Notes: generated from the sequence alone by a model not told the origin. A DNA stretch of 63,797 nucleotides, filler included, from Octopus bimaculoides (GCF_001194135.2; 3 parts of 3 records of this genome joined end to end with filler, not necessarily neighbours in it), one strand, 5' to 3'. Counted from the whole stretch's first letter, positions 1-63,797 are shown. A program made the numbers and translations.

Positions 1-240
1 CAGCTGGATGCCCTTCCTAACGCCAACCACTCTGAGAGTGTAGTGGGTGCTTTTACGTGCCACCAGCACGAGGGCCAGTCACACGGTACTGGCAACGCCC
101 ACACTCAAAATGGTGTTTTTTACGTGCCAACTGCATGGCTGCCAGTCCAGCGGCACTGGCAATGACCTTGCTCGAATGATTTTCTAACATGCCACCAGCA
201 CAAGTGCTAGAAGGCGACGCTGGTAATGATTACCCTCATA
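1..240 (-). mobile_element. RTE-LINE 3' UTR / derived SINE fragment
   Basis: Reverse complement of the GTGGTTGGCGTTAGGAAGGGCATCCAGCTG module that follows RTE coding fragments elsewhere in the window. Confidence 0.75.
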
Positions 241-1619
241 AATTGAAACTATTTTTCCCACTAGAAATTAAATTGAAAAGAAGCCATAGTGAATTTGAGC
301 AGAGATGTGCATTGAATAAATGCTAAACAGTAACTGAGGCTCTCCTGATACTTCCAGCATCCTGCCAACCATTGTTGCTGGGTTGTGTGTTTGTTACGAG
401 AGACACTGTTTGTCACCTGAAAAATTTTATATTCAAAAAATTATTTGTAAACTGAACTGGTTGTGATGTGAGGCATTTATAAACCAAGGTTCCACTATAT
501 ATATGTATGTATGTATGTATAGCTATGTAAGTGTATATCTGTCTGTCTGTGTATCTATCTATCTATCTATCTCTCTTTCTCATATATATATATATATATA
601 TACATATACACACACGCACAGACATATATACATACATATATTTATATGTGTGTGTGTGTGTGTGTGTGTGTATAAATATATATATATATATATATATATN
701 NNNNNNNNNNNNNNNNNNNNNNNNNNNNNNNNNNNNNNNNNNNNNNNNNNNNNNNNNNNNNNNNNNNNNNNNNNNNNNNNNNNNNNNNNNNNNNNNNNNN
801 NNNNNNNNNNNNNNNNNNNNNNNNNNNNNNNNNNNNNNNNNNNNNNNNNNNNNNNNNNNNNNNNNNNNNNNNNNNNNNNNNNNNNNNNNNNNNNNNNNNN
901 NNNNNNNNNNNNNNNNNNNNNNNNNNNNNNNNNNNNNNNNNNNNNNNNNNNNNNNNNNNNNNNNNNNNNNNNNNNNNNNNNNNNNNNNNNNNNNNNNNNN
1001 NNNNNNNNNNNNNNNNNNNNNNNNNNNNNNNNNNNNNNNNNNNNNNNNNNNNNNNNNNNNNNNNNNNNNNNNNNNNNNNNNNNNNNNNNNNNNNNNNNNN
1101 NNNNNNNNNNNNNNNNNNNNNNNNNNNNNNNNNNNNNNNNNNNNNNNNNNNNNNNNNNNNNNNNNNNNNNNNNNNNNNNNNNNNNNNNNNNNNNNNNNNN
1201 NNNNNNNNNNNNNNNNNNNNNNNNNNNNNNNNNNNNNNNNNNNNNNNNNNNNNNNNNNNNNNNNNNNNNNNNNNNNNNNNNNNNNNNNNNNNNNNNNNNN
1301 NNNNNNNNNNNNNNNNNNNNNNNNNNNNNNNNNNNNNNNNNNNNNNNNNNNNNNNNNNNNNNNNNNNNNNNNNNNNNNNNNNNNNNNNNNNNNNNNNNNN
1401 NNNNNNNNNNNNNNNNNNNNNNNNNNNNNNNNNNNNNNNNNNNNNNNNNNNNNNNNNNNNNNNNNNNNNNNNNNNNNNNNNNNNNNNNNNNNNNNNNNNN
1501 NNNNNNNNNNNNNNNNNNNNNNNNNNNNNNNNNNNNNNNNNNNNNNNNNNNNNNNNNNNNNNNNNNNNNNNNNNNNNNNNNNNNNNNNNNNNNNNNNNNN
1601 NNNNNNNNNNNNNNNNNNN

Positions 1620-1945
1620 CCCTTTGTCGCCAGCAGGGGTCAGAGCTCTCTAAACTTTGCCCAGGCTATTCTTATTCTAGCTACACTTTCAGCGCACCTA
1701 CCCCCACTACTAACTTGGTCGCCCAGATAGCGGAAGCTATCGACTACCTCTAGTTTTTCACCCTGGAATGAGATAGAAGTTGTTTCCTGTTTGTTTACAG
1801 TCTTTATTGCACCTGAACATCTGCCACAAACAAAAACTAACTTCCTAGTTAACCTGCCTTTGATGTTGCTGCACCTCTTATGTGTCCATAGCTTGCACCG
1901 GGTACATCTTATAGAGTTACTACCTATTCCTTTTATATATATATA
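1620..1945 (-). mobile_element. RTE-clade LINE RT fragment with Cys-rich PHD-like insert
   Basis: ORF 1640-1954: SNSIRCTRCKLWTHKRCSNIKGRL...FVCGRC...LEVVDSFRYLGDQVSSGG...ARIRIAWAKFREL. Confidence 0.85.
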
Positions 1946-1965
1946 TATACACACATAATGAATTC

Positions 1966-3212
1966 AGTGTACAGGTAAGAGTTCATCAAGGTTCAATTCT
2001 CAGTCCCCTCTTGTTTATCTTAGTCCTCCAGGAGCTTAACAGAGGAATTCAAGTCTGGCTGTCTCTGTAAGCTCCTCTACGCTGATGACCTTGTTCTTAT
2101 AGCTGAATTACTACCTGACTTAGAGAAGAATTTTCAGGTGCGAAAGCAAGGCTTGGAATCTAAGGGCCTCAGAGTTAATTTAGCAAAATCCAAAGTCTTA
2201 GTAAATAGGAAAACAGACAAATAATAAGAACCTTCAGAGAGATGGCCCTACTTGATATGTAAGTGGGGTGATGGTAGAAACGCCATACGTTGTACCCAGT
2301 GCATGCTTTGGACACATAAGAAGTGTAGCAGTATCATAGGAAGGTTAATGGAGAATACAGTCTTTATGTGTGGCAAATGTGCAGGTACAATAAGCACCAA
2401 AAATGTGCAGACAACAGACTCACTCAAATGCTTGGAGGATCATTAGAAGTAGTAAATAGCTTCTGTTAACTAGGAGACCAAATTAGCAACAGAGGAGGAA
2501 GTTCTGAAAGTGTAGTTGCTAGAATAAGGATGGGCTGGGAAAAGTTTAGAGAGCTTAACCTTTGTTGATGACTAAGGACTTTTCCCTCAGAGCAGAAGGC
2601 AGACTATATGATGCCTGTGTACATATGGCTATGTTACATGGCAGTAAGACATAGACTCTGACTACAGAGGACCTGTGAAGGCTTGAAAGAAATGAAGCTA
2701 GCATGCTCTGCTGGATGGGTAATGTCAGTGTGTACACACAACAGATTGTAAATGATTTAAGAAGAAAACTAGGTATGGAAGGCATCAGATGTTGTGTGCA
2801 AGAGAGAAGACTGTGTTGGTTTTGTCATGTGATGCATATGGATGTATATAGAAGTGTCGAGCTCTAATTGTTGAGGGAACACGTGGAAGGGGTAGAACAG
2901 GAAGATGTGGGATGAAGTGGTGAGAAATGATATTCAGATGCTGGGCTTCACTGAGGTAATGACAAAGGACTGGGAGACGGGGTGATTTGCTGTACTTGAA
3001 AATATGCATCAAGCTAAGTAAAATTGTCTTCCATACATACAGGCTTGTCCTTTCAGGTGCTGGTGGCATGTAAAAAGCAACCAGCGCACTCTGTTAAGTG
3101 GTTGGCACTAGGAAGGGCATCCAGCTAGAGAAACAATGCCAAAACAGACAACTGGAGTCTGGACAGCTCCAACCCATGCCAGCATGGGTTTTGGACGTTA
3201 AATGATGCTGAT
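1966..3212 (+). mobile_element. Degraded RTE-clade LINE, 3' part (RT, PHD-like finger, C-terminus, GAT tail)
   Basis: GSILSPLLFILVL, YADD at 2078-2089, CTQCMLWTHKKC...CGKC, RRLCWFCHVMHM, then the family 3' UTR. Multiple stops and frameshifts. Confidence 0.9.
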
Positions 3213-4399
3213 GTATGTATATATATAGAAAAGAAAAGAAATGGAGCAATAATAAACATTGAGAAGTTGATCATTGGTATTAAAAGGTCATAGTTTAATT
3301 GTAGTTCAGAACCATTTACAGCTGTTTCTGTTTATCAAATCAAAGTAAATTTGCATTTATCTCTTTCCATTTAACAAACATAGTCAGAATGATTTAGAGG
3401 AATATAAATTGGAGAAAAAGGGAAATGAAAGGCTGTGTTGTCCCCATATGAAACTAAGTTACCATCTTAACTTTCCACTGAATCTGTTGTTTCCTTGTGT
3501 TGACTGCCATTTTCAGCATTGGAAGTCATCATTAGTTGCTACAGGTATTTGTGTGCCAATATTGCTGGACTGTATTATTGAATAGTTAACAAAAAATTCG
3601 TATAGTAATTACACAACACTGTGCAAGCATTTAAATATAATTTATTGCTCTCTGTAAGTAGGGAAAGATGTTCATGCATTAAAATTAAAATATAGAAGCA
3701 GCAAGGTGGAAATAGCATAATATGGCATGTAAGGGAATTCTGTTTGAAGTAAATGTACAGATGCTGTGTCATGTCTGCTTCTTTGATATCCTCTATTGAG
3801 TATGCAACTGTTAAAACAGCTATAGTGATTGTGCAATTTTATACTTGATCAAAGACACACTGAAATTGGTGAGAATGGGGAATGAAATACCAGCTTGAAT
3901 GTCTCATCACTCTGCAAAATTGGTGCCTTTATTGACAGTATTTATAGGCTGTGCTCAAGGAAAGTTCCAGACATGCTAAAGAACTAGCATATGAACAACA
4001 GTTGTTGATTGGACAAGATCTTGGTTGGGCACATGATCAAATGGTGGTTGAATTATGATTTGAAATATGTAGGTGGCAAAATGGAATTTCTAATCCACGC
4101 TACATTTATTTTTTAAGATAGCAGAGCATAATTAGAAGTAGACCAAGTTGATATTTCTAGCAGGATGGATCATATATAGAGGTTCCCTCCATTGGCTCTC
4201 AGTAGCTCTGCCAGGCCAAACTTTTCTGGAAGTTATTCATAAAACTTGACCTGAAAGTTTCCTGGAAGAGCTTGCACAATGTATCACTGTTGACATATGC
4301 ATGTATGTGTGTGTATGTGTATGTATGTGTATGTGTGTGTATATGTGTGTGGTGTGTGTGTGTGAATGGTGAAGAGCAATGAAAGTAATGTTCTCTTAC

Positions 4400-4513
4400 C
4401 TTCCCGTCAACGCGAACAACTCTTTTGCCAGAAGTCGTTCCATGTTCAAATTCTAAGTCATGTACACCATCAGCTAAAGACACTCTCCATTTACCAACCA
4501 GGTCTGAGGGCAT
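4400..4513 (-). CDS. FAIM: Fas apoptotic inhibitory molecule (FAIM), first coding exon (38 aa)
   Basis: Translates MPSDLVGKWRVSLADGVHDLEFEHGTTSGKRVVRVDGK, matching the FAIM N-terminus (W-x-V-x-L-x-DGVH-x-x-EFEHGTTSGKRVV-x-VDGK). Phase-0 donor AAG|GTAAGA at 4400/4399. Acceptor TTTCAG| at 4539/4538 gives 25 nt of 5'UTR. Downstream exons were not found; they may lie in the 700-1619 gap or left of the window. Confidence 0.95.
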
Positions 4514-5732
4514 TATTGTGTGAAAAATTAGCCTCTAACTGAAACAGATCAAAGTTCTTCATAAATGTCTTAAGTCATCACCATCATCCTCATACCCATC
4601 ACTGCCTCTGCAGTGTATCAAATAATGGTATTAAACAATATTATAGATCCATCTCCTCAACTTCTCCTAAACAAACCACAATAAACTACAAATAACACAA
4701 AACTACACACTACGCAACATAACAAAGTTGTACACATGACATCCACAGGTCACCTACGCAATGAAATAAAAACACTAAGAATGAAAGACCATCTAGAGCT
4801 GCCAGGAGCACAGGTTACTACTGCAGTTTACTCCAGCCCTCCAGTAGTTTTTTCAAATATGAAAAATCTATATCCAAGCACACAGACAACAATATAGAAC
4901 ACCAGAATACCCCCTAAAACTGTTTTCCACTCAGTTGGGACAAGCATAACGGGTGCATACATACAAAAATAATTACATGAATAGCCTCACTGCTCTCAAA
5001 CACTGTGATGGGATGCACACCACCAAGAATAAATGCAAAGGAAATACAACTGTCGCTCTCTGCCCGAGACCACCCTACCTGCTGCCGCCTTAATCTACGG
5101 ACGTACAGAAATAAACTGGACAATGGAGAGGATATAAAATGTAGACTGTGACAATGCACCACATACGATTCATCATTGTATATGTGTAGAATGGGATGTG
5201 CAGAATGATCATCAATTAGGCAGACACATGTCATAATTGAGAAAACATGTCTGGATCACGAATTGTCGTTTGACCGATTATCACCGTGCTCGATCATTGC
5301 TGACCTGGGAACACTTAACTGCATCAATAGCACGGTACGATTGTCGTACTGATGATGACTGTAGTGATCTGCATGATGATGATGTTGTTGTTGTTGTTGA
5401 TGATGATGATGATGGTGATGACGATGACGATGGGAATAGGAATAGCGAATCAAGAAGAAAACTAACTTGAAAACGTATATCACCTGCTTAATTCTTTCTT
5501 CAATAACAATTGTGTTGTTGTCGATGATAATGATAATGATTAATGACAATGACGATGGGAATGACAACAAGTGTTGCCAAGCAACGAGTACGCCTTTTAT
5601 TAGTTCTTTTAATGTAATTTACGTGGTATCAATTATGAAGTTACTTTATTGTTTCCCCGCTTGCCATTAAAAAAAGACAAAAACGAAAAATCCTTAGTTG
5701 TCAGATGCTGCTATAGACATGCGACTACTTAC

Positions 5733-5800
5733 ATGAAAAGTAGAATAAAACTATCAAATAAAGCTTATTGACACGCGACCTTTGACAGGAAGTGTCAGCA
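5733..5800 (-). other. FAIM: Probable non-coding first exon (5'UTR) of FAIM
   Basis: Consensus minus-strand donor CAT|GTAAGT at 5733/5732, about 1.2 kb upstream of the FAIM acceptor and next to promoter-like motifs. The 5' boundary is a guess. Confidence 0.55.
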
Positions 5801-5830
5801 GTAATTGGTTAGGAAGCGATTAAGAAAGAC
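5775..5830. promoter_or_regulatory. Candidate (bidirectional) core promoter between FAIM and CEP70
   Basis: ETS/GABP-like CAGGAAGTG at 5786-5794 inside a TGACA-n5-TGTCA palindrome (5783-5797), and an inverted CCAAT (ATTGG 5804-5808), at the head of FAIM. The motifs are seen in the sequence; function is inferred. Confidence 0.4.
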
Positions 5831-6428
5831 GAGGCATTTTATTCGATAATATGATACATAGAAAGAAAGAAAAATGTTGTAATACAGACATTTCTTCATA
5901 ACTAAACAACTCTAAAATTTAAAAAAATAATATTTAGATGCCATTTCAAACCAAAAACTTCATTTATGGTTGAGAATTAAACTTCATTTTTACCGAAAGT
6001 AAACAGTTTCCTTAACGACTGTTGTTGAGTTTTGCGGAGGACAAAACTCCGTGAGATTTTATTTGGTTATAAAACTTTTAAATGATAAACGAATTTCAAA
6101 ATTTCAATTCCGTATTGACGTATTTCAATCGGTACGGGTGCTACTGCTTAAAATTCAAACTTGCTGTTGATTCATTGACTCAGACCGAGCTAGTATTTTG
6201 GGTCAGGTTAAAATGCAATAGTAACACAAATGTGACAGCAGAGAGATTTCCATGAGTTGTAATCTAGATGCAGCCCCCTTAGCGCGTAAAGAGACAAGGA
6301 CCGAAACAATTGCATATGGTTGGGATGCTTCTTCTCTGAAGATCTTTCGCTGTTCTGCTCTACCGGCGTTTCTAACAACCTACTTACCTGCACGCACACG
6401 TGTGTGTATGATGGGATATTTTTTTATA

Positions 6429-6818
6429 ACTCTTTTACTCTTTTACTTGTTTCAGTCATTTGACTGCGACCATGCTGGAGCACCGCCTTTAGTCGAACAA
6501 ATCGACCCTAGGACTTATTCTTTGTAAGCTTAGTACTTATTCTGTCGGTTCCTTTTTACCAAGCCGCTATGTTTTCGGGGACGTAAACACAGCAGCATCG
6601 GTTGTCAAACGATGGTGGGGACAAACAAAAGTGCAGACACACACACATATATGTACGACTGGCTTCTTTCAGTTTCCGTCTACCATATCCACTCACAAGA
6701 CTTTGGTCGGTCCAAGGCTACAGTAGAAGACACTTGCCCAAGGTGCCATGCAGTGGGACTGAACCCGGAACTATGAGGTTGGGAAGCAAGTTTCTTACCA
6801 CACAACCACTTCTGCGCC
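6429..6818 (-). mobile_element. tRNA-derived SINE family A, full length
   Basis: tRNA-like head (GTGGTAAG...GGTTCAGTCCC), central CCTTGGGCAAGTGTCTT segment, internal CA/TA microsatellite, AAAAGAGT tail. Confidence 0.85.
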
Positions 6819-8068
6819 TACAAAATAAAACTTGACATTTTGAAAAAATTATGTGCGCGCGCCCAATAATTACTTTCTTTTTTTTTTACGTTAAGTTCCG
6901 ATATAATCGCAATCAACACCATCTGAAAGGTATTTGCAAAAGCATTCATAAAAAGAATAGTATATCCATTTTTCTGAAAGTTATAAGGAAACAAAGTTGG
7001 TGGGTGGGGCACGTTTGTGTACGTATGCTTATTTCAGTTGCCTTAGAAACCAACTGGGAAAATCCAAAGTTCCACAGTAAGAGACGGTGACAATAATTAG
7101 GCTTGTATTACTACCACTGCTTATTAAATTAAGATTTTCTCTTAAACATGTCAGCCAATATTTTTTCTAATTATTTATTTAATCCTTTCTGAGTCACTAA
7201 CGAATTCCGCTAGAATTTTGCTTTCTTCCATAGCTACAAAGAATATATCAGCCTATAGACATTAGCTTATCTGAGTTATTTCCCTTAGATTATTTGATTC
7301 TCCCCCTCCTCCCACTTTCTCTCACTTGCTTCATTAGTAACTGTTGCTTCGCACCGTGAGCCGAAGCCATACCAACAGCAGAAATTAAATTCTCGTCATT
7401 TGATTCGCTAATAAACGTCAACATGTGAAGGCAAATTACAAAAAAGTTTAAATGTTTTCTATTTTTATAACGAATAAACATTTTTAAGATGCAAGGAAAA
7501 TGGATATGAAAAATATGGAAAGTAAACTGTATGATGTATATAAGTTATTATATGATATTAATAAAAATGAAATTCCAATACAAATTTAAGCCCGGAACAC
7601 GTTTTGTCATGTTTACGAAAGCGGAATATGTTTTTATTCTCAGAGACAAAAAAATGAATACTAACAACAACTACGACAATAACAATATTTTATAAACTTT
7701 AGATATTGATTTAATTTTAAAAGAAGTAAAAAAAAAATTTTTAAAAACCAAACCCATCCATTCAAATATGGTAATTATAAAGTCTTTTTCTTAATTTGTT
7801 TGACTGAAAATAAGGGAAATTGCTTTAAATTTCAGAATATGTTCGATATCAGTTCGAAAGTTCTTTAACAAACTATCATTGAGAAATGCATTAATGTCTC
7901 AATACTTCATACTTCGTTGCTTATAAATCTGAAGTTAACACTTGTTGATTTCTGCATTTTCAATTTGTAAATAACAACCAACCGAAGTAAGTTCCCCCTG
8001 TTTGCTCTCAGAAGTAGACTCTAAATTTCAGAGATTTAGTTGCGATTTCTAATGAATCAAGCTTTATT

Positions 8069-8210
8069 GGTAAATTTTCAGAGTAACACCCGCACGGGGA
8101 TTTGCAGCATATTAGGAAGTCAGGGTACTTGATTTCACGCAAAAAAATCCGAGTTTTTTTTTTTTTTTCTCTTAGTGAAAATCGTGCGGGTGTTACTCTG
8201 AAAATTTACC
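8069..8210. repeat. Perfect 28-bp inverted repeat with 86-nt spacer
   Basis: GGTAAATTTTCAGAGTAACACCCGCACG at 8069-8096 and its exact reverse complement at 8183-8210. Confidence 0.9.
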
Positions 8211-9260
8211 CTTTCCAGAACCTGAGGAAAGTGTTAGAGATTCTGTGAGAAATAGGGAGAAACAAAGATAATTATATGTACATGAACTTTTGAGTCATTT
8301 TTGTGTTTTATTCTATATGGGTAATTTTTTTTGCCAGTGCTGGTGCCATGTAGAAAGCTCCCAGTTCACTCTGTAAAGTGGTTGGCATTAGGAAGGGCAT
8401 CCAGCTGTATAAACTATGCCAAAGCAGACAGTATGGCTTGGTGCAGTCCTCTGGCTTGCCAGCTCCTGTCATACCGTCCAACCCATGCCAGCATGGAAAA
8501 TGGATGTTAAATGATGATAGTGATAATGCACATAAAATATTCCCTAAGACATTTATTCACAGTAAGTAAACCCTACAAGGAAAAATGATCTCTCAATAGA
8601 GATTTGTTGAGGAATTTGGTCTAAACAGTGTATTGGTCAGGACAAAATTACCTGGTGACAATGTCAATTAGCCCTGGGTCACCTCTGTTTGAGTAGACCT
8701 ATGAACAAACATATCCAAGTCATTGCTCTCTATTATTCTGACATAAAAGATCTAAGATTACGTTATCCAATGTGTCTTTTTTTAAGACACTTGAGTGTTA
8801 TTTGAGGAAGATTTGGCTGCTGTTTGGAGATTGAGCAACCATTGACCCTTTAGCATTTAAACTGACCACATCAGACCCAAATATTCTTGCTGTTTTATGT
8901 TCAAACCAACCAGATCCAGCCTCTCACATCTATCCTACAATATCTTTCTAAAAACATACAATCACATCATTGAGATCTCAAAACTACAAGATAATGCATG
9001 ATTAATTCAGAACAATGTGGATGAAGAGCATTACTGTTGACAGAATAATTTGAATGCTAAAGATAGTTAAGAGTCTCCCATTTTCGGTTTCAATGCTCTC
9101 TTTGGTTTTTTTTTCAACAGCACTCAACACCTACTTACCCCATTGTTATTATCTGTCTTTTCCTCTCTTCGACCACACTCTGCTCCTCTAGCTAGGTTGA
9201 TTGTGTATCACGTCTACATGACCTGTTTATTGCAAACTATATATTTTCCTCTACCAATCA

Positions 9261-9643
9261 GGAGTGGCTGTGTGGTAAGTAGCTTGCTTACCAACCACAT
9301 GGTTCTGGGTTCATTCCCACTGCGTGGCACTTTGGGCAAGTGTCTTCTACTATAGCCTTGGGCCGACCAATGCCTTGTGAGTGGATTTGGTAGACGGAAA
9401 CTGAAAGAAGCCTATCGTATATATGTATGTGTGTGTCTGTGTTTGTCCCCTGAACATCGCTTGACAACCGATGGTGGTGTGTTTACGTCCCCATAAGTTA
9501 GCAGTTCAGCAAAAGAGACCGATAGAATAAGTACTGGGCTAACAAAGAATAAGTCCTGGGGTCGATTTACTCGACTAAAGGCGGTGCTCCAGCATGGCCG
9601 CAGTCAAATGACTGAAACAAGTAAAAGAGTAAGAGTAAAGAGT
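9261..9643 (+). mobile_element. SINE family A, full length
   Basis: Same modules as 6429-6818 in the opposite orientation. Confidence 0.85.
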
Positions 9644-10084
9644 AACCCAACCATATCATCTAGCATTCATCAAGCACTTGATTAAATATTTTACCCATAA
9701 TTATTTTACCTCAGCTAGATTCTAGCCTTGTGGAATTCCTTCTCATCCCATGTTTTTCTCCCTCAGTTACTAATCTGATGAATTTCAAACTCGGCATTAA
9801 TCACACTAACTCCCTTCCTGTGCAATTCTTCCTTGTCTTTAATTAATTTAAAAAAAAATTTCTCTATCAGATCATTTACTTGATTTCCATGTCTCCTGAC
9901 TAAGGATAACTTCTTCCTTCTGCCACACCTGTCTCACAGGGGCCTTGAAGGGGTCATGAGCCCTGCCTTTCCTTCTCTGACCCAGAAAACATAAAGTAAA
10001 AACAAAAAACAACTTTTGTATAAGAAATGACTATAATTAACACAATGATTTTAATTTATAAATTTTTTTGATTTTTAAAACAAG

Positions 10085-10231
10085 GAACCAAATGGTGACT
10101 GTTCAGGTCACAATCGAAGACATCCAGATGCCAGCGGTGATGGGATTGGCATTGGAATTAGTCCCAGACATTACCAAATACCAAAAGAGGGCGATTTTAT
10201 GAACATGAAATTGAAAGACTGTATGTGGAAG
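10085..10231 (+). CDS. CEP70: CEP70-like exon A (EPNGDCSGHNRRHPDASGDGIGIGISPRHYQIPKEGDFMNMKLKDCMWK)
   Basis: AACAAG| acceptor, AAG|GTATGT donor, 147 nt, open only in frame 0. No recognisable homology on its own; it contains in-frame ATGs. Confidence 0.6.
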
Positions 10232-13200
10232 GTATGTGTTTTTATCATATTTCTCTTTACTTAGAGACACTTCACATTTCTATTTAAGCTAGCAGCTTAG
10301 TCCATATATTGTTAAATTGTTTAATGTTCACTGTTTATTGGGGTGGGGGCAAGAAATACCTAATTAAAAATACATATGACACGTTAGGCTAAGTAAAATC
10401 ATGACGATCCATGCAAACAGGCATGTCCTCTACATCAGGGGTTTTCAAACTTTTTGACGTGCGGACCCCTTTATATTTCAGGCTTTACCTTAGGGACCCC
10501 CTTATAAACGCTTATGAAATTTATACATAAATATTTGCTTAAAATAACATATATTTTTACATTTATTTATTTAACAATATTTAACAAATAGGTTTATTGT
10601 CAATTAAAAGATTTCGATTAAAAAACATATATAAAATCAAATTGCCCATAAAATGTATTTGCTGTCCACGGACACCCTATGGTCCGCGGACCACAGTTTG
10701 AAAACCCCTGCTCTACATCTTTCTTTCTCTCTCTCTCTCTCTCTCTCAGCCAGGTCCTAGTCTTGCAGGATCAGGGGTGCTGGTGTCATGTAAAAGTGCC
10801 CATGCTGGTGTCACATAAAAGCGTCCGTGCCAGTACCATGTAAAAACTCCTGTGTTGGCGCCAGGTGCTTGAGTTGACACCACCTAAAGGTGCCTGGGTC
10901 GATGTCATGTTAAAAGCACCCTGTACACTGTAAAGTGGTTGGTGTTAGGAAGAGTATCCAGCTGTAGAAACCATGCCAAAACTAACAAATGGAGCTTGGG
11001 CGGCTCTCCAGGTGGCCAGCTCCTGTCAGACTGTCCAACCCATGTGACAATGGAGAACGGACGTTAAACGATGTGTTGAGGAAATGACAACACCGTTTTT
11101 AATTTTTAAGAAGTAAGGGTGACAACTAATATTTCACGCTGAATTATGCTGTTGGACATCTACTTAATGATTTTGTAATCAGTAATTGGCAAGTATGGTC
11201 AAGTTTCTTCCTTACAGAGGATGTTTAATAATCTATAACATGTTCAGAGCTGTTTCTTGCGTTTGTCAAAATAATTAAACTAATTGCCATCACCTGAATG
11301 CAGTGAAAGTGCGAATGCTGGAGATAAATGAAGCAAGCATGCTTTCGTAGATGTAATATTGCTGTGAATCAGCAACATGGTATAGATTAGTTGAGGAAAA
11401 AGCTGGATAGAAAAGGAATGAGATGTAGTGTGTTAGAGAGACAATTGCATTGATACAAACATGTTGTTGTTGGCACTCCATCGCTTTCAATGTCGAGGGT
11501 TCCAGTTGATCCGATCAACGGAACAGCCTGCTCGGGAAATTAACGTGCAAGTGGCTGAGCACTCCACAGACACGTGTACCCCTAACGTAGTTCTCAGGGA
11601 TATTCAGCGTGACACAGTGTGACAAGGCTGACCCTTTGAATTACAGGCACAACAGAAACAGAAAGTAAGAGTGAGAGAAAGTTGTGGTGGAAGAGTACAG
11701 CAGGGTTCGCCACCATCCCCTGCCCAGAGCCTCATGGAGCTTTAGGTGTTTTCGCTCAATAAACACTCACAATGCCCGGTCTGGGAATCGAAACCGCGAT
11801 CCTATGACCGCGAATCTGCTGCCCTAACCACTGGGCCATTGCGCCTCCACGATACAAACATGTAATGCATAAGGATTATACAGACGGTTAAATAAGTGTT
11901 AGGAGATTCAATTTGTAAAAAATTGAGTAAGTGGAAAAACAAAGAAGACAGGGACAGAAGTGGTGACATCTGATCTCAGGTTGTTGAACTGCAAGGAAAA
12001 GATGATGATAAAGGAACACAGCAAATGGCAAGATGCTGTTTGGAAGAATCTGTCTAGTCCATGCAAGCAGCATAGGAAAGCCTATTTAAAGATTATGAAG
12101 GTGGTGGTGGTGGTGGTGGTGGTAATGATGATGATAATGATGACGATGAGCTTGAATGTTGATCATACAGGGAAGTTAATGCAAGCACTGGCAACTGATA
12201 TCTATATATATCATATTTGTTTGTGACATGTGTAGTTGGAAATATGGTTGAATTTTTTTTAAGTACTCACTTGACTGCCTCCATATTATGTGACTATTTA
12301 GTGAACCCAGATTAGGGTTATACAACAACTACTGGTATTGAGTTCGATAGGTGTGAAGGCATGGCTTGTATAAAAAAATTCAAATTTGGGTCCAGGCTCT
12401 GCATTGAAATAAACCAGGTATTTAACATTTTAGCATTCAAATTATTCTGTCAAATGTAATACTTAACTATACATGTTGCTTGGAATTAATCATGTAGCTC
12501 TCAGCTTTTGATGATGTGATTGTTTATTTTTAGAATGACATTGTAAAGTAGGTATGAGAGGCAGGATCTGGCCAGTTTGAACCCAAAACAGGTAGAATAA
12601 ATTGGTCAGATATGGCTGGTTTAAATACTAAAGGGTTAATGAGTAGGTGGGTGTTTAATAATTCTCTAACTTCAAAATCCATATTTTTTTTTATCTATCA
12701 TCTTTCCATTCAACTGCAGGATCAGAAATTCCACCCACAAAGGTCTGATATTCTTTCTGAGTTCCAGCGCCACACAACCAATATCCAATCTCTTATGAAT
12801 GAAAAGTAAGTCAGTCTTATTAGATTTTTTTTGTTTATATGAAATATCCCATTAGTGACCAGTGAAGGCATGAATGCTTCAGCTTCTGTTTTGTCTGTGT
12901 AAGTAAAGTTACGACTGTCTAGTGCTGGTGTACAATATTCTACAGACACGTGTTGTATATACTACTAATTTTATTATTGTTTAGATTTTTTTTTTATATA
13001 TGCTGGGTCTAGAGGAAAGGGCAGTACCCTTAGTTTTTGCAAGACCTCCTTGACCAGTGTAATTGATATCATTAATCCTCTTCGTCATCGTTGTCATCAT
13101 AGTTGTTGTTGTCATCATTGTCGTTGTCGTCATCATCATCATTTTAACATCCACTTTCCTATACTTGCATGGGCTGAATGAATTACACTGAAGCCCATCT

Positions 13201-13390
13201 ATGGCTGGACGCCTTTCTTGTCACCAACCCTCGCCTGTTTCCTAGAAAGGTGATATTCCCCATGGCCAGACAATGGCCAGACATATTTTTGTTGCAGAAA
13301 ATTGGAAATGAATGACACCCCTTGTATGACATTGACACTTACTTATGACTACCACTCCATGTGAAGACAAAGCGAAACACACACTCACAT

Positions 13391-13425
<35 letters not shown>

Positions 13426-14552
13426 CACATGCGTGCATGCACACACACACATACATGCATGCACATGCACACATTTGTAAGTTAATACATGCAGGAAAGA
13501 TCTGGGCAATGAATTCCAGAGGGCCAATTTCCTTAGGGTAGGGTGATTACTTGGTTTTTATGGCTGGATGCCCTTCCTAATGCTGGCCACCTTGCAGAGT
13601 GGATTGGGTGCTTTTTACATGGCACCAAACAAAGACACATGCACATCATCATCATCATCATCATCAGTAACAGTAACATCACTACAAGTTTTTATGTTTG
13701 TACTTCTACATTGATACAGGCTGGGCTATTCTGCAGTCTGCCATCTTTAGAATGACATCTTCAGATGGTTTCCATGATTTGCCCCACCTGTGGCTATTTT
13801 CCTCTGATAACTTACATCAGACATTTTTATCAAACACTCCAAACCAACAGCACCCCCCCCCCCCCACTACTGACATCATCATTATAAACCTAAGCTTCAT
13901 CACAGTCCTCACCATCATCAGTGTCCTTGTAATCCTCCTCTTCCTCCTCCTCATCACCACCACCATCACCATCCGTTTTTATTATCACCCTCTTCCATCT
14001 TCTCTCCTCCATACCATTGTCATCGATTCAGCACTTTATCATTATGTTCCAAACCAGCATTATCACTTTTTGTCATTTTGCCAAATACCTAAATCTAACC
14101 TTGCCATCTCCTGCCTGTTTTCTTTGGTTCCTTTCTTTCAAAGTAACTCCCAGCGGTCAGTACGTATTTTTCTCAGCCAGCACTCATAGTCCGTTTGCTC
14201 TGCACCACATGTCTCACACCCACGCAGTCATCTTTCCTGAATGTATCAGCTGTTGTTGTTAACTCTTAGCTACTCTCACTCTCTTCCCATTAACACTGCT
14301 TAATATCACAATCATGATCTTTTTTATCATGCAGGATATTTGACATTGTGGAAGCCTATGAGAGACGGATAAAGTTGTTGGAGAAGGATCTAGAATACTA
14401 TCAGTAAGTTTTATTATTTGCATTTGTTTATTTGAAAACATGGCATGTTTCTTCGGGTTATGAATACATTAATTTCAAGCAATATTAGAAACTTCAAGAG
14501 AACATGAAATAATTCATTTTAAACTGTAGAACTCTAAGTAGATAAAGCTATA

Positions 14553-14583
<31 letters not shown>

Positions 14584-15121
14584 NNNNNNNNNNNNNNNNN
14601 NNNNNNNNNNNNNNNNNNNNNNNNNNNNNNNNNNNNNNNNNNNNNNNNNNNTATATTGCTGTCATGGCTGATGCTGGTGTTTTGTAACTGGCACCCGTGC
14701 CAGTGGCATGTAAAAAGCACCCACTACACTCTTGGAGTGGTTAGCATTAGGAAAGATATCCAGCTGTAGAAACCAAGATAGAAAAATAAAAATATATATA
14801 TAAAAAAATATTTAAAAAAATATAAATAAAAATAAAAAAGAAATAAGTGGAAACTTTACCGGTGAGTGTGTTGAATTATAAGGCACCAAAAGAGAATGAC
14901 TCTCCCTAGACACAACAGAATATGCTTCAACACACGAACTCACATAAAGAATCTTGCAAACCAAATCCAAAAGCGAAATAGATTATTTCATTGTTGTTAT
15001 CTTTACAGGAAGAAGCACCAAAGTATTGAAGAAGAGGAAGGATTTCTGAGCCATAAGTCTGTTCTGCACAGGGTAAGTATTCTGTATTGTTTGTGTTCAT
15101 TGATAACTGTCTTGTGAGCCT

Positions 15122-15157
<36 letters not shown>

Positions 15158-17466
15158 ACCACTACCACCATTATTTAATGCCTGTTTTCCATGTTGGCAT
15201 GGGTTGGACCAGGGACCTCACCAGGCTCCAGTCTGATGTGTCTTGGTTTTTATGGCTGGATGCCTTTCTTAATCCTTTAGACACCAACCCACCTGAAACT
15301 GCCCTTGGTCCTATGATACAAATTTCCTATTTTAAAGTAACCTAGTTTAAAATTTCCATGAAAACTTCATGTTAATTTATGTTCCAAATCCCAGCTGAAT
15401 AATGTCAGAGATATTTTAAAATATTTTTTATTATTTTCAAAATAAATTGAAAAAAAAAGGCTGTGTATTTCATCAGAAATATGGTAATGGAAGGGTTAAT
15501 GCCAGCCACTGTACAGTGTGTGTTGGGTGCTTTTAACATGGCACCAGCATGAGTGCTTTTATGTGGCACAACTTTCACATGGCACCAGCATGAGTGCTTT
15601 TATGTGGCACAACTTTCACATGGCACCTGCCCAGGACTCTTGCAGGCCAATCCTCTTCACCAGGAGATGTGGCCCTAACACTTCTTCTGTCAAGAGCAGG
15701 TCTTCTTGAGTACAACAAAGCACCAAATATCTTATTCCTTTGTCATCTTGTTTGAAAGGTTTAGTGTCCTGAGATCATCCTTCAGTATTTTTCCCCATGT
15801 CTTCCTGGGTTTCCCTCTTCCATGAGTTCCATTCACTTTGAGAGATTGACATTTCTTTATAGAATTGTTGGCATCCATCTGCATCACATGACCAGACTAG
15901 TGCATTCTTCTCTCTTGCACACTGCATCTAATTCCTCTTATGCCCAACTTCTCTCTCAATACACTAGCACTCTGTCACACAAGCACACTTACTTTACACA
16001 TCCAGTGGAGCATACTAACTTCATTCCTCTCTAGCCTTCACATGTCCTCTTGCATTCAGGGCCCATGTTTCACCACCATGTAGAATTGCTGTTCATATAC
16101 ATGCATCATACTACCTTCCTTTCACTTGGAGAGAGAAACCTTTCATAGCCTACAAAAGTAAAACCTCTCTGAATTTTCTTCATCTTATTCTTATTCTAGC
16201 CATCACCCTCTCCATATGTCCTTCCCCACTACTAATTTGGTCTCCTAGGTAACAGCTAAAGAAGTACTAAGCCCATAAGAGTGGAAGGAACTTGCAGTTT
16301 TCTGAAAAAAAAAAATGGACACACTGGAAAATGTCTAAGTTTTGCTCAATCACAGCTGTGCAGAGACTAAACAACTAATCTGACATGAAGTTCCTAATGC
16401 GTTTGTATGGAAAACAGATGTTAAACGATGATGATGATGATATGTCTATGTACATATTCAGTATTCAACTCAGGAAGACCCAGTGATATTTGGGCAGAAG
16501 TGGTGAAAGCTTTACCCAGGGTGCAGAATCTCAGGAAGATAATGAATGACCTTAACTAGTTGCCATATGCAAATATGGAAAAAAATAGACATAAAAATAG
16601 CAATGGTGGAGTTGCCTTATTTATAAGATATTTTAATGCTTCCTCTTTTGATAAATAGATACTTTTAGCATAACCTTTAGATGTTTCTTTTTTCTTCTAC
16701 CAACCTTACTGGAATTTATTTACTTTCAGAATCAGGAGAAGACCCTGAAAGACTATGTCAAGAAAGTCAACCTGCTGGAAGCAAAACTGAAAATGTTAGA
16801 GTTGGAAAAACAGTCAAGGTAGCCATCATAACATTCATTAATTTCACAACTCTTGTAGCTTCTGATCTGTATTTTGGTGTCCCTACCAGCAATTAATATA
16901 TACCCGTCAGAGTGTAAGTATCTTGAGAGAAAAGCTGAACATAAGAAGCATCAGTAGTGGTGTGCAAGAGAGACGATTGCGCTGGTTTGGACATGTGGTG
17001 AGAATGAATGAGGATAGCTGCGTGAAAAAGTGCCACTCCCTAACAGTTGAGGGAACCCGTGGAAGAGGTAGGCCCAGGAAGACCTGGGCTGAGGTGATGA
17101 GGCAAGACCTTCAAACATTGGGCCTCACCGAGGTGATGACTACTGACCGAGACCTTTGGAAATGTGCTGTGCGTNNNNNNNNNNCACCTGACTGGCCTTG
17201 TTGGGTTTTCGAGCGAGATCGTTGCCAGTGCCCCTGGACTGGCTCTTGTGCGGGTGGCACATAAAAGTCACCATTTCGAGCGTGGCCGTTTTCGTGCGGG
17301 TGACACGTAAAAGCACCCACTACACTCTCTGAGTGGTTGGCGTTAGGAAGGGCATCCAGCTATAGACACTCTGCCAAATTAGATTGGAGCCTGGTGTAGC
17401 CATCCGGTTGCACCAGTCCTCAGTCAAATCGTCCAACCCATGCTAGCATGGAAAGCGGACGTTAAC

Positions 17467-17502
<36 letters not shown>

Positions 17503-20500
17503 ACCAGTTGCCAGGTATGTGTTTATTACGTGAAATTGATATATCCAATTGGGTTACACTTATTTAAGTTACAGCTATTCAAGCAATGTGTTCTTCGATT
17601 TTGTGATGAAGAAGGAGTAAGAAGCCCTGAAATTATGCAAATACACCCATTACTTATTTTCCCATCTTTGATCATATTGTTTACGTAGACGTATTTGTAC
17701 ATGACATGTAACGTTCAGTGCTGGCTCTGGTTTTTATAGAAAAAGTTTTATTTATTTATTCTATTTCATTTTTTTAATTCCCTCTTAAATTCTCGGCTTC
17801 ATGTATATCTGTGTCTATACTTTCAGAGTGAGTACCAAGGACTCGAGGACGTCACCTAATGCATCTTGTCATAAATTTGTTGATAATGAGAGTTGTAAGG
17901 AGACACAACAATCACACAATGACAGGTTAAATTTACAGGTAAGTTAATTAGAAATCTCTCAGTGTGGCTGTGTGGTAAGAAATTTACCTCCCAACCACAT
18001 GTTTCTAGGTTCGGTCCCATTGCATGGCCCCTTGGGCAAGTCTATTCTACTATAGCCCTGGGCTGACAAAAGCCTTGTGAGTGGATTTGGTAGACGGAAA
18101 TTGAAAGAAGTCCATCGTGTGTGTGCTTGTGTCCATATATGTGTGTGTGTCATTGTGTTTGTCCCCCCTCCCATCACTGTTTGACAACCAGTGTTGGTTT
18201 GTTTACATCCTTGTCACTTAGTAGTGTGGCGAAAAGAGACCAATAAAATAAATACCAGGCTTAGAGAAAAAATAAGTGCTGTTGATTTGTTTGACTAAAC
18301 TCTTCAATGCAGTGCCCCAGCATGGTCGCAGCACAGTAACTGAAACAAATAAAAGATAAACAATATATTTTGTTTGTTTTCATCTTTTTTCTTTACTTTG
18401 AATTTGTAGAGAGTTTATTTATTTGAACTTTAGAAGCTGGCACAAAATGTATATTGGTGTCGATGGTGGTATGAAGGTAGCTTTGAAGGTGTTGGTGGTT
18501 GTGATAGGAAGTGTTGATGGTAATAAGTGGTAGTGTTGGTGATAGTAATAGTGGTGACAATAATAATAGTGACGGTGTTGATGGTGGAGTTGTTGGTTGT
18601 GGTGTCGATAATAGTATGATGCTGATCACGTCATTGTTGGCGGCGGGGATGGTGGTGTAAGATGAAGGGGATGTGATTGTCTTAGGAAGATGACGATGAC
18701 GATGGTGATGGTAATGATGATTGATGCTGCTGGTGGCAGTGGTGGTGGTGGTGGTGGTGGTTGTTTGATGATCTGAATACTGTGACCGACCTCATGAAGT
18801 TGGACTAGATCAACCCTGATCTATCTGACATGAAATGACTTTCATTTCATTCTTATAACTATCATCTGCAAATAGTTGAGTGCCCTGTAACTAGAAAAGC
18901 CAAACAACAAAAGGCATAGATGTTAAAAGGAACTCTTTTACTTGTTTCAGTCATTTGACTGCGGCCATGCTGGAGCACCACCTTTAGTCGAACAGATCGA
19001 CCCCAGGACTTATTCTTTGGAAGCCTAGTACTTATTCTATCGGTCTCTTTTGCCGAACCGCTAAGTTACGGGGACATAAATACACCACCATTGGTTGTCA
19101 AGTGACGTTGGGGGGACAAACACAAACACACAAACACACACACACATACATACATACATACATATATTATATACAACGGGCTTCTTTTAATTTCCGTCTA
19201 CCAAATCCACTCACAAGGCTTTTGTCGGCCCAAGGCTATAGTAGGAGACACCTGCCCAAAGTGCCACAAAGTGGGAACGAACCCGGAACCATGTGGTTGG
19301 TAAGCAAGCTACTTACCACACAGCCATGTGTTTCATTCTTTAAAGGTCAATAAAAATAGGTACTGGTTTTACCCTTTAGCATTTAATCTGGCCCAAATAT
19401 TCTGCCTCTATTATCTTCAAATTGGTCAGATCTGGCCTCTCACTCCTAATCTACAATATTAATCTAGAAATAAACAATCACAGCATTGAAATCTTGTAGC
19501 TATGAGGTAATAAATGATTAATTCAAAACAATGTGAATAAATAATAATTACATTTGACAGAGTGATCTGAATGATAACCAACTGACTGGGACTCAGTCGG
19601 TTATGACTACGAGGGTTTCCAGTTGATTCCAATTGACGGAACAACCTGCTCATGAAATTACCATGCAAGTGGTTGAGCACTGGACAGACATGCGTATCTG
19701 TAGCATAGCTCTCGGGGAGATTCGGAGTGAGATGAATGTGATAACGCTGGCCCTTTGAAATACAAATACTGCTCATTTTTGCTAGCTGTGCAGACTGGAG
19801 CAATGAGAAGTAAAATGTGTTGTTCAAGAACACAACAATATACGTAGTGGTTAAGAGCGCAGGCTACTAACCCCAAGATTCCAAGTTCGATTCCAAGCAG
19901 TTACCTGAAAAATAATAATAATAATAATGATAATAACATCGAAAAATACCTTAGGAATGAGAACCCAGGTTCAAAATTTCCCCAAGATACCTGAAGAAGG
20001 CTGGAGGGTATATCAGCCGAAACATTGTGTTAACAACAAACAAGATGAGGACAAATATCCGTTGAATGTAAATAATGTAAACAACAATATACTGCTAGGA
20101 ATCGAACCCATGACCTTTCCATCATGAGCTGCATGCCTTCACTTATCTGAATGATAAAGGGTTAATTTACAATACCCCACNNNNNNNNNNNNNNNNNNNN
20201 NNNNNNNNNNNNNNNNNNNNNNNNNNNNNNNNNNNNNNNNNNNNNNNNNNNNNNNNNNNNNNNNNNNNNNNNNNNNNNNNNNNNNNNNNNNNNNNNNNNN
20301 NNNNNNNNNNNNNNNNNNNNNNNNNNNNNNNNNNNNNNNNNNNNNNNNNNNNNNNNNNNNNNNNNNNNNNNNNNNNNNNNNNNNNNNNNNNNNNNNNNNN
20401 NNNNNNNNNNNNNNNNNNNNNNNNNNNNNNNNNNNNNNNNNNNNNNNNNNNNNNNNNNNNNNNNNNNNNNNNNNNNNNNNNNNNNNNNNNNNNNNNNNNN

Positions 20501-23500
20501 NNNNNNNNNNNNNNNNNNNNNNNNNNNNNNNNNNNNNNNNNNNNNNNNNNNNNNNNNNNNNNNNNNNNNNNNNNNNNNNNNNNNNNNNNNNNNNNNNNNN
20601 NNNNNNNNNNNNNNNNNNNNNNNNNNNNNNNNNNNNNNNNNNNNNNNNNNNNNNNNNNNNNNNNNNNNNNNNNNNNNNNNNNNNNNNNNNNNNNNNNNNN
20701 NNNNNNNNNNNNNNNNNNNNNNNNNNNNNNNNGTGGCACGTAAAAAAGCACCAACCGATCGTGGCCGTTGCCAGCTTCCTCTGGCCCCTGTGCTGGTAGC
20801 ACATAAAAGTGCCCACTACACTCATGGAATGCTTGGCATTAGGAAGGGCATCCAGCTGCCAGATCAGACTGGAGCCCGGTGCAGCCGCCTGGCTTCCCAG
20901 ACCCCGGTCGAACTGTCCAACCCATGCTAGCATGGAAAAACGGACGTTAAACGATGATGATGCTTGCATATGCATGCATGAATACACATGCTTGCCTACA
21001 GTTTGGAGGCAAACTGCAAGGAAGGTGTTTTTCAACATTGCTATATTATTTTTCACTCGTTAGATTAGGTTGGATGGATTTACAAATCCTTAATTATATC
21101 TTCATGTAAAATGTTATTTAAAATATATATATATATATATTTACTTTAGATTGTGAATTGTTAGTATTCTAGTTTTTTTGTTTTTACATAACCTAAGTGG
21201 CCTCATATAAAAGATTATTGTTATTGTTGGGTAAAACACTTCTGGTAAATTGAATCTACAATATGATTTCAAACACCAATTGTAGCTATTTCTCCTTCAC
21301 ATAGGGCCTTAACACATAAAGCACGACGGGCCACAATTGTGGCTGTCAGGCACAGGTCGACAGGCTACAATCGTGGCCCAGATAGATGCATTTAATTTAT
21401 GGGCGTTTGTTGGGGTCTAACCTTGCTCAAACGCTCCAATACCCACCAGAATGCAAGAGGACTAATAGTTCAACTAATGATTTTTCAGTTGGAAGCTTTG
21501 ATAAAGCAAGTATGAGTCCTGGCATCTTATAACAGAAACAGCTGTAAGCTAATGAAGTTCATAAGATAATCCTTTATTCTTTTGTCATCTCATTTTCTCG
21601 TGTGTGTGTGTGTGTGTACCTTTGACTTGATATCGTGTGATGGTTGTAAATGAGCATCAGTGTCGTACAAGTGTTGCTGTTCATTTCCAGTCTTTAATGA
21701 AAAACATGCCTGGCCATGTGGAAATATGAACTTGCTTGGAGACAGGTGAGGGTTAGTGAGAGGAAGAGCATCCAGCAGTAGAAAATATGCTTCAGCAAAT
21801 TTCATCTGACCCATGCAAGCATGGTAAAGTGGACATTAAATGATGATGATGAACTGTTATATACATTCTTGTTTCTATTTTGTGGTAGTTTTGCATGCTA
21901 AGAAAAGGCTCAGTAGTGCTATCAGATATCAACATAGACTGCAGTTCTTCTGTATGGAATTGTGCCAATAAGGTATTAACATTTTTTTTTCTTTTTTACA
22001 GTATTGCTCTAAACTCTGCAGCTTGGTTCAACAGACACAAAATGGGAACACTGAAGAACAACATGATATGACTTCACGGCCTGTTCTTTCCGATGACACT
22101 CTAAAATATGTTCTTGAAATGTTGGCCTTAGCCAACGATGACTTTCAGAATCGTCAGGTAATAATCATCTCTTATGTACAAAAATGCCTGTTATATTATA
22201 TGAGAAACAAAATGTCAGTGAGCCAGTAAGGTGGTGAGCTGGCAGAATCATTAGTACGTCAGATAAAATGTTTAGTTTCTGTCTTTACATTCGGAGTTCA
22301 AATTCCACTGAGGTTGAATTTGCCTTTTATCATTTCAGGGTTGATGAAATAAGTACCAGTTGAGCTCTGGGGTTGATGCAATCTTGATTATCTGCTTCCC
22401 CCACAAATTTCAGGCTTTAGTAGAAAGAATTATGTAAGAAACAAATTATATAAGAAGCACAACGGCAATGTGCTGGTAAGGTGGTGAGTTGGCAGAATTA
22501 TTAGCAGACTGGACGAAATGCATTGCATATGTCTGAACATTCTGAGTTCAGATTTTGCTGAGATCAACTTTACCTTTTATCCTTGATGAAATAATTATCA
22601 TTTCAGCACTGGGGTTAGTGTAATCTCAACTGTACTCCACTCACAAAATTTGGGGTCTTGTGTCTATAGTAGAAAGCATCCTTTGATATTCTCCTCCATG
22701 TCTTGGGCCCTTGTATTCAATAAAAGAAATCATTATATTATTATATAAGAAATTACTTCCAAAAAACGTTATCATTTTTTTTTTAAATGGGGGCGATTTG
22801 CTCGACTAAAGGCGGTGCTACAGCATGGCCACAGTCAAATGACTGAAACAAGTAAAAGAGAGAGTATTGCATGAAAAATTTGTATTTTATGCAAAATTGT
22901 TATGTCAGAAATCATTACAAAAGACATTATTATTTTGAAAAAAAATTATTATCATTTAAGGAATTAGTAGTTTATACAAAATTATTAATATTATGTAAGA
23001 AATTATTATTCTGTACAAAATTACTGTTATGGGTGCAGATAAAGACAACCAAACATATTTATTTACCAAAAAGTTATCAAAGAAGGCGATGTTAGCAATA
23101 AGATAGTTATATCACACCCAGTACGCACACATCTGGATCTCACAAACTAAGCAGCAAAAAAGGTTGGTGAAATTTGTGAAACTGGTGTTTAGCTTTTAAG
23201 ATATCATCAATATTTGCTTTGGAATTGCTGCATTTAACCAAGAGAATTGCTTTGAAATGTTCATCAAGTCAGCCTCGTTCGATGTGCTGACCTCACATCT
23301 TTTATTTATAAAAATGCTTGCTCACAGACATAAGTTGTTCCAAACACTGATGCCATACCAGAGGATTGCAGGTACTTACACAAAAGGTACAATGTGGTGG
23401 TGGGCCGGATGAACTGACCTTGCAGGCCATTGTTTGGTGACCCTAGCTATAAACAAACCATCTGTGTGGTTGTTCAGCAAGAAATTGCAAAACCCTTATA

Positions 23501-25686
23501 CATTGTGTAACGATGGGAGAGTTCATAATATATATATATATATGTGTGTGTGTGTGTTTCTGTTTGTCTCCCACCTCTTCCCTGTAACTTAGCGTTTCAG
23601 CAAAAGAGGTTGACAGAATAAGTTCTGGACTTTAAAAGAAAGTACTGGGGTTGACTTGTTCTGCTAAACCCCTTAAGGTTGTGCTCCAGCATGGCCACAG
23701 TCCTAAGACTGAAACAAGTAAATGATAAAAGATGTAAGAAATTATTATTTTGTACAAAATTATTTTTATGTAAGACGTTATTTTACTCTGATTCTTATTT
23801 GATACAAAACGGGTGATGATGGGATCTATGGTTTAACTTCTACTCTTGTTGAGCCTCAAATTATTTCTAATCCAGTGGATCAAGGATCAAAGATATTCCT
23901 GTGTAATCACCTTGTTTTAGTCTTTCAGAAATAATCAACCTTGGATTAGACTGTTGATCAAATCTTTGATCCATAAGCCTTTCAACCATGACTATCCTAT
24001 CTTTTTACGTGTGTGTAAGACTACATTATCTAATGTGTCGTTTCTTTGTTTCAATATTATATGCTTTGAAGAAGACTTTGCTGCTCTTTTTAGCAAGTCA
24101 AACAACCACATAGTGACTCTTTTGTTTCATTTCTTCCAAAAATGGGTTTCTGTTGCTGTTTGTTTTTAATCTCCATTTTCCGAAATCTTTACATCATTTT
24201 TCAGGATCTAGTTACCTGTTTCAATGAAATACTTACCTCCATTGTGCCTTGGACCAACATACAGCTTCATCCTTCCGACTCTTTTCAAGAAATGGTCACA
24301 AAGTTACAAATGGTCAATCAGTCATGTAATCACATTATTACCAAGGTTGGTGAATAAAACCCTTTTTTTTCGTAATCAAAAATCCTTCATTTTGCCCATC
24401 AAGTTAACATCTTTTTTCCCTTCGTTTCCACTGATTGGATGTATGTCCTTATAGCAGTAGATCTATAAAAGGTTATGATTACTGTCTGTCCTCCTAAGGC
24501 TAAGGATTAAATATAAATCCAATTTGACAGATAAAACCTTTTATTTTTTCAAGGAAACAGGGGAATTAGACTCTCACAAATACCCAGGAGGCTTCCTTGA
24601 AGTTGGAGGTAATTTGTGTGGCCCTTTTCTCTCTACAGCCAATACCACTTTGTCATCTCTCTTTGCTGTCTTCCCTCTGCCAACTGTACCAATGCTATCC
24701 TATTGGTCCCCTACATACTCATGTTTCCTCACTCACTGCAATTCCTCCTGCACCTTCATGAACCCCCTACTCATGCACCCAGAGCAACCCCCTATTATTC
24801 CATCTATATTCACACACTTGTACTTTGAGTGTATTCTCTGGCACATTGCCCCTGTTTCCCTCACTCCCCCTCTGACTGGGGGTAACCATGTATCTTCTCT
24901 ACTTCAAGACACCTGTTTCTGTCCCTTTATCGTAGATTAATCTCTCATCACCTGGCATAGAGATGCCTACTTCTGTATCACTCCCTCTTTCAGTTGAGGG
25001 CCCTTTGCCTTGCATGTTATGTGGTGACCTCAGTAGTGCTGGCGCTACATAAAAAGCATCCTACCACTTTGTAAAGTGGTTGACATTAGGAAGGGCACTC
25101 ACCTGTAAAAACCATGCCAATGCAGACAGAAGAGCTTGCCACAGTCCCCAGGATTACCAACTCCTGTCTAACCATCCAACAGATGCCAGCATAGAAGACA
25201 GACATAAGATTTTGTTGCTAAAATTTATGTGCAATAAACTGGTTGTACTCTTACAGTAAGACAAAGTATTTTAACAACTTTTAATACAATTCCTTGCTTT
25301 CTAAGCACATGGTTCTAGGTTCAGTCCCGCTGTGTGGCATCTTGGTCAAGTGTCTATTACTATAGTCTCAGGTTGACCAAAGCGAGTGGATTTGGTAGAC
25401 AGAAACTGAAAGAAGCCCATCATATATATATATGTGTGTGTGTATGTGCATATATATATATATATATATATACTCTTTACTCTTTTACAAACACAGACAC
25501 TCAAACATATATATATACATATACATATATACGACGGGCTTCTTTCAGTTTCCATCTGCTAAATCCACTCACAAGGCTTTGGTTAGCCCAAGGCTATAGT
25601 AGAAGACACTTACCCAAGGTGTCACGCAGTGGGACTGAACCCGGAACCATGTGGTTGGTAAGCAAGCTACTTACCACACAGCCACT

Positions 25687-25762
<76 letters not shown>

Positions 25763-26363
25763 AGTATATATGTATATGTGTGTATTTGTGTCTTTGTGTT
25801 TGTCCCCTCCTCCACCCACTGCTTGACAACTGGTGTTGGTATGTTTATATCCCCGAAACTTACTGATTTGGCAAAAAAAGACTGACAGAACAAATACCAG
25901 ACTTAAAGAAAAAAAAAAGGACTGGAGTCAATTCATTTGACTAAAAATTCTTCAAGTAAAAGAAAAATGATAACAATATAATAGGATTTTTTAAACAACC
26001 AATGGCTTTGAGGGTCCACGCAAGTATATTAAGAATCAAGGGGTCTATAAGTTAAAAAATAGTTGAGAACCATTGCTCGGTGGCATCATGCATCACTCAT
26101 AACCTGTTCTTCTTCAGCCACTATTTGTCCTCCTCCACATTTTACTGTCTCAAGTTTCACTGTGAATTTCTTGTTTCCAACCTTTTCTTCTCAGGATGAG
26201 CAGGATTCGTCTAGTGCTGCTTTAGAAAATCTCATCCAACATTTCCAGATATTATTTGAAGTTCCTACCTTATCCGGCATCTACCCAGCCATGAACCAGG
26301 TCTATACAAAGGTCGGGGAATTGCAGAACATCATGAAAATTCTGAAGACTTTGTTAGGACTGG
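10085..26363 (+). CDS. CEP70: Centrosomal protein of 70 kDa (CEP70)-like gene, 8 coding exons, 964 nt spliced; 5' and 3' ends unresolved
   Basis: Exons 10085-10231, 12720-12805, 15009-15072, 16730-16818, 17827-17938, 22002-22157, 24205-24345 and 26195-26363 all have AG/GT ends, with phases 0-0,0-2,2-0,0-2,2-0,0-0,0-0,0-1 that chain into one open frame. The last two exons resemble the human CEP70 segments I recall (LVPW; [30 protein letters not shown]). Confidence 0.85.
10436..10710. mobile_element. hAT (Charlie/SPIN-type) MITE, 275 bp
   Basis: TIRs CAGGGGTTTTCAAACT / AGTTTGAAAACCCCTG and 8-bp TSD CTCTACAT at 10428-10435 and 10711-10718. Confidence 0.92.
11465..11850 (-). mobile_element. tRNA-derived SINE family B, full length, 13-bp TSD
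   Basis: A box TGGCCCAGTGG and B box GTTTCGATTCC. TSD GATACAAACATGT at 11452-11464 and 11851-11863. Confidence 0.9.
12422..12639. mobile_element. TTAA-flanked MITE-like repeat; related copies at about 8842-9070 and 19368-19575, different family at about 15272-15500
   Basis: TTAAC(C/A)(C/T)TTTAGCATT ... AAT(A/G)CTAAAG(G)GTTAA imperfect termini, with a shared interior between copies. Confidence 0.6.
12720..12805 (+). CDS. CEP70: CEP70-like exon B (DQKFHPQRSDILSEFQRHTTNIQSLMNE)
   Basis: CTGCAG| acceptor after a pyrimidine tract, |GTAAGT donor, phase 0-2. Confidence 0.8.
15009..15072 (+). CDS. CEP70: CEP70-like exon C (KKHQSIEEEEGFLSHKSVLHR)
   Basis: TTACAG| acceptor, AGG|GTAAGT donor, phase 2-0. 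Confidence 0.8.
15510..16245 (-). mobile_element. Degraded RTE LINE 3' fragment
   Basis: Reverse strand reads GTHGRGKPRKTW...DDLRTL and matches 2500-3100 and 16920-17170. Confidence 0.8.
16730..16818 (+). CDS. CEP70: CEP70-like exon D, coiled coil (NQEKTLKDYVKKVNLLEAKLKMLELEKQS)
   Basis: TTTCAG| acceptor, AAG|GTAGCC donor, phase 0-2, heptad-like sequence. Confidence 0.8.
16920..17500 (+). mobile_element. RTE LINE 3' end with (GAT)n tail
   Basis: LREKLNIRSISSGVQERRLRWFGHVVRM...GTRGRGRPRKTW, followed by the 3' UTR and GAT repeats. Confidence 0.9.
17827..17938 (+). CDS. CEP70: CEP70-like exon E (VSTKDSRTSPNASCHKFVDNESCKETQQSHNDRLNLQ)
   Basis: TTTCAG| acceptor, CAG|GTAAGT donor, phase 2-0. Confidence 0.8.
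17961..18359 (+). mobile_element. SINE family A
   Basis: Head-to-tail match to the other copies. Confidence 0.8.
18931..19326 (-). mobile_element. SINE family A
   Basis: Full-length reverse copy. Confidence 0.85.
19844..20080 (+). mobile_element. tRNA-headed retroposon with hammerhead-like motif, 12-bp TSD, inserted in an older minus-strand SINE
   Basis: A box TAGTGGTTAAG 19845-19855, B box GTTCGATTCC 19885-19894, TSD ACAACAATATAC at 19832-19843 and 20081-20092. The host SINE continues on both sides (about 19590-19843 and 20093-20140). Confidence 0.85.
19986..20031 (+). ncRNA. Minimal type-I hammerhead ribozyme-like motif (PLE style)
   Basis: GAUAC-CUGAAGA-A-GGCUG(loop)CAGCC-GAAA-CAU-U-GUGUU. 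Core nucleotides, stem II and a 5-bp stem I (two G-U pairs) are present. Stem III is a near-palindromic ACAU with no loop. Confidence 0.6.
22002..22157 (+). CDS. CEP70: CEP70-like exon F (YCSKLCSLVQQT...LKYVLEMLALANDDFQNRQ)
   Basis: Poly-T tract with TACAG| acceptor, CAG|GTAATA donor, 156 nt, phase 0-0. Confidence 0.85.
22225..22680 (+). mobile_element. Two tandem copies of an older SINE family C; minus copy at about 38200-38480
   Basis: GTAAGGTGGTGAG(C/T)TGGCAGAAT...GAGTTCA(A/G)ATT repeated at about 22226 and 22475. Confidence 0.7.
23160..23356 (-). mobile_element. hAT transposase C-terminal (dimerisation) remnant
   Basis: MASVFGTTYVCEQAFL*IKDVRSAHRTRLT, then a frameshift, then DEHFKAILLVKCSNSKANIDDILKAKHQFHKFH. 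Matches the FGSTY-x-CE...RSRLTDEHL pattern. Confidence 0.75.
24205..24345 (+). CDS. CEP70: CEP70-like exon G (DLVTCFNEILTSIVPWTNIQLHPSDSFQEMVTKLQMVNQSCNHIITK)
   Basis: TTTTTCAG| acceptor, AAG|GTTGGT donor, 141 nt, phase 0-0. The VPW motif is shared with CEP70. Confidence 0.85.
25300..25970. mobile_element. Nested SINE A: plus copy interrupted in its microsatellite by a minus-oriented head
   Basis: Plus head about 25300-25435, minus head about 25480-25690, (TA)n, plus tail about 25770-25970. Confidence 0.7.
26195..26363 (+). CDS. CEP70: CEP70-like exon H, conserved C-terminal helical region
   Basis: DEQDSSSAALENLIQHFQILFEVPTLSGIYPAMNQVYTKVGELQNIMKILKTLLGL. TCTCAG| acceptor, G|GTAAAT donor (phase 1). 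Strongest CEP70-like segment. Confidence 0.9.
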
Positions 26364-26449
26364 GTAAATAATGATTTTTCTTTGATTTCTATCTGATTCT
26401 TCTTTCTCCTTCAAACACTGTTTTTGTAATAGCCATCTATGTATCAAGT

Positions 26450-26804
26450 GGAGGCACAATGGCCAAGTGGTTAGGGCAGTGGACTCGCGGTCATAGGATC
26501 GCGGTTTCGATTCCCAGACCGGGCGTTGTGAGTGTTTATTGAGCGAAAACACCTAAAGCTCCACGAGGCTCCGGCAGGGGGTGGTGGCGAACCCTGCTGT
26601 ACTCTTTCACCACAACTTTCTCTCACTCTTTCTTCCTGTTTCTGTTGTGCCTGTAATTCAAAGGGCCAGCCTTGTCACACTCTGTGAACTACGTTAAGGG
26701 GACACGTGTCTGTGGAGTGCTCAGCCACTTGCACGTTAATTTCACGAGCAGGCTGTTCCGTTGATCGGATCAACTGGAACCCTCGACGTCGTAAGCGACG
26801 GAGG
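26450..26804 (+). mobile_element. SINE family B, young copy running into a gap
   Basis: Highly similar to the reverse complement of 11465-11850; starts 86 nt after the exon H donor. Confidence 0.9.
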
Positions 26805-27378
26805 NNNNNNNNNNNNNNNNNNNNNNNNNNNNNNNNNNNNNNNNNNNNNNNNNNNNNNNNNNNNNNNNNNNNNNNNNNNNNNNNNNNNNNNNNNNNNNNN
26901 NNNNNNNNNNNNNNNNNNNNNNNNNNNNNNNNNNNNNNNNNNNNNNNNNNNNNNNNNNNNNNNNNNNNNNNNNNNNNNNNNNNNNNNNNNNNNNNNNNNN
27001 NNNNNNNNNNNNNNNNNNNNNNNNNNNNNNNNNNNNNNNNNNNNNNNNNNNNNNNNNNNNNNNNNNNNNNNNNNNNNNNNNNNNNNNNNNNNNNNNNNNN
27101 NNNNNNNNNNNNNNNNNNNNNNNNNNNNNNNNNNNNNNNNNNNNNNNNNNNNNNNNNNNNNNNNNNNNNNNNNNNNNNNNNNNNNNNNNNNNNNNNNNNN
27201 NNNNNNNNNNNNNNNNNNNNNNNNNNNNNNNNNNNNNNNNNNNNNNNNNNNNNNNNNNNNNNNNNNNNNNNNNNNNNNNNNNNNNNNNNNNNNNNNNNNN
27301 NNNNNNNNNNNNNNNNNNNNNNNNNNNNNNNNNNNNNNNNNNNNNNNNNNNNNNNNNNNNNNNNNNNNNNNNNNNNNC

Positions 27379-27720
27379 GTCGCCTTTCTGGCACTTGTGC
27401 CCGCGGCATGTGTAAGGACTTTCGAGCGAGTTCGTTGCCAGTGCCCCTGGACTGGCTCTTGTGCGGGTGGCACATAAAATACACCATTTCGAGCGTGGTT
27501 GTTGCCAGTACCTCTTGACTAGCCTTCGTGCCGGTGACACGTAAAAGCACCCACTACACTCTCTGAGTGGTTGGTATTAGGAAGGGCATCCAGCTGTAGA
27601 AACTCTGCCAAATCAGATTGGAGCCTGGTGTTGCCATCCAATTTCACCAGTCCTCAGTCAAATCGTCCAACCCATGCTAGCATGGAAGGCGGACGTTAAA
27701 CGGTGATGATGATGATGATG
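27379..27720 (+). mobile_element. RTE 3' UTR copy with (GAT)n tail; similar tails at about 8330-8525, 10770-11075, 13190-13650 (-), 14660-14780, 20733-20960, 21610-21850, 25010-25200, 28830-29090
   Basis: Near-identical to 17180-17500. Confidence 0.8.
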
Positions 27721-27977
27721 TAATGTTGCACTGAGTGTAGTAGCATGTGAAACATGTGGCATCACCAGTAAGTTCCTGCAACAGGCTGTGACAGTTAATG
27801 TATTAATGGTACACACACTGTTGGTAGGTCAGTTACTGCAATATTTGTTCTGAAGTAAGATTTCTTATGATCTTGCTGTGTTAAAAACAACAGATGCCAA
27901 AGTGGGATGAAAATTCATACCAGCAGCGGCCAGCAAGAGCACCGGAATCATTTCAACCATTTAGGGTCTTTACTAGG

Positions 27978-28480
27978 TTACTCTTTACTCTTTACTTGTC
28001 TCAGTCATTTGACTGCGGCCATGCTGGAGCACCGCCTTTAGTCGAGCAAATCGACCCCGGGACTTATTCTTTGTAAGCCTAGTACTTATTTTATCGGTCT
28101 CTTTTTCCAAACCGCTAAGTGACGGGGACATAAACACACCAGCACCGGTTGTCAAGCGATATTGGGGGGACAAACACAGACACACAAACATACACACACA
28201 CGTACATATACATANNNNNNNNNNNNNNNNNNNNNNNNNNNNNNNNNNNNNNNNNNNNNNNNNNNNNNNNNNNNNNNNNNNNNNNNATATATACATACAT
28301 ATATATATACATATATACGACGGGCTTCTTTCAGTTTCCGTCTACCAAATCCACTCACAAGGCATTGGTCGGCCCGAGGCTATAGTAGAAGACACTTGCC
28401 CAAGATGCCACGCACTGGGACTGAACCTGGAACCATGTGGTTGGTAAGCAAGCTACTTACCACAGAGCCACTCCTGCGCC
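27978..28480 (-). mobile_element. SINE family A; further partial copies at about 22790-22865, 23540-23735, 28680-28830, 31340-31520, 43213-43270, 44860-44975, 60421-60645, 62003-63284
   Basis: Sequence identity to the other copies. Confidence 0.85.
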
Positions 28481-29096
28481 TTTTATGATTTGCTGATTTT
28501 ATGATTTTTATTTTTTGGGGGGTTTTTCATCAAGTCATTGTAAGTTAAAGGGGTTAAATGGTTAGGTGGATAAAGTATTCAACTATCAAATTGTAACTTA
28601 ATCCTTTAGTTCTAATCTGCCTCAGATATTTTATTGTGTTTCTGGACAGCACTTTTTATTCTACATTATAGGTCCTGGTGTAGTTATGTGGTTAAGAAGT
28701 TTGTTTTCCAATCATGTGGTTCCAGGTTCAGTCCCACTGCGTTGCCTCTTGGGCAAAGTATCTACTACTATAGCCCTGGGCTGACAAATCCTGGGCTGGA
28801 TTTTGTAGGTGGAAACTGAAAAGAAGCCTGATGTGTATGTGTGTGTGTGTGTGTGAGTGTGTGTGTGTTTGTGTTTTGTTTCTCTTTGTCTTGACATCAT
28901 GTGACTGTTGTAAATGAATGTCATTCATTTCACTATTCTGTGCAAACATGTCAGACCATGAGGAAATAATTACCTTGCTTAAAAACAGCTAATGGTTGGT
29001 GACAGGAAAGGCATCCAGCCAAAGAAAATCTGTCTCAAAGAAAATCTGTCTTTTCCACGTAAGCATGGAAAAGTGGATGTTACAACAGCAATGACA

Positions 29097-29137
<41 letters not shown>

Positions 29138-30771
29138 TACTACCACCACCACCACCACCACCACCACCACCTCAGTTCATTTCACTGCTATGGATTATAT
29201 ACCAGAATTATTGAGAAACTCCCCCTGCTTGTGTACCTCTGATTGCAGAAAGTGTAGTAGTTGACTCTGAGCATTGCTGCTGTCATGGTTGCGTTGATAG
29301 ACAACTGTACAGTTAAGGGTTAGAGTCTGTATCATGCTACTTGGTCTGTGTTGGGTTCATAACCAAGAGACTGAATCCACCTTGCTCTGTGTGGGCAGTA
29401 CCATTTCACTGAATGACCTAGGTTGAATACTGTCTGTAGAATTTAATAGCTTTGACAGACACACCCAGAATATTGACTTAGCGACCATAGCCACGTGTAG
29501 AACAGCGGTCAATAAAAATATTTAATCATTTATATGATATTTGGTTTGCAAGATTCTTGACGTGAATTTGAGTGTTGAAATAAACACATGTTAACATACA
29601 CACAGATGCTTATGTATTAAAAAAAAAACAGCCAGCTACACCACACACACACACACACACACACACGAGAACACATGCACACAAAAACACACACACTCAA
29701 ATGTACACACTATTCAAAAACAACCAGCCCTACACACACACACACACACATGTACACTCTATTCAAAAACAACCAGCCCTACACACACACACACACACGT
29801 ACACACNNNNNNNNNNNNNNNNNNNNNNNNNNNNNNNNNNNNNNNNNNNNNNNNNNNNNNNNNNNNNNNNNNNNNNNNNNNNNNNNNNNNNNNNNNNNNN
29901 NNNNNNNNNNNNNNNNNNNNNNNNNNNNNNNNNNNNNNNNNNNNNNNNNNNNNNNNNNNNNNNNNNNNNNNNNNNNNNNNNNNNNNNNNNNNNNNNNNNN
30001 NNNNNNNNNNNNNNNNNNNNNNNNNNNNNNNNNNNNNNNNNNNNNNNNNNNNNNNNNNNNNNNNNNNNNNNNNNNNNNNNNNNNNNNNNNNNNNNNNNNN
30101 NNNNNNNNNNNNNNNNNNNNNNNNNNNNNNNNNNNNNNNNNNNNNNNNNNNNNNNNNNNNNNNNNNNNNNNNNNNNNNNNNNNNNNNNNNNNNNNNNNNN
30201 NNNNNNNNNNNNNNNNNNNNNNNNNNNNNNNNNNNNNNNNNNNNNNNNNNNNNNNNNNNNNNNNNNNNNNNNNNNNNNNNNNNNNNNNNNNNNNNNNNNN
30301 NNNNNNNNNNNNNNNNNNNNNNNNNNNNNNNNNNNNNNNNNNNNNNNNNNNNNNNNNNNNNNNNNNNNNNNNNNNNNNNNNNNNNNNNNNNNNNNNNNNN
30401 NNNNNNNNNNNNNNNNNNNNNNNNNNNNNNNNNNNNNNNNNNNNNNNNNNNNNNNNNNNNNNNNNNNNNNNNNNNNNNNNNNNNNNNNNNNNNNNNNNNN
30501 NNNNNNNNNNNNNNNNNNNNNNNNNNNNNNNNNNNNNNNNNNNNNNNNNNNNNNNNNNNNNNNNNNNNNNNNNNNNNNNNNNNNNNNNNNNNNNNNNNNN
30601 NNNNNNNNNNNNNNNNACACACACACAGACACACAAGTGTAGAACACACAAAAACAAATGTACAGACTATTTAAAAACAACTGACCACACACACACACAC
30701 ACACGTGTAGAACACACATGCACACAAAAACACACACACTCAAGCATACACACTATTCAAAAACAACTGAC

Positions 30772-30810
<39 letters not shown>

Positions 30811-31545
30811 ATCAGAATACGCATGCTACAAGATACTTTCCTTCACAACCTTGCTATCAAGTAGGCGGCCAGTCAAAATTTACTCTAAAATTAAAAAGAG
30901 AAAGAAAAGAACATTCATACGCATAGACATAAGACTGTAGTTCTCGGACAGACTCAAAGCAGACCTTGAAGAGTGAGGACGTGTCATTGATGAGGTTACG
31001 AAGTGCAATAAAAGGACTCCAACAGAAAAAAAAATTAATAATCAATTGAGTGTTTAATCAACACATTAAACAAACAATTGAATGGTTAGTTGGTAAAATA
31101 AAGAAGTAGATTTGGATCTGGGCATGTGTATATTTTAATTTTTATTGGCACAATGACCCTCCCTAGACACAACAATATTTAATCATTTATTCATTTAAGA
31201 ATTAAGTCCATATGATGCTTCTCTGGTGAATACAAACTGCTGTGGTTCTGTGGATTCAAGTTCAATTATTACCAATACCAGCCGTGACTGTCATTCTTCT
31301 AGAATAATTTTCTAAAATGGGGATTGATTCAAATTACTATCTTTTTATCTTTTACTTGTTCGAGTCATTAAACTTTGATCATGTTGGGGCAATGCCTTGC
31401 AGAATTTTATTTGAACAAATTGACCTCAGTACATTTTTTTTTATGCCTATTCTATCAATCTTTTGTTGAACCACTAAGTTTACAAACACCAATCAGTGGT
31501 GGGGAGACAAACACAGACACACACATGTATATACTACGTATATAT

Positions 31546-31601
<56 letters not shown>

Positions 31602-31704
31602 NNNNNNNNNNNNNNNNNNNNNNNNNNNNNNNNNNNNNNNNNNNNTTAATTAATTAANNNNNNNNNNNNNNNNNNNNNNNNNNNNNNNNNNNNNNNNNNN
31701 NGGC

Positions 31705-32030
31705 ATTCTTCTAGTTCTCTTATTTCATTGGCTTTATCTAGTGTGATGTTGCTACTTTTAACTAATTTTCTTCTTTTCAGGGTTGCTTTGGCACATTTTT
31801 CTAATCCGAATTTCATATCTATTTCCTTGGTAAAGTCATGTACTGTCTGTAGTAGTGTTTCCAGCTCTTTGTCATTTTTAGCGTATAATTTTAGGTCATC
31901 CATATATAAAAAGTGGCTGACTGTTTTCCCGTAACATTTGTAACCGCATCCAGTTCTATTTAGCAATTCAGTTAAAAGTGTGAGTGCCAGGCAGAACAGG
32001 AGTGGAGAGAGCGTGTCTCCCTGGAATATT
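31705..32030 (-). mobile_element. Non-LTR RT fragment, R4/Dong-like
   Basis: GIFQGDTLSPLLFCLALT...LNRTGCGY...SHFLYMDDLKLYAKN...MKFGLEKCAK. Confidence 0.85.
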
Positions 32031-32699
32031 CCTCGTCATTTATGTTTTGGAATCTGCAAGACACCCTTTCAAGTATGTTTTGTTTTAACTGTACATGAAA
32101 GTCTGTTTGGAAATTTGGGATCTATATTGTATATTAATCAGGATTCTGAGAGATTGATTAGTTCCATTTAGTTTATACCATCGTAGTGTAATTTGTAATT
32201 TTTTCTTGAAGGTCCCCATTAAAAAATCAAAGTATGGCGTTGAAATACTTGACAGCAAGTTGAAGGAGTGTAAACAGCGATTGGAATATTTCTATTAAAG
32301 CTGTCTTCTTCATCTTAAGCCAAAAGACCACTACCACCACCCTTGCCAACCGATACAACAGCATCAGCAACACAAATTAAAAGGCTACAAAAATAAGCAA
32401 AAAAGCAACATCAACAACAAACCTATAACAAATGTGAACAACCTCATCTCCCAATGACATCACCACCACCACCACCACCACCACCACCATCATCATCACT
32501 ACCACCATTTGTTTTAGCACTGAAAACATAAATAACTACATCATCATAACAGACAACCGAAATGTAAGCATGTTCACTGATGTGATTTGGATACAAGAAG
32601 CTATTTCTTTATCTTCGCAGGACTTGAAAAATGCAAAACATTTTCGAAGTAGATCGGGGTGTACTGCATCTGTAAACATACCGCAAAAGATTCAAGAAA

Positions 32700-33110
32700 A
32701 CAGATAAAGAAAAGATCATAAACAGACTGAGATGCAGGAAAGTAAAACAAGTGATAATTAATCAAAGTAACAAGTGTTTCAAACCAATGTTGGGCAACAA
32801 AACATACGTTGTTAGAGGGGAAAAGGTTAGGCACAATACAAATGAGATTTCCAATCGAGGATAAGACCAAGAAGTACTCTGTAATGTCACTAACGAATGA
32901 TAAATTGGTCTTCATACCAATCTATACCGGACGGAGAGTGGTAAAAATAAAGCTGTAATGGTGTAATTGATCCAAATAGATTAAGAAGTATGGAAGCCAT
33001 CCCTAATCTGATTAATCTACCAGATGGCTTGCAATTGTTTGTGGTGTTTGAAAGAAGAAAGATTTATTTATGTGGTGATACAGACCATTTTTAAAACATT
33101 CTGTTTACTG
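32700..33110 (+). mobile_element. Degraded ORF1/gag-like remnant with a zinc-knuckle-like end
   Basis: MEAIPNLINLPDGLQLFVVFERRKIYLCGDTDHF*, with broken upstream frames and a low-complexity basic linker downstream. Confidence 0.35.
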
Positions 33111-34180
33111 CAAAGGAAAGGGTAGGAATATCCTCATTGCTTCCGACCCCATTACCACAGCTGCAACAGCATCAACAGTGACATGTAACCACAATAGCAA
33201 CAACATAAAATAACAACAACAACTGTAACAGTAAAATTATTCACCTGCGAAAGCAACAGTGACTGCAGAAACAACAATAATAAAAGCTACAACGTCAGCA
33301 ATGTAAATAACAGCAACAAACAAAATAAATGAAGCACCGTGCTCAAAAGCTACCACATTGCCAACAGCAACAACAGGACGCCCCAAAACAAGCACGAGAA
33401 GAATAAAAGAACAAAACTAAAAACCCAGACAAGACATGAACCCCAAACTTCAGGCCACTCAGACATGTGCTGGGGTAAAGGGCTGGGAAATAGTTTAAAG
33501 AGCGGAAGGAGAACCACGGAAAAAGCAAAAAGAAAGGAAAATGAAACCTGCAAAAAAACTGCTTGTTTCCAACGAACGGGAAAAATACTTTCAAACAACG
33601 TCACACAAACACCAACAGTTGTCCGTTTCTTTAGATCATGTACACGAATAGTCTATTAAGTGCAGTGAAGATTTTATATTGAATTGAATTCACTAATAAT
33701 ATAATTACAACGTTACATCAGTTGTATCAGCAGGATATAGATTAACGCTAATATCGAACACTTACTTTTAACTTGATTTGAACAATCAACGTTACTGTAG
33801 AAATAAAAAAGCGAAAGAGAAAACAGACCTGCAACCAGATCGAAAAAAAAAAAATGGAAAAGAATATGTTGAGCCAAATTACAATATTGATGACGGGAAA
33901 ACGTTAGACTTCTGACTGAAATAGAATTAGATATATGTAAAAGTTCGTTACCATTTGTGAAGGTGAACAACCTTGGCTGATGTTGTTGACTTGGCTACAT
34001 GGTAATTAATTTTACCATACAACCGATGTACAGCCCAGCCAAAGCCATGTAATCATGAAAGAATCTGCCGGGTAAAGAACATTAAAATTGTGTGTGTGTG
34101 TGTCTGTGCGTGCGCGCACGCGCACGTCTGTGTATGTGTTGTATGTGTTTGTGGTGAGTGTGCTGTGTTTGAGTGGGATT

Positions 34181-34217
<37 letters not shown>

Positions 34218-34403
34218 TGTGTGTGTGTATGTGTGTGTGTGTATGTGTGTGTGTGTGTATGTGTGTATGGTTGAGGTATAAATGCTTAAAATTGTTCAAT
34301 CATAGGCTGGAGGTGTGTAGAGGCTAACACATATATTAATTTATGTAACATAAGAGAAACCGAACGCTCAACTGAAAGACTTATAACACGAAACCTTGGT
34401 CCT

Positions 34404-34442
<39 letters not shown>

Positions 34443-34741
34443 TACATAAAATCGTTAGTCCAATCGAATTACTTTGTTGGACTCACGGTTAAAGATTAAA
34501 TATGTAACATCAGTGACCTGGTTCCTATGATGAACTTGTCAACCCTAGTAATATATATATATATATATANNNNNNNNNNNNNNNNNNNNNNNNNNNNNNN
34601 NNNNNNNNNNNNNNNNNNNNNNNNNNNNNNNNNNNNNNNNNNNNNNNNNNNNNNNNNNNNNNNNNNNNNNNNNNNNNNNNNNNNNNNNNTATATATACAT
34701 ATATATATATACATATATATATATACACATACATACATAAA

Positions 34742-35627
34742 CAGCGTGCGATGAGTAAATTGTCACCATATTTTATTTTTAATTTCGGGCATGCGCATTA
34801 TTTGTTTTTGATTTTGTCGACGACACACAAAATAGAGTCAGTTGGGCACCGTATGTGAGAAAAACAGCACCATGACGCAATCCACGCTGCCAGAAATTTG
34901 GAAACGACATACTGTATTGCTTGGCTTTCGCGCAGGAAGCTCAATTACGAGCATTTCAGAGTGTTTGCGTGTCAATCTGAGGACAGTGCAATCTGAGAAC
35001 ATGTATCGAGAGTGATGAAAATCAAAACATACAGTCAACATCATGGTGTTTTGAGCGATCACTAGTGATGGCGACGGTATGTCTCCATTCATCTTCCCAT
35101 TCGACCTCAGACACAAAACGGAAACCTACATCAAGTTCCTGGAGGAGATAGTGCTGCCTTGGGTCAAGAGGGTAGCTGCTGGAAGACCCTATGTCTGGCA
35201 ACAAGACTCTGAACCATGCCACACAGGCAGGAGAACCCAGCTATGGCTGTCAGACAATTTCTGCGACCACATCACTCGTAAAATCTGGCCACCTAACTCC
35301 CTGGACTGAAACCCCTTTGATTATTATGTGTGGTGCGCAGTTGAGCGAGAGGCCAACAAAACTCCTTGTAACACTAAAGATGAACTGAGGGTAAGGATTA
35401 TGGCAACATTCACCAACTTAAACAAGGAGACCGTCCAGAAGAGTTGCAGAGATTCCGAAGTCGCCTGGAGGCTATGGTTGAAGCCAATGGCGATTTTATT
35501 GAATAAATTTACTCTTTATTATTTCAAGATATTTCTATATAATTTCGGTGAATATATCTTGAAATGAGATGTCAGTGTTATTTTCATTTTTGCGTAATTT
35601 AAGCGACAGTATATTCACCGCACCCTG
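34742..35627 (+). mobile_element. maT (DD37D) Tc1/mariner deletion derivative, 886 bp, both TIRs
   Basis: TIRs CAG(C/G)GTGCG(A/G)TGA. Motif QQDS(E/A)PCH...WPPNS-x-D-x-NP-x-D has 37 residues between the aspartates. Confidence 0.85.
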
Positions 35628-35722
35628 TGTATATGTATATATATATATATATATGTTGTTGTACTTGGGGATGGTCATATTGCCAGTTTAGCCAATATAT
35701 ATATATATATATATATATACGT

Positions 35723-35765
<43 letters not shown>

Positions 35766-36235
35766 NNNNNNNNNNNNNNNNNNNNNNNNNNNNNNNNNNN
35801 NNNNNNNNNNNNNNNNNNNNNNNNNNNNNNNNNNNNNNNNNNNNNNNNNNNNNNNNNNNNNNNNNNNNNNNNNNNNNNNNNNNNNNNNNNNNNNNNNNNN
35901 NNNNNNNNNTGTGTGTGTGTGTGTGTGTGTATACGTATATTCTTACATACTATAAGTTATTAAGTTTAGTTGTTTGAAGCAGGACAAAGGTGTTCCGTTA
36001 GCACAGTGGCTGTAAACTGAATATGATTCATTGTTTATTAAAACGTAGAAGAATTTGAAATTATAAGCTTCCGGCATTACAAAGACGCTATTCTGAGAAT
36101 GAAAGACAGCAAATACCATCTTTGAGATTCCTTCTACAATATTCTTGAATGCATGGAAATTTTTTAACAGTTCAGTGTTCACGAACGAAATAATTTGATC
36201 AGTAATACCAACACATACACACAAACACACACATT

Positions 36236-36281
<46 letters not shown>

Positions 36282-37887
36282 TGTGTGTGTGTGTGTGTGT
36301 GTATGAATAAGGTACACACCCCGCTCGTAATGTATATAAATAGACACAAGAATACTATAGATACACATATAAATGTATGTCAGCGTGTTTCAAAACAAGA
36401 CGTACCTATGTGTAGTGTCACACAAATATATTCATACACACATATGCACATAAACGTACTTCTGTATCTTTATCTATTTCTGTATTCATGTTTATGTTTA
36501 TGTAGGTATAAGTGAATGATTGTATATGTGTGTGTGCGTGTGTCAAACCCTATCGCTAATTACCCTCAAAACTAAACCAAATTTAGCTCATCTTTTCTTA
36601 CGGAAAGAAGAAGAAACTCTCAACAGAACCTCTTTTGTTATTAAATCATTTTAGAGTATGATTCACTTTGACTTCGTTAACATTCTTCGAGATTTCAAAA
36701 TAATTTACGATTCTATTTGAGATGTTCCGTCACTAGTATTCCTGTTTTCTACTCTATCTTTAATCTGATACCGCGTTACGGTGATAAGATCACCGTACTA
36801 AAATAAAATTGAAGAAAACTTTATTACTCAAATTATTTTGCTGTAATGAATTGGTTTAATTTTTTCAACTGTTCCCATTGGCACATGAAAAATTCCTCAT
36901 TCCATTTCGTATCATGATCATTTATCCCTTATATATTTTTCATTCTTTTTTTTTTTATATATTTTTCTTATATTCCCATTTTCTCTTCACAGTTATATTC
37001 TCCACTCAAACTATGCTTTCTACACATTCAGATCGAATCTTCCGTGTAATAACATGTTTCCCCTTGCGACAGTGTTAAATTACATTTAATTAAAATGCAC
37101 TTGGCTTGGAGAGTAATCTGCAGTATACCACTCGCTTTTATATTTACCACTTCCGAACTATCGCTCGCTACGAAACATATGTAGCCCGGATTTTATCTAT
37201 ACCGTTTCTTAAATCTTGTATTTTTATTCGTTTATTCGGCAACCCTGGCTGCCTACTGTGAAATATAAAATAATTCTTTCCAGTTTATTGTACTTCGATA
37301 TGGAAAAAATCCACAACCTTCCGCCCCAATAAACCACTATTGTTCCTGAAAGTTGTTTTCATATAATTTCTACGAGTTACTTGAAGCTCACTTTCTTCCT
37401 ACAACTCGATCTTGGATCTTACATTTATATATATATATATATATATATATACACGAGGAAAAGTATGTGCATGTATNNNNNNNNNNNNNNNNNNNNNNNN
37501 NNNNNNNNNNNNNNNNNNNNNNNNNNNNNNNNNNNNNNNNNNNNNNNNNNNNNNNNNNNNNNNNNNNNNNNNNNNNNNNNNNNNNNNNNNNNNNNNNNNN
37601 NNNNNNNNNNNNNNNNNNNNNNNNNNNNNNNNNNNNNNNNNNNNNNNNNNNNNNNNNNNNNNNNNNNNNNNNNNNNNNNNNNNNNNNNNNNNNNNNNNNN
37701 NNNNNNNNNNNNNNNNNNNNNNNNNNNNNNNNNNNNNNNNNAATATATCATGATGCTAGAAATAGCACTCAAATGTTGACTCTAAAACCAAATCCAGGTA
37801 CTGTATGAATATTTGATGTGGTTTTAGAGTCAAGTTTTGACTGCTATTTCTAGCATAGTGGTATCTTTTAGATATCCTTAATTATAA

Positions 37888-37919
<32 letters not shown>

Positions 37920-39277
37920 CACGAGGAAAAGTATGTGCATGTATGAGTGTGTGTAGTGAGACATACGACAGAACCCGTATGCTTGGTCTATCCAGCGATA
38001 CAGATTGCCATATTGCCTTCAAAGATTCGTATGTAGGATCGTTACCAAATGTGCCAGGCGGAGAAAATGCTCAGTTAAAGTTTAAACAAGCGTCTAACGG
38101 TTTAAATGTCAAGTTTGTGCTACTGAATTCTTACATATGGCCACAAAAATAACTTTTGACCGGTGTAAGTCGTCTAAATATAGAATTAATTTTACAATAA
38201 GCACAAGACCTGAAATATTTGGGTTGGTGTTAGAAACTTTCATCGTCTCAATACTCATCGACTGATACTCATTTCGTTGACCAAGAAAGGATGAGAGGTA
38301 AACTCGACCACGAAAGGATGAGAGGCAAAGTCGACCACGAAAGGATAATAGGCAAAGTTGACCACGATAAGAGGCAAAGTCGACCTAGGCGAAATTTGAA
38401 CTCAGAACGTAAACCCAGACGAAATGTTGTTGAGTATTTTGTCCGGCATCGTAACGATTCAGCCAGCTCGCTGGCTCCCCCACTTCATACTAACTGTAAG
38501 TGCTTCATTTGACATCAATACAGATTTAAGATCACAGCCATCATTCCTACTTAGGAAGTCTGTCTTCATCTTAAATGACGTTTATATTTGCAGTAACATT
38601 GAGTAGCTTGCAAGTTTGTACCTCTATCTTGTTGAACTCTTGCAGTGACCAGTTTTGAAGTTCAAATGTGGACGTGAGTATAGCACTGCAAAGGCGTTGT
38701 TGTCAAAATACTTGCTGTGAGCTAGGAGTTCAGACAACCATATTTTTAAACTGCTGAGTCCTCTCTTTATTAATGGCTCCATAGTAGACATTTTCATCTT
38801 GTCCAAAATACCTATGGACGTTTGATGTGTCTTAGTCTCGTTTACGAAACAATGATAGTGATGTGAGAGATAGAAATCTATAATAGAAATACATTTAATC
38901 AAGATATGATATAAATAAAATAAGGGTCAGGTATGCAAACTGGGCTGCAGCATTAGTTAGACTGGTTTATTCCATACTTTCGTTATAAAGAAACAAAACG
39001 ATGAGATGTAAATATTAATTAATTGGGGGAAAGAAAATCAGGAAGAAGGGGCGAGAAAGAGGAAGAGAGACGTTCATGTAAATGCATAAATACATACACA
39101 CGTGTATGTGTCTTTATAAGCGTATGTATGTATATACGTATGTATATACGTATGTATATACGTATGTATATACGTATGTATATACGTATGTATGTATATA
39201 TATATTCATTCATACATATATACACATATACACATATACATACGTATATACATATATGCATATATATAAGTACATAC

Positions 39278-39345
<68 letters not shown>

Positions 39346-40464
39346 ATACATATATGCATACTAACTGGAGAGACACAGAACTGGAAGATTTAAAGAGAGA
39401 TAATTCCAGCAGAGAGGAAGACTAAAGAGGGACATAGAAGCGTTGTTGTTCTGTATTTATTGGGAAATACACAAAGAGATTATTTAGGTCAACACAATAA
39501 TTTGAAACACACCTGCCAGGTGCGTTATGTTTGATCCAGGATGCCAGAGAAACAATATAAAAACGCTCTGTCTGGATAACTGACACCTAATACTTGCTAA
39601 CATACACGGAAATACATACACACACGCACACACACACACACACATACACACACTCACACATATGTATATATATATATGTATACATGTATGTAAATACGTA
39701 TACGTATATATATATTTCACCACACACCCCAATTTATACATTTACGAATGAACACTGCTACGTATGAACACTAATCCATATAGTTAAAACGAGTAATTGT
39801 ACATGCATAGTTCAGTGTATGTATACATGCACATAGTGGAGTAATCTATAACAACATAAATATAAACGTTTGGTGAGTTTATGAATCTCCCACCATGACT
39901 TTATATATATATATATANNNNNNNNNNNNNNNNNNNNNNNNNNNNNNNNNNNNNNNNNNNNNNNNNNNNNNNNNNNNNNNNNNNNNNNNNNNNNNNNNNN
40001 NNNNNNNNNNNNNNNNNNNNNNNNNNNNNNNNNNNNNNNNNNNNNNNNNNNNNNNNNNNNNNNNNNNNNNNNNNNNNNNNNNNNNNNNNNNNNNNNNNNN
40101 NNNNNNNNNNNNNNNNNNNNNNNNNNNNNNNNNNNNNNNATGCATACATACATGCATATATACATACATACATACACACTGTCTTACACACACACACAAA
40201 CATTCCCAGGTACATACATACATACGTACATACACGCATGCATACATACGTATATATATATTTCACCACACACCCCAATTTATACATTTACGAATGAACA
40301 CTGCTACGTATGAACACTAATCCATATAGTTAAAACGAGTAATTGTACATGCATAGTTCAGTGTATGTATACATGCACATAGTGGAGTAATCTATAACAA
40401 CATAAATATAAACGTTTGGTGAGTTTATGAATCTCCCACCATGACTTTATATATATATATATAT

Positions 40465-41750
40465 GACCTTCGACCCAACCCCCAACCTGACACATCCACA
40501 CTCCTTTGTCTGACCGAACTTGTCCTCTCACTTAACTCCTCGTTCGCGAGTGATTTTTTACCAGCAGTCCTCGAGAGTGGCCATGGGAACGAGAACGGGC
40601 CCCAAATATGCGAACCTGCTCGTTGAGGCCCAAATATTCTCAAGTTTCACTGGTCCCACTCCCGAACTATACGGTCGTTATATTGACGACTGTATCAATG
40701 CAACCTCACTCTCCCGCGAACATCTAAACTCTTTCCTGTCCTTTGTTAAATCTTTCCATCCTACCCTCCACTTCTCCTACATTATTTCCGACACTTCAGT
40801 CGTCTTTCTTGACGTTTCAGTCAGCATTCAGCACTCCACTCTCACCACCTCCATCCACTACAAACACACAAACTCGCACTCATGCTTCAACTTCTCCTCC
40901 TCCCACCCTAAGCACACCAAACTCTCCATCCCCTATTTCCAATTCCTCCGTCTACGTAGGCTCTGCAGTGACGACATATGGCTTCGAGACTCAATCTCAA
41001 CTAATGGCTCTCTACTTCATCCTACGTGGATATCCCCTCACCACTATCCACACCGCCCTTTCCAGAGCACGTTCCGCGGACCATGCATCTGCTCTCTAAC
41101 CCACACCCAACCTCCCGTTCCCCTCACCTGCCGCCCCACCACCCTACCTCTCCAACGCACTATTCTCCGAGCCTTCCGGCGACTCCAGTCCGACCCCTCC
41201 ACTTCGCACATCTNNNNNNNNNNNNNNNNNNNNNNNNNNNNNNNNNNNNNNNNNNNNNNNNNNNNNNNNNNNNNNNNNNNNNNNNNNNNNNNNNNNNNNN
41301 NNNNNNNNNNNNNNNNNNNNNNNNNNNNNNNNNNNNNNNNNNNNNNNNNNNNNNNNNNNNNNNNNNNNNNNNNNNNNNNNNNNNNNNNNNNNNNNNNNNN
41401 NNNNNNNNNNATCGACCCTATCGTATCAGTGAATCCTTCACCTGCACTTCTTGCAATGTCATCTACTGCATCTCCTGGTCTCTCTGTCCTTCTCTATGCA
41501 GCGGTCAAACGAGATGCCGCTTGGCTGGCCGGTTCGCGGAACACCTCCGAGACATCAGACTCGGCAACGACACACCGGTATCGCGCCATTTCCGCTCTAC
41601 TGGTTCATTCTTTACAACACCTGTCTGTGTTCGGATTGTCCTTGCACAGGACTCCCGTCTTCCGGATTCCCGTCTTCGCCGTGAACAGTATTTAATCTTC
41701 TCTCTTCGATTCTTTGCGCCATATGAGCTCAACTCTCCTCCTGTTTGTTT
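40465..41750 (+). mobile_element. Penelope-like element: RT plus GIY-YIG endonuclease, degraded
   Basis: VAMGTRTGPKYANL, RYIDD, VVFLDV, SSSHPKHTKLSIPYFQFLRLRRLCSDD. After the gap: FTCTSCNVIYCI...GQTRCRLAGRFAEH...VSRHF...RREQYLIF. Confidence 0.9.
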
Positions 41751-42060
41751 CCCCCTTATAAAATAAACGGATAAATCAACAGAGTACAGTGTCTGCAAGT
41801 TGATGAGTACCTTATATTCCCCTCCATTTTCTTATTGCTATATAAATTTAGGGTAAAACCCCTTTTACCCGCACCCACTTATTGCACTTGGTAAAACACT
41901 AGTGTAATAATAATTGGGTACCCTACCAGCAGTATATTGGATAGATATTATCCCTTAGTGGGTTGGATTCTCAACCCCTAACTCTCTTGGAGTATATATA
42001 TATATATATGTATGTATACATATATACACACACTCACACACACACACACACACACACACA

Positions 42061-42958
42061 CATGCGTATATGGGTACAGGACGTCACCAACGGTGCAAAT
42101 AACATACACACGAGAGATTTTTACAAGACGTGGACAGTAATTACATGACAAAAACGTGTGAACGCATAAAAAGGACTCTTCATAAGTTGTTGGCTGTCTA
42201 TCTACTCCTCATTTCGAGCATTCAAACGACAATATGAGTCTTCAAGCACAGTAGCTCTCATAAATTCTAAAATGAAAGGATTTATGGAGTGTCAAAGTTG
42301 GGATCAAGAAAAATAACAATCCTTGCTTCCTTCTTCCTCCATCCTTCTCTAATTCCCTTTTCTCTCCTCCCTGCTTCACTGTTTTCTATCTGACGCTCTC
42401 TTTCTTCCCTCTTTCCCTTTAATCTCTCTCTCGTTGCTCACGCGTTACCATCGTCCTTCCTTATTTTCTTCACGTGACCATCTTTCTTTTCTTGTACGGA
42501 CGTCTGAACGACAGGACGTTTTTTATTCTCTCTCTCTCTCTCCTATCTTTTCTCTTTCCAAAATGTTTCTCCCAGCGTTCACTACTCTCTTTTCGTTCCG
42601 GTCTAACAATCCTCCATATCTGTTTTCGTTCGGTTTCCTTGTATGTCTCTACTGTTATATTTTTGTTCCCAACTTTGACCTTCCATAAATGCTAAATCTT
42701 ATTTTAAAACTTATGGGAGCTACTGTCTTTGAAGACTCATATTATCGTTTAAATGCTCGAACTGAGGAGAAGATAGGCAGCTGAAAACTGATGGAACGTC
42801 CCTTTTCCGTGTTAAATTGTCCTGTTTTCCATTTTTTTCTCGTTGTCTACATATTTCACTCGTTTTTGTGCTGTAATTACTGTCCACGTCTTGTATCTAT
42901 CTCTCGTGTGCATGTTATTTGCATCGTTGGTGACGTCCTGTACACATATATGCATGTA
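42061..42958. repeat. Inverted pair of a 250-290-bp repeat around a CT-rich spacer
   Basis: About 42061-42310 is the diverged reverse complement of about 42665-42958. Confidence 0.8.
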
Positions 42959-43289
42959 TATGNNNNNNNNNNNNNNNNNNNNNNNNNNNNNNNNNNNNNN
43001 NNNNNNNNNNNNNNNNNNNNNNNNNNNNNNNNNNNNNNNNNNNNNNNNNNNNNNNNNNNNNNNNNNNNNNNNNNNNNNNNNNNNNNNNNNNNNNNNNNNN
43101 NNNNNNNNNNNNNNNNNNNNNNNNNNNNNNNNNNNNNNNNNNNNNNNNNNNNNNNNNNNNNNNNNNNNNNNNNNNNNNNNNNNNNNNNNNNNNNNNNNNN
43201 NNNNNNNNNNNNATCTTTTACTTGTTTCAGTCATCAGACTGAAGCCGTGCTTGGGCACCGCCTTAATGTGGGCCGTTGGTGATTTTTTA

Positions 43290-44560
43290 CTTCGTATTTG
43301 GAGAATGACCAGTGGAATTTAGAGATTGATCATTAGGTATCGGAGGATGTACAACTTTTGAATTTGTTTTGTTTAAAGTTATTATCCCCAACAATGGTAA
43401 CTGCAAGTTTGGGGGTTGTAGAGTCTGATACCTTAATAATATATTAAATATTTGGCAATATTTGTGGTCCGGGGAAAGTTAGTTTTTAAGGAAGAGAAAC
43501 AAATCTTTAGGTAGATAAATTTTTAACCAAAAAATATGTGAGGGATTATTTCTATCTTTTCTCTTAGTAATAGTGCTGTTGGAAGTGTGGGTAGGTTATT
43601 ACTAATCGAATTTTTAGTTGCCTTAAATCTTGGGAATTTAGACTTAATTAAGTTCGTATAAGATAGTTTTGTGTCTATAGGTGCAAAACCTTTACTCGTT
43701 GATTTATTCACACTTCCACAGAGTGGAATGCTAGTGTCAATTAGAAGCCTTGGGTTCGTCATATAAGCAATATTTTGTTTATAATCACTTCTACTAAGAG
43801 TCTCATTGTAATAACCAGCTATGTTGTAAAAAATTTGCTTATTTGCAGATAACTCAAAGACTCAGATAGACACAATTTTCCTAATTCGATTGATCACTGA
43901 TGTAGGATAATTGGACTCTTAGTGGATATAGTCCAAGATTTCTTTAGGTTTATGGCACGGGTAGTATAAACCTGATGAAATATCTAAGGTTACATCTAGG
44001 AAGTTGACAATTTTGGTATTAGGTTCGAAAGTGAATGACAGATTGTAACTTTTACAGGTATGTTCCGAAGGCAGAAATCCCCGTAGAGTATTACTCTATA
44101 TATAGTGAAGTTGAGTCTTAACGTTGTAGAATAGGTAGACTCCAACGAGATCAGTAATCTGAGCAGAGTCCATGCAGCTTATGGTTATGTCAACATTATT
44201 AAGAAAAGAATTTCGCGTCCAGTAGTTATCCTCAAACCCAATAATGGCACTACACCTTATAGCGATTATAATATCAATATCCTGTGTGGAAATAGCAGTG
44301 ATTTTTCTTGAGAAAATTAAAGCTTTGTTTAAAAGAATCTGTGATATCTAGGAATTATTCCTCGATACTACTGATTCTTTTAAATAAAGCTTTAATTTTC
44401 TCTAGAACAATCACAGTTTCGTATTTTTCAGATTTCGAAACCAGACTAAAATTTCATCTATGTTTGCGATCAGTCCAATTTCACAAAATTCATGATTGGT
44501 AGTATTGTTAATCTAATATTCTTTTAGTCTACTCTAGTTAGCCATAATGATTGTATATCT
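43290..44560 (-). mobile_element. AT-rich Penelope-like RT remnant (different lineage from 40465-41750)
   Basis: Reverse frame KIVNFLDVTLDISSGLYYPCHKPKEILDYIH*ESNYPTSVINRI. Confidence 0.8.
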
Positions 44561-44978
44561 TTTCATTTCTTTTCATTTTATCAACCATCAGGTTTCTGAA
44601 AGAAAGCAAAATTATTTAGCTGGTTTGAAGAAAGAAATATACTGATAACAAAGTACCCACAAAGAAATTTCGCACCCGGTATATACATATGTGTACATCC
44701 ATTTATATATATATTCTTTAATTTGGTTTAGTTACTGAACTGCAACCGTATTAGAGTATCATCTTCGAGCATGTGGTTGATCATATGGGCCTGGTACCAA
44801 ACTTTGGGTCTCATTCATATTTCATCATCTTCGTTGGCCAAGACAGTAAATTTTAAACAGTAAAGTATCTTCTACAGTAAAAGACACTTACCCGAGGTGC
44901 CAATCTGTGGGACTGAACCCGGTAACATGTGGTTTTAGGAAGCAAGCTTTTACCACAGTCACGCCTGCGCCTATATAT

Positions 44979-45012
<34 letters not shown>

Positions 45013-46329
45013 ATCTGTAAAAATATGTGACACTTATTCGGTAGCCATGATAAAACTCCGAGTTTCGGATGCTCGGAGTTTTATCNNNNNNNNNNNNNNN
45101 NNNNNNNNNNNNNNNNNNNNNNNNNNNNNNNNNNNNNNNNNNNNNNNNNNNNNNNNNNNNNNNNNNNNNNNNNNNNNNNNNNNNNNNNNNNNNNNNNNNN
45201 NNNNNNNNNNNNNNNNNNNNNNNNNNNNNNNNNNNNNNNNNNNNNNNNNNNNNNNNNNNNNNNNNNNNNNNNNNNNNNNNNNNNNNNNNNNNNNNNNNNN
45301 NNNNNNNNNNNNNNNNNNNNNNNNNNNNNNNNNNNNNNNNNNNNNNNNNNNNNNNNNNNNNNNNNNNNNNNNNNNNNNNNNNNNNNNNNNNNNNNNNNNN
45401 NNNNNNNNNNNNNNNNNNNNNNNNNNNNNNNNNNNNNNNNNNNNNNNNNNNNNNNNNNNNNNNNNNNNNNNNNNNNNNNNNNNNNNNNNNNNNNNNNNNN
45501 NNNNNNNNNNNNNNNNNNNNNNNNNNNNNNNNNNNNNNNNNNNNNNNNNNNNNNNNNNNNNNNNNNNNNNNNNNNNNNNNNNNNNNNNNNNNNNNNNNNN
45601 NNNNNNNNNNNNNNNNNNNNNNNNNNNNNNNNNNNNNNNNNNNNNNNNNNNNNNNNNNNNNNNNNNNNNNNNNNNNNNNNNNNNNNNNNNNNNNNNNNNN
45701 NNNNNNNNNNNNNNNNNNNNNNNNNNNNNNNNNNNNNNNNNNNNNNNNNNNNNNNNNNNNNNNNNNNNNNNNNNNNNNNNNNNNNNNNNNNNNNNNNNNN
45801 NNNNNNNNNNNNNNNNNNNNNNNNNNNNNNNNNNNNNNNNNNNNNNNNNNNNNNNNNNNNNNNNNNNNNNNNNNNNNNNNNNNNNNNNNNNNNNNNNNNN
45901 NNNNNNNNNNNNNNNNNNNNNNNNNNNNNNNNNNNNNNNNNNNNNNNNNNNNNNNNNNNNNNNNNNNNNNNNNNNNNNNTATATATATGCATATTATCTG
46001 TATCTGTGCGTGTAAATGTACATACAAACACAATTCATTCTCCGTATATGTCCATGTGTATGTGTGTATCTTTGCGTATATACATACATACGTGGATGCA
46101 TACACATATATAGATACAAATACTACTTAATGCAAAGGCTTATTCATTCTATGTATGCAGGTGTTCAGGTGTTCCGAAATCCCGTAAAGAAAAGGATAAG
46201 TAGTTGCACTGAAGTTATACATTCATATTATTTATTAATTGTTATAATGTGAATATTTAATATTTAGTAAACATGCCCTTTGCATTTTTCAATGCAAGGA
46301 CCCTATTAGGCATGTTACTGATCAGATGA

Positions 46330-47420
46330 CGAATATTCTTTTACAAAATTTCTTGTCAAGTTTCATGCAGTAATCTCAAAAGACTTGGATTTAAAGATGC
46401 TTTCTTGCTCTTTTTATGAAGTGTCCTGCCCATTATGTCCCAGAGATGTTCAATAGGATTAATATCTGGTGACGTGCTTGGCCATGGAAGCGTTTTAATT
46501 CCATTCTCATCCAACAAATCTTGGGTCATTTTAGCCCTATGTCAAGGAGCCTCATCTTCCATAAATAAAGAGTCTTCTTTAATCCTTTCACCACTGGCAA
46601 AGATTAGAAGGAGTTCTTTCTGCAATATGGACACATATTTATCTGAGTTTATGTTTCCCTCACACTCCACCGGCTCTTATCAACAATTGCTCCAGATTCC
46701 TCCCCAGACCATCACAGAATAGCTGCCGTTTTTCAATGTTGTCTGCAATCTTTTCACATCAAATGCTTGATCGGAGTCTCCAGACCCACACTCGACTACT
46801 GTCAGGAAATACAGCAAATCTGGGAACATCAGAAAATATGACAGTGTCCCAAAATGCTGGTGGCCTCTCCACCATCTCACTGGACCAATCCTTTCTCCCT
46901 TGATGTTGGCTGGTCGAAGAAGTGGCTTCTTTCTTGCTGCTCTGCCATAGTAACCAAGTTTGTGGAGATGCCTGACAGCTGTTCTGGGACTGACATCAAC
47001 TTGTTCTGCTATGTCAGAGGCCTTGTAACGAGGATTATCCTCCACACTTCTCTTAACAAAGAGAAGGATCCTGTCAGAGGACCGTGGTTGATCTGGGAGA
47101 GGTGATGAATGGCACAATCACTCTATTAACTGTAGAAAGCGGGACCCCAAGGTTTTCTGAGATTTTACGCTATGTCCACCTTCAGAATCATCCACAATAC
47201 GGCCTCTCTGAAATTCAGACAGTTCCAAGTCTTCTTTTGTACATGGCATGACTAAACAATTATATCTAGAACATGAAACACAAAAAATTGTCAATAAAAA
47301 ATATAAACCTTTTATGGAGTGTCTATTTACTTCTGTCATGTCTGTGTATATATATATGTATGCATGTATGTTTTTACTTGCGTGTGCGCGCGCGTAATTT
47401 GAACGCAAAACGTAAAGACG
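46330..47420 (-). mobile_element. Tc1-like transposase remnant
   Basis: ELSEFQRGRIV N-terminus, HTH region VSPRTAVRHLHKLGYYGRAARKKPLL, SVMVWGGIW. Frameshifted. Confidence 0.85.
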
Positions 47421-47543
47421 GACGAAACTTCGCTTTAACATTTTGTCGAGTATGCTAAAGATTCTGCAGCTCCTCGCCTTCATGATAATAATAATGATAG
47501 CAGCAGCAGCAGCAGCAGCAGTTGCAGCAGTAGCAGCAGCAGC

Positions 47544-47589
<46 letters not shown>

Positions 47590-47884
47590 ATAGTTATAGT
47601 AGTAGTAGTATACACTAGCTAGAACAAAACTTCAATGTAAAAATGAAGACGATGGGCAGTGAGTTTTGTAAAATATGGTACAGGCATTGTAGAATGGATG
47701 AAGGTGGTCTTGACCAGCTTATATCGAAGAACAAGAAGGATAATGACCATAAACTAATGATTTCATTTACGTGGTAATGTAGCTAGATTGTACCTACCCT
47801 GTAATGAATGTTGTAGAGGGTTGATAGGTGTGAAGAAATGTGTAAGATCTGAATTGCATTTCATTGCTTGAGTATTTACAGTCA

Positions 47885-48120
47885 TGTCACGAGTGGATGC
47901 TGAAGGAAGCGCTGAATGAGAAGGTACTAGCAGATTGGTTTTCAGAAGAGGTTGTGTGAAGAGAAGATGGAATTATGGAAAGCAAAGCCATTGCACGGTG
48001 TGTTTTCACAAGACACACAGAAACTGGCTTTGTCCGAGTCGTGGAGATGGTTACGGAAAAGGAATCAGTAAAGATTTCCATTTCGTGTACGCAATGGAAT
48101 AAACCAAATACAGCTTGATT
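47885..48120 (+). mobile_element. R4/Dong-like LINE C-terminal remnant
   Basis: ...MELWKAKPLHGVF...SESWRWLRK, matching the WK-x-KPLHG...W-x-WL pattern. Confidence 0.55.
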
Positions 48121-48670
48121 TTCTGTTGGATGCACAACAGAAAAATTAAATTAAAGATTCAATGGGCATAGGTATGACGTCATGAACGATAACAATTTTT
48201 CGGCGGAACGTGCCGGACATTTTACGGCTGCGAATTTGACAGACACGTGAAAGTACACATTCTTAGAAAATATTTTGACACCACTGCACTTTCAGTCCTC
48301 AAAACACATAAGGATAAATATATTTGTGAATTACTAACGGCACGCCCTGGAGTGAGGAATGAACAAAATGACAGAATTCCGTCACATTACGCAAAGATTT
48401 TGGCTAAGTGTTCTCTTTCGTACTTTCTTTTTTCCTATTTCTTGTACATTTCTTTTTTCTTGTTACCAGATATGGAAAAAGTGAAAATTGATGACGCCGT
48501 CTTGTCGAATGAGGAATGCATAATATTCCAGCTCAAATTTTGAATTTCTGTATATCTGCGTATTTTTCGTTTTGAAGCCGAGGAAGAGAGATATACCACC
48601 GTAATATTGCTTTAGTCAATAAACAAGGTCAAACTCTCTACTAAAATTTGTATCACGCGTTTTTTATTGT

Positions 48671-48730
<60 letters not shown>
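48671..48730. repeat. (AAT)n microsatellite, representative of many (TA)n, (CA)n, (GAT)n, (TAG)n, (CAC)n, (TAGA)n and (CATA)n tracts in the window
   Basis: Seen directly. Most N gaps abut such tracts. Confidence 0.95.
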
Positions 48731-48949
48731 GGCACGCGGCCTGAAATTTGGGGAGGGGATAAATCGATTACATTGTCACTGGCAAAATTCCTGAAATTTT
48801 GGAGGAGTGCACCAGTCAGTTAAAGTGGTCAGTGGAAGTTTCACTGTAGCAAAAATGTAGAAAACTAGTAATGAGTGAAAGTGATGACGTTCTCGGGGTA
48901 ACTCCAGACTTAGAAGAGGACTAGGTAGCAGATCTGTTTCGGAAACCTT

Positions 48950-49220
48950 TCGAGCCGGGGCTTATGGATAACATCCAGAAGTCCCTGGGTTGACAGAGCT
49001 ACCGAGGGTCACTACCGGCGCGAGATAAACTCTACAGGTACAGAATTTCGGCCACGCGCGATTGTCCGAGATGAGAGCAAAATGATGAAACCGTACTCTA
49101 CGCGTTCTTGCAGTGTCCGAGTATTGCTGACTTGTAGAGATATGTCGAACAGCTCTCGTCATGTATAGGACGAATCCAGTTATCGTCTCAGTCCATCATG
49201 AGGATTGCTCCACAAACCAC
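48950..49220 (+). mobile_element. L1/Tx1-like ORF2 C-terminal zinc-knuckle remnant
   Basis: DCPR*EQNDETVLYAFLQCPSIADL*RYVEQL, a decayed CxxC...H...C motif. Confidence 0.6.
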
Positions 49221-49487
49221 CTCTAACAATGTTCCTCTCTCTAGTGGCTAAGGCGAAAGAAGTTGTGTAGTAGGCTGAAGGGAATGGTGACAGACACCTT
49301 CATTTTTGTTATGCTCTCATCCAATTTCCACTTGGAAAGAAAATTTGGAATAGAGATGGATGTGCTGTCTTCTAGTGAATTCATTAACAGTTAGGTAACT
49401 GAGGCAAAAACTGCTAGGGTGAACGTAATCGACTTACTCTATCCTCTGAAATTGCTGGCCTTGTGTCAAAATTTGAAACCATCATCG

Positions 49488-49522
<35 letters not shown>

Positions 49523-50891
49523 ATGCACATATAGGGTAGAGAATAACAGTTGGGTGGGAGCTTGGTCCCTTAGTGGTCTGAGTGATTCCTGATTTGATAG
49601 GTTTCTTGACTGGTCCTAGCTTGAAGCACTCCTGTATCAGGAAGTCTGCATCATCCATGTGTTCACATATTTTGTGTATCATGTATACTTTTTAACTCAT
49701 CTCGCCTTCTCTCCCTTTTATCTCTGCATCTTTTCATGAAAATATTCTCTCAAATTGTAACCTGTCATATTAATGATTCATTATCTGATGCCCCTATATC
49801 AGAATAAATCATCATCATCATCGTCGTCGTCGTCGTCATCATCATGTAGCTCACTTTATTACAAAAACTTTAATTTTTGCCTCCTCTCATGTCACAGAGT
49901 TGGCAAAAATAACTTCTGCTAATCACATTGTGGGATTTCCGTTATCTTCCATAGTTAGGCCATATATTGTTTCAAAAGAAAGATTGAGGAAGATGAATAG
50001 CTAAATATGAAGATTGCATAACAAGTGGGAGTGGTGAACCGTTTCAAGCGACCGATATAGAATGCAGTTCTAAAATTGTAAAAGGGGATATGATTCATTT
50101 TATCGGCATTTGTTATTGACTAATTACGTCAATGACATGACATCGACTGTGACCTGACGAACTGTTTACTAAGAATATGCGCCAATGATAATTATTTTCA
50201 ACCAGGAATCAAAATTTCGCACCAGATAATCCCAGTATTATCCCAGTTCCTCCTTAACATTTCACTTCCTATTATATTTGTCTTTATCTGTTGGTTACAA
50301 TTACAACCATTTCATACGTGTGACTGCCTCACTATATATTACTCTCATTTTCGCTTTCTAACACATAGGCACACATTCTTTCTCTCCCTCTCTCTTTACT
50401 TCTTCTCCTCTCACTACGTCGTTTTTCACTCCCACTCTGAATTTCTTAATATGTCTATTTGGTTACACCTTTTTTAAGCCACACCCTTCCACTTTAATAC
50501 ATATTCAGGTTCCACAAAGAAACCAATGAAACTATAGTAGCCGTAGCAGCAGCAGCACACTATTACCACACTCACCACCTCCATCACTACCAACTCTACC
50601 ACCGCCGCCGACTCCACTACCATCGTCACCACCACCACCACCACCACCACCACCACCACCACCACCACCAGAACTACTGCTGCTACTGCTGTTGTTGTTG
50701 AAGAAGAATGTTTTAGAGCTTGACTGTCAGCCTGAAACTTACGATTTACGGAATTGATGGATGGCAGAAGAGATGAACATAGAACAGATGTTGTGAGACA
50801 CTTTTTGTTTCCTGGTTAAGAAATTCGTTTCGCAAAAATAAATAAATAAGTAAATAAAAATGTTGTTTTTGAGTTCGCGGTTGTTGCAGAA

Positions 50892-51092
50892 TCATGCACA
50901 ACAGTATTCTAACACAGCTGATATTTGTCTGAAGAAGGTGTTGTTTGTGTTGTTGTCTGGTTCATCACGAATATCTGTGTTTTGAGCACCATTAGTGGAG
51001 TCTGCTCTGTAGTAACCAGGTCTTCGGTCTGGAGACGATTTCTTCCTTTTATCTTGCCAGTTGGAGGCCCTAAAATAAGCACTGACACTACT
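50892..51092 (-). CDS. Probable terminal coding exon of the same unidentified gene
   Basis: Strong T-tract CAG| acceptor at 51093. Frame 0 gives SSVSAYFRASNWQDKRKKSSPDRR...FFRQISAVLEYCCA-stop (TGA 50892-50894). A second frame is also open, to 50909. Confidence 0.5.
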   Translation of the reverse strand, partial: SSVSAYFRASNWQDKRKKSSPDRRPGYYRADSTNGAQNTDIRDEPDNNTNNTFFRQISAVLEYCCA

Positions 51093-51143
51093 CTGAAAAA
51101 AAAACGCACCAGTAGTTTTAGATATAAGTGGAAGTGAAAATGT

Positions 51144-51199
<56 letters not shown>

Positions 51200-51931
51200 C
51201 GTCAAAAGATTGCAATGTGTTGTTACTGTTTGTCCCTGAGATGAAACAGGCATGATGAAAGGCACGCCAGTCGTGACCAACTTGACTTTGCCTCAAGCAA
51301 ATTACCTCAATGCCCTATCGATTAAATTTTTTCAATCAGTTGTGAAATATTCTGTTGATCCTCCATATATGAAATGGAAATTCGAGTGGGACTTTAACGG
51401 ATGTACCAAAATACCACAAGGTATTCAGTACTGCTGTAGTCTTCTTCTCCCACAAACCAGTATACAGAAGTGGGATCTTTATTTCACCAATCCTATTTTA
51501 TGACTGGTGCATGTTATCGCGACCCTTAGAAGAAAAGACAAGTTGTGTCTAGCTTGGTGCCAATCCAATGATTTTGTGTACTTGCAGGTGCACATATACA
51601 CAGGCATGCACATCTTTGTTGTTTAGAAACAGCGTCGTCATTTTTCAATGAATCTCAATGAATTTCTTTCTAACATTTGCACGCAATCTCTTATTCAACA
51701 TAAAATAATGCCTAAAATAAAGTTCACGGACCCTCTTTGGGATATCGGAAGATTCCAGGCAAGAAATGTTGAAAGACTGATATTTACAACAAAATAGTAG
51801 TCGGTGGTGATAGCTTATAACATCAAACTGTCTGTTTTCCTTTCTTTTCTCTTTCTCACTTTCTCTTTCTCACTTTCTCTTTCTCACTTTCTCTTTCTCA
51901 CTTTCTCTTTCTTTCTTTCTTTCTCTCTCAC

Positions 51932-52081
51932 TCTTTTCAGCTCCATCTTGCTCGCTCTACTACGTAAGTCCTGTCTTATACACTCCTGCAACACACATAT
52001 ATACACTTCCTCGGTCATCTTTTGTAAACGATAATTTACAGCCAGTATATATTTTAACGTTGTAGATGTCCAAGTTTCCAA
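51932..52081 (-). CDS. Internal exon of an unidentified gene, possibly protein-kinase C-lobe (subdomains X-XI)
   Basis: GTTTCAG| acceptor at 52082, AGA|GTGAGA donor at 51932/51931, 150 nt phase 0-0: LETWTSTTLKYILAVNYRLQKMTEEVYICVLQECIRQDLRSRASKMELKR. Resembles the GYRL...EEVY..M..CW..DP..R pattern by eye only. Confidence 0.5.
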
Positions 52082-52255
52082 CTGAAACACCAAAATTATG
52101 GAAAAGTTAGTATCTGGATTTAGATACCATAGAATGTAGCAAATAATTTAGTTTTAATTGTTTCACATTTAAATTTGTTCGTATATATCCAAGTAATTAT
52201 ATGTATGTGTGTACGTATTTATATATATATATAATACCTCGTTCAGAGATTTAAC

Positions 52256-52292
<37 letters not shown>

Positions 52293-52355
52293 NNNNNNNN
52301 NNNNNNNNNNNNNNNNNNNNNNNNNNNNNNNNNNNNNNNNNNNNNNNNNNNNNNN

Positions 52356-52558
52356 ATACATGTTGTCAACAGCTATTGAAAAGGTTGCTAGACGCAACGA
52401 AAATTTTAGAAAACTAAACAAGTAAACGAGTGGAAATTTTACCGGTGCGTGTGTTAAGTTATAAGGCACTAAAAGAGAATGACTCACCCCAGACACAACA
52501 GAATATGCTTCAACACACGAACTCACATAAAGAATCTTGCAAATCAAATCCCAAAACG
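52356..52558 (+). repeat. Dispersed repeat, also at about 14845-14985, with fragments at about 29530-29585 (-) and about 31150-31175
   Basis: AAGTGGAAA...CACAACAGAATATGCTTCAACACACGAACTCACATAAAGAATCTTGCAAA is shared between copies. Confidence 0.8.
52373..52409 (+). ncRNA. Variant minimal hammerhead-like motif (U3-A8) in a PLE-LTR-like repeat
   Basis: CUA-UUGAAAA-G-GUUGC(UAGAC)GCAAC-GAAA-AUU-U-UAG. Palindromic AAUU stem III, 3-bp stem I. Confidence 0.45.
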
Positions 52559-52589
<31 letters not shown>

Positions 52590-52593
<4 letters not shown>

Positions 52594-53421
52594 GCTATGG
52601 GTAAACTGTCGACAATTTATAATTTTAATTTAGCTCATAAGCACACTTTGTTTAGTCGACTACTCAGTATAGTAGGTTCCCTTGGGCACCGTCTTAGAGA
52701 AAAACAGCACCATGACGCAATTCACTCTGCCAGAATTTGGAAAAGACATGCTGTACTGCTTGGTATTCATCCCGGAAGATCCAATACGAAAATTTCAGAG
52801 TGTTTGGGTGTCGATCTGAGGACATGTACCGAGGGTTATAAAAAATCGAACAACCAATCGACATCATGGTGTTTGGAGTGATCACCAGTGATGGCAACGT
52901 TATGCCTCCATTCATCTTCCTACACGGCCTCACACTCAGCGAGGAGGCTTATATCAAGTGCCTGGAGGAGGTAATACAGACCTGGGTCAAGTGGGAGGCT
53001 GCTGGAAGGCAACAGGACTCTGCACCATGCCACACAAGTAGAAGAACCCAGTTATTGCTGTCAGACGATTTCTGCGACCACATTACCACTAATTTCCCAG
53101 ACTGCAGCCCCCTTGATTATTCTGTGGAGCGCAGTTGAGTAAGAGACCAACAAAACTCCTTGTAGCACCAAAGATGAACTGAGGGCAAGGATTATGGCAG
53201 GGTTCACCAACTTAAACAAGAAGACCGTCCAGAAGAGCTGCAGGAGATTCCGAAGTCGTCTGGAGGCCGTGGTTGAAGCCAATGGCTATTTTATTCAATA
53301 AATTTACTCTTTAGTATTTCAAGATAAATTCATGTTATTTTGTCAAATATATCTGTTAAAATGAGATGTCAGTGTTTTCATTTTTGCATAATTTAGACGC
53401 CAGTTTATTCACTGCATCCTG
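52590..53421 (+). mobile_element. maT deletion derivative, second copy
   Basis: MVFGVITSDGNVMPPFIF...QQDSAPCHTSRRTQ...PDCSPLDY, with degenerate TIRs. Confidence 0.85.
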
Positions 53422-54256
53422 TATGTATGTGTATATATNNNNNNNNNNNNNNNNNNNNNNNNNNNNNNNNNNNNNNNNNNNNNNNNNNNNNNNNNNNNNN
53501 NNNNNNNNNNNNNNNNNNNNNNNNNNNNNNNNNNNNNNNNNNNNNNNNNNNNNNNNNNNNNNNNNNNNNNNNNNNNNNNNNNNNNNNNNNNNNNNNNNNN
53601 NNNNNNNNNNNNNNNNNNNNNNNNNNNNNNNNNNNNNNNNNNNNNNNNNNNNNNNNNNNNNNNNNNNNNNNNNNNNNNNNNNNNNNNNNNNNNNNNNNNN
53701 NNNNNNNNNNNNNNNNNNNNNNNNNNNNNNNNNNNNNNNNNNNNNNNNNNNNNNNNNNNNNNNNNNNNNNNNNNNNNNNNNNNNNNNNNNNNNNNNNNNN
53801 NNNNNNNNNNNNNNNNNNNNNNNNNNNNNNNNNNNNNNNNNNNNNNNNNNNNNNNNNNNNNNNNNNNNNNNNNNNNNNNNNNNNNNNNNNNNNNNNNNNN
53901 NNNNNNNNNNNNNNNNNNNNNNNNNNNNNNNNNNNNNNNNNNNNNNNNNNNNNNNNNNNNNNNNNNNNNNNNNNNNNNNNNNNNNNNNNNNNNNNNNNNN
54001 NNNNNNNNNNNNNNNNNNNNNNNNNNNNNNNNNNNNNNNNNNNNNNNNNNNNNNNNNNNNNNNNNNNNNNNNNNNNNNNNNNNNNNNNNNNNNNNNNNNN
54101 NNNNNNNNNNNNNNNNNNNNNNNNNNNNNNNNNNNNNNNNNNNNNNNNNNNNNNNNNNNNNNNNNNNNNNNNNNNNNNNNNNNNNNNNNNNNNNNNNNNN
54201 NNNNNNNNNNNNNNNNNNNNNNNNNCTATGTGAGTGTGTATATATGTGTGTTTGTG

Positions 54257-54321
<65 letters not shown>

Positions 54322-54449
54322 CGTTTTTATTGGTCCCAGAGTTTATTGTGGAATGTGTATATGAGTGTGTGTTTGAGTGTTTTTTGTGTCGGTGGGGATG
54401 TTAGGTGTGTGTACGTGAGAGTGTGCGTATATCTCTTTGTCTGAGTATG

Positions 54450-55330
54450 TATGTGTTGTTTTGATCGTCCTTGTGTGAATACCAACACCATCGATAATCC
54501 ATATACTACTCGTAATGGTAAAAACAAATCATATACTCTTTCCATTAACTCTACTAAATCTAAAATTGATTATAAACTATCTAAAAATAATTCTGATGAA
54601 TCTAATACGATTTGGTTTATTATTACTTATGTAATGCAAATTAAGAATAATATGATAAAATCAATATATAAGTCCATTTATAAACATTTTAACATCGATA
54701 ACAAATACAGTGAAATTATCAATCACAAAATTATCCGTATTGGTTTTAGCCTAACTCGTTATTTGTTTAGACTTATATCATCTATTAACAACAACAAATT
54801 AAAAAAGTTCTACACTAATAGAAATATCCAAGACAATCATTTTTCTAAAACAAAACCTAATCTCCCAAACTTAGTCAACAATAATAATAGCAGCCATAGA
54901 TTCCTTAACGATGGAAGCGAAATAACCCATACTAATCCTTTAATATTAACTCTCCTAATAAATATACTCATAAAAAATGTAGATGAAAATTGTGACTGCA
55001 AAGTTAAGACTAATTGTAAATTTTAAAATTCTTGTAAGAAAGGTAATGTAGTTTGTCAATGTGCAGTAGAATTTGAAAGAAAAAAATACTATTATATAGG
55101 CTCTACCGAAAATAAGATTACAATCCGTGTGGCTAATCACCCTAGAGAGCTTTAAAAACAGACAAAAAATCAACTCCAGCGGATTAAGTTCGTATGGGAA
55201 TTAAAAGATAACAGGGAATTTGATATTAGATGACACATTATAAGTTCTGCAATATCTTACAGAGTCTCCAGCAGGAGGTGTAACTTGGGTACCGAACAAA
55301 CTTTTAGAATCCTTACGTCTACAGAAATTT
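54450..55330 (+). mobile_element. Penelope-like C-terminal / GIY-YIG remnant
   Basis: ENCDCKVKTNC...GNVVCQCAV...YYYIGSTEN...IRVANH...WELKD. Confidence 0.75.
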
Positions 55331-56505
55331 TACTTAACTTACGTAATGAGAAAAGTATTTCTTGCATTCATATATGTTCTCTAAGTTTAAGTAATAAATA
55401 TATAATTATATTATAGTATAATATAACTACATAATATAATAATAATAATGATAATAACAAATTGAAAATAATATGTGCCCTTTTATTGGAAGAATTTATA
55501 TAAACCCGTTGGAGTCTTTCATTTTGCTAATGTAATTCTCTTCCTCCCAAGCATTTACACATATCTTGATAAATAATAATGACTATAAACCTTTTATCAC
55601 ACATTATCGTTGTCTCCATGATCTCACATTAACAACTATATTTTACATATTCTTAGAAACGATTTAATAATCATTAACCATNNNNNNNNNNNNNNNNNNN
55701 NNNNNNNNNNNNNNNNNNNNNNNNNNNNNNNNNNNNNNNNNNNNNNNNNNNNNNNNNNNNNNNNNNNNNNNNNNNNNNNNNNNNNNNNNNNNNNNNNNNN
55801 NNNNNNNNNNNNNNNNNNNNNNNNNNNNNNNNNNNNNNNNNNNNNNNNNNNNNNNNNNNNNNNNNNNNNNNNNNNNNNNNNNNNNNNNNNNNNNNNNNNN
55901 NNNNNNNNNNNNNNNNNNNNNNNNNNNNNNNNNNNNNNNNNNNNNNNNNNNNNNNNNNNNNNNNNNNNNNNNNNNNNNNNNNNNNNNNNNNNNNNNNNNN
56001 NNNNNNNNNNNNNNNNNNNNNNNNNNNNNNNTATTCATTAATAAACGTTAACCTATATAACGAATTGAAATTAATATGTAACCATTTATTTCATGTCTTT
56101 TCTGAACCCATTGGCGCCATTATTTCTACTAACGTAATTCTCTTCTTCCCATATATTTATACATAACTAAATAACATTGACTATAGAACTTACAATACAC
56201 AATACCATTACCTTTGTTGCTTTACATCAATAACTATAATTTAACGTATTCTTATAAACTAATTTGCAAGATATAAAGCGTATATAAGCATGTGATTATA
56301 CGCAAAGTATATTTAGTTAGGTGAAAGTATGTATATCTGTGCACCTACGTACACAGTTATGTATGCACATGCATGTGCTTGTGTGTGTGTATCTATGTAT
56401 TTATGCATATGTCTGTATATATGCATGTGTAGATAGGTATATGTGTGCGTATGTGTGTGCATGTGTATGTATCGATATGCATGTAAATATATATATGTAT
56501 ATATG

Positions 56506-56536
<31 letters not shown>

Positions 56537-56806
56537 NNNNNNNNNNNNNNNNNNNNNNNNNNNNNNNNNNNNNNNNNNNNNNNNNNNNNNNNNNNNNNNN
56601 NNNNNNNNNNNNNNNNNNNNNNNNNNNNNNNNNNNNNNNNNNNNNNNNNNNNNNNNNNNNNNNNNNNNNNNNNNNNNNNNNNNNNNNNNNNNNNNNNNNN
56701 NNNNNNNNNNNNNNNNNNNNNNNNNNNNNNNNNNNNNNNNNNNNNNNNNNNNNNNNNNNNNNNNNNNNNNNNNNNNNNNNNNNNNNNNNNNNNNNNNNNN
56801 NNNNNN

Positions 56807-56870
<64 letters not shown>

Positions 56871-57322
56871 GTGTGTGTGTATATGTATATGTACATGTAT
56901 ATGTGTCCGTGTGTGTCTGTATATGTATGTATATATATGTATATATATGAGTATGGATGTGTATACATATATGTGTGTGTATGTGTGTGTATGTATATAT
57001 ATATATATATTGTATGTATGTATACATATGTATGCGTGTGAGCATAGCTATGTATGTATGTATGTATGTATGCATAAACATATTGTTGCCGCTGGTCTTA
57101 TGACCATATAACTCCACACACTCCTATATTTTGCAAAACCGTTAGGTGTAGATACATTTCTTTCTAGAGACGCTATTGCATATACAACTAATTCAAAATT
57201 TCCTCGACCAATGCGCACTGATTGATTAATGTTTGCTCTATGTTCATTTTTTTTATATATGTGAAAGTGTATGAATGTATATATGTTTTACATTTTTATA
57301 TATGTCTAATAAATTGATATCT

Positions 57323-58684
57323 TTGGGTTGACAACTAAGTTCCCGCCGTTTTTGTTAATTTAAATTTTTTAAAAGGTTTAATAAAAAATGATATCTAATG
57401 AATCAATAATGTATGCACCCTTGTTGCTTACAATTTATTCCCAACGTTCAACAAGATTTTTAATACCTCGTTAGTAGAAATCACCCGATATCGACTCGAA
57501 AAATTGATCCAACCAAGCTCTCAGTTCTGCATCAATATTGAACAAGACTACGCGCATAGTATTTGAAAGAGATCGAAAGAGGTGGAAATCCGTTGGTTCC
57601 AAATCAGGAGAGTACGGCGGGTGTGGCAGCACTTCCCAGCCATGCGTTTGAATGGCTTCTTTGGTCATATTGGCGATATGAGGGCGGGCGTTGTCATGCA
57701 GCAGAAGAACTCCATGCTGCCGATGAGGTCTCTTCTCTTGAATAGCCGTGTTAAGTCTTTCCATCTGTTGGACATAGAGTTCCGCGTTGACCATTTGGTT
57801 CCGTTCAAGCAATTCGTAATGGATAATCTCTTCCTAGTCCCACCATACGCACAACATCGTTTTACGTGGATGAAGATCTTGTTTCACGTGCGGTGTCACT
57901 TGTTTACCGAGGCTAAGCCATTCCTTATGCTGCTTCATATTGATGTATAGGCACCATTTTTTGTCGCCAGTAACGATTTGGTAAAGAAATCGCTGCTTGT
58001 GTTCTTGAGATGAGCGGTGACGAGCGAACAAACCAGCGGAGATTGTGGCTCGTTGATTTTTGTTGTTGTCACTTAAAAGCATGCGGAACCCATGCTCCAT
58101 ACTTCTGAACCTTTCCCATCGAGTGAAGATGCTTCTCTATAGCAGTGTGGAAGCATTTCATTTTCTCNNNNNNNNNNNNNNNNNNNNNNNNNNNNNNNNN
58201 NNNNNNNNNNNNNNNNNNNNNNNNNNNNNNNNNNNNNNNNNNNNNNNNNNNNNNNNNNNNNNNNNNNNNNNNNNNNNNNNNNNNNNNNNNNNNNNNNNNN
58301 NNNNNNNNNNNNCGAACGCAACTGGACGGCCAGAAAGAGGTGCGTCTTTGAGGTCAAAATTTCCATTTTTGAACTTGGCATACCAGCCACAAGCGGTTTC
58401 TTCAGCTATGGCACCATCTCCATACACAGCACAAATGTCACGAGCAGCTTTTGCGGCCTTAGAGCCTTGATTAAAAGCAAAACGAAGGTGTCGAAAATGC
58501 TCGTTTTTCTTAACTTGACATTCCATTTTAATGATCTGAAAATAAACAAAATTAGCTAAAATTAACTAGAAAAAAAAAATCATTCAAAAATAGAATTCTC
58601 GAAAAAAATAGATTCCAAAATTTAAAAACGCAATAAATTCCAAAATTTAAAAAACAAACGGCGGGAACTTAGTTGCCAACCCAA
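57323..58684 (-). mobile_element. Near full-length mariner (D,D34D), mellifera-like TIRs, frameshifted
   Basis: TIR TTGGGTTG(A/G)CAACTAAGTTCCCGCCGTTT at both ends, TA on the right flank. IVTGDKKW and HDNARPH...YSPDLEPTD with 34-residue spacing. Confidence 0.95.
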
Positions 58685-59130
58685 TACTTACTCTTCCTTA
58701 ATCTTATTTTAAATTTTCTTCATTTATTTCCATTTTTACTTTATTTACTTTTCTATTCTATTCTATCTTATTCTTTACTGTATTCCTCATTATATTCTAA
58801 TTAATCCGTAAACCCTTCACTCACACATATTAATAAAAATGATAAATCTTATTATTTAGTCTGCTGGCATGAACTGATAGGTCGGCATGTAACATCTTAA
58901 GGTACATCTTTTTCTCTGAAGAAATTATGCTCATAACATATAAATGCAAATTTAATGCATATATCTGTAATTTACCTATTGGACACTAATGGAAACGGCT
59001 GTAAGAAGTAGAAATTACCAATATATTAATAATAAATAATTATTAACTTTCAACACACCATTTTCTTTCCTTCAATTAATTTAACATGAATTATACGCTT
59101 AATATATACCTATTGATGTTAGAGAAGCTC

Positions 59131-59817
59131 AAATACGAACATTGCAGAGTGTCGGGTGTCAATTTATGGGCAGTGCAATCCGAGGACATGTACTGAGAGT
59201 GATAAAAATCAAAACATTCAGTAAACATCATGGTGTTTAGAGTGATCACTAGTGACGGCGACGCTATGCCTCCATTTATCTTCTCACACGGCCACACACT
59301 CAACACGGATGCCTACATAAATGCCTGGAGGAGATAGTACTGCCCTAGGTTAAGAAGGTGGCTGCTGAAATATTTTATGTCTGGCAACAGGATTCTGTGC
59401 CATGCCAAACAAGCAGGAGAACTCAGTCATGGCTGTCAGACAATTTCTGTGACTATATCACCCCTAATATCTGGCGACCTAACCCTCCAAACTGCAGCTC
59501 CCTTGATTATTATGTGAGGGGCGCAGTTTAGTGAGAGACTAACAAAACACATTCTAACACCAAAGATGATCTGAAGGCAAGAATAATGGCGGCATTCACC
59601 AACTTAAACCAGGAGACCGTCAAGAAGAGTTGCAGGGGATTCCGAAGTCATCTAGAGGCCATGGTTGAAGCCAATGGCAATTTTATTGAATAAATTTACT
59701 CTCTAGTATTTCAAGATATTTTCATGTAATTTTGGTAAGTATTTCTGTTAAAATGAGATGTCAATGTTATTTGCATTTTTGCGTAATTTAGACAACAATG
59801 TATTCAACGCACTCTGA
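59131..59817 (+). mobile_element. maT deletion derivative, third copy (5' truncated); inverted TIR fragment at about 60674-60745
   Basis: Colinear with 34980-35627. Confidence 0.85.
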
Positions 59818-59828
59818 ATAAATATGTT

Positions 59829-59887
<59 letters not shown>

Positions 59888-60773
59888 NNNNNNNNNNNNN
59901 NNNNNNNNNNNNNNNNNNNNNNNNNNNNNNNNNNNNNNNNNNNNNNNNNNNNNNNNNNNNNNNNNNNNNNNNNNNNNNNNNNNNNNNNNNNNNNNNNNNN
60001 NNNNNNNNNNNNNNNNNNNNNNNNNNNNNNNNNNNNNNNNNNNNNNNNNNNNNNNNNNNNNNNNNNNNNNNNNNNNNNNNNNNNNNNNNNNNNNNNNNNN
60101 NNNNNNNNNNNNNNNNNNNNNNNNNNNNNNNNNNNNNNNNNNNNNNNNNNNNNNNNNNNNNNNNNNNNNNNNNNNNNNNNNNNNNNNNNNNNNNNNNNNN
60201 NNNNNNNNNNNNNNNNNNNNNNNNNNNNNNNNNNNNNNNNNNNNNNNNNNNNNNNNNNNNNNNNNNNNNNNNNNNNNNNNNNNNNNNNNNNNNNNNNNNN
60301 NNNNNNNNNNNNNNNNNNNNNNNNNNNNNNNNNNNNNNNNNNNNNNNNNNNNNNNNNNNNNNNNNNNNNNNNNNNNNNNNNNNNNNNNNNNNATATATAT
60401 ATATATATATATATATATAGCGTGTGTGTGTGTGTGTTTGTATGTCTGTATTTGTTCCCCGCCATCGCTTGACAACCGATGTTGGTGTGTTTATGTTCCC
60501 GTAAAGTAGCGGTTCGGCCAAAGAGACCGATAGAATAAGTACTAGGCTTACAAAGAATAAGTCCTGGGGTTGATTTTTTTCGACCAAAGGCGGTGTTCTA
60601 GAATGGTCGCAGTCAAATGACGGAAACGCGTAAAAGAATAAAAGAAAAAAAATATATATAAACATATGCATACAGGGTGCGGGGATTATATTGTCGTATA
60701 AATTACAGAAAAATGAATATAACACTGACATCTCATTTTAACAGATGTGTGTGTGTGTCTGTATGTATTTATG

Positions 60774-60922
60774 TTATTAAAGCTGCAAGAGCATCACAAA
60801 AAAGTGCTACTCAGAATTTCCCGTTCGTCGGGCAGTTGTGATCAGGAATCACAACAGCCCGACGATCGGGAACATGAAATTCTAAGTAGCAATTTTTTGT
60901 GATATTCTTCCAGCCTTAATAA
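60774..60922. repeat. About 150-bp imperfect foldback palindrome (MITE-like)
   Basis: The arms pair over almost the whole length (e.g. CCGTTCGTCGGGC / GCCCGACGATCGG). Confidence 0.8.
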
Positions 60923-61159
60923 TAAAAAAAGCGTATTACTCTACCTCCGGTTTTCGAGTACTATTTTTTTCTTACTTGTTTCACATTTATGTGCTTACTC
61001 GTGTGTGTATATATATATATATATGTATGTATGTGTGTATATTTTAAGTTTGCTTATGGGAAACAGTCCAAGGATGCTGATTATTGAGCCAGTTTTTCGG
61101 GGTATCATCACGCTTTACCGATATAATGTAGGATACATAGGATAAATATAATATAATAT

Positions 61160-61231
61160 ACTCTAGCCCAGTGAACGTCACCAGTGGTGTCCCTCGGGAG
61201 ACTGTCTGGAGCCTGCTTATGTTTATAGTCT
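61160..61231 (+). mobile_element. CR1/L2-like RT micro-fragment
   Basis: SPVNVTSGVPRETVWSLLMFIV resembles SGVPQGSVLGPLLF. Confidence 0.45.
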
Positions 61232-61232
61232 A

Positions 61233-61553
61233 CTAGCAGAAATACCCGGCGTTGCCCGGGTTAAAGAGAATAATGAAATCTAAAAACGCCGTCTAGACTA
61301 CGCATCATCTTTATATATAGAGATGTATATACACACACGCACCCAAACACACGTATATATATGTATATCAATATAAATATATGAAAGTCAATGAAGTTTC
61401 GTAAAAGAAGGTGATCATGTACATACTTTCTTGCTGTTGTGATTATAACACCTCATTGTAAACTATGTTCCTTGTTGTCCCTTGTGGAGCATATACAAAT
61501 AGGATTTTTGTTGCTGCCCACTCTTGAGTAGCCAACATACAGTTGTCCATGTG
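61233..61553 (-). mobile_element. Helitron 3' end: helicase C-terminus remnant, terminal hairpin and CTAG
   Basis: HGQLYVGYSRVGS, then a frameshift, then FVYAPQGTTRNIVYNEVL* (61444-61553). Hairpin CCCGGGCAACGCCGGG, then CTAG|T at 61236-61232. Confidence 0.8.
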
Positions 61554-63754
61554 NNNNNNNNNNNNNNNNNNNNNNNNNNNNNNNNNNNNNNNNNNNNTTA
61601 ATTAATTAANNNNNNNNNNNNNNNNNNNNNNNNNNNNNNNNNNNNNNNNNNNNACCACCACCACCACCACCACCATAACCACCACTTCCATCAAACGTCT
61701 GCACACGTAGATAACTGTTTGTGTTGGTTTGCTTATGTAAGAACATCGGCTCGTTCCGTTTTTGTCGCCTTCCTATTACACACACCAAGACGGACACACG
61801 TTCCCACATACTCACATACACACACAGGCACCTCTATCAACACACACCTCTGCTCACTCTCATACATACAAATATGCCCATACATATACATATACATATA
61901 CATATCTACATCTACATCTACATATACATATCTACGCAGGCTTTGGATTGGTGATTTGTGACTTAAATATGGAGGGTTGGCTTCTCCGAAAATTTTCTCT
62001 GTTATTCTTTTACTTGTTTCAGTCATTTGACTGCGGCCGTGCTGGAGCACCGCCTTTAGTCGAGCAAATCGATCTCGGGACTTATTCTTTGTAAGCCTAG
62101 TACTTATTCTATCGGTTTCTTTTGCCGGGCCGCGAAATTAAAGNNNNNNNNNNNNNNNNNNNNNNNNNNNNNNNNNNNNNNNNNNNNNNNNNNNNNNNNN
62201 NNNNNNNNNNNNNNNNNNNNNNNNNNNNNNNNNNNNNNNNNNNNNNNNNNNNNNNNNNNNNNNNNNNNNNNNNNNNNNNNNNNNNNNNNNNNNNNNNNNN
62301 NNNNNNNNNNNNNNNNNNNNNNNNNNNNNNNNNNNNNNNNNNNNNNNNNNNNNNNNNNNNNNNNNNNNNNNNNNNNNNNNNNNNNNNNNNNNNNNNNNNN
62401 NNNNNNNNNNNNNNNNNNNNNNNNNNNNNNNNNNNNNNNNNNNNNNNNNNNNNNNNNNNNNNNNNNNNNNNNNNNNNNNNNNNNNNNNNNNNNNNNNNNN
62501 NNNNNNNNNNNNNNNNNNNNNNNNNNNNNNNNNNNNNNNNNNNNNNNNNNNNNNNNNNNNNNNNNNNNNNNNNNNNNNNNNNNNNNNNNNNNNNNNNNNN
62601 NNNNNNNNNNNNNNNNNNNNNNNNNNNNNNNNNNNNNNNNNNNNNNNNNNNNNNNNNNNNNNNNNNNNNNNNNNNNNNNNNNNNNNNNNNNNNNNNNNNN
62701 NNNNNNNNNNNNNNNNNNNNNNNNNNNNNNNNNNNNNNNNNNNNNNNNNNNNNNNNNNNNNNNNNNNNNNNNNNNNNNNNNNNNNNNNNNNNNNNNNNNN
62801 NNNNNNNNNNNNNNNNNNNNNNNNNNNNNNNNNNNNNNNNNNNNNNNNNNNNNNNNNNNNNNNNNNNNNNNNNNNNNNNNNNNNNNNNNNNNNNNNNNNN
62901 NNNNNNNNNNNNNNNNNNNNNNNNNNNNNNNNNNNNNNNNNNNNNNNNNNNNNNNNNNNNNNNNNNNNNNNNNNNNNNNNNNNNNNNNNNNNNNNNNNNN
63001 NNNNNNNNNNNNNNNNNNNNNNNNNNNNNNNNNNNNNNNNNNNNNNNNNNNNNNNNNNNNNNNNNNNNNNNNNNNNNNNNNNNNNNNNNNNNNNNNNNNN
63101 NNNNNNNNNNNNATATATATATAACAGGCTTCTTTCAGCTTCCGTCTGCCAAATCCACTCACAAGGCTTTGATCGACCCGAGGCTATAGTAGAAGACACT
63201 TGCCCAAGGTGCCACGCAGTGAGAATGTACCCGGAACCATGTGGTTGATAAGCAAGCTACTTACCACACAGCCACTCCTGCGCTTATAACCACTCCTATG
63301 CCTATCATAATCAAGGATAAAATCTCTATAGGATTTTATGAAGTAGGCAGCATATAAAAACCAATTAAGGCAAAAATTAATACAAAGTATTTAATTATAT
63401 AAATATAATTATAAGATTATAATAAGGGCAACTAAGAAGTAATGCCACCTGCTAGAAGAAGATGCCAAATGGCTCTAAAACTACCTTCTGTATCACATAG
63501 ACACGCGTTGAAAATGACGGTATGAACAAAAAAGATGTATCCATAAATCCATCCATCCATCCACTCATCCACTCATCCATCCATCCGTCCATCCATCCAT
63601 CCATTTATCCATACATACATACATACATACATACATACATGTGTGTTTCGTTGTGTTTGCATACATACATAGACTTATACATACATGCAAACATATATAC
63701 ATGTGTATTTGGGTGCAGTATGATATATGAACTTCGAGTGTGTTTGTGTGTGTT

Positions 63755-63797
<43 letters not shown>

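What the first reader, a model, noticed from the sequence alone, without database searches (positions are those of the whole stretch)
4400..26363. FAIM and CEP70 head-to-head, as in human
Seen: FAIM (-) and a CEP70-like gene (+) diverge from a short interval containing ETS and CCAAT motifs. Established: human CEP70 and FAIM are adjacent, divergently transcribed genes at 3q22.3, and coleoid genomes are heavily rearranged relative to the ancestral bilaterian order. Inference: this pairing predates the protostome-deuterostome split and is held together by a shared promoter, linking an apoptosis/proteostasis factor with a centrosomal protein.
Basis: partly seen in the sequence, partly recalled or inferred. 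Interest (0 to 1): 0.7.

Follow-up and report, generated by a model that had tools for sequence, protein, structure and literature searches.

The report
Octopus FAIM–CEP70 head-to-head gene pair
The window holds the first exon of octopus FAIM and most of CEP70, facing away from each other as in vertebrates; the pairing looks ancient but has been lost in several lineages, and a shared promoter is not shown.

Summary
FAIM exon 1 lies on the minus strand (4513→4400) and a true CEP70 orthologue on the plus strand (ATG 7768–7770, then nine AG/GT-bounded in-frame exons, 10085–26363). The window is Octopus bimaculoides. NCBI annotates its CEP70 as two genes because a 99-nt exon is hidden in the 20181–20732 gap; the other two gaps are intronic.

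The start codons are 3254 bp apart, which is not a short interval. An ETS-like site (5785–5794) and an inverted CCAAT (5804–5808) exist, but such motifs occur no more often than chance. Both 5' ends open into one CpG-undepleted domain (5000–8250; o/e 0.95 against 0.35 elsewhere).

The divergent pair recurs in O. sinensis, a teleost (1.5 kb apart), the hemichordate Ptychodera and an unidentified metazoan contig. Chicken has the genes adjacent, and human papers report shared eQTLs. It is absent within 10 kb in Nematostella (partner is ATIC), amphioxus, a nemertean and a bivalve.

Inheritance from the bilaterian ancestor is well supported, but not anything older. "Held together by a shared promoter" stays an inference. 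Octopus CEP70 also lacks the family's conserved N-terminal ~160 residues. This is an ordinary new example of conserved head-to-head microsynteny.

The parts
4400..4513 (-). FAIM coding exon 1 (38 codons, MPSDLVGKWRVSLADGVHDLEFEHGTTSGKRVVRVDGK), donor GGGAAG|gtaaga
   Evidence: Pfam FAIM1 E=2.4e-13; PDB 3mx7 E=2.1e-13; 100% identical to O. sinensis FAIM exon 1; the same ...VDGK| exon boundary is seen in 11 unrelated FAIM fragments
4514..4547 (-). Short FAIM 5'UTR stretch plus a candidate 3' splice acceptor (ctgtttcag on the minus strand; + strand 4539-4547). If used, the ATG exon is exon 2 and the FAIM TSS lies further right
   Evidence: Read from the sequence. Inference only; no transcript data
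5000..8250 (.). CpG-undepleted (presumably unmethylated) promoter-like domain between the two start codons. It contains the CEP70 ATG but not the FAIM ATG exon
   Evidence: CpG o/e 0.95 against 0.35 for the rest of the window; highest of 103 sliding 3.25-kb windows
5785..5808 (.).
   Evidence: Present and identical in O. sinensis, but motif counts are at or below chance and background identity is 0.90-0.96
6429..6819 (.). Interspersed repeat copy (a family with at least 7 copies in the window) inside the intergenic domain
   Evidence: Self-blastn; also multi-copy in O. sinensis
7768..7770 (+). Annotated CEP70 initiator ATG, immediately followed by donor GTAATT; this exon contributes only Met to the CDS
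   Evidence: The O. sinensis CDS range starts at the homologous ATG|GTAATT (L005:10001), conserved in the window. Exon 10085 starts directly after an AG acceptor, and the annotated proteins begin M-EPNGD
10085..10231 (+). CEP70 coding exon (aa 2-50); no similarity to the N-terminus of other CEP70s
   Evidence: 100% to XP_014782992.1; AG/GT; the profile alignment begins only at aa 37
12720..12805 (+). CEP70 coding exon
14335..14403 (+). CEP70 coding exon (IFDIVEAYERRIKLLEKDLEYYQ; family motif, profile positions 204-230)
14584..14651 (.). Assembly gap inside an intron; no coding residues lost. The homologous intron is 7.8 kb in O. sinensis against 0.6 kb here, so the gap may hide several kb
15009..15072 (+). 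CEP70 coding exon
16730..16818 (+). CEP70 coding exon
17175..17184 (.). Assembly gap inside an intron, within a repeat; no coding residues lost
17827..17938 (+). CEP70 coding exon; ends in phase 0. The NCBI model LOC106878313 reads through its donor (…LNLQVS*)
20181..20732 (.). Assembly gap that hides one CEP70 exon (ELYQALDVENSNQLLPAIQKMKHNLKSMAKYRQ in O. sinensis, 99 nt) and caused the gene to be annotated as two genes
   Evidence: P0012 aa 191-220 are missing from the window. The exon is present in O. sinensis between the flanks that align to either side of the gap. Phase 0 on both sides
22002..22157 (+). CEP70 coding exon; starts in phase 0
24205..24345 (+). CEP70 coding exon
26195..26363 (+). 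CEP70 coding exon carrying the most conserved family motif (…HFQ.LF.VP.LSG.YP.MN.VY…). The last 85 residues of the protein are not in the window
   Evidence: 200 library proteins at E<=1e-3, including annotated CEP70 from 15+ animals; profile E=2e-23

Best explanation
The window is the Octopus bimaculoides FAIM-CEP70 locus: two orthologous housekeeping-type genes on opposite strands with their 5' ends facing.

Shown: the gene identities, exon structure, divergent orientation, a 3254-bp ATG-to-ATG spacer, and recurrence of the same arrangement in a mollusc, a hemichordate, vertebrates and one unidentified metazoan.

Inferred: the juxtaposition was inherited from the bilaterian (protostome-deuterostome) ancestor, not assembled twice. 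It then broke independently in several lineages.

Most likely mechanism (inferred, not shown): both genes start within one ~3.2-kb unmethylated, CpG-undepleted promoter domain (5000-8250) and are transcribed divergently from it. A rearrangement breakpoint would have to fall in this small, promoter-dense spacer and would damage at least one gene. That lowers the rate of separation without forbidding it. This is weak, promoter-proximity constraint, not tight functional coupling of apoptosis and centrosome biology.
For: - Gene identity.
- The arrangement is not an assembly artefact. The O. sinensis chromosome-level record has FAIM1 (-) and CEP70 (+) with CDS starts 3.3 kb apart.
- Teleost Aldrovandia affinis: FAIM1 (-) and CEP70 (+) CDS ranges 1.48 kb apart.
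- Ptychodera flava: complete FAIM (-) at L008 47.5-44.2 kb, Pfam E=2e-28 and 7e-17. It faces CEP70 (+) exons at 61.5 kb and 84.4-104 kb.
- Unidentified metazoan contig L001: FAIM (+) at 10001 and CEP70 N-terminal exons (-) at 2462-2316 and 939-679, E=1.3e-7 and 7.6e-15.
- Chicken gene order is FAIM, CEP70, ESYT3 (PMC11507135). In human, CEP70 shares eQTL with FAIM (PMC8599203).
- A squid-octopus block containing FAIM1 and an un-annotated neighbour is catalogued (PMC9023564 supplementary file 3).
- A single CpG-undepleted domain spans both 5' ends: o/e 0.95 against 0.35, top of 103 windows.
Against: - No transcript, CAGE, ATAC or methylation data, so the TSSs are unknown. The 3.25 kb between start codons exceeds the usual 1-kb definition of a bidirectional promoter.
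- Spacing between first coding exons varies from 1.5 kb to ~14 kb among species.
- ETS and CCAAT motifs are not enriched, and no conservation peak is visible.
- The pair is broken in Nematostella, amphioxus, Tubulanus and, within 10 kb, Solemya. No CEP70 exon was found in 10 anonymous FAIM-bearing metagenome contigs with at least 4 kb of upstream sequence.
- The survey covers few species with only 10-kb flanks, so absences in large genomes are soft.
Confidence: 0.6

Rival explanations
1. Passive retention. The pair is ancestral but persists only through inertia, because a short spacer offers few breakpoints. There is no shared regulation or functional coupling, and the two genes have independent promoters inside the 3.25-kb spacer.
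For: The pair was lost in at least three or four of the lineages sampled. Spacing varies from 1.5 to 14 kb. No motif enrichment or conservation peak is seen. CEP70 readily pairs head-to-head with a different gene, ATIC, about 250 bp away in Nematostella.
Against: The pair survived in coleoids, whose genomes were extensively restructured (PMC9023564). Human CEP70 and FAIM share eQTLs. One continuous CpG-undepleted domain, not two, spans both 5' ends.
Confidence: 0.3
2. FAIM is nested in CEP70 rather than head-to-head with it. The missing conserved N-terminal CEP70 exons would lie beyond FAIM, to the left of the window, so that FAIM sits antisense inside a long CEP70 intron, as the Ptychodera annotation suggests.
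For: Octopus CEP70 as annotated lacks family-profile positions 1-164. In Ptychodera, the annotated CEP70 CDS range (L008 10001-104050) encloses FAIM, and a second copy of the CEP70 5' exons lies beyond FAIM's 3' end.
Against: Three independent octopus annotations start at the same ATG|GT exon next to the CpG domain. The profile finds no N-terminal exon anywhere in the window or in ~45 kb of O. sinensis sequence that includes the whole FAIM gene, yet it finds them easily in other species. A profile search with N-terminal regions found no cephalopod protein.
Confidence: 0.06
3. Convergence. Octopus and deuterostomes acquired the FAIM-CEP70 juxtaposition independently.
For: The pair is absent in the other spiralians sampled (nemertean; bivalve within 10 kb) and in amphioxus. 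Coleoids created many new microsyntenies (PMC9023564), and the FAIM block is catalogued there as squid+octopus only.
Against: Among roughly 20,000 genes, the chance that the same two genes become immediate neighbours twice, in the same divergent orientation, is of order 1e-4 or less per lineage (my own estimate). The arrangement is also found in a hemichordate and in an unidentified further metazoan.
Confidence: 0.04

Closest known systems
Human and vertebrate CEP70-FAIM neighbours at 3q22.3
   Same: The same two orthologous genes are adjacent, on opposite strands, with 5' ends facing. This was confirmed here in a teleost. It is consistent with the chicken gene order and with shared eQTLs in human.
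   Different: - The octopus start codons are 3.25 kb apart, against 1.48 kb in the teleost. The human spacing was not measured here; from memory it is roughly 10-15 kb.
- Octopus CEP70 lacks the conserved N-terminal ~160 residues and starts with a one-codon exon.
- Octopus FAIM is 181 aa, while the teleost record encodes a 201-aa product with an extra upstream coding exon.
Conserved metazoan microsyntenic and head-to-head (bidirectional) gene pairs, as catalogued for cephalopods in Schmidbaur et al. 2022 (PMC9023564)
   Same: Unrelated genes are kept adjacent across phyla. The pair was retained in coleoids despite genome restructuring, and it lies in a CpG-rich promoter region.
   Different: - A two-gene pair falls below the three-gene block threshold of such catalogues.
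- The FAIM-containing block there is classed as squid+octopus only and is not named FAIM-CEP70.
- No paper in the searchable library describes this pair's synteny or a CEP70 bidirectional promoter.
- A TSS spacing under 1 kb, the usual definition of a bidirectional promoter, is not established.
Nematostella CEP70-ATIC head-to-head pair
   Same: CEP70 again sits in a compact divergent pair, about 250 bp between CDS ranges.
   Different: The partner is an ATIC-like gene (MGS + AICARFT_IMPCHas), not FAIM. So CEP70's partner is not fixed across Metazoa.

Membership tests
FAIM (Pfam PF06905, Fas apoptotic inhibitory molecule) | N-terminal domain sequence with the EFEHGTTSGKRVV core | tested here: met
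   Exon 1 matches PF06905 positions 2-34, E=2.4e-13, 50.6 bits against a cut-off of 22. 75% identical to human FAIM NTD chain 3mx7_A.
FAIM (Pfam PF06905, Fas apoptotic inhibitory molecule) | Complete two-domain protein (~180 aa) | not testable with these tools
   Only exon 1 (38 codons) is in the window. The orthologous O. sinensis gene encodes 181 aa with a PF06905 label.
CEP70 (Pfam PF27977; own profile of 23 full-length proteins) | C-terminal conserved region (…HFQ.LFDVP.LSGVYPRMN.VY…) | tested here: met
   Window exon 26195-26363: profile E=2e-23. There are 200 homologues, and the best ones are annotated CEP70 in molluscs, a nemertean, a bryozoan, a hemichordate, amphioxus, vertebrates and Nematostella. 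The O. sinensis orthologue carries the precomputed PF27977 label. The local Pfam copy lacks PF27977.
CEP70 (Pfam PF27977; own profile of 23 full-length proteins) | Central region, colinear with the family (profile positions 165-488) | tested here: met
   P0012 aligns to profile positions 165-629 in one stretch, E=3e-84. The window exons reproduce it colinearly.
CEP70 (Pfam PF27977; own profile of 23 full-length proteins) | Conserved N-terminal region (EW..VN..L..HGL and DC.RRQ.L.QDLI..NNQL; profile positions 1-164) | tested here: not met
   Absent from the annotated octopus proteins and undetectable in all six frames of the window and of the O. sinensis loci. It is readily found in Solemya, teleost, Tubulanus and L001. 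The gene is still the orthologue, but an N-terminally truncated or replaced form.
Bidirectional-promoter gene pair | Opposite strands, 5' ends facing | tested here: met
   FAIM ATG at 4513 (-), CEP70 ATG at 7768 (+).
Bidirectional-promoter gene pair | Transcription start sites less than about 1 kb apart | not testable with these tools
   No transcript or CAGE data. The ATG-to-ATG distance is 3254 bp. A candidate acceptor 25 nt upstream of the FAIM ATG would allow a FAIM TSS further right, inside the CpG domain, but this is inference.
Bidirectional-promoter gene pair | Shared CpG-rich, unmethylated promoter region with enriched ETS/NF-Y/Sp1-type sites | tested here: inconclusive
   One CpG-undepleted domain at 5000-8250. 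However, ETS, CCAAT, Sp1, NRF1, YY1 and CRE motifs are at or below chance.
Ancient bilaterian microsynteny | Same adjacency in both protostomes and deuterostomes | tested here: met
   Octopus (2 species) against Ptychodera and a teleost, plus chicken from the literature.
Ancient bilaterian microsynteny | Presence in a non-bilaterian outgroup | tested here: not met
   Nematostella CEP70 is flanked by ATIC-like and TRRAP-like genes, with no FAIM sequence in 30 kb. Only one cnidarian was tested.

The most novel reading that the evidence does not exclude
FAIM-CEP70 is a truly constrained bilaterian bidirectional unit that survived the coleoid genome scrambling because the two genes share one promoter. 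In octopus, CEP70 was remodelled at that promoter: it lost the conserved N-terminal coiled-coil region and gained a one-codon first exon plus a novel 49-residue exon. This would link the regulation of a proteostasis/anti-apoptosis factor to that of a shortened centrosomal protein.
Probability: 0.15. Interest if true: 0.45.

Novelty: new member of a known kind. Interest (0 to 1): 0.3.

Why it matters
If the pair is constrained, it adds one clean two-gene example of deep head-to-head microsynteny that survived the coleoid genome reorganisation. The example is easy to test for divergent promoter activity and co-expression. In practical terms, the analysis shows that the O. bimaculoides gene LOC106878313 ("uncharacterized") is the 5' half of CEP70, split off by an assembly gap. 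It also shows that octopus CEP70 lacks the family's N-terminal region. Neither point changes any general view: conserved divergent pairs number in the hundreds, and this one is broken in several lineages.

Tried and rejected
That collection holds mostly exon-sized ORF fragments, not reference animal proteomes.
- Recalled human FAIM and CEP70 sequences served only as leads to locate exons. Every conclusion was re-based on database proteins, Pfam or my own profile.
- The local Pfam copy lacks PF27977, so CEP70 membership could not be scored with the curated model.
- Two weak hits were rejected as chance. One matched window exon D in L002, 0.5 kb from FAIM (E=0.066, wrong position for a late exon). 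The other matched exon A in L003. Neither was supported by the profile.
- I first read the two O. sinensis CEP70 records as a tandem duplication. I rejected this because the exons map only once, except for one 69-nt exon present twice.
- A conservation profile against O. sinensis is flat at 0.90-0.96 and therefore uninformative.
- The motif enrichment test was negative.
- Scanning 38 metagenome FAIM loci found no CEP70 exon. Only 10 had at least 4 kb of upstream sequence, and all are taxonomically anonymous.
- The organism behind L001 could not be identified; its nearest named CEP70 is 45-58% identical.
- The N-terminal profile search found no cephalopod protein.
- P0178 lies on a 12,300-bp contig, the same length as the contig behind FAIM locus L048. 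It is not in the fetched part, so this could not be verified.
- Rfam and tRNA scans of the window were empty.
- Two context look-ups returned no record (Tubulanus isoform X2 and Mya).
Full report
**What is in the window**

The piece is AT-rich (39% G+C), repeat-laden animal DNA with eight assembly gaps.

On the minus strand, ATG at 4513 opens a 38-codon exon that ends at a canonical donor (GGGAAG|gtaaga, 4400).
- It matches Pfam FAIM1 (E=2.4e-13) and human FAIM structure 3mx7.
- It is 100% identical to exon 1 of the annotated O. sinensis FAIM.
- Eleven unrelated FAIM fragments from public assemblies break at the same …VDGK| position.
- No other FAIM exon is present in 1-4400. The rest of the gene lies in the 700-1619 gap or beyond the left edge.

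**CEP70 identity**

An exhaustive HMMER search with the exon at 26195-26363 found 200 proteins at E<=1e-3.
- Public sources name the best ones "centrosomal protein of 70 kDa". They come from Octopus sinensis, O. vulgaris, O. bimaculoides, bivalves, a gastropod, a nemertean, a bryozoan, Ptychodera, amphioxus, fishes, amphibians and Nematostella.
- The O. sinensis protein (P0012, 463 aa) maps colinearly to nine plus-strand exons.
- I solved the exact boundaries. All nine have AG/GT, and their splice product reproduces the O. bimaculoides proteins XP_014782992.1 and XP_014782980.1 residue for residue. So the window is O. bimaculoides.
- The initiator ATG sits alone at the end of an upstream exon (7768-7770|GTAATT). 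This is conserved with the start of the O. sinensis CDS.

**The gaps**

- Gaps 14584-14651 and 17175-17184 are intronic, and no residue is lost.
- Gap 20181-20732 hides one 99-nt exon (33 aa in O. sinensis). The flanking exons end and begin in phase 0, so the frame is continuous.
- This gap explains why NCBI annotates the gene as two loci. "Uncharacterized LOC106878313" (192 aa) reads through the donor at 17938. A 250-aa "CEP70" begins with an artificial first exon near 18447.
- The last 85 residues are outside the window.

**The interval between the genes**

The start codons are 3254 bp apart, against 3338 bp in O. sinensis.
- CpG observed/expected is 0.95 across 5000-8250 and 0.35 elsewhere. 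This is the top of 103 sliding windows. I read it as one unmethylated promoter domain.
- The domain contains the CEP70 ATG but not the FAIM ATG exon. A good acceptor (ctgtttcag) lies 25 nt upstream of the FAIM ATG. FAIM may therefore have a non-coding first exon inside the domain. That is inference.
- The ETS-like ACAGGAAGTG (5785-5794) and an inverted CCAAT (5804-5808) are there and are identical in O. sinensis. Counts of ETS, CCAAT and six other promoter-type motifs (Sp1, NRF1, CRE, YY1, TATA) are at or below expectation.
- Octopus-octopus identity is 0.90-0.96 in introns, spacer and exons alike. So neither the motifs nor their conservation carry weight.

**Synteny survey**

I looked up genomic contexts, with 10-kb flanks, for FAIM fragments and CEP70 proteins. 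These records give CDS ranges, not transcript ranges.

Linked, opposite strands, 5' ends facing:
- O. sinensis: 3.3 kb between CDS starts.
- The teleost Aldrovandia affinis: 1.48 kb. The FAIM product is 201 aa.
- Ptychodera flava: FAIM (-) runs from 47.5 to 44.2 kb, Pfam-confirmed. It faces CEP70 exons at 61.5 kb and 84.4-104 kb. A second copy of the CEP70 5' half lies at 13-27 kb, so the annotated CEP70 range encloses FAIM.
- An unidentified metazoan 1.3-Mb contig, L001: the CEP70 N-terminal exons lie 7.5 kb upstream of FAIM on the other strand, E=1.3e-7 and 7.6e-15.

From the literature:
- Chicken gene order is FAIM, CEP70, ESYT3 (PMC11507135).
- Human CEP70 shares eQTLs with FAIM (PMC8599203).
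- A squid-octopus block holds FAIM1 and a neighbour without Pfam annotation (PMC9023564 supplement).

Not linked within 10 kb:
- Nematostella: an ATIC-like gene is head-to-head about 250 bp away, with a TRRAP-like gene downstream.
- Amphioxus: flanked by FASTK-like and O-fucosyltransferase genes.
- Tubulanus: flanked by a zinc-finger gene and POLE.
- Solemya: nothing within 10 kb.
- tblastn confirmed that these loci contain no FAIM sequence.
- Ten anonymous metagenome FAIM contigs with at least 4 kb of upstream sequence show no CEP70 exon.

**Interpretation**

The same two genes in the same divergent orientation occur in a mollusc, a hemichordate and vertebrates. Inheritance from the bilaterian ancestor explains this far better than convergence. 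My own estimate is that chance re-juxtaposition is of order 1e-4 per lineage.

The pair has been broken repeatedly and is absent from the one cnidarian tested. So the constraint is weak, and nothing dates the pair before Bilateria.

The mechanism I favour is divergent transcription from one compact unmethylated promoter domain. This makes breakpoints between the genes rare and costly. It rests only on the CpG pattern, the compact spacing in teleost and octopus, and the human eQTL sharing. TSS positions, accessibility and co-expression are untested. Purely passive retention remains a serious rival.

**Side finding**

Octopus CEP70 aligns to my 23-protein family profile only over positions 165-629 (E=3e-84).
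- The conserved N-terminal ~160 positions are missing from the annotated proteins of three octopus species.
- They are undetectable in the window and in ~45 kb of O. sinensis DNA.
- They were not found in any cephalopod protein by a profile search.
- The same profile finds them easily in bivalve, nemertean, teleost and L001 DNA.

Either octopus CEP70 has truly lost or replaced its N-terminus, or those exons lie far away. The latter is the nested-gene rival, which I rate as unlikely.

**Novelty**

The annotations of both genes and the vertebrate adjacency are already public. The cross-phylum conservation of this particular pair is not described in the searchable literature, but it belongs to a well-known class of conserved head-to-head microsyntenies. 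I rate it a new member of a known kind, of modest interest.

Noticed in passing
window 10085-17944 and 18447-26363: O. bimaculoides CEP70 is annotated by NCBI as two genes: 'uncharacterized LOC106878313' (XP_014782992.1, 192 aa, reads through the donor at 17938) and 'CEP70' (XP_014782980.1, 250 aa, with an artificial first exon MYIGVDGGMK near 18447). The cause is the exon hidden in the 20181-20732 gap.
   Followed up: yes
window 7768-10231; L004/L005: Octopus CEP70 (three species) lacks the family's conserved N-terminal ~160 residues. It starts instead with a one-codon exon plus a 49-residue exon that has no similarity to other CEP70s. No N-terminal exon is detectable nearby.
   Followed up: partly
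L007 2299-20001 (Nematostella vectensis): Nematostella CEP70 is head-to-head with an ATIC-like gene (MGS + AICARFT_IMPCHas), with only ~250 bp between CDS ranges. A TRRAP-like gene lies downstream.
   Followed up: no
L008 13021-27161 versus 61495-87501 (Ptychodera flava): The 5' half of CEP70 (aa 24-248) is present twice at 77-100% protein identity, on either side of FAIM. The annotated isoform mixes exons of both copies and encloses FAIM. FAIM itself is not among the genes on record there. This is either a real segmental duplication or uncollapsed haplotypes.
   Followed up: partly
L005 25162-25230 and 26178-26246 (O. sinensis); window 14404-15008: The 69-nt CEP70 exon (aa 101-123) occurs twice about 1 kb apart in O. 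sinensis, where the CDS record is split. The preceding intron is 7.8 kb there but 0.6 kb in the window, so the 68-N gap at 14584-14651 may hide several kb.
   Followed up: partly
L010 1-8523 (Aldrovandia affinis): The teleost FAIM record encodes 201 aa. Its CDS range extends 2.6 kb upstream of the canonical MSGDLVG exon (5950). This implies an extra N-terminal coding exon, reminiscent of the mammalian long isoform, which brings the FAIM and CEP70 start codons to 1.48 kb apart.
   Followed up: no
window 6429-6819, 9259-9638, 17962-18360, 18932-19326, 25293-25914, 27978-28481 and others: An interspersed repeat of ~400 bp occurs at least 7-10 times in the window and also in O. sinensis, in both orientations, often flanked by (TA)n or (CA)n microsatellites. 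One copy lies inside the intergenic CpG domain. Neither ARAGORN nor Rfam detects a tRNA-like part.
   Followed up: partly
window 1644-1924 (-) and 2273-2555 (+): An inverted pair of repeat copies, each with an ORF giving a sub-threshold PHD-finger match (E=7e-5 and 2e-4). It lies where FAIM exon 2 would be expected by colinearity with O. sinensis. Probably decayed mobile-element fragments.
   Followed up: partly
L048 (contig JAEEGL016914350.1, 12,300 bp) and protein P0178: A CEP70 N-terminal exon fragment (P0178) is recorded on a 12,300-bp ENA contig, the same length as the contig that carries a distant FAIM-like exon (L048). The fragment is not in the fetched 1410-12300, so co-location could not be verified.
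   Followed up: partly
window 5350-5440 and 5510-5560: (GAT)n/(ATG)n trinucleotide microsatellites lie inside the promoter-like domain. This is the least conserved 200-bp bin of the spacer against O. sinensis (identity 0.80).
   Followed up: no
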